Shown: in pieces, positions 1 to 64,000 of the stretch
Numbering within the stretch: the stretch's first letter is position 1
How the letters are laid out: every line of letters starts with the position of its first letter
NCBI GenBank assembly: GCA_026023565.1
Contig: JAPETS010000024.1
Coordinates: forward strand, 124,001-188,000
Direction: 5' to 3'
DNA length: 64,000 nt
From: Cirrosporium novae-zelandiae
Taxonomy: Eukaryota
The notes under the pieces: model-generated
Database searches by the model: none
Seen by the model: only the letters and a program-made list of their open reading frames with translations
What the model was told of the DNA's origin: nothing
Position numbers and translations under genes: made by a program

Positions 1-933
1 CTGCTGCATTTTCCGAGTTATCGGGTGTCTGGTTAACTTCTGGAGGACTTCCATTTGTGGCATCCTTCTTCTCTTCATTATCAATATCCATAGCTTGGCC
101 GTCGGCTCTATTTTTTGTTGCAGGCTCGTCGAATGTTGTAATATTTTCCACATGGTATTCACCTCGCAGATTGACAGAGCTTTTGTCGCCAAGAGGAAAG
201 CTCTGAAATAAGAAAATGAATACCCGTCCACAGAAAACGGTATCTTCTGCGCGAGAAAGTCTTCGTAAGAGTTCGTTGCAAGATCTAAGGATAATAAGAC
301 TCTTGCTCTTGAAATGTTTCTGGTAAATCCTGTTATCAGCACAAGGGCAACATCCTCCGCAATATATGGTTTTCGTACCGCTGTTATTCGTTCACGCCGC
401 GACTCTAGAAAATCAAAGACTTTGCGACAGCCATCAATTGTTTGACTATCTAGCAGTTCTTCGACGAGCCAGAATATCAACCCGGATTCGCATTGTTCTA
501 GAACCCTCGTTAGCGCAGGTAGACTCTTCGTTCAGCAATATAAGACATACCACTATCAGAGAATGTCGAGACTATGTCAAGGAGTTTCCATATTTCGTCG
601 AAGGAAGGATCTTCGATAGATCTTGAATTCTGTCGATGGTTAGTTCTTATGCGTATTTGGAGTGATCTTTCAACGCACCAGCAAGTCATAAAAGATGTCA
701 CGAAAAGCAGTTTCCACTGCCGCATACTGCGCTTGCTTTCTGGCTTCGGCTGAACCATTTTCATGGAATAGGCTTGGGTTGCTCTTCTTCAGAGATTGAA
801 GCTTGTCCTCCAGGTTCGAGATAGTCACGACTGATTCAAAATTATTCGAGGAGCTGACATCAGGCAGCTTATCCAAAAGGCCCTGAATAAAATCCCTATA
901 CACCTGGACTGTTGGAACTCCATGACTGGCCAT
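1..933 (-). CDS. THO1: THO complex subunit 1 (THOC1/Hpr1-like), 5' part; gene runs off the left edge of the window
   Basis: ATG at 933 (MASHGVPTV...). Spliced exons give ...AAVETAFRDIFYDLL / SIEDPSFDEIWKLLDIV / EQCEPGLIFWLVEELLDSQTIDGCRKVFDFLESRRERITA / KHFKSKSLIILRSCNELLRRLSRAEDTVFCGRVFIFLFQSFPLGDKSSVNLRGEY, the conserved THOC1 block. Confidence 0.92.
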
Positions 934-1307
934 GATGAGATATCGTCGATTGAGAACTAGCGCCAAGTTGACATTTGCGGAGATGAAGGAGGATAGAAGT
1001 GACGAAGCAGAAGTAAAGGCAAATTACAGTAGGAAAATCTATATGATATCGGTGCAGTTGCTGAAGAGCGAAATTGATTGAATAGTTACTAGAGTATTTA
1101 CAACAGGATTCAAGATGAGGTTGAAGTGGTCCAAGCTTCACCAATGTTTGGCGCTTACAACCCCGGATCTCGGTGATATAATTCCGACGCATATGAAATA
1201 ACTGAATGGATCTGACGTCGTTAAAAGTCTCCCATCATTGGCCATTATTCAAACAAGACATTATTCAATTAATTTTCATCTTTTAGAGTTATATAGTCTA
1301 TTCTACT

Positions 1308-3025
1308 ATGTTGAGCCCACAAAGACATATCAAGAGGTCTCGAGCAAGTAAGCCAAAAGTCAAAACAGGCTGCCGTACATGCAAGTAGGTTCAATATTCG
1401 TTTCGATTTTATCAACTTTCTTTCTTTTCCTAACTTGAAGCAGGGCTCGGCGAGTCAAATGTGATGAGAAAAGGCCACAGTGTCAAAAATGCTTATCCAC
1501 AGGTCGAAACTGCGAAGGATATGAAGTGAGCAAAAGTAGCATCAACCCCATCATTCGTCCTCTACACCCGAAAGAGCCCAACGTCCCAGGCAGGCTTACT
1601 CAGGTCCGTCCATCATTGCCAGGCTTCTCTGATACCACCCCTCTTGAGAAGCAATGTTTTTATTTTTTTCAGCAGCGTACAGCAAGAGAACTACCTGGTC
1701 TTTTCTCCTTAGACCTATGTGAAAGGCTAGTTTTACAGATCAGCAGTTCTGAGCCTGCTATCCTTCATGCAGCTATTGCAGTCAGTTCGATCCACCAGCG
1801 GTATGAAGCTAGTGGTATGGCTATTACAGTAGACAATTTGGTTGATGAGCGTTACCGTTTCGCATTGAACCAATACAACAAGGCACTCAGCTTTCTGAAA
1901 CGTCGTTTAGATGGTTCAGATCAATGTTCTACTGAAATTATATTGACTACATGTTTTCTCTTCATATGCCTTGAGATGCTGCAAGGGCACTATGATGCCG
2001 CTACTACCCATTTGCAAAATGGTTTAAATATCCTGTGCGACAGGCAGCGGCAAAATACACAGATTCTTGGTGATGCTCTCATCTCTCCGCCTAACCCCCA
2101 ATCAATACTTGAAAATCTCATCGACTCGTTTGCTCGCCTCGATCTCCAGTCGACATTTTTTGGTCAAATAACGCCACATTCGTATCTGGTCACAGAAAAC
2201 GGTGCGTCTGAGGACCAGTTTCGACTGCCAGAGTCGTTCAATTCTGTTTCTGAAGCCAAACGTTACCTAGATAGTCATATGAATGCGATCTTTCGTCTAG
2301 TATGGCCGGAACTAAACTCAGATCGTAACTCTCTTGACCTGGCCATTTTACTCGCCCGCCAAAAGGAGCTTCAAGTCCGAGGTCAACGATGGAAAGCGAC
2401 ATTTGATCTCTTCCTATGCTCCCGAAGCTATGGCTTAAATGATAAAGACCTGAGAGCTTCCACCCTACTTCGGATTTATCATCTTACTATGAGCATAATT
2501 CTTGCTTCAGGTTTCTCAGCTGCTATAGAAGCCGTTTTCGATACCTTTACCTCCTCTTTCCAGACTATAGTGTCACTTGCTGCTAGCCTGGCTGCCCAGG
2601 GATCACAAGACAATAGAATACCGAGCTTCTCCCTCGACATGGGCATTATTCCACCTCTATACTATACTATTATCAAGTGTCGGCACCCTCGCATTCGGCG
2701 ACAAGCCTTGGCGATTTTAAAGTCATCGCCCCATAGAGAAGGGATGTGGGACAGTGCCATGGCTTGCAAAGTTGCTGAACAAGTTGTTGCTATTGAGGAG
2801 TCTAACCTTGAAAAGCCTCCAGAGTATGAGGGTGATATACCAGAATCTGCTCGAATATATCGGATACTTGTGAAAGATTCAGACGATGATAACATTATTC
2901 CTACTATCGTGTGCAGACGAGTACGACATGAAATAGGTGGTCAAGAATGGGAGGTATGGGAAGAGCCTTTCCCATCCTCTCGAGTCGATCTGCCTTCCAG
3001 AATAACTACAAATAATGCTGAGTAA
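1308..3025 (+). CDS. Zn(II)2Cys6 transcription factor with fungal-specific C-terminal regulatory domain; 2 exons (intron about 1385-1443)
   Basis: Exon 1 from ATG 1308 reads MLSPQRHIKRSRASKPKVKTGCRTCK, then a GTAGGT..CAG intron, then ARRVKCDEKRPQCQKCLSTGRNCEGY (six Cys). It continues into ORF 1526-3025 with EPAILHAAIA, ALNQYNKAL and CRHPRIRRQALAIL...HREGMWDS. Confidence 0.9.
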
Positions 3026-3407
3026 CCAAATTAGTGCCCCAAGCATGTTCGACCTGAATGTCTCCATGATATAACACGCTAATGCGTGGGTTTCAAATTA
3101 CAATCAAAACATTACAATATCCATTCCATTTGAAGGTGTTCCCTCCTGAACCAAATGCTAATATACAGACTTAATAATCGAGATAGATTTATATCGTGAA
3201 CCAGTCATTTATTTGGGTGTTTGTACTATTGATAAAAAAAAATGCATAGAGCCTCAACGCTCAATTAACTTCGACAGGATCTCATCATCCTATAGCTTGG
3301 TTTCTGAGATATTATACATTAATGAATCAAACAAATGAGTGCCACGATTATGTTTCGATACCCAATAAAGAATCATACTTCATGTTCTCTGAAGTTGCTT
3401 CTAAATG

Positions 3408-5386
3408 CTAGTAAACCTTCTCCAATGTTGTTCTGAGAATTTTTGGGTTTACGCTGACAGCCTTACTGTCCATTCCGAGCGCAAAAACGAATTCGTCTAG
3501 CGATGCACCACCATACATTATACTATCCACGGTTGTCCACGTGATACATCTGTGGCTGAATGGTCCACTGTCTCCAGTAGTGGCGGATGTATCAATGACA
3601 GCTCGGAAAGCAACTTCGTTGGAAGTCCTTAGATTTGTTGGATACATCCTGATACTGATTGTATCAGAGGAGCTAGCAAAGGCGACTGTAGCGACTGGGA
3701 ACATATCTGTGCCATTGCTTATCCATTTGACCATGCCCAGTCCTGGTTTGATAGGATCTGTAGCAAGAATAATGGATGAATTGAGATTTGGGCTCCTTGA
3801 TGTATATGTGCCTCCAAATGCAATATCCGCTTCGGTTTTCGCTATGTCCTCGAATGATGGGAGAAACGTGTTCGCAATCATGTCTGCAAGGACTCTCACA
3901 TTACTGTTTGAATTGCCTGATGAGCTTGCAGCCATGATAACGAAGCCGGCATCATAGTCAGGGGCTAGTACGAGGATGCAGCTGTATGCGCCGATATCAC
4001 CGCTCTTCGTATAGAGATCTGTTACACGCTCTGTCGGTTGTTGGATGATACGGCGAATCTCCCAAGGAGCTCCTACGCTCACCATGATCGATGCGGCGTG
4101 ACTGTGAGGCTTAAGCCAACGGCGAGTTTGGGCATCTGATAAGAAAGATGAATTAAGGATTGAGCGACCGATCGCAGATAAGTCATTAGTAGAAGAGGAC
4201 ATGCCCCCTGTTCTAATATGGCCTCACTATTAGCGTTGATCCTTCTAAACAAGGAATTGGATAATGTGCATCCGAAAAGAAATACTTACGGGCTTTCATC
4301 TCCCAAGTTGGCATTCCAATAGCTTGTCGTCATGTCGATGGGTATTATACCCATGGAGCTATTACTGGGAGTGGAGTAGCTCGACCGTTTCAATTTCAAT
4401 GGCTTGAAAAGATCTGCTTCCAACATTGATTGGAAACTATCTCCGGTAATATTTTCCAGAGCATACCCAAGGATCTGGAACGCAACATTCGAATATATGG
4501 GCGTTGTGAATGGTGCAAGTACAGCGTCACGTTGAACGAAGCCTCTGAAAAAATCTAAAAGAAATCAGAATTATCAGCAAAAATCCATGGTTTAATTTGG
4601 CACTTTTAATAACTCGGGGTTAGGAGAAAGCTGCATACGTACCCTCTCTGGAACATGGGGTTGACTGATTGAGCAAACAAGAAGGAAATGTAGTTGGATC
4701 CAATGGTGGCAGTCCATCTTGAACTAAGGCAGTGCTTGTTCCAGCGAGATCTCCGGCTGCATCTACAATGGCACTTATGGTTAGAAGAGTCCTTCCGCTC
4801 ATTTGAATAAACGTCAAGGGTACTCACAATCACGTCCGATATCAGCCAGCTGGCTCGCAAGAGCACCGATTGTGACATCGTTCCAATCCACCCGTAGTAT
4901 ACTTTGTTGCTGTCTAGTGTTACTTCTTTCTTGAGCTGCCGCCGCCGCCAGTTCCGGAACGAACTTTGTAACAGGCTCGTTCCAATGAACATCTCCGTCT
5001 TCGATCAGGAAGAGATACACCGTGAGCAACTTTGAAAGGCTGCCCATACGATAAACGGTGTCACCATCCACCGCCGAAACGCCGCTGCTTGAGTTTGTGG
5101 TCGGCGAGGTATGGTGCACTTCGAATATAGGCTCATCTTCGTGGACAGAGAATAGCGAAACGGAGAACGAGGTGTTGGCATTGTCTAAGGGACCGTATGC
5201 GGGCATATTTCCATTGCGGAGAGCCTCCTGGAGGAGATTGGTGAAATTTGCAGCGACATTCTTGAAGATGGGGTTTGAGGAGAGGTTTTTGGGTGGTGGG
5301 AAGTCTGGTCCTAGCAAGGGGCAGTTTTGCAACGCATAGGACGTAACTATGAAGGATAGCGTTGAAATGATTATTCCCAAGTTCAT
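3408..5386 (-). CDS. Secreted serine beta-lactamase/transpeptidase-family hydrolase (alkaline D-peptidase-like), about 4 exons
   Basis: Hydrophobic signal peptide MNLGIIISTLSFIVTSYA, CPLLGPDFP motif, SxxK (YRMGSLSKLLT), YxN (PIYSNVAFQILGYALE), GGMSSSTNDL and YTKSGD motifs across ORFs 4814-5479, 4620-4817 and 3408-4202. Confidence 0.88.
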
Positions 5387-6189
5387 ATTGAAAAAAACCT
5401 TGGGGCACGCGATTGATTGATTGATTAACTGATGAATGAAGAGGGTTAAGTCAAAAAAAAGATAAATTGATGTGATCAAAATTTGTTTGTGTATATATCA
5501 CTGTCTCGATACTCTTAATATCCAAAGCTAATGAACTGCACGCTATAATCGAATAGAAGCGTCCTCTTATATATACATATTCACATCACTTAGTCCTCGT
5601 TATAGCTATAGAGAGAGAGTCGATGACAAACCCCGCAACCTGTCAAAAATAGCAAAAGCTCCCTTTACCGTCGTATAAAAGCCAATAAGCGTGCAGCTTG
5701 ATCTACTCGTTTATATAAACTTTTCGGCCTCGCTCCTCTAAGTGGGGAGGAGGAAGGAAGGAAGGAAGAGAAACGGACCCGAAGGCATGGATGGGCAGTA
5801 GGGTCGTGTTGCACGATTAGCAGATATACTCAACATCTAAAAAACAGGAGCAGGCATTTACGACTGGTGCCATATTTTTTCTGTTCATATTCCTTCCATT
5901 AATTAGGTGGTGGAGGAATTAATGGTGGGCTATGCCGAGATGAGATGATCGACGTTTTTTCGTATTTCTAGCCAACCACCAATCGCTATGATGGAATTTT
6001 CGGCCCCATGGATTATGTTCCCAAGGAAAATAGTTTATTTTTTTCCTTGGCATGAAGGACTGGTTTGGGAAATATCCCTACGTTTTTTTGATCGTCCTAA
6101 GTGAACGTATATATAGTACATGGCGATATCTCTTTGGCTGGCCTTTGGTTATTAGAGTTCGGGTTGATGATATTGGGCTTAAATCTGCT

Positions 6190-7020
6190 TTACTTGGTGT
6201 GTTGGGACTTCGTCTTCCTGCTTTGAATGGCCTCGCGGGACCCAGTATCTGAGCTTTTCAGCTCCATCTCCATTAATGACGATTGACCTCGATTCTTTCT
6301 CTCCCTTTTCCTAGCGGACTTTGTCAATGCCGCTGCTGCTTCTTGCTCGGATGCTTCGTTGGATTCTGGAATACTTCTTAGCGACGAGTCATTCGGATCT
6401 GACATGATATTCCAGCGGTTATAATGATTATACAACTTGCCCAAGTCCAGACTTGTGATATTGCCGATGAGCTTGATGGGCTCTATATATAAAAAGGAGT
6501 GGGGTTGATCAAGAGCTGCCACGGACATCTTGTTCATGGTCTGTAAATATGTATCAGCGGTAATAAAACCATTGGGTTTGGTATTGAACTCAGGCAGATC
6601 ACTTCCCCGAACCTGCCTATCTTTGATGGCAATATGCGCTTCTTTCATGCCCTGTGGCTTGTACCGTAGGCCTTGGTTTTTATAAGTGTATATCGGAATG
6701 CATATACAGTGATCGTTCCTTTTGGAAAGTACAATGAACCGCCGAGTTTTCCAAATTTTGTCCCTCTCAGGACCCCGAACTATGTGTTTGCCTTTTGTGC
6801 ATTTCACTTTGTTATCATAGCAAGTCTCGATAGTGTTTATTAATAAAATTTGGCCAGCGACCCAGGATTCCCTTGGTACTACACTCAGACCATGAATATC
6901 ATATCCCTCAACAATGTCGCCTTCCTTGGGCCTTGAACTCTTTTGTTTCGCGCCCTGTTTTTGGATGGGGTTTGACTCTATAGTTTGAAATCCATAGAAA
7001 CCATCTGGTTGATCTATCAT
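6190..7020 (-). CDS. Intronless hypothetical protein; resembles fungal DUF6590-type domain; motifs align with MazF/PemK fold
   Basis: 276-codon open frame from ATG 7020, with RRFIVLS..HCICIPIYTY..QG motif and a basic C-terminal tail (KSARKRERKNR). Family call is from memory of the motif only. Confidence 0.6.
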   Translation of the reverse strand: MIDQPDGFYGFQTIESNPIQKQGAKQKSSRPKEGDIVEGYDIHGLSVVPRESWVAGQILLINTIETCYDNKVKCTKGKHIVRGPERDKIWKTRRFIVLSKRNDHCICIPIYTYKNQGLRYKPQGMKEAHIAIKDRQVRGSDLPEFNTKPNGFITADTYLQTMNKMSVAALDQPHSFLYIEPIKLIGNITSLDLGKLYNHYNRWNIMSDPNDSSLRSIPESNEASEQEAAAALTKSARKRERKNRGQSSLMEMELKSSDTGSREAIQSRKTKSQHTK

Positions 7021-7728
7021 TTTAATGTTGTATGGAGATCTCAAGGGAAATAGCAGAAAAGAGCGAGTGTAATCCGAAGCAAAAATCCGGGGAACCGATA
7101 TCGAAGGATCGGAATAAGCAAATGTAGAACGATGATTGAACTGACTGCTATCTCGATTTTCAAGGCATCTTGAGATGTTATATAAGCCGATTTAAACAAT
7201 GGAAATAGCTTCTGGACAATGATATTGGATAATCTCCTTCATAGAGAGGATAATACATATGTGACGGAAATAAAACTATCCGAGTTCTGAGTCTGGTGTC
7301 TCTCCAAGTATGGACGGAACAATGCATTGTTTATGAACAAAAAATTGAGTGATCAGGAAAGACAAGTTTCATAAATTCTACATATATAAACAAATACATG
7401 TCCCGAGACACGGGTCAGCAACTACTAGACAGTTCTTGAAAATATCCAAGTAGTAAACATGCAAAAAGTTATAGGCAGTTATAAGAGCATTGTATAACCC
7501 GCCGCTAAAGCGTTAAAAGAAACATTCGCATCTAAATCAGGGATAAAATCGTGTTTGAGTGTAAACAAGATAAATAGCCATAAATAAAATTAGTGGGTAT
7601 TAGAGTAGGCTAATTTTGGGTAAGAAAATTGTATCTTATGGATGGTGTTTAATATGCTCAAGTGTATTGAAGCAGAGGATTGATGGAGTTCTCTAATCTA
7701 GACTGACTAGACCTGTATGGCGGGCTAG

Positions 7729-7754
7729 TCACGTGCTGAGGTCGAAAACCCTAG
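7729..7754 (+). promoter_or_regulatory. Ribosomal-protein promoter elements: TCACGTG (Cbf1-type E-box) and AAACCCTAG (telobox/Tbf1-type)
   Basis: TCACGTG at 7729-7735 and AAACCCTA at 7746-7753, 115-140 bp upstream of the RPS17 ATG. This pair is typical of non-Saccharomyces fungal RP promoters. Confidence 0.55.
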
Positions 7755-7868
7755 CTTTGGCCCACAAGCGAAATTTGTGTGGAATCTTGATATTGTTCAT
7801 CCCAACCTCAACTCTCTAGCTTCGACAATTTCCTCCACCAACAACAACTAACCTAAACAGCCGTCAAG

Positions 7869-8608
7869 ATGGGTCGTAAGTTATCATTCCATTGTAACTT
7901 AACTGGGTTTACATATGCTTACTGTTCGCAGGCGTTCGCACAAAGGTGAGGAGGAATTACAACAAGAAATCGAAACTGGTCTAACGGCCTCTGCAGACAG
8001 TGAAGAAATCCGCCAAGGTCATCATTGAGCGATATGTAAGTGCCTGCATTAGAACAGCGGATCCAAGGAATATATCACTGACTTGAATTGGATAGTACCC
8101 TAAGCTCACCTTGGACTTCGAGACCAACAAAAGGATTTGCGATGAAGTTGCAATTATCAGCTCCAAGCGCCTGAGGAACAAGATTGCGGGCTACACCACC
8201 CATTTGATGAAGCGTACGAACCCTTTGATATTGCTTGGCCTTATGGGATTATGACGAGGATCAAAACTGATTGCCTGACAGGTATCCAACGGGGTCCCGT
8301 GCGCGGTATTTCCTTCAAATTGCAGGAAGAAGAGCGTGAGAGGAAAGATCAATATGTTCCAGAAATTTCAGCTCTGGATTTCACCCAGAACTCAGAGAGT
8401 GGCCAGTTGGACGTGGACTCTGAGACTAAGGACATGTTGAAGAGCCTTGGGGTATGTTCTCACCCCACCCAGAGCTACTTTTCCTTCAGTCGTATTTACT
8501 GACATACTTTGATAGTTCGATTCTATTCCTGTCAACGTTGTCCCCGTCTCTCAACAACAGGTTGTAGAGCGACCAAGAAGATTCGGCGACCGCAACCCAC
8601 GAACCTAG
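7869..8608 (+). CDS. RPS17: 40S ribosomal protein S17 (eS17), 6 coding exons
   Basis: Spliced translation [89 protein letters not shown]...[10 protein letters not shown]. All five introns are GT..AG. Confidence 0.98.
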
Positions 8609-9100
8609 ATAGATGTTACGACTTGAGGGTTAGGGATAAAAATGGGTGATGGTTCACTATGATGGCTCCATGACTACGTGGATACGCAAGCGTGCAGATA
8701 GCCAAATGAAAATGGTCTTTCAACTGAAGGTGTCGCTGATCCTTATCGGTGAAGCTTGATTGCCAAATATTTGTCCCCAGACCAAATATGTATTCTACGA
8801 TGATGCTATTAAGAATTGCTAACCGTGGAAACAGTTCAGACCGGGTACATTCAATGGTACAAAGTTCGGAGACCTTTAAGACCTCTGATTGTGATAGTAT
8901 TGTAGAAATTGAGGGGTATTTTAGATAAGGTCCTGATACTTTCTATATTAGACTAATATCATGCCATAAAAATTAGCGATATTGTTACCCTGGGTATCTT
9001 ATGATAACAAATTTTCCTTACTCTTTTCCATTATGAGACCTTCTCTAAAACGCCGATTCATGTAGTCGCTTACCATTCTTCGCCGTGTCATCATGAATTT

Positions 9101-9973
9101 TCAAATGCTCGGTATAATATCACGGTCCTCGGCTTTATCCTTTATCGAAGGCATTCCGAATGGATTTTTAGGGACATAACCCTCGATGGAATGATCATTC
9201 CCTGAGGTTACCATAGGCTGATCAGGAGGTTTGAGATCAAGACGCTCTTTTACCTGAGCCATGATCATATCACGATAAAGACCCTTCTGGGGAAGATTTC
9301 CACGCTCCAGCGCCAGCTGCTGCGTCGTTTCATTTCTTAGGGTCAACTTTTGTAAGCGTTTTTGGAGTTCTGGAAGTGAGCTTGGAATCTCGTCGTCAGA
9401 ATTGGGTTCCGGTTCATCCATGAACTTGACCTCGTATCCATCATCTTCAAAGCTGTGCTCTTGCTCTATATCTTCGCCGCCTCTGAGCCATGCAGGTTCC
9501 TCACTTAGCTGGACTCGAACATAGAGGGCTCTCTTGCCACATTCTTCGGAGCACCATCGTTCTAACTGTTTTGTTGGTACCACTTTTAAGTCCCCACTCC
9601 TTCCCCTCCCAGTAATAATCCTGAACTTCCCCTTAGTATTTTCCTTGTTCGGAGGTCGCGTGCAAAAGATGTAGCCGCACTTATGATCGATGTTTCGCTC
9701 TTCGATGAGACCGTCATAATCTTGAGGAGTAAATAGATTTAAACATCGTTTTGCTGACATGATGTCTTCTGGAGAAGGATGGTAAGGATCTGTAGTTAGA
9801 GAAGATGGATGATCAAGAAGAGAAATAGTAGCCTCGAGAATTTGAGCTTCGACATCCTTGCGGTATTGAATTAGATTTGCGTAGTGAAGGGCTGTTTGAC
9901 GATTGTGATCCTCTCGAGCTTGGGCCGTGGTTTCAGAAGACTTTGAGTTTTTGAGGATCGATTTGGGAGGCAT
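9101..9973 (-). CDS. RTR1: RNA polymerase II CTD phosphatase Rtr1/RPAP2 family
   Basis: YDGLIEERNIDHKCGYIFC and WCSEECGKRALY zinc-finger motifs; single exon of 290 aa. Confidence 0.9.
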   Translation of the reverse strand: MPPKSILKNSKSSETTAQAREDHNRQTALHYANLIQYRKDVEAQILEATISLLDHPSSLTTDPYHPSPEDIMSAKRCLNLFTPQDYDGLIEERNIDHKCGYIFCTRPPNKENTKGKFRIITGRGRSGDLKVVPTKQLERWCSEECGKRALYVRVQLSEEPAWLRGGEDIEQEHSFEDDGYEVKFMDEPEPNSDDEIPSSLPELQKRLQKLTLRNETTQQLALERGNLPQKGLYRDMIMAQVKERLDLKPPDQPMVTSGNDHSIEGYVPKNPFGMPSIKDKAEDRDIIPSI

Positions 9974-10597
9974 TATGATGTCCTCTAAGGGGACGACCCT
10001 TTAGTAAATATGTTCAGAGTATATCTGTGTAGAAAGTAGAATTGTTCGTTTCCTAAATATAAAATATGCAGAAGTAGAGTACTTGCATGTGCATTTCAGC
10101 GTTGATCTCTGCTTAAATGGGTGTGGCGGTGCTGTGGTGCTGAGTGTTGGGGCACGGACCTCAAACGACAAAGTTCGCTGCAATTGCTGTCCAGTGTGTT
10201 CAGCGTCAAGCAACTTCAGATTGTCTCAAATGTCGTTTGGATCGGTTTCAACCCAATTTATTCATTCTGCTTCCCGCAGCCTTGGAAGACGTTTAATGAT
10301 CAAGGGCTGGTGAAGGATATCATCGGTTCTTCGTCCTCTAGCTACTTATCCCACTGGTATTATTATTCAAACTGTTCTGCCTGCCCCGCCTCCGCAATCA
10401 TTTACGCTGACTGACGTGTGCATGGAGTCGCAGTAACACCCTGCTTAATTGGTTCATATATTGATTCCAACCTTCGAGAAAGAGTCGGGTTAATTAGTGA
10501 TCTCGGAGGCTACAACTATCCAACTTAGTCTTCTCCGCCTCTATCGCTACCTCCGAGAAATCTATATATCCATCTAAAAAGTTCGCCCTGGCTCATC

Positions 10598-13500
10598 ATG
10601 TCCTCTCCGCTCTTTAGAGTTAAGGCGATATACGATTATAACTCGCCGGAAGAAGATGACTTGAGTTTCTCGAGCGGTCAGGTCATAACCGTGACCGAGG
10701 AGGTTGATGCAGAATGGTTCTCGGGGAAATATACGGATACTACCGGGACGTTACAAGAGGGTCTATTCCCCAAGAATCATGTGGAGAAGTTTGAGCCAGA
10801 AATACCATCAAGGCCAGCAAGACCTGGAAGGCCAAAGTCCGTCGCTCTCCCCCCGCCAACGGCAGTTCCAGCAGCACCCCTTCATGCCGAAGAACTTGAG
10901 GACCTTAAAGATGAGAACACTCCTACAGCGCCAACTGCACCCCCAGAACCTCCAGTAGAAACTTCCAAGGGTAAGGGGAGAAGTTCATTGGAATCTACTA
11001 CTTCGAAGCAACCTCCAGTCTTACAAGGGTCACCTAAGGTGGCACCTACGCCTCCGACAGTCAACGCGACATCAAAGCCCCCTCCTTCGTCGTCCAAACC
11101 CCCTCCAGCACCAAAACCTACCGGAAATTCGTTCAAAGACCGTATTGCGGCCTTCAATAAAGCGGCTGCCCCTCCAATTTCACCCTTCAAGCCCGGAGGA
11201 TCAGGCAGCCATTCTGGAGGCTTTATCAAAAAACCATTTGTTGCGCCACCGCCAAGCAGGAATGCATACGTGCCAATGCGCAAAGAACCACCCCCTCAGA
11301 AGATTTATCGAAGAGAGGAGGATCCAGATATTGTCGAGCCAAGGAAGTCCGAACCTGAACCTGTGCAGCCCCCCGTAACAAACAGTTCAGCTGGTCGTGC
11401 GCCCGAGGAGGACGATCAACCAAAACCGACTAGCCTCAAAGAGCGTATAGCTCTTCTACAGAAGCAACAACTTGAAGCAGCCGCCAGACATGCTGAGGCG
11501 GTTCAAAAGAAGGAAAAGCCGAAGCGTCCGCCCAAAAAGCGCGCAGATTCGGAGGAGACCGCTGTTCCCCAGGAAACGGCTCCGATAGAAGGAGGTATGG
11601 AAGTACTAGAGGAGGGTGAGGGAGCAGAAAATCTGCCGTCACGCCCAGCCACCAAACGTCAGCCAACAGATTATGAATCTATCAAAAGTCCAACAAATCA
11701 AGTTCCTAGAGAATTGGTCAGTGATACTAATGACGCTGACTATTCTGGAGAGGCAGAAGAAGGAGATGAGACATCCCTTGATGAAAGGTCTAAATCTAAA
11801 GCTGCAAATAGCAGCAAAGATTCTGGGCCTCCTACCCAAGAAACAGATGTTGGCGACGAGGAAGATAACGCGGAAGAAGAGACGACGGAAGAAGAACAGG
11901 AAGTCGATCCGGAAATTAGACGAAGGATGGAGATTAGAGAAAGGATGGCCAAGATGAGTGGTGGGATGGGTATGATGGGAATGTTTGGTCCGCCAGGTGG
12001 ATTACCGCCTTTGCCTGGCTCTGGCTCTAGCTCTCGAAAGTCAAAAGCGGCTTCAGAGAGTGAGAGAAAGTCGACTGCAGATAGTGAAGCAAGTGCTCGA
12101 GCCCCACCTGTTCCTATCATGGCCCTACCCGGCATGCAGAAGGCCACTAGTCCTAAACCTATTGAAACGGAACTGGAGGTCACAAAGGATGGTGAGGGGA
12201 ACGAGCAGCTTATCACTCAGGTTCGAAGTCCAACAGAGATCCATGATGTGGAAGACATAAAAGAGTCATCTCCTCGAAGAAGTCATGACAGACCACCGCC
12301 ACCCCCTGTTCCAACATCTCAAGGTACGATGCGAGAGTTCAACACACATGATCAATGCTTATAGTCATTAGACACCGTTACATCTCCAGCTTCAACCGTT
12401 GGGCGGCCTCCATCGATCCCTGGAGATACTCCTCCACGCGTTATGGGAACACCTCCTCCAGTCCCAGGAGACCGACCTGCGCCACCTCCCGTTCCAGAAG
12501 GTAAGTAAGTTCATTCATCCTAAGCTAAGATTCTTACCGATTCTTTGCAGGACGGCCGACTCCTCAACTTCCAACTATGCCGATGTCCCCAAGCGGTGGA
12601 GAGATGTCAGATGATGAAATGTCTGTTCACAGAGGCAAACCTCTAAGGAGAGGTTCAGAACATACTGTCGAACACTCAAGTGAAGATACCTCTTCTATTC
12701 CTCCAATGGCTAGTCCGCCACCCCCGGTACCAAATCGGCAAGATATTCCTCGATCTCCTCAAGCAACTCACTCCTCTACCTTTTCCGAGAATTCTTCTCC
12801 AAGATCTCCGGGTAATAGAAGATCGAGCCGTATCCCTCTAATCCCTGAGACAAGCACACCATCATCTCCATCAGCTACGAGAGCTCCACCCCCACCTCCT
12901 CCAGTAGGAGCACCACCTAGTCGTCGATCAACTGTTGAATTGAAAGGACCCCCTGTTCCAACGCATCAGGTGCTTGACACAAGTGAAGGAGAAGTCACCG
13001 AATATGAAGGTGACTACGACACGGATATAGCCCCTGGACAAGATCATAAGGAGGCCCTGAAGGCTCATGCAAGAGACTCGAGTTTCGAAGATAGCAACAC
13101 CCTAGATGATACGCCATTCCATTCTCCAAGAAGTCCGCCTGCTGCTGCACCTCCACCTCCTCCTGCAGTGGCGCCTCGCGCAATGCCTCCCCCACCACCA
13201 ATACAACCACCAAGGCCAGGTAGACCATCCGGAGAAATGCCGCGAGCCCCGCCGCCTCCTGTTCCTCTATCAAAACAGCAAGATCCAGAGGAGCAAGATG
13301 AGGATGATTATGATCCATATCGTTACGGGGAAACTACACCTAGTGTTCCGCCTGCAGATGGTAGGAGTCCGTATAGGGAGTCGACACAATTTATCCCTCC
13401 TCCTCCTCAAGAAACGTCCCTTGAGGAAGATTTGTTCAACGCTTTCCCCCCATCTCGACATATGTCGATAGTTCCGCCACCTTCTGCTGATCGGAGCGCC

Positions 13501-14430
13501 CCTCAACCCCCAGGTTCCCCCCCAGAGCCTCCTGTTAATAGAGCCATGCCACGTAAATCATTGGACATTCGGCAATCATTGGATGCTGGAAGACAGCATA
13601 GCAATTCTAGAAGATCTATGGATGTTCAAAGAAGCGGCGGGGATCATGCTTTCATTGCCAATGATGTAGATTTCTCTCTTAACAGCCAGTGGTGGACCCA
13701 ACCTAATACCCCTCCTCCGATTTTCCAAGGTCGCAACGATATCCTATATGAAATTGAAGAGTCTGTCAACGCCAACCGTGATGGCAAAACAACAGTTTCT
13801 AAATATGTTTATATACTATTTACCGACTACTCCCAAACGGTGATTACAGCCCAATACGGCCTGGATAACCCCTCAGATGTCGCCCTCGAACAGCGTCACG
13901 AAGCACCCCCCCCTCGACCTCGTGAAGACCAACTTGAAAATGCGCATACCCAGTTCGGTAGCCAAATTTCGAATACTGCATCTTCAAAGCAAAACACGAC
14001 CGTGGGTGACGGGACTTCTCGTGGACTGATTCTCGAACTATTAAAATCTTGTCCTGGTGCTTTAATACCTGTTGGCTCACGTGCCTATGGTGCTCTTGTC
14101 TACGCGAATCTAGCGAATGCCTCATTCCAGCAATATGATGTCATTAGGCCAGGCGATATTGTGACGTTCCGGAATGCACGATTTCAGGGGCATAGGGGCC
14201 CCATGCACCAGAAATATAATATCGATGTTGGAAAGCCGGATCATGTTGGTATAGTAGTTGATTGGGATGGGACGAAGAAGAAGATTCGAGCGTGGGAACA
14301 AGGGAGAGACGATAAAGCCAAGCCCAAAGTGAAGTGCGAGAGCTTCAAGGTTGGGGATTTGAGAAGTGGGGAGGTCAAGGTCTGGAGGGTTATGAGTAGG
14401 GAGTGGGTAGGGTGGGAAGCGCAGAAGTAA
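10598..14430 (+). CDS. BBC1: SH3-domain, proline-rich actin-patch protein Bbc1/Mti1-like, 3 exons
   Basis: N-terminal SH3 (FRVKAIYDYNSPEEDDLSF...EW..G...EGLFPKNHVE), SFKDRIAAFN, SLKERIALLQ and EIRERMAKMSGG blocks, and C-terminal DVIRPGDIV...DHVGIVVDWDGTKKKIRAWEQ...DLRSGEVKVWRV. Introns near 12324-12390 and 12501-12550. Confidence 0.88.
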
Positions 14431-15882
14431 AGGAGTTGATGGTTTAATAAGAATGAGGATGCGCATTGATGAATGAGGATACACAGTTGGAATGGAATGG
14501 CAGCAGGAGATGTCAGGCATTAACATTGGAAGAGGTAAAAGGACAGGCGTACCTACCATACCTTTACCCAACTATATTTTTTTGGTGTCGGGGTGTGCGT
14601 GTGCATTACAAGCAGAGATGAAGATAGTGAGCGAGCGAGTTGTGGAAATTATGATCAAGCAGCGTTGCTATCCTGTACATGGTTCATTGTTCGCCATCCT
14701 TTCCTTTTTCCTCGTTCTTTTTTGTATCTGTTGGCTATAGAACCAACCATGGAGGGGAGCTCGGGCTATGGGCCGTATAGCGTTTCACTGTGGATGGTGA
14801 AAAAGGAAAGGAATAAGATCCGACATTATAACTTCTGTGTTTGTGGATGACGATGAACATTCTATTCCAACTCCAAGCTTCGGATATATCCACTTCGAGT
14901 CTTAACATCTAGCAACTACTCCGTCCACCGTCGCTCCTCGCTCAGGGCTCCAAATGGATCCCTCAGGCTTACTTGTAGGAGGCTTTGGAAAAGTGGAAAG
15001 TACTGAAAAGAAGGCCGGTCACAGAATATCAGACTGGCCGAAATCGCAAGAATTAAAAGCTTATTAGAGAATAGTTTCTTGATTTATGCGCGCACCTACA
15101 TATACCAAGTACTACTAGATATCGCCAACCTTGTCCTAATAGTGCCCATGCATGCCATATTCTAACGACGCCCATTTCCATATGCTATCCTTTAGAAGCT
15201 TGTTCGAATTCAAGAACATGTTCTCCGGACAGAAGTCAAAAACAATATCACATTCCACGGAACGAAATAATGGCCAAGTTTCAGACCCCTTGCACATTCA
15301 AATATACGTCATGACTTATTAGGAAAATATGTGGAAATGCATGAACTTGGACCCCTCTGTTCTAGTGGACGAACCAAAAAAGCCCGATGAAGTTAGATAG
15401 TTTTATCCAAAACCTGCTAAGATCTATCTAGAGTTTTTACCGATTGGCGCATTATGTAACGAACGGAAGGCAAAGAAAGATGAATGAAAGAAAGTCCAGG
15501 ATGTGATTGTTTTCTTCTTGTGAAAGAATTCACCGCCCGAATGACCGGTTCCACCCCAAAACAGCTGGGTGACTTCAAGCATCATATCATGGAGGGGGGC
15601 TTTTTGTTATCCTTTACTAGTAACTGGATTGGCGAAGAGGATGCCCCCCAATTCTTAAGTGGGGGGGGAGACAGCCACGAGGGCCAACTCCACCCTCTTT
15701 CAGCATAAAAGACAAGGCCTGCCAGCCTCTTCTTCTGCTTTTCCAACCTGTACACGTTACATCTATCCTCAGCAGCACAAAAGAAAAAGAACCAGATATA
15801 TATTCTATTCTATTACTTTGATCTTCTTTTCCAAACATCTCAACCAACCAAAACAGATCCACCAAACCTCTCCAAACTCAAA

Positions 15883-16211
15883 ATGGGTAGGCGTCCTCTC
15901 CCCCGCATCTCCACTATCTTGCTCATGACTCTCTTCCCATGGGACAAAAATCTTAACTCAACTCTTTTAAGAAATGATATCCTTAGCAAAGACTTTCTTT
16001 TATTCTTCCACGGTTAGATATATATTTATTACTTGAATGCTAATATGATATCATCATTCTCTAGGTCCTTGCTCCTGTTCCTGCGGTTCTTCCTGCCAAT
16101 GCCCGGCAGGGCAGTGCACCTGCGGCACCGTATGTCTCTCCTCACCCATCCTACAATAACAATAAAAAAAAGATGCCTAGCTAAATCTTTCTCACAACCG
16201 AATAGAAATAA
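15883..16211 (+). CDS. Copper metallothionein (Neurospora-type), 24 aa, exons 15883-15886, 16065-16129, 16206-16211
   Basis: CAAAATGG|GTAGGC...GCTAAT...CTAG|GT CCT TGC...GGC ACC|GTATGT...GCTAAA...ATAG|AAA TAA splices in frame to MGPCSCSCGSSCQCPAGQCTCGTK*, with 7 Cys in CxC motifs. TATA-like TATATA near 15797. Confidence 0.88.
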
Positions 16212-16997
16212 ATCATGCCGCCTGAGTAACGCCTTTGCAACCCCCACCTTTCATGTCACTCCTCCCTCACTATCCTCGCCGGCCCTGACGATATGATTCC
16301 CCTCCGTTCTTTCACTCCCACTTTCTCTTCCACTACGATTCGTTTTCCATGCGTTCTCGAAAAGAAAAAAACGTGAAAAAAAACTTCAGTAGCCTTTGTA
16401 AAAGACTGTCCTTTCCAGATCCCCAATTGCTAGGGTGTTTTTGATGCATGTATTATGAGAAAGGGAAGAGCGAAAGAAAGATTGATTGGGCATATCTATA
16501 ACACAAGAAAAAACAATACGACATATGGCTTTTCTCATTCTTTTTTTGAAAGACGTTCTCGGGCTAGCTTGGCGAATAATATCTACCTATCACCCGGACG
16601 TATAAAGGTGAAGCGCAAAGCCATTTGATTATCGCAACAACACTCAGAGATAATTATTATTTGCATACACATTCAAGGGCTCGAAAGTAATTGTCTGGAA
16701 TCCGTCATTTGCCTACAGCATTCTACAAGGGTAGCGGGACAAGAGGGGAGAAGGGATGTGTGGGGTTTATGAAAGCGTTTACATACATGATCTAAATTTT
16801 TCTTTCCCTTTTTTTTTTTACCTGCTTATATTTTCTTTCTTTAGTTGATCGAATTGATTAACATAACATGTGTACATGAATTTTACGTATTTCTCTCCTA
16901 AGAAATGATTGAAATGAATGAAATTTTAAAGAAGCATGATTGGATTGCTTTAGATTATATATGTAACATATGCCTTGAGACTTTTTTTGGCATTATT

Positions 16998-17856
16998 AGA
17001 TATTGAGCTTTGATTCTGATTCTGAGTTTGATTCTGACTCTCGACATCGACATCGACATCGACTTGGAGTGAAACCCTCCTTGAATAACCACAATCACAA
17101 CCACAACCATAGATGCCAAGCCACGTATATGTACATGTACATACCTCATACCTCAGACTTGCATACACGTAACCCCATATCACAATGTCACAATATCACA
17201 TAATCCCCCCCCCCCCACTTCCCTCCTTCCCACTTTATACTATGTAGTCCACACTATCGATTCCTATCCATAAGCCTTAAGATACCTAGATCCGATGAAC
17301 CTGAGCCTGGGTCTGATACTGTGTGTGTGTGGTAAGAACGATAGATATCCCCCCCCTGGATCCCCCCCTAGATCCCCTAAATCCCTAAACATTATAAAAC
17401 AATCACCCAAATCCAAATCTGAATCTAAATCCACTCCACGAAGGATAGGAATCCAATGCATGCACGTACTTAGTAGACAGAAAAACATGGGCGATATTTA
17501 AACCAGAAATCCAAAGCCAAAGCCACCTATGAAAGAAAGAAAGGAAGGAAGAAAGGAAATGATACTGATGCTGACGTTGATGTTGATGTTGATGCTGATA
17601 CATACCTAGCACTGCCAATTGATAATTGATATTTCTAATTTGATAAGAAGAAGAAGAAGAAGAAGAAAAGGAAGAAGAGGAAGAAGATCCCAACTAAAAT
17701 TGATCTTAAAAGGGAAGTAGGGATAAATAAATAAATAAAGGAGGGCTGGGTTTCACTTCTTCCCTCTCTCCTATATTCCTCTCTTTCTCTCTTTCTCTCT
17801 CCTATATTCCTCTCTTTCTCTCTTTCTCTCTTTCTCTCTTTCTCTCTTTCTCTCTC
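16998..17856. repeat. Microsatellite/low-complexity tract: (GATTCT)n, (CATCGA)n, (AACCAC)n, (TGATGT)n, (GAA)n at 17645-17686, CT-rich run 17760-17856
   Basis: Tandem units directly visible. The overlapping short ORFs translate to low-complexity artefacts. Confidence 0.85.
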
Positions 17857-18717
17857 CACCCCCGGACCCTCCTCTCCACAACCCCACATAAAGCAAGCGA
17901 AGTGATGAGAAAGGTAAACCTCCCTGCCACCAAAAAAGCGACAAGGGAAGCCAGAGGTTTTGATAGAATCATTCATTTATTCATGATCCATCTATCCATC
18001 ACACGATTGACCCTATCCTATGAATTCATAGGATAAGGTTAATCGGGTTTGCTTGTTTGTTTGTTTGTTGTTGTTGGTAGTAGCGGGTTGATTAAATCAC
18101 AGTAGCACAAACACACACAATAAATACCCAACACTACGGAAAAAGAAGAATCGATTTTCTCGATTTTTTTTCATTCTGGGGGAAAGGTATGTTATATGTG
18201 TGTGTTATGCATCTGCTCCTTACCTTACCCACATAGAGAAGCCCACAGATGTCTATAACTCATTAGCTAGTTTGGCGTTGGGGGAAATCTTGATGTGATT
18301 CAATGTAGTTTTTAGTAATAATTCTTATTGGGGGTAAGGCAGAGAAAGGGACGGCCTGTCATTTTTTTGCATTACCGTAACTCTCTCCCCTTCCTCTCCT
18401 TGGCTATATTGGGTATATCTTATGTAAACCCTTTGTCTTTGATTTATACACAATGAAAGGGGTATTGGTTAGCTATTGATCATGCTCGCCGTCCATAAGT
18501 TCTAGTTGGAGTATCGTGTTGCAATGCCTGCCTTAATATACGCCTTGCGTCGTCGTACCGTGACCACCGAATCAAGCTTATACCGTCCGTAAAGGCAGAA
18601 AAGTCCAACGTCCGAATCCGAATCCTAATCCTCCTATCATACATATTCATAGGACACTGTGTGCAAAACAGCTAAACCTCTATAGGGTTATCCTCTAGAA
18701 TTTGTAGTGAGCATATT

Positions 18718-21272
18718 TTATGCCTTTGTTGTAGTAGCGCTTGTGGTTGAAGCTGCATATGTCTTCTTCTTTCCCTTCTTCTTTGATTTTGGAGTTGTAT
18801 TGCCGTTTGCTGGAACTTTACCATCAGTGGTCCGGTTTTGTTTCGCCTTTTTCCGGTTTTTCCGGTTTTGTTTCCTCTGCTCCCTCTCGGCTTTTGTTTG
18901 CTTGATGAGTGCTCTCTTAGACTGTTGTTTAGGGATTGGGGGTCCATTACTAATGTCATTATGACCTGGGAGATTAAATATTTGCGAGCTTGAAGAGGCC
19001 CCCAAAATATTCTGTGGAAGATCTTGACTCCCATCTAATATTTTTAAGCCCTCTGCAACCCCACGAAGCATTTCACGTTGGGCATAGTAAGAAGAATAGT
19101 CGCCTCCAAGAATAGCCCCAAGGATGCTTTTGTGAGGATTTCCAGCATACATAGCACCCTGTAATGTTTTGAAGGCGGTTCCAAATGCCTCGAGAATGAG
19201 CAAGATATTTTTAGAACCTCCAGAGACATCGTTGTATGGATCATTAGGATCTACGATAGACAGGCGTTCCAGGTTTGCAGCGCGATAAGGAAGGTTGGTG
19301 TTCTTACCCTGTAGAAATTAGTAATGAACAAACTGTAGAATTACGAACATATACCCACCTTGACGAAATAAGCAGGGGGGTTCATCTGTATACCAACACG
19401 GGTGGTGTCAAAGTTGTTTCCATAGAGGTCCAGAAATTCCATCAAAATCTCCCCAAGATGGTTGACTGGATCAAGCTCGCCTCTTTGAATGGAAGGAAGT
19501 TGTTGCATAAGAGAAACAATTAAGCATATTATAGAAAAACCTCCTAGGCCGCCTGTAGAAACATCATCGAATCGGCGCATAAGGAGAAACTGTTTGATTA
19601 TAGAGACGAGGACTGGCATAGCAGGATACATCTCCTTCCACATTGCAAATGTCTGATTCGCTACCAGACCGGAAGAATTATCAAAGGACACATCAACTTT
19701 TAGTCCTGTGACCTTGTCAATGAATTTGACGATTGGGACCCTCGCCTTTGGGATCGTTTGGATATCCGATGCTATGTGATTGCTTCTTAAGAAGTTGGCG
19801 AAATCTCTAACCTTCCTAGGTCCATAACTAGTATCATAGCCAGTCGTTTGGAACTTGGGTGAGAGCAAGACTAGATCCATATCTGCGACGGGTAGGTAGA
19901 GACCAGAGGCAAAAGATCCAAAGGCAAAGATTTTGTGTTTGGTGTACAAGTGGTGTCTAGACAGGGTGTTCTGAATACGATCAATTAGATCCGTACGTAC
20001 CGCACGTTCCCAATCTTGTGGTCGGCACCAACTATAGAAGTCACAGATTTCTCGATGCAAACTAAAGAAAATTGTCAGCTCAGAGCTTTGTTGAGAATAG
20101 CAATCAAAAATCTGATGGAGAATAGCTACAGGGTGCTGATGTACTCACCTATAGGCAGGGTTGGATACCTTAGCCTCATGGTCTGGGTCAGGGCAATACC
20201 ATGGGGTAGGATTCTGTCCGGGAGCGGGCTGCCAATCCGAAACTATCTCACCTACATCATGTCGATAGGCTCCACGGGTGTTAAGGTGACCTATTTGGTA
20301 AACGGTTTTTTCAGTAGTAAGAAACTTGATGGTATCATCATGTGTCCTTTTACGATTTCCTAATGCGGGGTCTCCATTAACGACGATTTTGGACTGGGAA
20401 GAGGCTTCGATTGCTATCGAAGTAGCACCAGGCGCACCATTATATTTTGCATCTCGATCAATAGAAGCGAATGATGATTTTGTAGGAAGACCTTGAGGTA
20501 GAGGCGGAAGTGAATTCTTAGGAGGTAGAGGTACCTCATTCTCAATTGCCATACTTCCGTCGTCATCCCCAAAATCAAAGGAAATAAAGTCGTCGTTAGC
20601 AGTCACAGCATTAGAAACCTCTACCTTATCTCCCTCTGAAGTTATTCTAGCTTTGCGGATAAGCTTAACAATGTCTTTTTTCTTGTGGGTTTCATCGACA
20701 GGAGGAAGGACAGTATATGGGTCGGGATTAGACCACTTGGGAATCTCTGAACCATCGTGTCGAGTCCTGATCGACTCTTTGGTAACCTTCTTCTTTGGAG
20801 GCTCTTCATCATCACCAGTTTCACTGCAGGATTGGACTTCAGTTGTAGCTAAAGCGATGTCTCCATTTCCATCATCAGATTCAAGCTGCATATCCTCTTC
20901 CTCGCTATCAGAGACGTCCTCGAGATCAAGGAACTTGACCGCATCAGGATGCTCGACATCAACTCCGAGAACACGTTCAGGAGTAACATCTTGACGAGCA
21001 GTCAGGAGTGGTCTCTCAGATGTTACTTCATGTTGACGAAATGGTCTTCGGTTTGGTCGAAAATGTTTCCCGTCGCGTGGTCGAGGTCGAGTATTTGAGT
21101 GAGGCTCAGAATGTGAATTGTTGGAAGCAAAGGTAGGTGGACGGTAAGTATCACCTTGAGGATATCTTGGAGCACGGTCATCACCACGGAAAGAGAAGTT
21201 CATAGGGTCATGACGACCTGGATCAGATCCACGGTCAGCAGGGCGATATGAATCGCCTCTAAATTGAAACAT
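18718..21272 (-). CDS. TRF4: Non-canonical poly(A) polymerase Trf4/Cid14 (TRAMP complex), 3 exons
   Basis: LHREICDFY, FGSFASGLYLPVADMDLV (GS + DxD), ARVPIVKFID, VDVSFDN, GGLGGFS, LGEILMEFLDLYGNNFD and LSIVDPNDPYNDVSGGS motifs. Confidence 0.93.
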
Positions 21273-21865
21273 GGTGATATACAGTCACACAGTATATCGT
21301 AGATGAGTTAGTAGATCAACTCGTTAGAATCCAAAAAGATTCGTGTCTCTCGATTAGGTGACTTTGAAAGAAGTGCGACGGGCCGCATTCAAATTTGTGA
21401 CACTAGTGCCTTAGGCCTACAACAACAGCAGAATGCAGAACGCAATCCAACCAAAGAGGTGGTGCGTAGGGCTGAACAACGGTGAGATTCGGAGCCTCGG
21501 GGCTTGCAAACTTGCCAAGCTTCATCAGTTAACTCTATTGTGTACTGGACTGTAATTACTGAACTGTAGACAAGTCATCCTCGATGCCTGAGCCTCATCA
21601 TAGAAAGTCATGTCTGCCTTGTGTTCGAGTCATTGTAGCCTCACAGACCCCAACTTAGTATTTTCAACATTACATTGGCTTAACATTATGACCATTTGAC
21701 TCTATCTACCCTGCCACATCCTCCAGTCCAGGCAGCAGAAGTATAATGTTACAATGTTTTATGTTGTTAAATGCAGCTTTTCCCCCTTGGATGAAAGCAT
21801 TCTCTGGATCTGTATCGGGAATATTCTCACTTGTTATTGTTTTCAGTTGAATCAGGTTGCCCATC

Positions 21866-22671
21866 ATGGAACTTCCTGGCCATTTCTTGTCCTCGGCCGC
21901 TGTTGGCATTACTATTCGAAGGGTCCACTGGCCTGACACTCCTCTTCCAGAATATGACGGCCTTCATGCCTATATCTTAGACAATGTCCTCACTCCCATG
22001 GAATGTACACAACTCATTGCGGTTGCTGAAGCTCGAACTGAGGGGAAATGGGAGCCGGCACAAATCAACGTTGGGAATGGAAGGCAAGAGCTTAACCTCT
22101 ATAGTCGAGATTGTGGTCGCTACATCTGGGACGATGCAGAATTGGCGGGAAAACTTCTGGAGCGAGTGAGGCCAATATTACCAAAGAAGGTAATGACACT
22201 TAAAGATATGCCAAAGGTCACTGGGATAGGACCAATAAAGCGCAAGGAGACATTAGAATTAGAAAGATTGAATGAACGTTTGAGATTTCTAAAGTATGGT
22301 GAAAATCAATTCTTTGCTCGTGAGTAAATCCTATCTTGAAATTTCTACTATCCATTATTATTCTAGGTGCAAATCCACTCATTTTTGGTCATTTAGCACA
22401 CTGTGATGGCACATATAGGACTCCAGCGGGTAATGAGACTTCATTTTTTACCTTTCACCTATATCTTAACGAACTTGAGGGTAACTTACCAGGCGGAGCG
22501 ACAACATTTCATTCGTACAACATGGACCGCCGTCTCGATGTTAAACCAAAACCCGGCCGTGTTTTGATTTTCCAACAGCAGGGTCTCTTACATTCGGGCG
22601 ATGATCTCAATGAAGGAGTCAAGTATACAGTGAGATCGGACATGATGTATAAGAAGGCTGAAAGTGAATGA
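21866..22671 (+). CDS. 2-oxoglutarate/Fe(II)-dependent oxygenase (prolyl-4-hydroxylase-like), 2 exons
   Basis: ILDNVLTPMEC, LNERLRFLKY...FFA|PHCDG (HxD), TFHLYLN, GGATTF, PKPGRVLIFQQ...LLHSG and KYTVRSD motifs. Intron GTGAGT at about 22320 to TTAG at about 22396. Confidence 0.88.
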
Positions 22672-23548
22672 AGGAAGAAAATGCAAAGCTATGAGCAGGT
22701 GTGTTCTCAGGGCACGAGTTGAGAAATGTGACTAGATTCTGCAGCATAATCGTGATTAGAAGATACTGACCGCCTTACTTTCGGGTCTTCGGCTTCCTTT
22801 ATTGTTACTGCAATAGGAACCCGAACAGATTATACGTTGTAAGAAGTGGGGAGTTCCAATTACAAACTAATCCCTGGCTAGGATTCATTAAAAAGACTTC
22901 AAATAATGGATTGCCGTTAGGGTGACAAAATACCTTCAAACTGGCTTCTTTTTAGGTAGAATATCGAAAGATACCAACCAGTCAAAATTGAACCATTTGC
23001 GATGAGTGGCAACCCGGTCACACCGTTCCAAGGTTCTAGCTAAGCATTGGTTCCTGTCGTCATCGTTTTTGATTCTTTCCATCGTTTAAGTTGCCTTTCT
23101 TGCCTAGTTCTATAGGAAATTATGCTAAGAATATATGCATTTCGCCTGAGCCAATACTCGAGGATTATACATTGAATCTTGCTTCCTGAATATTGCAATT
23201 TTTTTAAGGAACATTCTTTAAAATTCTACTGTTTTCTTACATTGCTCTTTCTAAAGCGTTGAGAAGTTCGGAGGCCCGAAAATGACTTTATCTTTGTAGG
23301 ATTTGCTATCGTCGTCTGGAAACCGATCTGCCGACTAGCCGGATCTATAATTTTAAGTATCGACCAAATCCACTTTGATATACCCATCTCGGTTAGAACG
23401 GCAAATCATTTGCTTTAAGGCTGTTATTATTACCAGCGATTATATCAGACATGGACATATCAACAAGGTCTCTCTCCTCCTTTCCTCCACTCTTCTTCTC
23501 TTGCTTTCCCCTCTTCATTCTCCTCTATGGTGGTGGCTCTCTCACTAT

Positions 23549-25393
23549 ATGTTTCCTAATATGCTTACGAATAACTCCCTCTCCGACGACGACAAGGTAG
23601 AAGTAGCTGGGACTATTCCTAGTGAATGTGCTATGAAAGCGCCTGCTGATTTACCTGAGATTAACGATGGGCAAGAATCTACAAATAATAATATAAGGAA
23701 TGGACAGGAAAATATCAGTGGCAATGGAGAAAGATACCACAGCAGTGGTCACTGGTCATCTACTACCTCTCGCCAAGAAGAAATTGTAGATGCTGAAGCC
23801 GCAGAAGATCTAAATCTAGAACCCATTACCACCGTATCGACGAGAACACCTATATACTCTATCTTCACAAAAAATCAGAAACGCTTGGTTGTCGTGATGA
23901 CAGCCATGGGCAGCTTCTTCTCCCCATTGACAGCCAACATATACTTCCCTGCCCTCGAAACGCTTGCAACTGATCTCTCCGTTTCCTCCTCCTCCATCAA
24001 CCTTACCATTACGTCGTACATGATTTTCCAAGGCATAGCACCAACGTTCTTCGGTGATCTGGCAGATATGGCAGGGCGTCGACCAGCATACGGCATTGGC
24101 TTTATTGTTTATATAGCAGCGAATATCGGTCTAGCTTTACAAAACAACTTTGCAGCACTTCTCGTTCTACGTATGTTACAAAGCACAGGAAGTAGTGGTA
24201 ACATTGCTCTTGGAAATGGTATTGTTGGTGATATTGCAACTAGCGCGGAAAGAGGAACCTATATGAGTTTTGTCTCTGCTGGAGCTATGATCGGGCCTGC
24301 TCTTTCTCCTATCGTCGGTGGTCTTCTCTCCCAATATCTCGGGTGGAGGGCCATCTTCTGGTTTCTTACGATTCTTTCAGCCGCCTATCTCATTCCCTTC
24401 TTGATAATTTTCCCCGAAACCGGTCGAAATGTGGTTGGAAATGGGTCGATCCCTCCACCGAAATGGGATATGTCTCTCCTGTCATATCTCCAAACTCGAA
24501 AAAATCCCCCGGAAGTGACTGCCCAGGCTGGTACGCGCCGCAAGCTACGTTTCCCAAACCCCTTAGCTTCAATTCATATTCTGTTGGAGAAGGATGTTGG
24601 CCTTTTCCTTCTCTATAATGGGATTGTGTTCACCTCATTTTATTGTGTTACGGCTACGATCCCATCACAGTTCAAGAAAATATATGGATTCAACGATCTC
24701 CACATTGGATTGTCCTTTATCCCTTTTGGGGTGGGCTGCTGTGCTTCTGCACTGACGGTTGGTCACCTACAAGATAGAAATTACAAGCGTATAGCCAAGA
24801 AGATGGGATTCACCATTGATCGCAGGCGTGGCGATGATCTACGAAATTTTCCCATTGAACGTGCCCGCATAGAAGTCGCTTTACCATTGCTTTATGTCGG
24901 AACAACCAGCGTACTCTGCTTTGGCTGGTCACTTTATGCCGAAGCCCATCTAGCTGTACCCCTCGCTATCACTGCCATAGGGGGTTATTGTTTAACGGGA
25001 ACATCTAATTGTATGAATACCCTTCTCATCGACTTGTATCCCATGTCGCCAGCTACTGCCACTGCTGCCAATAACTTGGTGAGATGCCTCTTAGGGGCAG
25101 TTGGTACAGCAGTGATTGTGGATATTGTCAATGCAATTGGGAACGGATGGGCCTTTACAATTGTTTCGGGCATTGTTTTCGCGACGAGTCCGATGCTATG
25201 GGCCGAGATGTACCGGGGGTCAAAATGGAGGGAAGAGAGGAGAGTTCGAATCGGGAAAATGAAGGAAAGGGAAGCAATGGAATCGACGGAAAGTTTTCAA
25301 ACCGAGGATGACGAGGAAGGCGAGGTTACGACGGTTGAAGCTCGGCTTGGGCAAGCGAATTCGGGCACCCAAGAGAAATCTGGGTTACCTTGA
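23549..25393 (+). CDS. MFS drug:H+ antiporter (DHA1, Qdr-like); start codon uncertain
   Basis: FFSPLTANIYFPAL, GDLADMAGRRPAY, LRMLQSTGSS, ERG, GWRAIFWFL, FPETGRNVVGNGS and AANNLVRC motifs, with about 12 hydrophobic segments. Confidence 0.9.
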   Translation: MFPNMLTNNSLSDDDKVEVAGTIPSECAMKAPADLPEINDGQESTNNNIRNGQENISGNGERYHSSGHWSSTTSRQEEIVDAEAAEDLNLEPITTVSTRTPIYSIFTKNQKRLVVVMTAMGSFFSPLTANIYFPALETLATDLSVSSSSINLTITSYMIFQGIAPTFFGDLADMAGRRPAYGIGFIVYIAANIGLALQNNFAALLVLRMLQSTGSSGNIALGNGIVGDIATSAERGTYMSFVSAGAMIGPALSPIVGGLLSQYLGWRAIFWFLTILSAAYLIPFLIIFPETGRNVVGNGSIPPPKWDMSLLSYLQTRKNPPEVTAQAGTRRKLRFPNPLASIHILLEKDVGLFLLYNGIVFTSFYCVTATIPSQFKKIYGFNDLHIGLSFIPFGVGCCASALTVGHLQDRNYKRIAKKMGFTIDRRRGDDLRNFPIERARIEVALPLLYVGTTSVLCFGWSLYAEAHLAVPLAITAIGGYCLTGTSNCMNTLLIDLYPMSPATATAANNLVRCLLGAVGTAVIVDIVNAIGNGWAFTIVSGIVFATSPMLWAEMYRGSKWREERRVRIGKMKEREAMESTESFQTEDDEEGEVTTVEARLGQANSGTQEKSGLP

Positions 25394-25662
25394 GTTAGTA
25401 TATGAATATCTACATGCGCTAGTTGTTCTTCATGATTGACGAGATGACGTTTTGTGTTATCGGATCCTGGATAAATTTTAGATATATACGCAGACATGTA
25501 TATAGATACCGTAGGTATAATATTTGTATTCGATAGTAGACCTATAAACAATCTACTTTTCGGAAATTTTCGTATATGCCAAATACAAACACGAGTTTCA
25601 ATGCGGGGCTGGAATAATTCTCTAACCTCCTTTTATTTGGGCTTCTCAATGTAAAGCTCACT

Positions 25663-25697
25663 GTTTCGTGTTTCGTGTTTCGTGTTTCGTGTTTCGT
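25663..25697. repeat. Heptamer tandem repeat (GTTTCGT)x5
   Basis: Five perfect units between the convergent MFS and EMC4 3' ends. Confidence 0.9.
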
Positions 25698-25767
25698 GGA
25701 AGAACATATTCATGGTGTTGAAGTCCTTCAGGTTCGATTTCATTAAATAACGTGATACCGTCATTGA

Positions 25768-26451
25768 TTATCTAAACGCATAATAGGCATGTTCTAAAGG
25801 CTGTCTCTCCGTCTCCCAGGCCAACCAATCCGATCTTGTTGTCCTATAGTTCTCATTAGTTATCAACTTTAATCGCCGATTATCTTCAACTCCACTTACG
25901 GTAATAATCCCATGCCGTTGACCTTCCATAGACCCAATCCCAACGCAAGCAACTGCATAAGCACATAAACTGCCTTTATCTGTAACAATTTCCCTCTCGT
26001 CCCATCTGTCTCAAACTTCGAAAACACCTGATTGGTATTTATCAGGCCTTGGATGGGATTTTTGAACAGCATAAACACCATCATAATACTGAAGATTTGT
26101 AGGCCATTTCCGGACATGTACATCATGATACCATTCATAGGTAGCTGCTTGGCGGGAGCAATGGCGAGTTCCCATGACTTTTTGAGTTTAAGGGTGTCGG
26201 TTTCTTCCGCGGATGCTTGAGTATGGGCTACTTGATCTTTTGAGGCCTTGATGGATTTCTGGGGGAAGACTTCAGTCTCTCGTTGTCAAACAGGCTTAGC
26301 AGGAATGGAAATGTACCTTTCCCTTGGAGGAAGAGAATCCCGGAGGGTCAGGTATACTCGACGCCGCTTTCGTCTTGGTGGGAGGTGGGGAGTTTAGGTC
26401 TATGACCCATTGTGGGGGGGGCGGAGGAAGAGGGTCCTTCTGCGACGACAT
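25768..26451 (-). CDS. EMC4: ER membrane protein complex subunit 4, 3 exons
   Basis: MSSQKDPLPPPPPQWVIDL...IPDPPGF / ETDTLKLKKSWELAIAPAKQLPMNGIMMYMSGNGLQIFSIMMV...GLWKVNGMGLLP / TTRSDWLAWE...FR*. Confidence 0.93.
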
Positions 26452-26888
26452 GGTGGATCTGGGGAATATGAAGAGAATTAAGAGAATTAAGAGGCTCAGA
26501 AAGGTGAGAAAGTGATTCCAGTTGTCCAGGTCAGATATCAAAATAGTAATTCCGTCACCAGAGTTTCGCTGACAAGCGGAGTGTAAATTACTAAGCTAAC
26601 GAATCGGAAATTCCCCTATTTACGACCGTCTAACCTTTTTGGGAAACTTTGAAGTGCGAACATCCAGCTCGACATCTTACTCTCAAAAACCCGAGTTTAT
26701 TGATATTCACATCATTTTTTTAATGAAAAAACTTTGTATCTAGAAAACAAGATATCTGTTGAGAAAGAGTGACGCTTTTACTTACCAGGGGAAGGAAAGT
26801 GACAGGTGATTGTCTGACTTGGGCTGCAAGCCCCTCCTTAACTGGCCATCGCCATTGGTTTGGTTGTTGGTAATCCTGGGACGACAAG

Positions 26889-29454
26889 ATGGCTACTGGA
26901 GGTGATGCCAAATTATTTGCGAGAGTAAGTGCGAATCTACATCTGATCTTTTCTTGTTTTAGGAATTTCTGTTTCTTTTTGAATAAGTTGAATACTCTTG
27001 CAACCCTTTGTACCCTTCCGCCCTTTCCCAATAATCTTCCATATCCTTACATTTCTTTCAGCCCTATCGTCACCCTGTCTTTTTGTATTTCTATTTTAAC
27101 ATCATCGCTACTTTGCATCCCAACACCCCCCAGTGTACTCCATGCTCCTCTATGTTCAGAATGATTGGAGCAATCCCACCCTATCCAACTCGTAACTCAC
27201 TGTATTCTCGACAGGGCAAAGTGGCTGAGCTCCGCCTGGAGCTGAATAGTGGCGGGAAAAAAGACAAGAATCATTCCGCCAAGAAGATTGCCCTAAAGAA
27301 GATTGTTGCAAACATGACTATGAGCAACAATGATATGGTAGCATTATTCCCCGATGTTATTGGATGTATGAGTATTCCAAGCTTGGAAGTTAAAAAGATG
27401 TAAGTCAAGTATCCATATGCATCTGATAGCGCACTTTTGTTGATCATACATGCAGGTGCTTCCTTTTTCTGGTAAATTATGCGAGAATGAAACCGGAGGT
27501 AGCCCTAAAGGCTCTTCCAACCCTAGTTAATGTATATCCAGAGTCCCCGATAACGCTGTGCTTGATTCGATATCTAACCTCTGCCAGGACATGGATGATT
27601 CAAATCCTCTAGTCCGAGCTCTTGCTCTCCGAACAATCTCATACATTCACGTTCGTGAATTCGTCGAAGCAGCTATTCAACCGGTTAAATCCCTCCTGAA
27701 GGATCCTGATCCTTATGTGCGGAAGACAGCTGCTTTTTGTGTAGCCAAACTTTATGATCATGATAGGATACTTGTAGAACGCTCCGATCTCATTGATAGG
27801 TTAAACTCCACCCTACGCGACCCGAATCCTACTGTAGTATCTAGTGGACTTGCAGCGCTCATGGATATCTGGGAAAGGAGTGATACTATCAAATTGACGA
27901 TTGATTATCAGAGTGCATCAAGTATGGTTCAAATACTACCGGACTGCTCTGAGTATGTCGATCCAACTTCTCGTCCATCATTTAAAGTACTAACCTCTAG
28001 ATAGATGGGGTCAAACATACATTTTGGAAGCGATGATGTCTTATGTCCCTCAAGACACCGGGGAAGCTCTTCTTCTTGCTGAGCGTATATCTCCTCGGCT
28101 ATCACACTCCAATTCTGCTGTCGTATTGACCTGTATACGTGTGATCCTGTATCTCATGAATTATATTGCTGATGAGAAGCAAATCACATCTCTTTGCAAG
28201 AAGCTCTCTCCTCCGCTTGTGACATTGCTGTCAAAAGGATTTGAAGTTCAGTACCTGGCCCTGAGGAATGCGTTACTGATCCTGCAGCGGAGACCTGAAG
28301 TGTTACGCAACGATATCCGCGTATTTTTCTGCAAATACAATGACCCCATATATGTCAAAGTGACAAAATTGGAATTAATATTCATGCTGGCCACAAAGGA
28401 AAATATCAATGAAGTCCTCACAGAACTTCGAGAGTATTCTACCGAGATCGATGTTCACTTCGTCCGCAAATCCGTTCGTGCAATTGGTAAACTCGCCATC
28501 AAAATTACTCCTGCAGCAACTTCATGCATCAATCTTCTTCTCGACCTAGTCTCCACTCAGATCACATATATTGTCCAAGAAGCTGTTGTCGTCATTCGCA
28601 ACATTTTCCGAAAATATCCGAATCGCTATGAGTCTATCCTACCTACTCTAACAAAACACATCGACGTGCTTGACGAGCCTGAAGCTAAGGCGGCTATGAT
28701 CTGGATTATAGGACAATATGCTGACAGAATCGAAAATGCCACAAGTTTGCTTGAAGATTTTCTGTTCAGTTTCCAAGAAGAATCCACAGAGGTACAACTG
28801 GCACTTCTGACCGCAACCGTCAAGCTCTTCCTCCTACGGCCTACCAATTCCCACGCCCAAGCTCTTGTCCCTAAAGTCCTCACCTGGTCCACAGCCGAAA
28901 CCGACAACCCTGATCTTCGTGACCGTGGCTATATGTACTGGCGACTACTCTCCTCTGCTCCAACCCTTGCCAAGGATGTTGTTATTGGTGAAAAGCCAGC
29001 TATCAATGCAGAAGCTGAAAAGCTAGACCCGGCAACGTTAGAAGAGCTTTGCTTGGTAGTAGGAAGCTTAGCAACAGTGTACTTGAAGCCTGTTGCAAGC
29101 GTATTTAGGAACGCGAGGGTGAGGAGGCTAGTGGATAGTCCAGCACTGCAGAAACAAAGGTTAATGGTCAGTCACGATACACTGCCCAGCATGAAACCCT
29201 ACTTGGTGGCGGGTGCCAGTACAACTCCCACGAACGGCAATGGGTCTCCTGCCTCAGGTCTTGCAGCGGCTGTTGACGCCGCGGATGAGTACTTCTCGCG
29301 TGTTGGTAGTGGCAATTACAGCGATGGGGGTGGAGCATTGGAATCTCCAGGGATGAATGGTGGGGAAGGGTTTATTGTTAGTGCTAATGGACAAGCTCCA
29401 CAGCATGTGGGTGGAGCTGGGATTCAAGCGCAAGGAGATCTATTGAGCTTTTAA
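26889..29454 (+). CDS. APL1: AP-2 adaptor complex beta subunit, 5 exons
   Basis: MATGGDAKLFAR|GKVAELRLELNSGGKKDKNHSAKKIALKKIVANMTM, D.NPLVRALALRT, DPDPYVRKTAA, FFCKYNDPIYVKVTKLE and DNPDLRDRGYMYWRLL adaptin-N motifs. The N-terminus matches the fungal AP-2 beta type rather than AP-1 beta. Confidence 0.88.
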
Positions 29455-30035
29455 GTGCATCATAAAGCGGGATTAAAGTATATTATGGATATTGAAGAAG
29501 CGTTGATTCGGTTGGAGAAATATGTATTGCTTAAGAGGGAAGATTGGGAGCATGGTTTAATTTGTTTCTAGGAATATGTCTACATTGTAATTCAGGTTTA
29601 CGCGATTAGCTTGTACAAATTTTAAAATGAAAGCTATTAGCTTTTCTCCTCCTCATAATACAAAATATGTTATACAGGATGTTTCTAGTTAGTTGATTAG
29701 TATCCGGTTGATAGAAATGGTACGTCAAGCAAATAGGCAGAATGCCGGATGTTCAAGTCGGCGAGCATATAATAAAATCACCAACTAAAATTTAACTTGG
29801 AAAATACCAAGTACGATAAACGATATGAAACAAACCTATTTTGTGTAGATGGTGATGGATTCATGCCATGATAAAATTGGTCGATTCATAGTTGTTGGTA
29901 GATGACGGAAGTCCTTTTGGCCACGCAGCTTCAAATGTGGTTGGATAGCGATGCTATGTTCGGTAGCAGTGAAACAATTATTGCAGCCTTTTTCATACCA
30001 ACATAAATCATAAATCTCTTTGCAATGAAAGAACG

Positions 30036-31261
30036 ATGACCGATATATCTCCTCTACTAAACAGTCTACTCAAGGAGCATCGCGCTCCTTTGATCGCCGC
30101 TTCCTGGGGCCAATCAAGCGTCGCAGATGAATTCTTAAAGGAAGCGTATCGGATTGTAAGAGACCCATGAACCAGATTTATCCCTTTTCAGTCCTAATCT
30201 AATAGCTTTTTATAGACTTCACATATATCCTCGCTAGTGTCATATCTAAGGTCCGTTCGGCAAGCTTACCTATCCACATCTCCACCTCCACGCCGAACTC
30301 ATTACTCCCAAACCGAAGGCCCTCTTATTCACCAAGAACGCCGAGACCGTACGTACTTAACCGATAAACAGAGAGACCAAATCGATGCCGAATCTAAACG
30401 ACTGATTGGGGAGCTTAACGCTGCTATACGGAATCTATCAGCTGCTGAACAGCTGCATCAGAGTACGGAAGATGCAAAGTTTCAGAAAAAATATGGCCGA
30501 AGGGGTCTTGGAGCGTTTGGAAGATGGGCAGCGGGTGGGACTTCACATCCTAAGAGTCAAGCGGAGGAGATAGAGGAGGCTAGATTAAAGGCGAACAAAG
30601 CACACAGAGACAGTGTTCTATGGTATTTACAACGTAAACTAGAGGAATGTCTCGAGGTGCAAAAGTCTATGATGGAAACACGGATTAAAAGGGAATTGGA
30701 GAAGAACAAAAGCGTGCTGTACAAGAGTCGAGGGGTCATTTCACAAAGCGCTGCATTCGGCGAGAGCTCGCTGCCACCTACTACGGCCGCACCTCAGGGA
30801 AGTAGCTGGAGCTCCCCGGGGAATCAAGCATTGCAGGCTGAGGAGGACGAAAAAAAGGCGATCGAACAGCAGCTGGACCCGGAGCAGTTGCAGCTATTTG
30901 CCAAAGAAAACCAGGACTTGCTGAAACACTATGAAGATACTCTGGACAAAGTTCGGTACGTCGTTCTTCTAGGTTTATATTTATATATATTCTGGGATCA
31001 ATCGCTGACAATATCTACAGAGTGGCTGAGAAATCTTTGCTGGAGATTTCAGATCTTCATTCCACGCTCGCTACGAACTTGGATGCGCAGTCTACGCAAA
31101 TAGACCAACTTGTGACAGACTCTGTGAATATTACGGAGAATGTCGGAAAGGCCAATATGGAAATGAAAAAGGCATCAGAGCGGAAGAGTACAGCTAAAAC
31201 AGTGTTCTACGCATCATCTGGGTTGTGTCTATTCTTGATTGTATGGGACTTGATCATTTGA
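30036..31261 (+). CDS. UFE1: ER Qa-SNARE syntaxin-18/Ufe1, 3 exons
   Basis: MTDISPLL...ADEFLKEAYRI N-terminal motif, LTDKQRDQID, SNARE helix EKSLLEISDLHSTLATNLDAQSTQIDQLV, and C-terminal transmembrane anchor. Confidence 0.9.
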
Positions 31262-31692
31262 TATACCCTTTATATTTATATATTATAATCACTGCTTTTC
31301 CAAAGCAAGATGATTTGCTTTGCGCATCCGTAAAGCTGGATCTATAAGGCTAATGTGCGAACGGACTTGGGTTTCCATTCTGGTACCTTTAACTGGGATA
31401 AATGACAGCGGCAGGGTGGATCAGGGTCAAAAGGCCGGAGATCGACGTCAACGATCATGAGCAACCGAGGTTTTTAACGAAAACTAATCTGGAGAAAAGG
31501 TATCGTGGCCCGTAGTTATCCTTGACTCAGAGACTTAACTCTCAATATTTTTGATTCAGAAGAATATAAAACGAGAAAATCAATTGCAGAAATTACCATT
31601 GTCATATAAAATTAAAGCTCACGGATAGAAGGAAGTATATCCCCTTGGTCCTGCGTAGCTGCATCCAAATACGACCACCAACTGCGCCAGGC

Positions 31693-33377
31693 ATGTCTCG
31701 AGTGACCGCTACACCAAATCCCGCATCCTCCTCCTCTTCTTCTTCTTCAAGTCCATCCTCCTCGTCAGCACAAAATCCCTCCTCATCTACCCAAACCAAT
31801 CCTTCTACACGTCTTGCAGCAATATCAGGACATCTCAACATGGGTTCCGTCACTGCTTCCAGCTTCCCTTCCAATGTTGTTCCTCAGGCACCTGAAGACC
31901 CTCTCTTCGGTCTGATGGCAGCTTACCGCAAGGACACCAATGAGAAAAAGGTTGATTTAGGCATTGGTGCCTACAGAGATAACAATGCCAAACCCTGGGT
32001 ACTTCCAGTTGTAAAGAAGGTCAGTATTCAACACATTTCTCTCGAGAAAAGTAATGGCGGGGCCCCGCAAATGTTTGATTAGACCCTCATTTTACTGATA
32101 ACGTTGCGGTTAGGCCGATGAAATTCTACGAAACGACCCCAATCTGAACCATGAATACCTTCCCATCGCGGGTCTTGCAGACTTCACATCTGCGGCACAG
32201 AAACTGATTCTGGGAGCTTCAAGTCCGGCTATTGCAGAGAAGCGGGTATGTCCCCAATCGTTCATAGATGGCTCTCCACAGTGGCGGTGAGACTAACGCC
32301 AACCGCCCCCACCAGGTCGTAACTCTACAATCCATCTCGGGAACAGGAGCGGTGCATCTGGGTGCTCTCTTCCTTGCCAAATTCTATCCACGACCATCTG
32401 ACCAACCCGTCTACTTTTCCAACCCAACTTGGGCCAACCACAACCAAATCTTCAGCAATGTCCACCTCCCAATCAAGACATACCCGTACTTCTCCCCGCA
32501 AACCCGCGGCCTTGACTTCGATGGCATGCTCAGTACTATCTCCTCGGCGCCCGAAGGCAGCATCATCCTCCTGCACGCCTGCGCCCACAACCCCACCGGC
32601 GTGGACCCGACCCGCGACCAATGGAAACAAATTGCCCGCGTAGTTCGCCAACGAAAGCACTTCCCATTCTTCGACTGCGCCTACCAGGGCTTCGCCTCAG
32701 GGGACCTCGAAAACGACGCCTGGGCAATCCGCTACTTCGTCTCGGAAGGCTTCGAGCTCTGCGTCGCCCAGAGCTTCGCCAAGAACTTCGGCCTCTACGG
32801 CGAGCGCGCCGGCGCCTTCCACTTCGTCACCTCCCCCGCCCCCGACGCCCAAAACACCATCGCCCGCATCGCCAGTCAGCTTGCAATCCTGTCTCGGTCT
32901 GAAATCAGCAACCCGCCTGCGTACGGAGCCCGCATCGCCAGCACGGTTCTAAACGATGAGAAATTGTTCAAGGAGTGGCAGGAGAACCTGAAGCTGATGA
33001 GTGGGAGGATCATCAGCATGCGTGAGGCGTTGAGGAAGAAGCTGGAGGAGCTGGGTACCCCTGGCTCCTGGAAGCATATCACGGAGCAGATTGGCATGTT
33101 CAGCTATACGGGCCTTAATGAGGCGCAGGTTGCTAAGCTGCGAGAAGACGCTCACGTGTATATGGTAAGTCGAATCAAATATACCTCTTCTTACTTCCCC
33201 TCCATCCCCCCCTCTACCTCCCAAAATACACACACCCATCTCAATATACCAAACTCCTACTAACACTCCCCCCTCCAGACCAAAAACGGAAGAATTTCCA
33301 TGGCCGGCCTAAACACAAACAATGTAGAATACTTTGCCAAAGCCGTGGATAAAGTTGTTAGAGAAACACAGCAGTAG
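31693..33377 (+). CDS. AAT2: Aspartate aminotransferase (cytosolic type) with N-terminal extension containing a PTS2; 4 exons; second in-frame ATG at 31840
   Basis: PQAPEDPLFGL, KVDLGIGAYRD, HEYLPIAG, QSISGTGA, HACAHNPTGVDP, FFDCAYQGFASG, QSFAKNFGLYGERAG (PLP lysine) and GRISMAGLN motifs. Confidence 0.95.
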
Positions 33378-34569
33378 AATATATAGAAAGAAAGAAAAGA
33401 AGAAGAAGAAAAAACATAGGTTTTTTCTTTTCTTTTTCTTCCTCTTGACCGCACAAGTATTATACAAAATACAAGCACAAAATATAACATACAACATATA
33501 ACTAGTACAGCCAGTATACGTACTGACGAGCTTTTTCTCATTTTACTCACTTTGGATCCTGACTATCCCTCCCTCCCTCTCTTCTTTCCTCCTTTTTTTT
33601 CCCTTTCTCACTCCTTTTTCCTCCCTCTCCTTCCCTCCTTCCTTACTCCCCCCCTATTTTGCGTAGCATAAATACACACACACACCTATAATATATCTCT
33701 CCAAATACAAACACTTTCTCTTCCCCTCACCAAAAAAAAAAAAAGAAAAAAAATCAAATATACTTCCTACAACCATGCCCATACCCAACTAACAGCTAAT
33801 ACCTTAAGTAGCTAGCCTTCCAACTCCTCCACTTCTACCATCCCATCATCCCTACATCAAACAATCCCATCTTCCCTCTAAAAAAAATTTATTTTCTATT
33901 TTGTGGCGTTTTTTTTTTGAGTGTGGTAGAGACCGTCGAACTATATCGGTTGCGAACACGCCATGCCACGCGATTCCAGATTAGTGTTTGCTAGGGTTTT
34001 GTTGGGGGAGAGGTAGGGGGATGCTTGCTTGCTTGCTTGGTTCTTTTGACCGCTATGGAGTAGAATAGAACTATAAGGTGGTAGTAAAGTAGAGTGATAG
34101 GGCGGAATGATGAGAGGAGAACGGGGATGTAAAAATCCGATACTGGTATCGTTATTGGTATTGGTATTTATTCGTGTATATATTAATAATGACAATAAAA
34201 ATATATAAATATGTAAATAAATAAAATATGTGCAAACCAGTCAGTCATTCTTCACAATCTACAAGTAGAAAAGTAAAAAAAGACTTGAACCCCCCCCTTT
34301 TCTTCCTTCCTTCCTTTTTCCATTGCTTTTTCTTCTTCGATCTCTCTTCCAATCTCAGTGTCTAGAACCCCCAATGAATGAATGAATGTCATGTCACATC
34401 CGTGTGTCCAACAACAAGTATCCTCCAGTGTTTTCTCCATGCCATGCCATAATGCCATAATGCCATATGCCGTTGATGAATAAAAAAAGGATAGTTCCAC
34501 CAAAACCCCATACATGAAAAAAGGAATATTATATATCCAACATCACATATCCAGCACATGATTAGTTAG

Positions 34570-37414
34570 CTATGCCTGCACGATAATCCCATCCATGGCT
34601 GTACTCCCACCTCCAACATCCTGTTTCTGGCTGGCCGATCCCCCAAACACAAATGGATCTATACCTCCTCCTCCACTTCCACCATTCGATGAGTGCATCC
34701 CCTTAATCCATTCCATATCAAGCGTAAACCCACTGCTCTCGCCCTGTAGATTCGTCGGTACCCCGATACCATCACCACTCTCGGTAAATAGGTTTAGATT
34801 ACCTAGATCTTCCGTTTCATGATCCATGTTGATAAGGAGGTCAAAATCGAGACTGCTAGGGGGCATGGTATTGGGGTCTGAGGGGTCGTTGAAGTTATGG
34901 AAGAATTCCGCAAGGCCACCATTGTCGATAACATTGTTAGTGTTGGGATTGGTACTGAGGGAGGGTGAAGTGCTGGAGATGCAGTCTGGGAGGGTAGTGT
35001 CGTTTTGGTCGGATTGGGGGGGTGTGGTAGCGATGAGACTTGAGGGGTGGTGGTCGGTCATGGTGACATCGGGGATGGAATAGGAGGGTGTTGGGATGAC
35101 ATCTGGAGGGGGGGTGAGGGCGACTTGTTTCGGAATCGGTTGTGGCTGGGGTTGGGACATTGATCGCTGTGAATGATGCTGTTGATGTTGCGGTCGTTGT
35201 GGATGTTGTTGCTGATGCTGCTGCTGTTGAAACCCGATAAGAGATTGTAGTTGAATGCCTGCTTTCCGTATCGCCGCTTCTAGGAACTGTGTCCCGAAAT
35301 CAGCAGATGCGTAGATTTCTCTTAGGCGCTGCATGGCCTGCATGCATAGAAGGAAGCTATGAAGACTGTTCCGCCTCACTTCTTCATTCGATGATTTAAT
35401 ATCGAGAAGATGAATGATAATGGCGGGAAGCAGCACCGTGACACCGGTTGTAGGAAGGAAACGAATAAGTTCTAGACGCTGAAGATCACGAGCTATTCGA
35501 GTAATTTCCCGAGCCGCTTGTCGAACTTTATCACGGGAAACTTCGCGGAGACTACCATCAATGTTGGGAGCTTCCGTTGACCCAGAAGGAAGGACTTGAG
35601 GACGATGCAGAGCACTAATGGTGGTCCAGTAAACCATGTTTAGTAATCCTCGATGAAGGAAAAGAACCTCATCTCCTGGTTTCAGATTTTGAGGTGGTCC
35701 AACACTGTATCGCGTCAGATCAGGCATTTCGTCGAACCAGGTCTGTAGCTCAGTATCACAAGACTCGATTTCGTCAAGTTCAGAGCCAGTCTTCTTGGGA
35801 ACAAGCATCATCGTAGTGGCTGTGGAAACTCCAGGTGGATGGCTGCTTAGGACAGAATATTGTGCGGCAAGGACATGGGAAATACACAGACAGAGTTTAG
35901 CCTTCTGGATGCACATTACCGCTAATTGTTTTATCTGGTCGACATCTCTCGCGACTCTGCATTCTGTCGGTAAACAAGACATCTCTTCGGGTATCGGCTG
36001 GAACTGAAAGTCATCAAGTTCAAGCATTGGCACATCGAAATCTTCGCTCTTTATTCTCGTAGGCCGTCTCATTCCAAGGGCAATTAATCGATCTCGCATG
36101 AAACATGACCACCACATCCGCTTCCACAGACATCGTCGTTTGGGGTCCATATTTGTCTTGTCGGGGTTGCGATGGAGTCCAATCGTGTGTGCTAGTGAAA
36201 TTGCAACCCCCATCCAATGCCAGGTATCCTTTTGATCATCAGGCGTTTCATACCAGTAAGTCATCAGAAGGAGCGCTTGGACGAGCGCAATTCTGTCAAT
36301 CTCATAGTCAAAGTCATATAGCAACTGTGATAATCAGCAATGATCAAATACATAAAGTTAGATTGGAAGCATACTCTTGCTTTTTGGAAATAGATTTTCC
36401 GTGCTGCTTTTCTCGTCTCATATCCAGCTGCCTTGAGCCATTCTATATCAACATAGGCGGTTCCTGCAAACATGACCGCCTGGAACAAAAAGAGACTGAT
36501 GCGATTGGTACCGTCATTGGCTTCAATGGCGTTCAGAAAGTCATGAAGATCAAGGAGAGGCATATATGGATGAACATATTCCACATAACTCCGTAAGAGC
36601 TCATTTCGCAGTCCAATATCCGGGACAGTCAAGGCTCCCTTCTTCTCTAGGTATTCAATGTCATCGTTCTCGATCCGGCGAGGCAATGGCTGAATGTAGG
36701 CTGGTAATGAATTCGCAGGGCGCCTTGCGAATAGCATCTGCGGATAGAATGTTGTGCTTGGAGCTGGAACCGAGGTCGATGGCGTGCTGCTGCTTATGGT
36801 ACTAGCTGCAAGACCGGATTGGGATGATCGTCTGTCAAGGTGCTGACCCTGAGCTTGATCTAATGTTGTTTAGCGGCATAGTCATAAGCTGTAAGCCGTA
36901 CTCACATATCATATGCGGAACATGTGACCGCTGGTCATCCGACTCATAGGAGAAAGCCTCTGGTGATGGCGGAAAGAGGGGTTGGGCCAGTCCATCCAAT
37001 GGATTCAATTCACCAGCACGAAAAGGCTCTTTGAACTTGTCCATTGAAACGTCGGATACAGATCCATCCTGTGGGGTTTGCGGATCCTGCCGTGCAGGAG
37101 TAGTACTCTTGTTCATGTCCAAAGCACCAAATTTCCTACGTGAACTCTTAGTATCAATTCAATCAAGAGTCAAATAAAACCTACTTTCTCCTCTTCCCTT
37201 CGGTGACTATACACTCCACCTCATCGAGACGACAATTTGTACACGGAGCACCATGTTCCACCACATTACACCTAACCTTTCGCGCCCGACAACACTGACA
37301 CGCCTTTGATGCTCGTCGCTTTACTGCTCTTGCTTTACCGTCCGTCATCCCAGCGGCCGAAGCATTCCGCTTCTGCGGGTTTGTCGAAGTTTGGGTGGTT
37401 GATGATTGAGCCAT
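34570..37414 (-). CDS. farB: Zn(II)2Cys6 transcription factor FarB / cutinase transcription factor 1 beta, 4 exons
   Basis: KRRASKACQCCRARKVRCNVVEHGAPCTNCRLDEVEC zinc cluster. Fungal_trans domain with LYDFDYEIDRIALVQALLLMTYWYETPDDQKDTWHWMG and RLIALGMRRPTRIK. Confidence 0.9.
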
Positions 37415-40400
37415 GATGAGTAGCTATGTAGTCACATTCGAGAAGTTTGTCAATATGGCAGTAGCAGATGGAAAACGAGGATAGATCCTTGACCCTATAG
37501 CTCCAGGATTCGTTGGGATGAGTATGGGTTTAGCAAAGCGCACACGACGTTCACCTCTTTCAGGTCATCATAAGATGACGAGATGGGGGGGAACACATTG
37601 TTTTTGTAGATTTATGACGAGACATGAGATGGCGATAGCGTTCGAGACTAATATTATGACCTAATCCTAGATGGGAGAAGATATCAAATAGACTCGGAAA
37701 GCGTCAAGGTCACTTGAGGTTTGGCTTGTCTCTGATACTTTTGACCAGGGGGGGGTGGGGATGAGAATTTGTAGGGGACAAGGATGTATAGAGGCTTAGA
37801 GCTTGAGGCGTTTTTTGGTGTGGGCGTTGGCATTTTGGGGGGGGTACTGATGCTCCTATCATTTATTAACATGCTAACAAATGACCTGAAGTAGTGGGGG
37901 AAGGGATGAGGTTGTCAAGCATCAAGATGTTGCTTTCAATCCCAGTTCAGTTAGTAAGAAAGCACAAATGATGAAGAGAAAGCCAAGCAGTAGCCGGTCC
38001 AAATGCCGCAAAGAAAAGTACAAAAGATACAACAAGTAAAACGAGAGTGGACGGAAATAGCGGGAAAGAGAAATTGTTAGCGGGCAAAATGTTGAACTCC
38101 AGGGGTTCATAAACTTTTACATTCTTTTTTAATCAAAAAGGTCAACTTTTTACTAGGATTTTCTGTAGTTATTTGCGGCATTTACCTATGAGACTAGAGA
38201 GAGATAGCAAATGAGGAGGATTGAAATTTATTTATTTCTAAGCTTCTTAAAAGCAGTCCCACAAGTCCCACAAGAGTTTAGTCGCCGTGACCCCACAAAT
38301 TGCCTTGTACTTTAGGAGTAAAAGTCGGTGGATATCAAGTTCGAACTGTGGGTTTAGTGAATCGGCGGGGGAAAATTCGCATGTGCGGAACAACATCCAC
38401 CCAATGATCTTTCTGTTGCTGTGTATTAGTTATATGACGGAAAGATTCGGAGGAACAATCCAAATTGTCATAGCGCATCTAGATTATTCTACTTTGTACC
38501 ATAGTAGAGATAACCATTTCATAGCAAGAAGGTAATTTTGAGGTATTTTTTGACATGTGCAGTAGATGGCTGATATGGAGGATTTTTTATTATATCTTTA
38601 TCCCCACATCATCCACCATGATCCGTTTTGCGGAGTAAAAGGTACAGAAGGATCCCCCTAAGTGTCGCACTACTTAACTTACCACAAGAGAGTATTACAA
38701 CAGTCATCACGAGTCACATTAAATCAATACCTGTAAATACTTAATCTCTACGTCAGCAAAAACATCCAGACCCTGTACGACGTCAAACTAGGCCCAGTTT
38801 CCAAATTAGACCAAAACTTTCTGGTCATCAACAACGAACTGAGACATACTGCTTGACAGCCCTGAAAAGCCCTAAGCGCCCTTATTATAGCAATAATCCC
38901 TTGGAAGGAAGCTGACGTAAACTCCGAACACATGTCCGGACCAAAAGCATGAAAGTGGTCCCAAGTCCTTTTTTGCATAGATTGAATAAATAACATGGCA
39001 TTGACCTCATTGACAAACATGGAGTTTAACCACACCTCTTCAGCTTGACCACCCCCCAGTTTCAAATGTATTTACTCAGTATCACGCCTAGGAAATGATC
39101 TGCATCGGCATCAGCGAAGTCGGCCTGATGCTGCCGTCATCGGATTTAGGCGGCTAGAGAAGATCAACATCAGCAAACAATTCCTGTGTTTGGAGGATAA
39201 TGATACCCCGATATCCCAAGCGCCATAAGCACCATATCGTTCATCCTGACAAATCCAAACCACCAAGGTACTGATTATTCTTGTCATTCCACACAGTACT
39301 AAACAAAACTCCTGGCTACTCGAGTAGTTTTCTTTTCCCTGACCTTTCTCCCTTTTCGGAATCAATACTTAATTCAAACATTAAGTAATTGTAAAAAAAA
39401 AACTCAAATATTCAAGAGCGAAGGCTGAAGGGCCAAGGCTGGGGGGCCAAGGTTGGGGTATACGAGTACGCATTATTCCAAGGCTTCGTACTCTACTCTA
39501 CACCGTATCCTTGTCTACCCATCATAGCCCATGGAAATACCCCGCCATCCCACCTCCACGTCCCCCACACCTCCACAATTCCCTTCGCCCGTCCGTTGGT
39601 ATCAGTCTTACTAACTAGATATAGCTATCTATCCGTATATAACCACCTCGATTTGGTAACCAAAACCTGGAGAACCCTCAACGCCCATGCCTTTAACTGG
39701 GTTTATATGCACGGTAAGGGATCACGGATGGTGGGATCAGGGACGCACGAAACAGTACGTACACGTTCTTGATGTAATGCTTGTCTGTGTGTGCGTGTAT
39801 ATGTGGCAGCCAATATACTTGAGGTGCATCAAATTTTTGATGGGAGAATGCCTTACTGGATGTGGAATTTGGTTATGGATGAACTGACTGTCCGACTGAT
39901 ATAGGCTTATCTGACATATGCATATCATAGATATCAAAAGCATGAAAAGTATCCATATCTTTTTCATAAGCCTTCCGATATTACCCTCTAGCAGCTTAAC
40001 TACCGAGCTCCCTTATCAGGGCAGAATTTTCCGAGATTTCTTAATGTCCAAATAGTTCCAATGTCGACAACCACATTATCCACAATGTTTTTCTTAGACA
40101 ATGTGGGAAACTTTGGAGATCCTGAAGAATCAGGAGCCCAACAAGCGAACAGGAGACCTGGACATCCCGAACCGCCACGTTACCCGCATCCAACGCCACT
40201 CCGAAGCTCCGGCCGACAACAATGAACACACGAAAATGAATCAATATTTAATCACCCGATTAGGACATATGTAACAGAAACATCTGATATTTGGTCCATT
40301 GAACAAGCTTTCCCGAATCATCCCTGAAAATGTGAGGATTCCATCAGGATCAAAGGAAGCCATTAAACATATAAGGTAATTATAAAGTTCTCTCCTTTTT

Positions 40401-40532
40401 AAGGAATTAATTCGGAATTCCGCACAAAAGTCCGGATATCAAAATTCATAAACTCACATTGTCAACTATTTCTACCCTTGATCACAACCAACCTTTTTTT
40501 TCTATAGAGGTGTCTAAGTTCCATATATTCAT

Positions 40533-41090
40533 TCAATACCCGTCCCTCCCCTTCACGACGCCATATGCTCCGCCCCCTTTCCTAAACATCTTCTTCGAAT
40601 CCCCCAAAATAGCTTCTGGCTTTTCCCATGCCGCAAAATAGCCACCTGACGTGTGTGTGTTCTCAAGTACCACTGGCCCCATCGCCCACCCGAACAACTT
40701 CGGCGTAACGTACAACTCCTTTGGAAAATACGCCAACGCCAACTTCACCTTTGGAATCCGCCCAAACGCCCGCTCTCGCGTATAGATGGTCCTCTCCCGC
40801 CTCTCACCAAAAGGCGTCGGCGTATCATTCGGCCCGATCGAATGTGTAGCCTCATAATAAATGCGCAAACTGGCCGCCGCAGGCCCTGCCTTGGAAAACC
40901 AGTAAATGGAAACCCGCAAGTCAAGATCTCGTCGTCAGTCCAGAGATAATCGTCTGTTTTAATCATGCAACTTTTCATATATTCAACGCCAGCAGTGCCA
41001 CAGGGCTGTCGGCTAGGGCGTAATCCCATTGTCTGTGGCTCCATGATACCCTGCTCGATGGCATATCCGTGTCGGGTGCCATAAATACCA
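40533..41090 (-). pseudogene. Microsomal-type epoxide hydrolase, C-terminal remnant with frameshifts
   Basis: Fragments GYAIEQG..PQTMG / YALADSPVALLA / IYEKLHD / TDDYLWTDDEILT / VSIYWFSKAGPAAASLRIYYE...YFPKEL...GGYFAAWEKPE switch frame several times. The catalytic His of GGHFAAWE reads Tyr, and the N-terminal half is not seen. Confidence 0.85.
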
Positions 41091-41519
41091 GGTTGGGTTT
41101 GATTCCCAAGGGCGCTAGTGATTTGTCACACTGGTATCAGTGTTCTTCTATCCGTGCCCTTTAACATTGAACCAGTTCATCCGCTCGACGCCCTTTTTTT
41201 TTCCTCCGCCGTGTATGTACGTATAGCGTTAACATATACTAGAGCTTGAGCAGTAAGGTAAAGGTCTAGGTGAGTGCGAGCGGGTAGAACATATTTATGT
41301 AGCTAGCTAGCCTTGACAGATTCTGGATGCATGAGGCCCAGGAGTCCCAATCACCACATCACCTTGAGTCATTATTCAATTCTATCCCAACAATGAATGT
41401 TTTTTAGTAAGCAAAAAAAAGAGAGAGAAAAAGAGAAAAAACAAGAAAAAAGGAAAACATGTTTTAGACTTATAGTAAGTAGTAAGTATCTTGGATATCT
41501 TGGATGGTTGTCTAGGAAA

Positions 41520-42180
41520 GAGAGTGGAGGAGAGGAGAGGAGAGGAGAGGAAAGGAGAGGAAAGGAGAGGAAAGGAGAGAAGAGGGGAGGAAAGTGGAAT
41601 AGAATAAGGGCTAGCGTCTTTATATACAGTAACATACCACATACCTACTTATATACCTATATTATATTTCCAACTTCCCAACTTCCTCCCCGCCCGAAAA
41701 AAATAAAGGATTACTGTATATCATCACTTATCATTTCCACCAAAGGTACTTTGGTAGGTCTTAACACTTAACACAATACCTACCTACGAAAGATGAGGGA
41801 GGTTCAAATTACTGATTCTGTCTAAGTTATATATATATATATATATACTTAGGTACTTAGGCTAGGTATTTAGATAGTTAGGAGCATGTCAAAGTACGTA
41901 CGTACGTACTACTTATTCCTTCATTTGTATAAGTTATAGAATAGAATAGAGGTTAGATATCAAGTAGGTAGGTAGGTAGGCGGCAACGGTATAAAATTTG
42001 AATGTGATGTGATGGATTGCAACTAACTACAGTACACAGTTTCGCATCTGATATACCCGACTCCGTTAGCTTCGATATGCATGGCCTGCAAGGTCCTCTC
42101 TCCCCGACCCCCACTGATTCATTCCTTTAACATGGGTATGTTTGTTGTACTGTACCCCCCCCCCCCCCCCCCCCCCCCCC
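41520..42180. repeat. Simple repeats: (GAGAG/GGAAA)n 41520-41590, (TA)n, (GTAC)n, (TAGG)n, poly-C of 26 nt at 42155-42180
   Basis: Directly visible. Confidence 0.85.
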
Positions 42181-42328
42181 ACCATTGCCCAAAACGCCCA
42201 TATCCCCAATTTATAATATAATATAAAGAATAATATTAATGGGATATCCAATTAGGGTAGTCCAATCCGATCGACATCCCACCCCAATCCCATCCCATCC
42301 AATCCCACTCCCCTCCTCATCTCGAACC

Positions 42329-43430
42329 CTAATTCTGATTCGGGATAGAAAATCCTCTAGACATGAAATCGCTGCCCTTCAATTTCGCTTCCGCTGCTCT
42401 CTCTTTGTCTGACATGAATAGGCTTTGTATATTTTGGTTCCGGCCGAGCTTTCTTCGCTTGTTGCGTTCTTCTTGCTCTTCCATTACTTTTCGGGTGAGG
42501 GATGCGGTTGCGGCGTCTTTGATGCTGGATGAGGTGTGGTTGGAGTTTGTGGGGTCGGTGGTGGTGGTGGTGCCCTTGCTCTGGGTTGCTGTTGTCGATC
42601 CGGTAGTAGATGCGATGATAGCATTTTTTGATTCGCTCCTGTTCTTCTTTCGTTTCTTAGAGGTGGGTGCTTTTTTCAAGGAATGGGTGAGTCCCTCTTC
42701 TGTTAATTTTTCTATTCGTTTCTTGAGGCGGTCTTTCTCCTCTTCGGTGGTTGGGAGAATCGGGATTATATTTTCGGGCCTGTAAGGCTCGTTGCACTGT
42801 AGTAGGCCCGTCAGCGTTAGCATCTCGAAACTCCAACGGAGGAAAACTGTGGTAACACTTACCTGCAAACAAGTCTCGCTCTCCATCTCCTTTAAAGCCG
42901 CTTCCGAGAAAGCATGTCCGCAAGGTACAAGGTAAACAGCCTTGACGTGCGCACCTAGTATCTTCCCCGTAACGGGACAAACCCACCGCTGTCCCCTCTC
43001 CTCGCTCGTATCATCCTTCTTGGAGTCTTCATCTCCCGCCCCCGCAACCTCAAATTTCACCTCCACAATATCCCTCAGCCCCTTTACCCGTCCCATAAGC
43101 ACCTTTTCGCAGTCTTCCTTGCTTATCGCCATCTCGTTGTCATCTCCTGGTAGGAGGAATTGCAGCACCGCATCCTTGTTGTATAATACTCCTGACGAAT
43201 CTGAGACTACGGGTGCGGCGAGGGGTTTGTGCGACAGGGAACATTGCGACCAGGCATAGGCGAGGAGCTCGAGTTTTTTTTCTTTGGCTTCGGATGTAGA
43301 GAGAGGGCGAGCGGATTCTTTGACTAGTTCGCGACGAGTTGGGATGCTATATGAATTATATTAGTTTAATTGCCTTTTGTGTGCCGAGCGGCTACGGATT
43401 TAGAGCGTACCTCCCACCGTCATTACCCAT
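42329..43430 (-). CDS. RTF2: Replication termination factor Rtf2 (RING-like), 3 exons
   Basis: MGNDGGS|IPTRRELVKE start, WSQCSLSHKPL..PVVSDSSGVLYNKDAVLQFLL, WVCPVTG, LVPCGHAFS, CLQ|CNEPY and DFMSRGFSIP motifs. Confidence 0.94.
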
Positions 43431-44964
43431 CTTGAATGATTAGTTGTATTTTGAGGAACGGTGCATTCAGTATCAACAAAATAACTTGCTCGGATAGAGG
43501 ATGTGATGTAGTTTAATACTGCCAGGTTCGGCGAAGAAATACCGATACCCGAGATGCCGATTCTCATTCATCCAACTGGAAACGAAATCACATATCTAGA
43601 CGTATTGTTGCAACACAACAGTCGTATTGCAGCGCTCGATAATTACAACCCAGTCATCATTCACTATATAAAAGAACTCTTAGATGAATCCGCCTACAAA
43701 GGGGACAACAAGAACAGCTCTAAGCAACTACGCTACAGAAGTTTTGAGAGTTTTATGCACAACTATCCCTGTTTGAAGGTTCGACGATATATGTGCTACT
43801 CCTGTTAACTTGGTCTTTGATAGAGTTGGTTGAACTATCTCCACAGCTAAGTCTAGGAAGGCCTATTCGTTAGTCGACAGGACAGTGAATCTAAAAATGA
43901 TGCCTCTTAAAAAAATAGCTTTAAAATAAAAAAGAAAGATCCTCATTCTTGTTAAGAGCGAATTTTCTAATCAACTTAGGATCCTTACAGGTACGATAGG
44001 AAAGGATTAACACAGTGGACTAAATGCTTAGATACCGAATACAACATCGACATCGACTCTTGAGGGATATTATTGATCAAGTACCAATTCTTGGGACAGG
44101 AAAGATTAACTGGATATTTATGCCCTGGACTCTTACTTCGACCATATGCTCATCTAGGGAATCTAAAATAACACTATGGTTCTGCCATTCTCTCCCTATA
44201 TTTCTATTATGCTAGCAATAACCGATATCTATATTTAGTGAACTATGCTCCCAGTCTTCTCGTGATTTCCTTCTATACCACCAACCCTTGCAATATACTA
44301 CAGAGCATTCGGCGTCTACTGCCTCAATCTCAAGGTCTTCCTACTAGATATTCTTCACCTGCAACACCATATCCTCTAGGTGGAACACCCTGCTTTAAGA
44401 GTACTAGTAGTAAATCACCAACCATACTAGACCCCCCAGTCATGACAACCATACATCTCAAACCATCTATCCCTATCATCATCAACATACAATTCTCCTC
44501 TCCTCTTCTAGATCCTAGCTCAACTCAACACGACAAACCCCTTCCTCGTAGCAACAAATGATATAATTATTAAATTCTAAGATTCCCCCCCTGGATATAT
44601 CACGCAGATTTAGACTACCTCACATTACACTTAACACTGAAGAAAAGAAAAAAAATTCTTAAGAAAGGAGGTAATTGTTCTTAATAATTATATCGAGTTA
44701 ATCCCAAACATAATACTTTATGAATGATGATGTATGGTCTATATATAATTTTATTTCTCGAATTTCATAATTCTAGACTTTTATAAGCTATGGTTCAATA
44801 ATTAAACGAGCAACCCTACACTAAACTACATATCCACATCCAAATCCCAGCCCCCCTCCCCATCTCCAATAGACCAATAGACCAATAACCCAAAAATCCA
44901 TCCATAACTCCCATCCCATCCCACTCCCTAAACAAAAAAAACCCCAACCCTAACCCCAAAAAAG

Positions 44965-45096
44965 GGGTTGATCCGGGAGTCGAACCCGGGGCCTCTCGCA
45001 ATTCTGGCGCTGGTTTATCTATCCACCCAGGGGGGTGCTTCGAGTTTGAGAATCACATGTCCCGAAGCGAGAATCATACCACTAGACCAATCAACC
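44965..45096 (-). tRNA. tRNA-Pro(CGG) with a 60-nt intron (45001-45060)
   Basis: Minus strand GGTTGAT TG GTCTAGTGGTATGAT T CTCGC TT CGG G [intron] T GCGAG AGGCC CCGGG TTCGACT CCCGG ATCAACC C. The acceptor, anticodon and T stems pair, and a T6 Pol III terminator follows (A-run 44958-44963). Confidence 0.95.
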
Positions 45097-45989
45097 GGAA
45101 TTTTGGGGTTCCCAATTGGTTATGAGGTTTGTTAATAATTTGATTTGGGAATGTGGGTTATGTATGTTTTGTTTGTTTTTTGGGGGGGTTGTGTGGGGAA
45201 TAGGGTTAATGGTAAGTCGGGGGGCCGGGTTGGTATTTTTTGGTGGGGGGTGGTATTTAAGAGATAGGGTTATTTTGCTGTGTTTTTTTTTTTTCGTTCC
45301 TTTTCGGTGGGATGGTACTGTATGTTAAACCTAGGCCATCTTCAAAGTAAGCCCAACGACAAAAAAATAGAAAAAAAAAAATTAAAAAATGAAAGACGTT
45401 TTTTTTCTCTAGTCTCGCTCGTTTGTTTGTTTGGTTAGTTTATGAAGGGAAGGAAGAAGGCTTTTTTTGTTGGTGAAAATGATAAATTAGGGTATATATA
45501 GCATGAGAATATGGATAAGTGAGTGTAATTGATTGAGGGTTGGTGGTTTAGAGATTCTTTGTGTATGGATGTATAGATATATAAATGGGGTGGTGGTGAT
45601 GATGGCATATTAATTGATTGATTGATTAACTTATAAAAAAGGGGAGGAGTTCTATGTGAACTAATCTCCTTATGATATAGCTGATGCGTTGTAAACTAGA
45701 CTTACCAAAGACTTTTAATATGTTGGCATTACTTAAAAAAAAAGCCCATTGCTAAGAAAAACACAAGTATATACTGGAGACTATCACGCAGCTCTCAATC
45801 AACAACAAAGACGGAAGGTAGCAGTAGCCTGCAGGCAGAGAGAGAGGGGGAGGAAATATCCTAAGAATATTACTCTGCTTTTCTTATTAAGTAACTGAAT
45901 AAATAACTGAATAAACAACTATAGGAGGAAACTCTATAGGACATTTTATCCATTATCATTACTATATCTATACGTCCCGCCTCCGGCTT

Positions 45990-46620
45990 AACACTCTGCT
46001 CTACTTATGGAACTAACCTTTGGCTTCATAAAATGATCCAACGTTGTCCCCAATCTCAGTACGCAGGCACCGCTCGCCTTGATGGCTACTGTTGGATAAT
46101 CAACTAGCGGGATTATGCCAACGTCGAGAATCCTCGGTCACTCTATCCATCCTCACCCCCCTCGTCATCTGCTAGTTCCATCTCCCCCAATTCCTCCGCC
46201 TCGAACCTCGTCTGCGGCCTCGTTTACACACTCCACCTTGGCGACAAACCCACCCTCGACAGAAACGAAGGCGTGCCTTACGCATACATGTAAAAATACT
46301 TACGTGGTTTATTCTAGCTATTGGCTTTAGACACCTCCCGATGCAAAATCAATATATTTACTTCGCCGCCCATGGCAAGCATGCTCGTTTATTTTGACCG
46401 TCGACGGATGATGAAAGCTAGACTCTGCGTCGAGTACATTTATCGTATGAATATGGGGATACTGTGGGGCGAGGGGAGTTCCTCCATCATATCTGGAAAG
46501 TGTCTTGCAGCGGTATATTCCTCTTATGGATGAGATACTAGATAAGGAGGTAGAAGATGTAAGGTTGTTGACGGGGAAACAGCCCAAGGATTTTGAGCGC
46601 GAGGGGGCTGGGGTTGAGAC
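45990..46620 (+). pseudogene. Gamma-glutamylcyclotransferase (GGCT/AIG2-like, GliK-like) pseudogene
   Basis: YGTNLWLHKMIQRCPQSQYAGTARLDGYCWIIN*RDYANV...VCGLVYTL...LDRNEGVPYAYM* then, in shifted frames, MLVYFDRRR...EYIYRMNMGI / GVPPSYLESVLQRYIP. In-frame stops at 46105 (TAG) and 46291 (TAA), plus frameshifts. Confidence 0.82.
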
Positions 46621-47764
46621 GTCCACCCGATATTACGGGGTTCTTGGAGTGAGCTGGGGAAACTGTGTGTTGATAAATAGGGACAGACGACCTGGAAAGC
46701 ATGGTTGACGTGATTGGGGATTTAGTACGGTTGGTCGCATGGAAGTGCCTAGGAATACACCTAGTTGTAGAAAGTACCCTCATCTTAATTTCCAAGGGCG
46801 ATGCACTGCTAAACGTCATTTAATATATCTTCAGAGGGCTGGGCGGAGCAGTGGATAGACACATTTTCAATGCTGGTTACACAGTATGTGGTGCTCCCAC
46901 CGACTTGACTTTTTTTCCTGCTCAATGCACCATCCTGGTACACTGTATAGCACTTGCACAACAGCTAAATGGGATCAGTGACAACTAGCAAGTCCCAAAT
47001 AGTAACTAGCTGCTTCCACCTAATTAGGTCAGTTATCGTGCTTTCTGCTTAGTGTCTCTTTCGTTATCAACACAGAGGCATCCCCAAACCTAAACCAATG
47101 CTAGGGGTATCGTGGTGTTCAAATGTCGAAATATCAGGCCATTGCATCCATTGAACTTGATATCTCTTGAGACATAAAAGGTTCTCTCTTTTAGCGCTTA
47201 CTTGATCGAGTCTTCCCGTTCCACTGTAAACTGGTGGTTGGAGGGCGGTCAGTAGTGACATGCTGGATATACGCATTCAAATATCCACGATAAACCTTGC
47301 TCCCAAAAGTTTGAAAGAAGCTTATTGAACAATGCCAATTGTTAGGAATAACCAATAATTTGAATGTTCAGGATACCTACCTATATCATGTGTCTATTCT
47401 GTTTGAACAAGAAAAAAGACTAAGATCAAATGGGTGAAAAGATGGAGGGGATTCTTGAGCAACATTTCCTATTTGGGGTTGAATGCAGAATAGCGTGATG
47501 GGTGTTACGAGGCAGAAACGTCATGCAACTATTTGCATTGTTGACATGGAAACAACTAAGACGCCTCCCGCCTAAGCTCATTGGAGCTTTTCCTTAGGGG
47601 TTTGTACATGTAATACTTCCGGAAGTAGTGCATTGAAGTATCAATGTTGATCAAAACAATGGTCACTTAGATTATAGTTTTAGAGTATTCCGTCCCCTAT
47701 CAACAGATCATACCCCTCGAAGTGAATTGACTGCAAAACTGTCAAGGTAAGCTAATGTGAACCA

Positions 47765-48373
47765 ATGTTTTTTTCTTGTTTCAATGCCCTTCAAAGGCTA
47801 ACTAAGAAAGAAAAAGCAACGCCTGAAATCCTGATTCCCGCAGAAGCAACAACGAACCTTCATAGTAACCGGATGCTTCAAGCTCCCAGAACCCGAAAGC
47901 TGATGGCATCTCCTTCTCGAACCGGAACGCCGTCGCGATCTGGTGCCAAAGTCCGTAGAAATCTCTCTTTCGATTCCAATTCCTCTCTCGATATGGACAG
48001 AAATGCCCGTGTTGTCAGCGCCGCTCAAGGCTCAATTCGTTTCGACGATGTCCACCAGCAGCTCGACTTCCTCGAACAATATAAAAACAAGCAGCGACGG
48101 GAAAACGATCAGGATGGAATACGTCAGTATTTCAGGACATATCGATCGGTCAGCGGTGACTTGAAAGAGAAGGGGATTTTGAGTGAATATATGCAAGGAT
48201 ATTGGTTTCTGCAGGGCCTGCCTGCTAGATGCGCTTCTGAGTTGTTAGAAGAGAAGGCATTCGATCTTGGGAGACCCGACACGATACAATTCGGCAAACT
48301 ACTTCTACTTGCTATGAAATGGCTCCACAAGGAGGAGCTGGTTTATGAGATGGAACTACAAAAGCTGGCATGA
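47765..48373 (+). CDS. Hypothetical protein, possibly derived from an LTR-retrotransposon Gag; true start may be later (about 47873 or 47903)
   Basis: Open 202-codon frame. The segment FLEQYKNKQR...IRQYFRTYRSVSGDLKEKGILSEYMQGYWFLQGLP resembles the retrotransposon Gag 'Y...F......L......F..GL' helical region. No pol or LTR seen. Confidence 0.4.
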   Translation: MFFSCFNALQRLTKKEKATPEILIPAEATTNLHSNRMLQAPRTRKLMASPSRTGTPSRSGAKVRRNLSFDSNSSLDMDRNARVVSAAQGSIRFDDVHQQLDFLEQYKNKQRRENDQDGIRQYFRTYRSVSGDLKEKGILSEYMQGYWFLQGLPARCASELLEEKAFDLGRPDTIQFGKLLLLAMKWLHKEELVYEMELQKLA

Positions 48374-48798
48374 TTAAATTAATATCGAAGAGGGCCCAGG
48401 CACCTATTCTGGAAGGGGTCTGTCGTGGGAAATAAGTCACTCCTGCGCTAAAGCCGATTGCACCGCGAGAGCATCATATATTTTTTACTGGTGATATGCT
48501 CACGCCTTAGTGGCGTGGACGGCTCTCCAGGTTATTTTCAAGTCAATCCGCTTTAGATCTTGTAACGGAAGAAAGAAAGAAAGTTGAGAGGAATGGGTCG
48601 CACTACAGACGGAGGCCTAAGGCATACAACTCATCATCCAATTCAACATAATAACAGTACTGTCACGCGTTACGCTATATGATTTCGGTCTACTTCATAG
48701 ACTATAATTAATGAAAGTAAATTCCAATATTCTCATTTGAAACGAAGGGAAAGTCTCTTCCTACAAGTACATCCTGAATTTTGCTTCCCACCTCTTAT

Positions 48799-51700
48799 TT
48801 ATAGCTTGCTGGTTCCAGAAGTCATCAACTCTGCTCCTGCACCCGCAATGCATAGCTTTCCTGTTTCAACGACCTTAGTCTGGAAGATAATCCTGTTTCC
48901 TTCCTTCCACATCTCTGTCCTGAGAGTTTGCCCTGGAATGACGGTTCCCGCAAAGCGTACTTTGATATTCTTGAAAGGCCCGAATTTTTGCAGGATATGT
49001 TTCGCCGAAATGCCGAAGAAACAGAGACCGTGCTGTTGATGTTAGTAATAATCATTAGATGGGATTCAAGTACTCACCAAAATAGGAGCCTTGAAACCTC
49101 CAACTTTAGCAAATTCAGGATCAACATGAAGAGGATTTCTGTCCCCACTCAACCGGTACAATGCTGCTTGCTCTTCTGTTGTCTTCTCCTCAACGACAAC
49201 GTCTGGGTTTCGCTTTGGTGCTTTATATACAGCAGTAGCATTGCCTCGATCTTCACCTTTCTTTGGCCCTCCGAAGCTCCCACTTCCACGAACAAAAATA
49301 GTTGACTCGTTATAGAAGACATCTTCGCCATTGGCATCCTTTGTGGTAGATCCAGATGATAGAATAGCGGCGGCACCTTTGTCAACGACCTCGATCAATT
49401 TGGGATATGAGATAAGCTTTCCAGATGTTGGAATTGGGAATTTTCGAATCTCAAGATATTGTTCACCGTGAAGCAACATCATGGGAGAGAAGTTTGGCAT
49501 GACATCATCCATATTAAAGGGAGCTGTGGCACCAAACTGTGGGATCACACCAAACGAAGGCAAGACCTGGAAGTTGTCCGATCCTTCATAGACCAGATCC
49601 AACTCAGTCCTCTTTGCACCAAGACCAAGATCTGAAGAATTAGTAATATTTCGTTGCTGCTAATAAGATCAACTTACTGTAGAGAATGGCATCCTTTTCA
49701 TCATATTCATAAGCAGTCCCTTCTGCCTTTGCATTCTTTGCTGCTTTAATGTTTTCCAAAATCTTTTTATTGCCTTCTTGGTCTGATTTGTTCGAAAAAT
49801 TGTTCATGACGCTTTGGAAGCTATCCTGGGCGGATTCTGGATGATCGGCTCGAGAGTCAAAGGTGACAATATCCTTCCATGCTTTAAGGACAGCTTCTGG
49901 AGTCAACTTAACATCAACTGGGAATCCATGTCCACCAGTTCTTTGCCATCTTGTCCTTGCTATCCAACCACTTCCAACTTCGAACAAACCTCCAGTAGGA
50001 GGTGGTGGCATTTTGTCTGAGCTAAGCAGAGCTACAAGAGGAGCAACATAATCGGGCTTGAAAGCCTGTACCATTTCCTCGGGCATGATGCTCCGAGTCA
50101 TATTCGTACCAGCGTTTGGAGCAATCGTATTTACCCAGATGTTGTACTTTGCACCTTCGCGGGCCAAAGCACGAGATAATCCAAGAATACCAAGTTTCTA
50201 AAAAAATCAATATGTTTTAATCAAAAAGGTATATAATTGGATGGTCTTACCGCTGCGGCATAATTTGCTTGTCCAAAGTTTCCATAGATGCCACTAGTGC
50301 TTGTAGTATTTACGACCCGACCATACTTTTGCTTAAGGAAATATGGCCATGCCGCTTTTGTCATCTTATAAGTGCCTCTGAGGTGAACGGCAAGTACAGG
50401 GTCCCATAGATTATCATCCATGTTCGTAAAAGCCTTGTCGCGCAATATTCCAGCATTATTGATTAGAATATCAACTCGGCCAAAGGCATCGATTGCTGCT
50501 TTAATCACCACATCGCCATCTTCGGCAGAAGCTTTGGAAGGCACTGCTTTACCCCCAATTTTCTGGATTTCTTGGACGACAGGCATAGGATCCATAAGAT
50601 CGTTGACAACTACGGAAGCGCCAAGCTTTGCAAAGAGAAGAGCATATGATCGACCCAGGCTGAACCGATTAGCATAGTCCAATACAGGGTCTGTAGGACT
50701 TACCCTCCACCCGCCCCAGTAATGACCGCAACTTTCCCTTTCAGGTCCACTGGCTCACCAGGATCATTACTCGATAAATTCTGGGCTTCTTCAAGAAGTT
50801 CCATGAAGTTTGCAGGTCCTTGGGGATAATCTGGCTTTGAAAAGTCGTTTACATCCTTCCATTTTTTGGCGATTGCGCTGGGAGTCAAGCTCGCATCTGT
50901 CTTGAGTAATCCACCTTTGGCCCGTTCCCATCGAAGTTTGGCAATGTGACCGCCTCCTACCTCGAAAATCGAGCCTGTCTCCTGCTTGTTTGTCGGGTGT
51001 ACAAGGACCGCAACCAGAGGCACAACCCATTCGGGTTTAAGATGTGCAAGAACATCAGGAGGCATGATAGTCTCGGTCATACGGCTAGCAGCTAGGGTTC
51101 ATCAGCGCTGTTTAACCATCAGTATATATGAACATACCAATTGGCGCAATGACATTGCAGAAAATATTATATTTATAACCTTCCTTAGCGAGGGTTTCTG
51201 TAAAGCCAACCTGAGAAAGTTTTGCAGCTGTGAAAATTAGCATAGCACAACTTAGAGCCCAAAGGATGCATACCGGAATAATTGCACTGGCCAAAATTCC
51301 CAAACAGTCCTGCTGCTGAAGCAGTATTGATGACCCGCCCATATTTCTGTTTTCTGAAATAAGGCCATGCAGCTTTTGTACACTGCAACCGTTAGTCCTG
51401 CAAAATCGAACAATAGTATGCCCAACCTTATATGGTCCCTTAACATGGACTTTGATGACAAGATCCCAATCTGCATCCGTCATGTTTTTGAAGCTAATAT
51501 CTCGAAGGATCCCAGCATTATTAATAAGCACATCGATTCGTCCATATGCCTTGATTGCTGTATCTATGATAGCTTCCCCATTCTCGACACTGTCGTAATT
51601 GGCAACTGCTTTACCCCCAGCAGCCTTAATTTCATCAACTACAATATCTGCAGCCTGAAAAGGTTGTTAGCGAGCTATTGTCTCGGACAAAAAATAACGA

Positions 51701-51866
51701 ATGCACAAACTTTTGATGATTTTCCTTCTCCTTGGGAAGATCCACCCAGATCATTCACAACTACATTTGCGCCTCTTGAACCGAAGAAAGTTGCATATGC
51801 TCTCCCCAGGCCTCCTCCAGCACCGGTAACAACGACTGTTTGGCCGTCGAAGCGAAGTTCAGACAT
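48799..51866 (-). CDS. FOX2: Peroxisomal multifunctional beta-oxidation enzyme (hydratase-dehydrogenase), multi-exon, C-terminal PTS1 SKL
   Basis: Two SDR domains ([25 protein letters not shown]) plus a hydratase-2 domain ([17 protein letters not shown]). Ends ...[13 protein letters not shown] with the stop at 48799-48801. Confidence 0.97.
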
Positions 51867-51968
51867 GATGTTGAATCCTATTGTTTAAAACTCATACAAG
51901 GGATATTAGGGATGGAGATGGGACGAAAGCTCTGGAGACAGAACAGAAGAAAATATGAGTAAAAAGGA

Positions 51969-52055
51969 CCGAGGTGGAACGTACAAAGTTGATGCAGAAA
52001 ATTGTGACCTTTGTCTTACTTTGCAGCGGAGGTGGATGAGACGCTGATGCCGAGG
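51969..52055. promoter_or_regulatory. Two FarA/FarB-type CCGAGG (CCTCGG) elements in the FOX2 promoter
   Basis: CCGAGG at 51969-51974 and 52050-52055, about 100 and 185 bp upstream of the FOX2 ATG. CCTCGG is the established FarA/FarB core in Aspergillus. Confidence 0.7.
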
Positions 52056-52743
52056 TACGGTTGATATGAAATCCTATTGGCTGTACCGGATAGCAAGAGT
52101 TCTTGAGCTTGATGTCACCTCTTTCACATGTTTTCTGGGGAAGCCAAGCCTTTCATAAGCCTTTGACCTTCTCCACAAATTTGGGATGAACTTTCAGCTC
52201 TCTCTTGTAGCTATTTCTCCAGCATCATTTTAAATAAAACCCAAGCTTAATAGTCACAAGACTGAATTACCACCTTTTTTATTAGACAATATGCATAAGA
52301 CAAAGTATCTAGTCTTTCAAACTTAATCAGATGGTCATTTATACACCATTAATTCGAACATGTGGAACTAGGGCAACAATATCTCCCGATTAGTGTAGTA
52401 CTACTAAGGTACAGGAAGAGTAAATTATACATACACAACCATTCTCCAAGAAATTGACATTCTTTCTTTTCATCAGTACATCCCCGTTGTCATGTACTTA
52501 TATCTTCAAGCCTAATTATATACTTTAATGATGTTTCCGTAAACGGAAACATCTCATTTAGTCTAATTACTGAAATACCGAAGTTCGGCTAACTTTCATA
52601 CCCCACGTCACGTACTAGACACTAGCCCAAGTATCAACTTTGTAGACGATTAGCAATGACAACAACTGTTCCTTCAATCCCAACTTGTTGATAATATCAG
52701 AATCCCAACCAGTGGGTTAAATATATACCCGTGCTCCATCGAT

Positions 52744-53971
52744 ATGGCCATCATCGACGATAAATCAAATATTTGTGTATCGTTCATTCTCAAGGGGATC
52801 CAGGTCCATAAGGAGCGCTATGCTGCTGATTCAAATCCACCTCCATTCTTCCTTGGAGTTAATGGTATTCAGGGTGCAGGAAAGTCCACTTTGGTAGGCA
52901 TTTCTAATGATAGATTATTTGTATTATGGACTTGTCAAATTTCGAATTTCTCCAAAATGGGTTTTGACTATATTTCTAAATTTTATATTGTTCTTTGTAT
53001 TTCTAGAATGCCACGTTAATTGCTTTGAATGATATCATACAGTTCATCTATCAAAGTGCAGGTCAGATTTGTATGTTGATACTCAACTAAATTTTCATTT
53101 CTAGTTTTCTCCCCAAGTTTTCTAGTTCTCCTTCTTTCGGATTTTTTATAAAGCTGGAATAATCTTGCCAACTTAATATGTGCTTTACGTTGACCCTATT
53201 TAGGTCTCCACGTTATACAGCGTACTCCAGAGCGAACCTTATGGCCTAGCTACCGTTGTGTTATCAATTGATGACCTGTATTTAACCCATGCAGATCAAA
53301 AGCAGCTTGCATCCTCCAATTCAAGCAATCCACTGCTACAGCATCGTGGGCAGCCATCAACACATGACCTTGTCCTTGGGACCTCGGTATTCACGTCTCT
53401 TCGTCAGTATCTCCCTACAAAAATCCCACGGTATGACAAGTCTGCGTTCAATGGTCAAGGGGATAGAGTTGATGAGTCTGAATGGGACGTTGTGAATGCT
53501 CTCGGCCAGGAAAAAATTAAAGTAGTAATTTTTGAAGGCTGGTGTGTAGGATTCCGACCCTTGCAGCAAGATGTTATCGAAGCCAAATGGTTAGCTGCTA
53601 AAGAGGCACGAGAAAACGGTATATATATTGGCCAGCTTGGATACAATCGGTTGCAGGATATTATTGCTATTAATCAAGCTCTAAAAGGATATAATGTTCT
53701 TACAGACCAACTCGATGCTTTAATTCATATTGATGCAGAAGATCCTCAATATGTTTACCAGTGGCGTCTAGAGGCTGAACATGTTTTACATCGGACAAGA
53801 GGCTCTGGTATGACTAACGATGAAGTAAAACAATTTGTGGACGGCTATTATCCAGCGTACGAGGTATTCACAGAAACCCTTCGAGAGGGAATATTTAAAC
53901 CAGATATAGGAAGACAGTTAAGACTTGTTATTGGACAAGACCGAAAGATTAAACAAGTCCTAAAGGATTGA
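52744..53971 (+). CDS. TDA10: P-loop kinase, Tda10/D-glycerate 3-kinase-like; 2 exons (intron about 52894-53202)
   Basis: FFLGVNGIQGAGKSTL|V (Walker A), LSIDDLYLTH, LLQHRGQPSTHD, IPRYDKSAFNGQGDR, FEGWCVGF, YVYQWRLEAE and FVDGYYPAYE motifs. Confidence 0.85.
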
Positions 53972-54489
53972 ATTCTAGATTTCTGGGGTCAATGTGTCCT
54001 CCGGTAAACATAACCTGCATGTTGGGATCTTGATAAGGAAAAATTTCAAGCCAAATAAGCATTATATTTTCAGTCTGAAGTATTTTGTCTCGAATCGACT
54101 TCAGGCAAAGCTACCCCTAATATCTCATTATACTAGAGAACAAAGGCAGGCTCAAATAACCCAGCATCCCATTTGTCTCCCAGCTTAATTAATTGTTCGC
54201 TACTCATTTTCACTTTACAAACCGTGACCCGATCCTTATTGTATATTGGGCTAGTGTAATCCGGTCAATCAGCAAACCAGGTAAACGAGTTTTGCTTACT
54301 TTGTTATAGAAAATTTACGGTGAGATTTGTTTTCACTTTCGTTATATTTCTTGACCTGACTGAACACTCCTTACCACCTAGAGCCTATGTAGGACCTACT
54401 TCAAAGCAAGGATTCACAAAATTTACGTATCCCATCATTAACCTGTTCTTTGTCATTTTTGATGATATCTTTCATCTACAAACAACATC

Positions 54490-55916
54490 ATGTCAAGCCA
54501 ATCACCATTCCCTGAACGTGTTAAAAGGCGAAGAATTCTCGAGAATGATAGTACTGCATCTACAAAACCTGACCAACTTCAGCCTATACTACAACGACTG
54601 ACAGAACTTGAAACTCGCGACAGAGAACGCGAGCTACAGATGAAAGAACTTTGTATTCGTGAGAAGAAACGAGAAATAGAGATGATGGAGCTTGAGATTC
54701 GCGACAAAAAGCGTGAAAACAACATCAAGGTTCTCGAAACTATGATACAGGATCAAAGATATAAAAGTATACATTTCAATTCATTGTTCAATTAGATCAA
54801 TCCTGAACAGTATATAGATAACGAACACTCCGTCACAAACGGATGGAATAATCTTGAACGTTCCACTTCTGTTACACTAGGCAGAACATTCCCTCGATGC
54901 CAAGCTATTGAGTGGTCGGTCAACAATGTATGGCTCTTAACTTGTTTTTATGTGATGGAGTTGCTAATGTTCGGTTAAACTGTGGTTGCTCAGCCTTCTC
55001 CATCTCGTGGTCGTGCTAAGCTGGCTTTATCTCCTGTCAACAGCAATGTACCAGAAATCAATGAAGTATCCGAAGAAGAAATGCCCTCCATACCTCAATC
55101 CACCAACTCCTCAATCATGCCATTACTTATTCGTCAGTTAACAGAAGTCGCAGACTCAATCTATCCCGAGCAAAGCTTTAACCTTCGTTTTCTGCGCAAA
55201 TTCTTGAACTGGGACTTAGCTGACTTGGATTGCTTCTGTCATGCCAAAGAAGATTCAGCCGAAATCCCTGTAGGGTTAATTGTGTCTGCTACAGCCAGTC
55301 AGCCGTGTTTACCCACCAAACCTGGCCAACATGGGGCAAAGTTGATTGGAGTTCTTTGTCGTAAACATGATCCAGATTTGCAGCAGAAATTTCCTTTGTT
55401 TATAGGAAAAGGAAGAGACAAGTATATTTATTTCGGAGAGTATCGTGAACCTAGTTTTCCGAACATACTTAGTCTCGAGGAAATGGCGAGACTCCCGGAA
55501 GAAGTGAAGCAAGGCATTTCCTATGAACTCTATACGCAATGTCGAAATTCAATGTCCGGATGCTGCTTTCAATTCCTCAAAGACACACTTTGGCCATACA
55601 CGATAGATGTCAATACAGGAGCTGCGCCCACCCAAGAATTGAGCGCAATTGGCAAGGATGTGAAGACATGGGACATCACAACGGATAAAAATATGTCAAA
55701 GTTGAAAAGCAGAGACTTTGAAGCCTTTCTCCAAGAGGTAAATAGGTCAATCCCGGCATTAATTGTATGCTATTCTGTAACTGACTATTTTGGTAGCCTG
55801 ACTCAAGCCCCAACCCTACCCTTCACCTTGGTTGGCAGTATCTTGAATGCATTGGCTACGATCAAGACTTCTACAACCGTTTGCTTGAAGGTCGTGTGAC
55901 CAATAACCGTATGTGA
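54490..55916 (+). CDS. Hypothetical protein with N-terminal coiled coil and C-terminal DUF6697-like domain; exon boundaries of the 5' part uncertain
   Basis: ORFs 54490-54795 and 54982-55899 lie on the same strand. LPTKPGQHGAKL...FPLFI...YIYFGEY motif; an intron at about 55738-55796 gives the terminal LGWQYLECIGYDQDFYNRLL...RM*. Confidence 0.55.
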
Positions 55917-56565
55917 TGATCTTGCAAGTGTATTGCTCACAAATGACTTTGGGGACTGCTCAAAATCTTTATAAGTATTTAGACTTAAGGTATAGGGATT
56001 TAACTTATAGCTTCCTCGATAATGGAATTTTGTTTGTTGTCTAGGTTACCTAATATGCTGATTCAGGGTTAGCGAATGGTGCTGGTATTAAAATCTGGAT
56101 TTTTATGCGATCAGTTTATTTTATAGATGGCAGTTGGTTGTAATAGCTCCTTTAATACAGGATAATTGAATAATTATACTTGTACAGTACAAGTACTTTC
56201 GAAGGTACAGTAGGTATGTAGATAGGGAGCATCGGAAAATACCGTGGGTTGACGTACGTGGGACCGAAGACCCTGATCTCCTGTACCACATGGAGGAAAA
56301 CCAAACGACCTCCTTGGTCCTTTCAGCTTCAACGTTTCTAGCCTCTCCCTTACCATTTCCTAAAATCCTTAGAATATTCTTTAGTTTCACTCACAATTAC
56401 ACATGAGCTTCCAAACACCAAGTTCAAGTTTGAAGAGCTAGATCATGGGAAAGCCATCTGGTATTCTATCAGATATAGGCCGTCCATTATTTTAGCTTTC
56501 TTTGCGCCTATCTCGCTCTCCATGCCACTATCTTATGCATCGACAACACACTGGCTGTTACGGCC

Positions 56566-58605
56566 ATGAACCCTGGCAGCTCTTTAAATATTCCTGCAGC
56601 CAGCACCTCAACCATTCGGCCTCGCGCTCGCAGACTCATATCAATTGATGATGAACTGTCCACGTTTCCTTCTACAAGAAACGGCGCATCCTCCGATTAC
56701 CGTGACAACGATGCGACGCTATTTCCTGACCGATCAAGATCACCCATACCTAGCAGGCATCCCTCACGATCAACATCAGCCTCCAATTTTAAGAATGCTG
56801 CAGCTGGGGGTATAGAACGACCTCTCGGAGGTCTGAGTTTAGGTGATGGGCGCACTTCTCCATCATTCGCAAGTGGATTATGGGAATCATGGTCATCGTT
56901 ACAAAGCATTGCCTCGACCGTTCTTGGTAGCGATATTCAACACGAGCAGAAGGATAAGTCAAAACCAAAGCCGAACGGAACGATGAAAGCCTTTCAACGA
57001 AACCAGTCATCGTTGCGGAATCATGTGCATTCGAACTCGAATCGTCCAGACAACTGGGGCCCTGCTGGGCTAGGTGATAATCAGATTGGGGTTGGATCAA
57101 AGGAAGAAACACAGGCTTTGATACTAGCACGAAAGAGGGAAGCTTTGCTCAATTCTGAAGATTACACGTATCCAGATTCCCGAGGGAATTACAAGAGGAG
57201 GATGTCTGATGACATACAAGCGGGGCCTATTCCACCATCAGTCGACGAAGATGGAGATGCTCTCATCTATGTCCATAAGGTGAAACCAGAGGATACGATG
57301 GCAGGGATTTTACTCAAATATGCCTGCCAGCCTGAAGCATTTCGAAAGGCCAATCGTATGTGGCCGAACGACAGTATCCAAACTCGGAGAACCGTAGTTC
57401 TACCAGTAGACGCATGCGCCGTGAAGGGGACTCCTGTTCCTGAGCCCGAGCCCGAACCCGGGCCTGCATTTGATCTCCTAGAGGAAGAACTTACAGGGGA
57501 ATCGATAGCGACACCTAAGCAAGAGCAATTCTCATGGGACTCTACGTTCAAACAAAACACACCGCCATCAACAAATCTGTCAACTTCTCCTTTCGATCTA
57601 CCACTACCACCCCGAAGTCGAAGAAGCAGCACGGCGTTATCCTCAACGATATCCTCGCGCCACACCGAAGACCCCTCCCCACCTTGGACGCACGATTCAT
57701 GGGTCCAACTTCCCAACCAACCCTCAGCCGTAGAAATCGCACGCTTGCCCCGTCGCAGTCTCGGCTACTTCCCCCCGTCCCGTCGAAAATCAGTCACCTT
57801 CTCTGATATCAACACGGCACCCACCAACTCCCTCGACCTTCCCCGATCTCAAGTCCGACAATTCCAGCAATCCCACCAGCGCTTCCGCTCCCACTCACCT
57901 CATCCATCGTCATCGTCCAGCCACGCTTACCGCTCTTCTATATCAGCCTCAGCCTCAAAAACCCAGCCCCCAACCCCCTCCTCCCTCACCTCCACCCCGG
58001 TCTCCTCATCCCACCTCCGCCGCCACCACCACAACCGCAGCATCTCCCTCTCGCTCGCACTCACGGGACCCGGCGGCGTGGGAACCCTCTCAGGAAACCG
58101 CACCCCAACCCCCGGCCCCTCCCAAGATAGTCTAAACCGCTTCGCAGAAAAACACCTCCCATCGTTAACCCTCCCCAAAGAATCTAACCACGACCACAAC
58201 ATCGAGGACTTAAATACGGACATGAACATAGATATCGGAAGCTGGGTTAAGAAAGTCGCTAAGAGGATGACAACCGCAAATAGCAGGAGCAGGGAAAATA
58301 GTATTATTGGCGGCGGAGCGGGGAATCTAAGTCGGTATCCCCACCGCAGGGAAGGCGAGGAGGAACCGGTGGGTGATCTGATTGAGTTGGATATAGCGCC
58401 TGGGGGTTGTCGGGAGCTGGAAGTGGGACTTGACTATGAACATAATTTGGATGCTAGATTTCCACCGCCGTCGTTATCGGGGGTAGGAGTAGGGACAGGA
58501 AGGGGTGGTGCGAAAGCCATTAGTGTTAGTGCTAGTGTTAGTAGGCGTGGAAGTTTTAGTACCAGTACCAGTACTAAAAATAAGGGGAAGGCGCGGTTGA
58601 TTTGA
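56566..58605 (+). CDS. Intracellular LysM-domain protein, otherwise Ser/Pro-rich and disordered; single exon
   Basis: YVHKVKPEDTMAGILLKYACQPEAFRKANRMWPNDSIQTRRTVVLP is a LysM. Conserved WTHDSWV and LGYFPPSRRKS blocks; no signal peptide. Confidence 0.85.
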   Translation: MNPGSSLNIPAASTSTIRPRARRLISIDDELSTFPSTRNGASSDYRDNDATLFPDRSRSPIPSRHPSRSTSASNFKNAAAGGIERPLGGLSLGDGRTSPSFASGLWESWSSLQSIASTVLGSDIQHEQKDKSKPKPNGTMKAFQRNQSSLRNHVHSNSNRPDNWGPAGLGDNQIGVGSKEETQALILARKREALLNSEDYTYPDSRGNYKRRMSDDIQAGPIPPSVDEDGDALIYVHKVKPEDTMAGILLKYACQPEAFRKANRMWPNDSIQTRRTVVLPVDACAVKGTPVPEPEPEPGPAFDLLEEELTGESIATPKQEQFSWDSTFKQNTPPSTNLSTSPFDLPLPPRSRRSSTALSSTISSRHTEDPSPPWTHDSWVQLPNQPSAVEIARLPRRSLGYFPPSRRKSVTFSDINTAPTNSLDLPRSQVRQFQQSHQRFRSHSPHPSSSSSHAYRSSISASASKTQPPTPSSLTSTPVSSSHLRRHHHNRSISLSLALTGPGGVGTLSGNRTPTPGPSQDSLNRFAEKHLPSLTLPKESNHDHNIEDLNTDMNIDIGSWVKKVAKRMTTANSRSRENSIIGGGAGNLSRYPHRREGEEEPVGDLIELDIAPGGCRELEVGLDYEHNLDARFPPPSLSGVGVGTGRGGAKAISVSASVSRRGSFSTSTSTKNKGKARLI

Positions 58606-59437
58606 TTAAGTATAAACAGCAGCAGCAGAAAGTGTTAGATTGTGTGTGCATGTGTGTGTGATGTGTGCAAGGGATGGAAAAAGGGGGAAAAAAGGAATCA
58701 AATATACGTTATACACGGTTATTTATTTATCTACGCTATATGCATCAACCATCACCAAATCATTAAATTCAAATTCAAATTCAAATACAAGTATCAAGTA
58801 TCAAGATCTACTACTTTTTTTTTAAACTTTCATTTTCCATATTTCATCTTTGAAGAATGTGTGTGTGCGCGCGTGCGTTTTATCTTTCTTGTTGTGTTGA
58901 AAAAAAAAAAAGTAACAAACATATCATACAACCTCCAACCCCCATTTTCCCCTGTCTCTTTTTTTTATTCTTCTCTTATTTTGCTTTCTTCCAACCCTGG
59001 TCTCTTGTCTCACCTTCATCCTATCTAATCCGTCTGTCCATCCATCAATCCAGTCCAATTCCACCAATACCCCCCCCCAGAGTTTCCTGATATCCTATAC
59101 CTTCCTTAGACCGACATACTTTCCCAGCGCTTGACCCAAACCCCATTGACCTTTATTGTATTATATTTGCCTTATCTTTCTTCCTCCCTAAGTCATCAGA
59201 GGGGAAAATGTGAAAGGGGATATACCAATTCGTAATCATAATTCTGGATATCGACCCATAAACAGATAGACCGACCAACCAACGGCAACCTTGATTATGC
59301 ATTGCATTGATGTGTCCAAACAAACAAACAAACAAACAAACAAACAAAACAAACAAAAATGGAAATTAGACGGACGGATAGATGGATCAGTTAGTAGGAT
59401 GGATAAACCAGTTTGCATGTAAAGGTCCCATACTCGT

Positions 59438-62400
59438 TTAAACAAGTTCAACCCATTTCGGGGATGTTGACATTCATGCCAGTTGCGTTTAGGTCGCCAT
59501 TGATGCCGAAGAATTGAAACCTATTGGTAATGAAATAGCATTCAAACCATTAGCATATATATAATTTTAACCAAAAAAAGTATATAATAATCAATCCCCA
59601 GGCAGTAGTTACACACAAATGAAACCCCAAGAAGGAACAACGTACCAATCTTCTACATTCAGCGTAGGAGGGATCATACCTTGCCCGCCTCTACTACTGG
59701 TACTCCACGAGTCCTCTGGACTCTGACCTTCCATCGCTCCTGGACCATTGGTCAACCCGGGATCAATTGCATGCTGCTGCTGTGACTGCTGTGGCTGCGA
59801 AGCATGTTGCCAATTTTGGGCATGCTGCGATTGATGCTGTTGCTGTGGCATCATTTGTGACGGCATTCCACCCATTGGAGCTTGGGGTGGCATTCCTCCA
59901 ATGGGACTATCATGTGGACCACGATGTGGGATTTGGTGTGGTGAGGGATTGTGCATTTGTGCCTGTAGGTTCTGAACTCCAGGCGGAGCGGCTTGCATTG
60001 GATGCTGTCCGGCCATTTGGAGTTGCGGGTCCAGAGGCTGCGGGACAGGAGAGGGGAAATGTGAAAGAGACATATCTGCCCCTTCAGGAAAGAGCTGGTC
60101 AGGTTGGAAGTTCTCCCATAGTGATTGCGAAATTGGTGGTGAATTGCGAGTCACGAGATAGAACTCCGGAGGTGTACCTGGCACAGAGTAGGAGTGGTTG
60201 AAAGGGGTTGTAGGGCGTGTTTGGCCCTGGTGGTTTCCGGTCATGAAGGCATCGGAGCTGTGCTGGCGGATATTGGGGGACTGATGAGGGAGACCCATTG
60301 AAGATGAGCCTAGCATTTCTCTTGTAGAGGGTTGGTTAGTTGGACTTTGAGGTCGAGAACGTTCGTATGAAACCTGAGGAGCAGGAGGCCCGTTGGTAAA
60401 TCCCATCTCCATATCATCAAATTTCCGCTTGGGTGGGTCAGCAGACCGCTTCTGAAATCCACCGAGGCTGTTGAAGGTATTATGGGTGTTCTGCTTGGAC
60501 TTCTTGTGTCTTGTCCCTGCCGCTTTTTGGAAGCGTTCCTCCAGAACTTTATTGCCTAGAATAGATTCAAAGAGTGTGTGGACCATCTTGGCAGCCAACC
60601 ACACTTTGGAGACCTTCTTCAAAGCGTCCATGCATATTCGAAGCTTGTTCTGAACTTCAGTTATAACCTGGGGTATTGATGATCGCATTTGGTATACGTG
60701 CATAATCAATGCAGAAAAGAGGCTGTAGATGATAAAGGCTGGCGCATAGTTGAGCTCATTATGTGTCTCCAAGCACTCTATAATTGAGGTTATCATGGCA
60801 GCTGCTTGAAATGCGATTGTCCGCGAAGGATAGGCCACATCCTCTGGAGTAGGGCCATGGTTAGTTGTGGCTGGAGGCATATGTGCTCGATGAAGAAGAC
60901 ACAAAGTAGTACTGGTTATATGATTAGCTAGGGGTAGAAGAGCTGAAATAGTGAAAGAGACTTACTAATAGTTAGCATGCAATAACGCAGACCAAAAATG
61001 GTGTTCTTCCTTGACCCAGAAGACTTCCTTTGGACAATTCTGAAGCCAGTCTGCCAACGCCATATCACTATGGGTCAAATCAAGGGCACTCGTTCGCCGA
61101 GCCTTTGAAGCAACCGAATATTGTTGAGAGAGTACCAACCCCATGATCTCACAGAGTCTAAGATATTGTAAGAAAAACTGAACGTGAACAGGATCCGGAG
61201 GATAATCCGCCGGATAGCCCTCTTCATCATCGATGAAATCGTCTTCAGTCACCATTTCGACGTCAGAGTCATCTGTGTTGATATGAACGGGCCTACCAAG
61301 GGCAACAGCTACAGATCTATCCCGCGTGAATAGCGTCCACCAAATTCGCTTCCATAACCGCTTGTCAGCCTTACTTAACTGTGAACCTTCCACGCTACCA
61401 ATTGTTAGATATCAGTTAATTGAAATCGAGAGGGTACAAACCTCCGATGCATTCCTGATCCTTGGGCGACAACTAATGCCACCCTGCTCCAGTAAAATAC
61501 GTTTTTAGTTACGTCTAAAGCTGTGTCAGCATGCTTCACATTCATCTTTGATCCTTCTGACGGAATGTCTGGCTGACCTTCGGGTCCTTCCCAATACCAA
61601 CCCATGAGAATCAAAGACTGAACTATCGTGACTCGATCATCTTCATAGTTAGCATCGTAAAGAGCCTTTGCTCGCTTATAGAAAGTCATCGCAGCAGGAG
61701 TCGTTGAGCCGCTTGCATCCATTAATTGCGGATTCGTACAGACTCTGGAGCCGGCAAGGAGCATGGCCTGTAGTAGTAGAAGAGATGGTGGGTTTTTGGA
61801 ATCCTGATACCGTCTCATAAATCGACTTCGATTGACGATTGGGACAACTGGAGCGACCCATTTGAAATATGATTCTATCAATTCATCACATAGTTCTCGT
61901 GGAGGGAGTAAAAAGGCTCCTCTTTGTTTTAATATTTCAATCTCAATTTGATCTAACTCATCCAGCCGTGCTCTTGATCCTCGAATATTTTCAGGAAGAG
62001 GATAATGAACGACATCTGAACTTCCATGTCGGTCCTGTACTAGTAGAGAGAGATTCGAGGATTCGCCTAGGTATGCGACTCTTCCGGCTTCTTTGATAGG
62101 AGCACGTGCAAATTTCGGTTTCATCAATGAACCATAGACGGGATCATTTCCGTTTGGTGGCGGAGGCGGCGCTTGCATATCTGGAAGGGATGCACTCGGC
62201 GGAGCGGTTGGAGGAGTGTAGAGAGAGGCATTGCTCCTAGATGAAAGTATTTGGGTTGCATCTCGGGATGGTGCGGTAGAAGGCGTGGATTCGCTTCGTT
62301 CACTGTGATGCAACGTAATGAGTGTCTATCGACGTCAATATCAAAGTGGTCTCTAATGGTCTATACCTTTGGTCATCTTTGATTTTGGTCTGTGTTTTCT

Positions 62401-62911
62401 TTCTCTTGGGAGTTGGAATTCGACATTCGATGGAAAAGGCTACGCAATTGGTGCACGGGACGCCTAGACTGGCTGCATCGCAGCGTACCTGCATCAGGAT
62501 GATAAGTTAGAAACGTCATGCCAAAATGTAAAAAGCAATGCGATGATTGGCTGGGGCTCACCTTTCTGGCATGACAGGTCTATCGTGTTGCGACAATTTG
62601 AGCGATTAGTACTTATTTTCATCTATATCTGTAGACCGAGGTGCCGAGGCATTCTGGTAATGAACGACTTGTCGCGTCTATCGTGAAAAATAAAAGCTTA
62701 CCTCGCAAGCTTTTGATGCACGTTGCCTGATTGGAAACTGCGTCAGTTTATCCAAGAATCTTGGAAGAATATATATAGACGCGCCCTACCTTCTGAAGCT
62801 GGGATGACCTGCGGTTTGCGACGGTGGTGCAGGCGCAGGATGCGACCCAGCGGCACCATTTTCTTGTGAAGTGTGGCCGTTGGATGGAAATGTCATGTTC
62901 TCCGCTGCCAT
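59438..62911 (-). CDS. farA: Zn(II)2Cys6 transcription factor FarA / cutinase transcription factor 1 alpha, about 9 exons including 25- and 18-nt micro-exons
   Basis: Spliced HPSFRR|QRASKACE|TCHARK|VRCDAASLGVPCTNCVAFSIECRIPTPKRKK, then LMKPKFARAPIKEAGRVAYLGESSNL, KRAKALYDANYEDDRVTIVQ, LWKRIWWTLFTRDRSVAVALGRP, and C-terminal TLNVEDW|FQFFGING. Confidence 0.95.
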
Positions 62912-64000
62912 GGCATATTTTGCACAATATTTTGGGCTACAAGTTTAGGGTATGTAGGATGCTTGGGGATTTAACATGAAGTGTGAATGAAAGAGAGGAG
63001 TGTGAAGTTTGAAGGGCAATTTGATGGTGGCGGCTGTGCTGTGAATTGCTGCTGTACTTTGGCTGAAGAATAATGTGGGCGTCAGTGGTAATAATAACGA
63101 TCCGGATGCTCTTCTGTATTAATAACAATTCACAACATAGACCACTGAATCACAGATGACTACCACAATTTGAAAGGAAAAGATTAGAGAGGATTGGAGA
63201 ACATTTTCCAGATGGCCATTTGCAGCAGATCAGACGCCTGGCGGTATGGAGATGGAGAGGGGGGGCAGGCTTTTACGGATATTATTTAGTTTATGGTATG
63301 CTTGCAATAGGCATGCGACTTGCAAGCCTAGATAGGTTCATAACTATCATAGATACACAAAGTAACTAGAATAATGAAAATCCTTATTCTTCTCTTGATC
63401 CGACTTTATCAACTGGTCAATTCTAGTTCTAATCAAATCATATGAAGAAAAAAAAAGGATAAAAAAACAAGAACAAAGAGGAGAGCGGTGAACTTACTGA
63501 ATAAGTTAAATAACCCACGGTATTCATTCCATAGTGGGTGGCTTCCCTTAGTTTTCCTTACACTGGCTGTCGGCATTTAATCCCGTATCAAACGGCCCCT
63601 AGACAATTGAGACATATCCGGAGGAGAAGAGAATCATCTTTGGAGGGGTGAGGGGGGCCAAGCTGGGGGCACAAGATGGGGCCAATATGGGGGGGGGGGG
63701 GGTCGTGAAAGCCTATAATTAAGCGTTCAAGTGTCAAGCCTTCTTTCTCTTTGGACCTACCAGGCCAAGCCCGCCTTGACTTAATTACTTGTTGGGTCTA
63801 AACAATCCCCTGCAAATGTGGGGTTGTTAGTCCGCACTGAATCTGTGAAAAAAAGGAATCAACTCCTAGTTAACAGGCTAACAACAGATATACGTTGGTA
63901 AGCTTGATATCATATCTAAATACTTAATCTAGAGGTCCTAGTCTATGAAATACAACTCAACTCTTGCCTTCCATAATTACCTCGGCTAGTTTCTTAGACC

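Follow-up and report, generated by a model that had tools for sequence, protein, structure and literature searches.

The locus and its neighbourhood

The window, a stretch of 64,000 nucleotides from Cirrosporium novae-zelandiae, carries on its minus strand a predicted gene of the family DUF6590 (Table 1), surrounded by ordinary fungal housekeeping genes, namely a Zn2Cys6 factor, a beta-lactamase-family gene, RPS17 and Rtr1. The frame of the gene is open from 7191 to 6190, with its first in-frame ATG at 7020. The initial annotation had placed an intronless ORF at 6412..6858; the reading frame is real, and its extent proved to be longer. The predicted gene model agrees with the absence of introns, as a consensus scan of 6001-7870 for donor-branch-acceptor introns returned no candidate. 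All five MazF-like motifs proposed earlier were located in the order given for them, at residues 56-61, 91-99, 104-112, 166-176 and 182-196 of the predicted ORF, within one uninterrupted minus-strand frame.

Table 1. Features at the DUF6590 locus, in coordinates of the window.
Feature	Position	Strand	Remarks
DUF6590 ORF	7020-6190	minus	Predicted; 276 aa, single open frame, ATG at 7020, stop at 6190-6192
MazF/PemK-fold domain	6406..6885	minus	Residues ~46-205; AlphaFold2 model
Lys91	6748..6750	minus	Two residues before Arg93; candidate extra phosphate ligand
Arg93	6742..6744	minus	Equivalent of MazF catalytic Arg29; posterior 0.67
Tyr111	6688..6690	minus	At the position of MazF catalytic Thr52
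Thr112 and aromatic-x-x-x-Gly117 loop	6670..6687	minus	Thr112 equivalent to MazF Thr53
Charged C-terminal tail, outside the domain	6193..6405	minus	Weak NLS-like motif at 6298-6309
RPS17 gene	7869..8608	plus	ATG at 7869; exon 8096-8215 matches PF00833, E 3.6e-20
Beta-lactamase-family (serine hydrolase) gene	3408-5400	minus	PF00144, E 1.1e-7; downstream of the ORF

The C-terminal tail had been described as basic and NLS-like. A single K-(K/R)-x-(K/R) motif occurs in it, at residues 238-241, and is not significant, because 19% of 5000 shuffled tails contain such a motif by chance and 16 of the 68 single-domain relatives carry one as well; this part of the initial description is not supported. 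The divergent arrangement with RPS17, a neighbour identified through PF00833, was recovered: the two genes stand head-to-head with their start codons 848 bp apart. The link with RPS17 looks incidental, since at the other locus found for the subgroup of the query (n = 1) the neighbours differ and synteny with RPS17 was not seen. The beta-lactamase-family gene on the other side contains introns, and the start of its product is signal-peptide-like.

The search of the flanks for a protein antitoxin revealed only ATG frames of 38, 44 and 49 codons, the adjoining genes being the beta-lactamase-family gene and RPS17, in line with the earlier statement that no antitoxin ORF is visible nearby. Scanning of 5400-7900 for a tandem-repeat RNA antitoxin yielded nothing beyond two microsatellites with 4-base units and some repeats of two copies, as expected by chance, and an Rfam search of 4000-10000 gave no match.

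DUF6590 membership and kinship with MazF/PemK

The ORF is a real, divergent member of the fungal family DUF6590 (PF20233). It scores 48.9 bits against the family profile, where the Pfam gathering cut-off is 27 (E 8.9e-13, profile positions 5-150 of 152), and the initial suggestion of a DUF6590-like protein was well placed. Word-based homologue searches recovered only the query itself or one further protein. From the 35 rows of a full HMMER scan we removed P0002 and P0004, non-homologues that owed their match to repeats, leaving 33 DUF6590-like proteins including the query, the closest relatives of which are 28-35% identical to it. A search with a canonical member gave 58 rows and contributed 55 extra proteins, so that the family set amounts to 88 proteins, 68 with a single domain and 20 with tandem domains; these were represented in the alignment by 108 domains, one of 109 with fewer than 90 residues having been left out. 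The query belongs to a divergent subgroup of 19 of the 108 domains (FastTree support 0.996) scoring 22-68 bits against the DUF6590 profile, and the three subgroup genes seen appear to be without introns, in which they differ from canonical paralogues. The named relatives are ascomycetes throughout, from genera of Leotiomycetes, Dothideomycetes and Sordariomycetes; in the Atlas one further eukaryotic cluster was found, with Basidiomycota commonest (score 0.91).

Eight DUF6590 profile matches in the same genome resolve into six loci, three of them split by intron-like sequences, and the ORF under study is the sole subgroup member found there. In one paralogue, whose frame contains a stop, the N-terminal half of the domain is missing. 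In a comparison with 33 representatives of less than 50% identity, the query agrees with the family consensus in all 10 of the columns that are conserved at 70% or more and in 18 of the 100 that are variable, which points to selection on the protein. Conservation of one subgroup gene was followed over 14 sequences (13 come from named Botrytis/Botryotinia records), with 82% invariant columns in the domain and 66% and 52% in the flanks, and as this cluster was defined at 90% identity only the contrast between domain and flanks is informative. A search of 602 bacterial genomes, drawn from two phyla, gave no DUF6590 match above the cut-off and so revealed no donor lineage for a horizontal transfer. 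A search of viral contigs with a canonical alignment gave no relative, and in PHROGs and NCBIfam the query had no match and 55 members had no common family.

The AlphaFold2 model of residues 35-205, built from 23 sequences, reached a pLDDT of 82.1 and a pTM of 0.80. In a structure search against 48,161 representative solved chains, 12 had a Z of at least 8 (11.3-8.1), and all of these were MazF, PemK, Kid, CcdB or CptN; the best chain from beyond the MazF/PemK/CcdB superfamily was a Tudor-like domain with Z 5.9. The eukaryotic PemK-fold protein postulated in the initial annotation is thus supported by its predicted structure. The alignments with MazF chains span 94-106 residues at an rmsd of 1.8-2.9 Å, and identity over the structural alignments is 9-20%; E. 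coli MazF matches the predicted model with Z 10.7 at 19% identity, and the best chain in a second look was MazF-mt3 (Z 11.9, rmsd 2.0 Å, 97 residues). Foldseek against the PDB gave only MazF-type chains among the matches listed (best E 1.4e-3). MazF is likewise matched by a canonical tandem relative that was modelled independently (E 8.8e-4), the structural neighbours of the Atlas model of the query include PemK clusters (TM 0.49-0.56), and in the viral structure library BFVD phage PemK-like proteins rank first (E 1.1e-4). At rank 41 of the same library stands a weak structural match from Pandoravirus, A0A2U7UG89 (E 0.39, TM 0.40), which may be another eukaryote-associated PemK-like protein or a chance match.

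The predicted model has the SH3-like barrel with a C-terminal helix that marks the superfamily, matched over the whole chain. The fold is held in common, over nearly the whole chain and with Z 10-12, with the MazF/PemK/Kid toxins of E. coli and B. subtilis, MazF-mt3 and S. aureus PemK. In contrast to these, the DUF6590 domain has grown to about 150-160 aa through two insertions, which the profile alignment places in a lengthened beta1-beta2 hairpin (residues ~65-90) and in a stretch of about 33 residues after beta3 (~114-147). The type III toxins ToxN, AbiQ and CptN share the superfamily and are similarly enlarged (155-168 aa), but with Z 5.4-8.1 they are clearly more distant than MazF, and the query has no adjacent tandem-repeat RNA antitoxin.

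Sequence comparison points in the same direction. The profile of the 108 domains matches a profile of 32 bacterial PemK/MazF sequences with P 5e-4 and a score of 21.1, collinearly and end to end over 105 columns; none of 100 column-shuffled controls reaches this score, their maximum being 11.8, and the reversed control gave P 0.2-0.8. Together with the structural matches, this places the resemblance to the MazF motif series, noted initially by eye, above chance. The HH-suite probability is 11-13%; with the 89 canonical domains alone the Arg register slid by one (to Arg94), and for the 19 subgroup domains taken by themselves a global alignment with the PemK profile failed (P 0.86). Applied blind to the 602 bacterial genomes, the Pfam DUF6590 profile produced 16 matches, all weak (E ≤0.05); 10 of them have stops, and five of the six that were free of stops are PemK genes. 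In one scan PF02452 matched 8 of 19 relatives below threshold (best E 8.8e-4). At the cut-off of PF02452 (23.1 bits) there was no match for the query or its genome, the best relative scoring 19.9 bits, and sequence searches of the PDB with phmmer and with a profile gave nothing relevant. Taken together, the profile match, the recovery of bacterial PemK genes and the sub-threshold PF02452 matches make common ancestry very likely, and DUF6590 is, by predicted fold and by homology, the fungal branch of the MazF/PemK superfamily, a conclusion that we hold with near certainty.

A probably rewired active site, tandem domains and fusions

The E. coli MazF sequence was taken from the annotated K-12 record, and residue equivalences come from the profile alignment and not from coordinates. 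By this alignment Arg93 corresponds to Arg29, Pro109 to Pro50, Ile110 to Cys51, Tyr111 to Thr52 and Thr112 to Thr53, with further shared positions (MazF/query) at Gly10/Gly56, Ser80/Ser175 and Gly92/Gly186. The catalytic Arg expected from the initial annotation is retained: position 93 is Arg in 104 of 108 domains and forms the most conserved non-glycine column. The next residue, Arg94, is variable (Pro in two subgroup members), and the invariant Pro that follows the Arg of MazF is not a DUF6590 feature. The family differs from MazF/PemK in having neither a conserved Arg-Pro nor a conserved Asp-Gln. The Asp-Gln noted in the fourth motif is present in the query, where Asp171-Gln172 aligns with MazF Asp76-Gln77, and as a family feature it is absent, the pair occurring in this one of the 108 domains only.

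The catalytic Thr had been assigned one position off. Because Pro109-Ile110-Tyr111-Thr112 aligns with Pro50-Cys51-Thr52-Thr53, the conserved Thr is the second one of MazF. Thr or Ser occupies position 112 in 103 of 108 domains and the equivalent of Thr53 in 26 of the 32 bacterial sequences; position 111 has it in all 32 bacterial sequences but in no more than 21 of the 108 fungal domains. The proposed conservation of an Arg/Thr pair in fungal homologues accordingly stands for Arg93 and Thr112, which occur together (as Arg and Thr/Ser) in 66 of the 68 single-domain proteins, and fails for the Thr52 site. Gly117 is present in 92 of 107 domains, and Lys at position 91 in 76 of 108. In the query subgroup Lys91 and an aromatic residue at 111 are each found in 19 of 19 members, counts that are inflated by the retrieval of these sequences with the query itself.

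One report describes Arg29 of MazF as both the general acid and the general base, with Thr52 stabilising, and has the active-site phosphate of S. aureus PemK bound by Thr48 as well as by Thr49 (PMC8887465). For MazF-mt3, another states that T49A only halves the activity and S50A removes about a fifth of it, that a Lys23/Arg24/Arg25 triple mutant is nearly dead, and that Lys23 lies, in a model, 4.7 Å from a substrate phosphate oxygen (PMC11394972); the spacing of Lys91 and Arg93 is that of Lys23 and Arg25. According to two further papers, toxicity of K. pneumoniae MazF is abolished by T51A, although compensation by neighbouring threonines is reported for some MazFs (PMC8086154), and MazF-sth is strongly reduced by T52A (PMC10893535). 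Since the second Thr and neighbouring residues matter in other MazFs, the case for activity of the fungal protein is lowered by the loss of the Thr52 site and not removed.

Long flanks, tandem domains and fusions further distinguish DUF6590 proteins from MazF/PemK, and the query is set apart by the lack of an adjacent antitoxin. Two tandem domains occur in 20 of the 88 family proteins, an arrangement compatible, by analogy, with a MazF-like homodimer that binds RNA across its interface. A test of four residues found both domains intact in 10 of the 20 tandem proteins, one in 9 and none in 1; the proteins with one degenerate domain resemble, in sequence, a putative pair of an active and an inactive unit. 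In P0009, P0039, P0041, P0045 and P0048, for example, one domain is without the Arg/Thr/aromatic/Gly signature and the other keeps it. A model of the tandem relative P0036, built from 10 sequences, contains two folded domains, and at a pTM of 0.43 their packing is uninformative. Residues 1-150 of P0039 and P0041, which are without Pfam match, look by eye like the helical N-terminal domains of fungal NLR-type proteins.

The other subgroup locus (L147) holds two tandem single-frame paralogues, the second at L147:9520-11160. The protein encoded at L147:7686-8855 and P0005, P0007, P0014 and P0017 are subgroup proteins with a C-terminal SAM domain, which in the L147 protein is recognized at the Pfam cut-off of SAM_1 (E 1.1e-4). 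Among solved structures, a SAM profile made of four related SAM-bearing proteins and two others matched yeast Vts1 best (E 2e-4); for other SAM domains E was 0.13 and 1.6, and the resemblance to Vts1 is partial. Vts1 binds RNA. Four of the SAM fusions are 48-53% identical and, judged by sequence, probably go back to one event. Between the DUF6590 domains of P0011, residues 270-400 form a retropepsin-like domain, of the retroviral aspartyl protease fold (TM 0.66-0.74), and the linkers of P0015, P0020 and P0021 look similar by eye; a protease-gated or a dimerising architecture is possible. Further fusion partners in the family include a zinc finger and coiled-coil-like parts.

Proposed activity and competing readings

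Judged from the sequence and the predicted model, the product of the ORF probably works like MazF. We lean, if only slightly, towards an endoribonuclease that needs no metal and whose active site has been rewired to consist of Lys91, Arg93, Thr112 and the glycine loop. Such an enzyme would follow MazF in the way it cuts single-stranded RNA, Arg93 serving as general acid/base for the attack of the 2'-OH on the phosphate that leads to a 2',3'-cyclic phosphate, and the role of the transition-state Thr would probably be shared among Thr112, Lys91 and backbone groups of the conserved Thr-aromatic-x-x-x-Gly loop. As there is no operon antitoxin, control must lie elsewhere, and could come from expression, from the long flanking regions and inserts, or from partners encoded in other places. 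A narrow sequence specificity might, more speculatively, make the protein a regulator or a conditional defence effector and not a constitutive poison. Against an active RNase speak the loss of the Thr52 site and the position of CcdB, which with Z 9.7 lies near the MazFs. In comparison with MazF/PemK the query is eukaryotic, falls below the PF02452 cut-off and has its Thr52 site replaced; the label of MazF toxin would not suit it, and it should instead be filed under DUF6590 and the MazF/PemK/CcdB superfamily.

The loss of the catalytic Thr site would also be accounted for by a MazF-derived protein that binds RNA without cutting it, Arg93 and Thr112 holding the phosphate backbone and the aromatic residue at 111 stacking on a base, so that RNAs are regulated or localised. 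Such a binder, which we regard as unlikely and still worth serious attention, would suit the Vts1-like SAM fusion, the steady conservation of one subgroup gene in Botrytis/Botryotinia and the toleration of six loci in one genome without adjacent antitoxins; it is harder to reconcile with an Arg93 that is nearly invariant across sequences only about 20-30% identical, and several MazFs are, in the papers cited above, active without the first Thr. Reuse of the fold for binding of proteins or small ligands, with no link to RNA, is suggested by CcdB, a gyrase poison of the same fold that stands within the top structural matches (rmsd 2.5 Å over 89 residues). CcdB is not known to be an RNase. The roughly 60 inserted residues near the substrate groove and the zinc finger, coiled-coil-like and retropepsin-like fusions would agree with a CcdB-like path, which we nevertheless judge quite improbable: DUF6590, unlike CcdB, conserves the Arg of the RNase site, its two best-conserved polar residues sit on the MazF phosphate site, and the bacterial matches of the family profile are PemK genes.

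That the ORF is a decaying, non-functional retrocopy within an otherwise real family might be read from its single open frame, where three paralogues have intron-like splits, from its lack of a close relative (best identity 28-35%) and from the broken paralogue in the same genome. The 276-codon frame is intact, however, the conserved columns are all kept while the variable ones drift, two further subgroup genes are likewise single open frames, and no RIP-like dinucleotide skew is seen, so that we consider decay very improbable. Still less can be said for a convergent SH3-like barrel of ancestry separate from MazF. The low identity of the structural alignments, the modest HH-suite probability and a Foldseek E against the PDB that never falls below 1e-3 for the query model would be expected of convergence, but the whole MazF chain is aligned, a wide gap separates it from other SH3/Tudor barrels, and the family profile recovers PemK genes blind. 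Convergence is by these results largely refuted already, and we hold it to be extremely improbable.

The biological role of DUF6590 proteins is the least certain point. Copy number, the variety of tandem and fused forms and the broken paralogue fit a role as conflict or defence effector; a regulatory role would also agree with the steady conservation seen in Botrytis. A fuller picture, tentative and on the whole unlikely, would have the DUF6590 proteins of filamentous fungi as a large set of active eukaryotic MazF-type endoribonucleases with a rewired site of Lys, Arg and the second Thr, serving as conditional effectors of defence or cell death through antiviral RNA cleavage or a non-self response, with MazE replaced by control in cis through tandem domains (often with one degenerate, in 9 of 20), RNA-reading SAM fusions and retropepsin-like inserts.

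In the open-access literature we found no paper on DUF6590 or on a eukaryotic MazF family, and the fold link may be recorded in subscription papers, supplements or current InterPro/Pfam clan notes. PF20233 appeared there only in an unrelated pharmaceutics paper, and nothing was found on MazF together with fungal genomes and heterokaryon incompatibility, or on PemK together with Ascomycota and AlphaFold. Broader searches, judged by the titles and opening lines of abstracts among the papers listed, likewise turned up no fungal homologue. Word searches for MazF and PemK gave nothing in a comparative-genomics survey of toxins and eukaryotic conflict systems (PMC3417536), nor in the available part of a second such survey (PMC3482391). 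MazF-type RNases are treated as prokaryotic, and a multi-copy fungal branch with a conserved catalytic Arg would mean that eukaryotes have a further class of candidate endoribonucleases, a new one, would give an unstudied Pfam family a testable function and could provide a missing RNA-cutting effector for fungal immunity or RNA turnover. Its changed active site would test how far MazF chemistry depends on Arg alone, and divergent members might bring new cleavage specificities to RNA analysis. The fold link itself is easily reproduced.

Among the paralogues, three DUF6590 loci (L001, L007 and L002) lie clustered within about 12 kb on another contig (G000:C41:304363-315857). The broken paralogue L003 (G000:C41:1449835-1453101) is 78% identical in DNA to L001 over 294 bases and lies immediately downstream of a frame that weakly resembles a peptidase (PF00863, E 0.17).

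What the first reader, a model, noticed from the sequence alone, without database searches (positions are those of the whole stretch)
31465..62911. Both fatty-acid regulators (farB, farA), their target FOX2 and a peroxisome-targeted aminotransferase are physically linked
Seen: farB (34570-37414), FOX2 (48799-51866) and farA (59438-62911) are all on the minus strand within about 28 kb, and a PTS2-bearing aspartate aminotransferase abuts farB. CCGAGG occurs twice upstream of FOX2, once upstream of the aminotransferase (31465-31470) and twice in a farA intron. Established: FarA/FarB (CTF1 alpha/beta) activate beta-oxidation and peroxisome genes via CCTCGG, and peroxisomal malate/aspartate shuttle enzymes can reoxidise beta-oxidation NADH. 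Inference: this may be a loose regulator-plus-target cluster for peroxisomal fatty-acid catabolism. I do not recall such a cluster being described, but unrelated genes (RTF2, tRNA, TDA10, LysM) are interspersed, so chance mesosynteny is a real alternative.
Basis: partly seen in the sequence, partly recalled or inferred. Interest (0 to 1): 0.75.

Follow-up and report, generated by a model that had tools for sequence, protein, structure and literature searches.

The report
Old farA–FOX2 gene neighbourhood, newly joined by farB
In this fungus the two regulators of fat breakdown, a key fat-burning enzyme and a likely peroxisomal aminotransferase lie within 31 kb, but only the pairing of one regulator (farA) with the enzyme (FOX2) recurs in other fungi, so this is a small inherited gene neighbourhood and not a four-gene cluster.

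Summary
The genes are real. A database source names the contig Cirrosporium novae-zelandiae. A tree puts the two Zn2Cys6 genes in the FarB/Ctf1B and FarA clades. FOX2 has the full MFE-2 architecture and ends in -SKL. The aminotransferase is a cytosolic type with a 49-residue N-terminal extension carrying a PTS2-like nonapeptide.

The claimed CCTCGG sites exist, but the motif occurs at chance frequency: 21 sites against 21.7 expected. No tRNA was found.

The four-gene arrangement is not conserved. farB shares a contig with farA in 1 of 9 species and with FOX2 in 1 of 9, and the one is this genome each time. It is unlinked by gene number in six model fungi.

farA and FOX2 do recur together. They lie 3-9 gene models apart in 11 Teloschistaceae assemblies, 6 locus numbers apart in Aspergillus fumigatus and 7 apart in A. 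niger. They are not close in Massariosphaeria, Piccolia, A. nidulans, Magnaporthe or Neurospora. An unrelated LysM gene also stays beside farA.

My verdict is an inherited microsyntenic block, with farB and the aminotransferase as lineage-specific neighbours. Selection for linkage is not shown. I found no paper noting farA-FOX2 linkage. Interest is moderate.

The parts
31465..31470 (-). single CCTCGG (reads CCGAGG on +), 228 nt upstream of the aminotransferase ATG
31693..33377 (+). Cytosolic-type aspartate aminotransferase. ATG1 is at 31693. The PTS2-like nonapeptide is at residues 40-48. A second in-frame ATG (Met50) at 31840 is where homologues' N-termini align. Exon 1 ends at 32019. There is no PTS1 (the protein ends ...TQQ).
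   Evidence: Pfam Aminotran_1_2 7e-69. Best solved relatives are cytoplasmic AATs: 1ajr 1.9e-102, yeast 1yaa 2.7e-93. Sequence and frames.
34570..37414 (-). farB (CTF1-beta/Ctf1B orthologue), 899 aa, with Zn_clus and Fungal_trans domains
   Evidence: Zn_clus 21.7 bits, Fungal_trans 9e-41. Tree: FarB/Ctf1B clade, SH-aLRT 100.
42329..43360 (-). RTF2 RING-finger gene (unrelated, interspersed)
   Evidence: Pfam Rtf2 1.1e-48
48799..51866 (-). FOX2 / peroxisomal multifunctional enzyme type 2, 895 aa: two SDR domains, hydratase-2 N domain, MaoC domain, C-terminal -SKL
51969..52055 (-). two CCTCGG sites in sense orientation, 103 and 184 nt upstream of the FOX2 ATG, in the 1.3-kb spacer shared with the divergent glycerate-kinase-like gene
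53204..53971 (+). D-glycerate 3-kinase / TDA10-like gene (main exon), divergent from FOX2
   Evidence: PDB 6ckg 6e-40, 7xpc 1.1e-37, 1odf 9.2e-25. Atlas leads to PRK-type kinases.
54979..55899 (+). DUF6697 gene
   Evidence: Pfam 4.5e-08
56479..58605 (+). LysM-domain gene next to the 3' end of farA. A homologue also sits next to farA in Teloschistes.
   Evidence: Pfam LysM 7e-05. The C-terminal part of fused Teloschistes models P0365/P0368 matches 56665-58308 at 35-37% identity, E 8e-68 and 2e-66.
59448..62911 (-). farA (CTF1-alpha/FarA orthologue). Exon 1 is 62911-62790 and exon 2 is 62726-62702. An 18-nt micro-exon lies at 62579-62562. Exon 4 runs from 62488. The stop is at 59448-59450.
   Evidence: Tree: FarA clade with A. 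nidulans FarA, SH-aLRT 100.
62636..62649 (-). two CCTCGG copies 2 nt apart, in sense orientation, inside farA intron 2 (62701-62580)

Best explanation
The span is an ordinary stretch of chromosome holding an old, inherited five-gene block: FOX2, a glycerate-3-kinase-like gene, a DUF6697 gene, a LysM gene and farA. In it the long-chain fatty-acid regulator FarA sits four gene models from its best-known target. In this lineage the paralogous regulator farB and a PTS2-tagged cytosolic-type aspartate aminotransferase have come to lie 11-15 kb to one side.

The regulon works in trans. FarA and FarB bind CCTCGG in target promoters wherever those genes lie. FOX2 has two sites within 190 nt of its ATG and the aminotransferase has one, so both are plausible targets. 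Fox2 enters peroxisomes through its -SKL end. The aminotransferase probably comes in two forms: a PTS2-bearing peroxisomal form from ATG1 and a cytosolic form from Met50.

Shown: the gene identities, the positions, the motifs, and the presence or absence of linkage in other genomes. Inferred: regulation by FarA/FarB, peroxisomal import, two isoforms, and that the farA-FOX2 proximity persists through slow rearrangement and not through selection.
For: Identity:
- The tree splits FarA and FarB clades at SH-aLRT 100. P0121 groups with A. nidulans FarA and P0001 groups with proteins named Ctf1B.
- FOX2 domain architecture and -SKL end.

farA-FOX2 proximity, by locus tags or accessions on contigs of equal length:
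- Cirrosporium: 4 apart (KAI9732565 and ...569).
- Teloschistaceae: Haloplaca sp. 1 is 4 apart and Squamulea squamosa 3. Gyalolechia gomerana, Teloschistes exilis, T. cf. exilis, T. peruensis and T. hypoglaucus are each 4 apart. T. chrysophthalmus is 4 in two assemblies and T. flavicans 9 in two assemblies.
- A. fumigatus: Afu4g03900 (mfp) and Afu4g03960 (farA) (PMC2481287, passages).
- A. niger: NRRL3_00665 (FarA) and NRRL3_00672 (FoxA) (PMC10512302, passages).

Block retention:
- A LysM gene homologous to 56665-58308 is fused behind farA in two Teloschistes gene models.

farB elsewhere:
These are Pleopsidium, Malbranchea, Helicocarpus, Coccidioides, A. clavatus, A. taichungensis, Paecilomyces variotii and A. 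varians.
- farB and FOX2 differ in 8 of 9 (eight Dothideomycetes).
- Gene numbers are far apart in six model species.

Motif:
- Frequency in the window is at chance.
- A. niger foxA carries a site at -225 and A. flavus foxA at -924, so a Far site before FOX2 is expected wherever the gene lies.
Against: - No background rate of neighbour retention between these classes could be computed here. Selection on the farA-FOX2 pair therefore cannot be excluded.
- Two specified genes landing within four models of each other by chance in three classes is very unlikely, so shared ancestry is needed, and retention over such distances is itself unusual.
- All 11 lichen assemblies belong to one family and count as one lineage.
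- Equal contig length and consecutive tags are proxies for position. I did not see DNA from any other fungus.
- Having both paralogous regulators plus a target within 28 kb is improbable a priori, roughly 1e-3 for farA-farB alone in a genome of tens of Mb (my estimate).
- The tandem CCTCGG pair in a farA intron is mildly unusual: 4.5% of simulations give such a pair anywhere in the window.
- Whether accession order equals gene order in Massariosphaeria is assumed.
Confidence: 0.6

Rival explanations
1. A selected regulator-plus-target cluster. Proximity of farA (and here also farB) to FOX2 and a peroxisomal aminotransferase is kept because it helps co-expression, for example through a shared chromatin domain or local autoregulation via the intronic CCTCGG pair, or because it helps co-inheritance of the fatty-acid programme.
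For: - farA-FOX2 lie within 3-9 models in three classes.
- FOX2 has two CCTCGG within 190 nt of its ATG. The chance of two or more in a given 300 nt at the window's rate is about 0.005 (my calculation).
- A tandem CCTCGG pair lies in farA intron 2.
- All four genes fit one physiological theme, and two carry peroxisomal signals.
Against: - farB is not linked to farA or FOX2 in any other genome examined: 0 of 8 and 0 of 8 by contig, and 0 of 6 by gene number.
- Linkage is lost without apparent cost. A. nidulans has AN7050 and AN7111. Massariosphaeria has 75 accessions between the two genes. M. oryzae and N. crassa also lack it.
- Unrelated genes are interspersed, and one of them (LysM) is retained too.
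- The motif is at chance frequency, and none lies within 1 kb upstream of farA or farB.
- FarA regulates genes located elsewhere: mfp, pex11 and icl in A. fumigatus.
Confidence: 0.2
2. Retained ancestral linkage of paralogues. farA and farB arose by a local duplication, and Cirrosporium alone still shows them on one strand 22 kb apart. Other lineages separated them.
For: - Both genes are on the minus strand, 22 kb apart.
- They are paralogues of one family.
- Xylobotryomycetes is a separate, poorly sampled class.
Against: - The paralogues are very old. They share 28-29% identity over about 370 residues, and the clades sit on long branches.
- They are unlinked in every Eurotiomycete, Lecanoromycete and Sordariomycete species compared, and farB is also unlinked from FOX2 in eight Dothideomycetes. 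This would need several independent separations.
- Unrelated genes and FOX2 lie between them.
Confidence: 0.12
3. Assembly artefact. The contig is metagenome-assembled, and the join between the farB side and the FOX2/farA side is chimeric.
For: - The source labels the record a MAG.
- The 11.4 kb between farB and FOX2 holds few recognisable genes.
Against: - Composition is even across the span, with GC 0.38-0.49 in 2-kb bins.
- All three proteins are recorded on one 537,849-bp contig with consecutive accessions.
- The FOX2-farA part is reproduced in other taxa.
Confidence: 0.04

Closest known systems
FarA/FarB (CTF1-alpha/CTF1-beta, Far1/Far2) fatty-acid regulon of filamentous ascomycetes
   Same: Both regulators are present with Zn2Cys6 and Fungal_trans domains. 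Each is an orthologue by tree. The CCTCGG motif stands before FOX2, as reported for A. niger and A. flavus foxA.
   Different: In the described species the regulon is dispersed, and farA and farB lie on different chromosomes or far apart by gene number. Here both flank FOX2 within 28 kb. Nothing about binding or induction was tested here.
Fungal catabolic gene clusters that carry their own Zn2Cys6 activator (e.g. A. nidulans alc, prn and N. crassa qa clusters; recalled, not checked here)
   Same: A Zn2Cys6 activator lies a few genes from a structural gene it controls, and that proximity is kept in several lineages.
   Different: Those activators are pathway-specific and their clusters are compact and made of pathway genes. 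FarA is a wide-domain regulator with many unlinked targets. Only one target is nearby, and unrelated genes lie between.
hcsA-katA neighbour pair of the peroxisomal CoA-dependent beta-oxidative pathway in Eurotiomycetes
   Same: It is a two-gene neighbourhood of peroxisomal beta-oxidation genes. It is kept in 37 of 50 Eurotiomycetes according to PMC8140964 (passage).
   Different: That pair is two enzymes lying directly side by side. Here it is a regulator and an enzyme, 3-9 models apart.
Mesosynteny / residual microsynteny in Pezizomycotina (recalled concept)
   Same: Gene content is kept with local inversion. The LysM gene is next to farA in both lineages but on the other strand here. In Massariosphaeria the two genes share a scaffold but lie 75 accessions apart.
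   Different: Retention within four models across three classes is tighter than the concept predicts for a typical pair. I could not quantify this.
Peroxisomal aspartate aminotransferases: plant PTS2 type (aspartate aminotransferase is listed among Arabidopsis PTS2 protein families in PMC7710942) and yeast Aat2 with a C-terminal PTS1 (recalled)
   Same: A cytosolic-type AAT carries a peroxisomal signal. The nonapeptide fits [RK]-[LVI]-x5-[HQ]-[LAF] with Ile at position 5.
   Different: The signal sits at residues 40-48, at the edge of the usual first 40. It lies behind a serine-rich tract and is followed two residues later by a second Met. There is no PTS1. Import is untested.

Membership tests
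FarA (CTF1-alpha) orthologue group | N-terminal Zn2Cys6 binuclear cluster | tested here: met
   The deposited model scores only 16.8 bits against a cut-off of 21, because it skips an 18-nt micro-exon at 62579-62562. With that exon the six-Cys cluster is complete and reads like A. nidulans FarA.
FarA (CTF1-alpha) orthologue group | Fungal_trans (PF04082) middle domain, and grouping with characterised FarA and not with FarB | tested here: met
   PF04082 at 1.6e-41. The protein is 52% identical to A. nidulans FarA Q1WD26 over the C-terminal exon. It falls in the FarA clade at SH-aLRT 100 in a quick IQ-TREE of 26 rows. The careful search did not finish.
FarA (CTF1-alpha) orthologue group | Binds CCTCGG and is needed for induction by long-chain fatty acids | not testable with these tools
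   Sites are present before FOX2 and the aminotransferase, but no binding or expression data exist. No RNA run was listed.
FarB (CTF1-beta) orthologue group | Zn2Cys6 and Fungal_trans domains, and grouping with Ctf1B/CTF1-beta | tested here: met
   Zn_clus 21.7 bits and PF04082 at 9e-41. Clade with A. clavatus and P. digitatum 'Ctf1B' and Lasiodiplodia 'CTF1 beta', SH-aLRT 100.
Fox2 / fungal peroxisomal multifunctional enzyme type 2 | Two tandem SDR dehydrogenase domains, then hydratase-2 (MFE-2_hydrat-2_N plus MaoC) | tested here: met
   adh_short in two stretches, PF22622 at 2.4e-47, PF01575 at 9e-35. 72-81% identity to 13 fungal Fox2 proteins.
Fox2 / fungal peroxisomal multifunctional enzyme type 2 | C-terminal PTS1 | tested here: met
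   The protein ends in -SKL. Six relatives end in -AKL, -SKL, -PKL, -GKL or -EKL. K894 and L895 are invariant in 14 sequences.
PTS2-targeted peroxisomal protein | Nonapeptide [RK]-[LVI]-x5-[HQ]-[LAF] with a hydrophobic residue in the middle, near the N-terminus (generally within the first 40 residues) | tested here: met
   RLAAISGHL at residues 40-48 of the ATG1 form. Consensus taken from PMC7710942 (passages). The position is borderline.
PTS2-targeted peroxisomal protein | Signal conserved in orthologues | tested here: inconclusive
   Only 1 of 150 cluster representatives (P0395) has a PTS2-like motif before the conserved core. Representatives are one per 50%-identity cluster, many are N-terminally cut, and close orthologues were not sampled.
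PTS2-targeted peroxisomal protein | Pex7-dependent import; use of ATG1 | not testable with these tools
   No RNA holder was listed.
Fungal metabolic/catabolic gene cluster | Functionally related genes contiguous or nearly so | tested here: inconclusive
   Four related genes lie in 31 kb, with at least five unrelated or unknown genes among them: RTF2, a glycerate-kinase-like gene, DUF6697, LysM and the ORF 47756-48373.
Fungal metabolic/catabolic gene cluster | Arrangement conserved across species beyond background synteny | tested here: not met
   For the four-gene set, farB is linked only in this genome: 1 of 9 and 1 of 9 by contig, and 0 of 6 by gene number. For the farA-FOX2 pair alone, proximity recurs in three classes, but no background rate was available.
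Fungal metabolic/catabolic gene cluster | Co-regulation of members | not testable with these tools
   No expression data. Motif counts are at chance for the window.

The most novel reading that the evidence does not exclude
farA and FOX2 form a regulator-target gene pair held together by selection since before the split of Eurotiomycetes, Lecanoromycetes and Xylobotryomycetes. Cirrosporium shows its fullest form: both Far paralogues, Fox2 and a dual-start PTS2 aspartate aminotransferase in one domain. The tandem CCTCGG pair in a farA intron would serve as a local autoregulatory element. This would be the first wide-domain fungal regulator shown to be kept beside a target.
Probability: 0.15. 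Interest if true: 0.6.

Novelty: new member of a known kind. Interest (0 to 1): 0.4.

Why it matters
If the farA-FOX2 proximity is kept more often than matched neighbour pairs, clustering of activator and target would not be confined to pathway-specific regulators. It would then extend to a global lipid regulator. That would give a simple test case for whether position matters for induction: relocate FOX2 or farA in Aspergillus.

There are practical by-products. The deposited farA model lacks a micro-exon, which makes its DNA-binding domain look broken. The aminotransferase is a candidate for dual cytosolic and peroxisomal targeting from two in-frame starts, which bears on how fungal peroxisomes reoxidise NADH.

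If the proximity is only residual synteny, the finding is ordinary.

Tried and rejected
- Whole genome: none is held for this window, so no in-genome survey of other Far targets was possible.
- Metagenome scan with a 14-sequence Fox2 alignment and 10-kb flanks. The patterns chosen hit generic SDR genes. Of the 80 loci kept, 0 held a farA or farB match. Only L001-L004 looked like fungal Fox2 (57-68% identity), and two of those sit at a contig start. This is uninformative and is not evidence against linkage.
- Search of 1.84 billion cluster representatives with the aminotransferase exon. It was too coarse to test PTS2 conservation.
- RNA evidence: no RNA holder was listed.
- Earlier findings of the scan: nothing relevant by place, by sequence or by words.
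- Hynes et al. 2006 (PMC1459687), the founding FarA/FarB paper, is not held. It may give map positions, and I could not see it.
- Searches for a printed statement of farA-foxA linkage:
  - Term searches for proximity, adjacent, synten, gene cluster and neighbour inside PMC10512302, PMC8140964 and PMC7155255 found no such statement.
  - PMC5068947 reports colinearity of the far regions among Aspergillus species. It does not mention foxA there in the passages I saw.
  - Supplements were not opened.
- A search for fungal PTS2 aspartate aminotransferase found 3 papers. Neither of the 2 listed concerns one, judging by title and abstract.
- TDA10 was first sought at 47756-48373. Pfam, NCBIfam, PDB and the Atlas gave no family there. 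The TDA10-like gene is at 53204-53971 instead.
- An equal contig length of 2,935 bp for one farB hit and one FOX2 hit was dismissed. A contig that short cannot hold both genes.
- Coniosporium was dropped from the farB-FOX2 count because the two proteins come from different assemblies.

Full report
WHAT IS THERE

The window is fungal, with GC 0.38-0.51 in 2-kb bins. The deposited proteins that match it at 99-100% are named by their source as a metagenome-assembled Cirrosporium novae-zelandiae. They lie on one contig of 537,849 bp. NCBI taxonomy places this species in the class Xylobotryomycetes. No whole genome is held for the window.

Gene map of the span, from ORFs, Pfam and mapping of the deposited proteins:

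| Position (strand) | Gene |
|---|---|
| 31693-33377 (+) | aspartate aminotransferase |
| 34570-37414 (-) | farB |
| 42329-43360 (-) | RTF2 |
| 47756-48373 (+) | unassigned ORF |
| 48799-51866 (-) | FOX2 |
| 53204-53971 (+) | D-glycerate-3-kinase/TDA10-like gene |
| 54979-55899 (+) | DUF6697 gene |
| 56479-58605 (+) | LysM gene |
| 59448-62911 (-) | farA |

Accessions run KAI9732562 (farB)...565 (FOX2) and ...569 (farA). So two annotated proteins lie between farB and FOX2, and three between FOX2 and farA. The other 29 kb of the window hold housekeeping-type genes and no further peroxisomal gene.

GENE IDENTITIES

- A 26-row tree has two clades, each at SH-aLRT 100. This is the quick IQ-TREE; the careful search did not finish.
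  - The 34570-37414 product sits with proteins named Ctf1B or CTF1-beta.
  - The 59448-62911 product sits with A. nidulans FarA and T. stipitatus Ctf1A.
- farB has Zn_clus (21.7 bits) and Fungal_trans domains.
- The deposited farA model looks as if its zinc cluster were broken (16.8 bits, below the cut-off). Reading the DNA shows an 18-nt micro-exon at 62579-62562, between canonical GT..AG introns, which the model skipped. With it the cluster matches A. nidulans FarA.
- FOX2 has two SDR domains, the hydratase-2 N domain and a MaoC domain, and ends in -SKL.
- The aminotransferase is nearest to cytoplasmic AATs among solved structures: pig 1ajr at 1.9e-102 and yeast 1yaa at 2.7e-93.
  - It has no PTS1.
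  - Its first ATG (31693) adds 49 residues ahead of Met50 (31840). Met50 is where two homologues' N-termini (P0386 and P0384, of four tested) begin to align.
  - Residues 40-48, RLAAISGHL, fit the PTS2 pattern [RK]-[LVI]-x5-[HQ]-[LAF] with a hydrophobic residue in the middle. The pattern is taken from PMC7710942 (passages).
  - Two in-frame starts around a targeting signal suggest a peroxisomal form and a cytosolic form. This is inference.
  - Conservation could not be judged. Only 1 of 150 distant cluster representatives shows a similar motif.

THE MOTIF

The numbers are:

- The window holds 21 sites against 21.67 +/- 4.25 expected.
- 12 of the 21 lie in the span, which is 49% of the window.
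- No site lies within 1 kb upstream of farA or farB.
- The two sites 103 and 184 nt before the FOX2 ATG are what one expects of a known Far target. A. niger foxA has one at -225 and A. flavus foxA at -924. At the window's rate, two or more in a given 300 nt has a probability of about 0.005 (my calculation).
- The pair 2 nt apart in farA intron 2 is mildly unusual. A pair within 10 bp appeared anywhere in the window in 18 of 400 Markov-1 simulations.

None of this bears on linkage, because the regulators act in trans.

No tRNA was found by ARAGORN or by Rfam, even at E<=1.

IS THE LINKAGE CONSERVED?

No fungal genomes could be searched directly. I therefore used three proxies:

- the length of the contig recorded for each protein
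- consecutive locus tags or accessions
- positional gene numbers printed in papers

farB against farA. Nine species occur in both top-120 lists. The contig is the same only in Cirrosporium (1 of 9). It differs in Pleopsidium flavum, Malbranchea cinnamomea, Helicocarpus griseus, Coccidioides immitis, Aspergillus clavatus, A. taichungensis, A. varians and Paecilomyces variotii.

farB against FOX2. Again 1 of 9. It differs in eight Dothideomycetes: Lepidopterella, Mytilinidion, Westerdykella, Delitschia, Lophiostoma, Sporormia, Lojkania and Lindgomyces. Coniosporium was dropped because the two proteins come from different assemblies.

Gene numbers from papers (passages read):

| Species | farA | farB |
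|---|---|---|
| A. fumigatus | Afu4g03960 | Afu8g04130, Afu1g00410 |
| A. niger | NRRL3_00665 | NRRL3_06630 |
| A. nidulans | AN7050 | AN1425 |
| M. oryzae | MGG_01836 | MGG_08199 |
| N. crassa | NCU08000 | NCU03643 |
| F. oxysporum | FOXG_04196 | FOXG_01610 |

So farB's place here is, so far, unique to this genome.

farA against FOX2 gives a different picture.

Same contig and close tags:
- Cirrosporium, 4 apart.
- Haloplaca sp. 1, Q9174_002767 and _002771.
- Squamulea squamosa, Q9213_001595 and _001598.
- Gyalolechia gomerana, Q9188_001836 and _001840.
- Teloschistes exilis, T. cf. exilis, T. peruensis and T. hypoglaucus, 4 apart each.
- T. chrysophthalmus, 4 apart in two assemblies.
- T. 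flavicans, 9 apart in two assemblies.

In print:
- A. fumigatus mfp is Afu4g03900 and farA is Afu4g03960.
- A. niger FarA is NRRL3_00665 and FoxA is NRRL3_00672.

Not close:
- Massariosphaeria phaeospora: same 2.44-Mb scaffold, with accessions 75 apart.
- Piccolia ochrophora: contigs of 190,408 and 191,469 bp.
- A. nidulans: AN7050 and AN7111.
- M. oryzae: MGG_01836 and MGG_06148.
- N. crassa: NCU08000 and NCU08828.

That locus numbers follow gene order in these annotations is recalled knowledge, not something I tested.

The lichen assemblies all belong to one family. The independent lineages with the neighbourhood are therefore three: Xylobotryomycetes, Teloschistaceae and Aspergillus.

BLOCK OR CLUSTER?

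- Two Teloschistes gene models fuse farA to a downstream LysM protein. That protein matches the window's LysM gene at 35-37% identity over 516-572 residues, E 8e-68 and 2e-66.
- An unrelated gene has therefore stayed beside farA in both lineages. It lies on the opposite strand here, which means a local inversion.
- The usual spacing of four tags in Teloschistaceae equals the three intervening genes seen here.
- This pattern is what plain retention of a small ancestral block predicts. It does not single out the regulator-target pair.
- Retention of a 3-9-gene spacing across classes is nonetheless tighter than I would expect for an average pair. I could not compute the background.

READING

Most likely (0.6): an inherited FOX2...LysM-farA block. 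farB and the PTS2 aminotransferase have become neighbours only in this lineage. All four genes belong to a regulon that works in trans.

Rivals:
- a selected regulator-target cluster (0.2)
- retained ancestral linkage of the farA and farB paralogues (0.12)

LITERATURE

I found no statement that farA and foxA/FOX2 are neighbours.

- Full-text searches.
- Term searches within three A. niger papers.
- The A. flavus paper reports colinearity of the far regions within Aspergillus only.
- The founding 2006 paper is not held, and supplements were not opened, so a prior mention cannot be excluded.

VERDICT

The four-gene cluster is not conserved. The farA-FOX2 neighbourhood is real, recurs in three classes, and to my searches is undescribed. 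Its meaning remains open until it is compared with background synteny.

Noticed in passing
window 62562-62579 (-): The deposited farA protein model skips an 18-nt micro-exon that encodes six residues inside the Zn2Cys6 cluster. This makes the DNA-binding domain score below Pfam's cut-off. The DNA has clean GT..AG borders, and the restored reading matches A. nidulans FarA.
   Followed up: yes
window 62636-62649 (-), farA intron 2: Two CCTCGG copies lie 2 nt apart in sense orientation inside a 122-nt intron between exons of the DNA-binding domain. A pair this close arises anywhere in the window in 4.5% of simulations. It could be an autoregulatory site or chance.
   Followed up: partly
window 31693-31842 (+): The aminotransferase has two in-frame ATGs 147 nt apart, with the PTS2-like nonapeptide ending two residues before the second Met. 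ATG2 has a stronger context (A at -3, G at +4) than ATG1 (G at -3, T at +4). Leaky scanning or alternative transcript starts could give peroxisomal and cytosolic forms.
   Followed up: partly
window 53204-53971 (+): A D-glycerate 3-kinase / yeast 1odf-like gene is transcribed divergently from FOX2. It shares the 1.3-kb spacer that holds the two CCTCGG sites.
   Followed up: partly
proteins P0365, P0368, P0161, P0206 (Teloschistaceae): Several deposited lichen-fungus farA models are fusions with neighbours: a LysM gene behind farA in Teloschistes, and an alpha/beta-hydrolase in front of it in Squamulea and cf. Caloplaca. The hydrolase part has no match in the window, which ends 1.1 kb upstream of farA.
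   Followed up: partly
proteins P0216-P0220, P0224, P0235-P0237 (Colletotrichum): Colletotrichum farA models are 1216-1417 aa, with a long N-terminal extension of unknown nature. P0216 has no Pfam match there, and P0216 and P0235 have no match there in the window.
   Followed up: no
window 37415-42328 and 43361-47755: About 9 kb between farB, RTF2 and FOX2 hold only short ORFs with no Pfam family at E<=0.05. The deposited annotation has just two proteins between farB and FOX2.
   Followed up: partly
window 1439-3025 (+): There is a third Zn2Cys6 transcription factor (Zn_clus plus Fungal_trans_2) in the window. By domain type it is unrelated to the Far family.
   Followed up: no
protein P0395 (unnamed source): This is the only one of 150 distant aminotransferase representatives with a PTS2-like nonapeptide (residues 17-25) ahead of the conserved core. 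It hints that PTS2-tagged AATs occur elsewhere.
   Followed up: no
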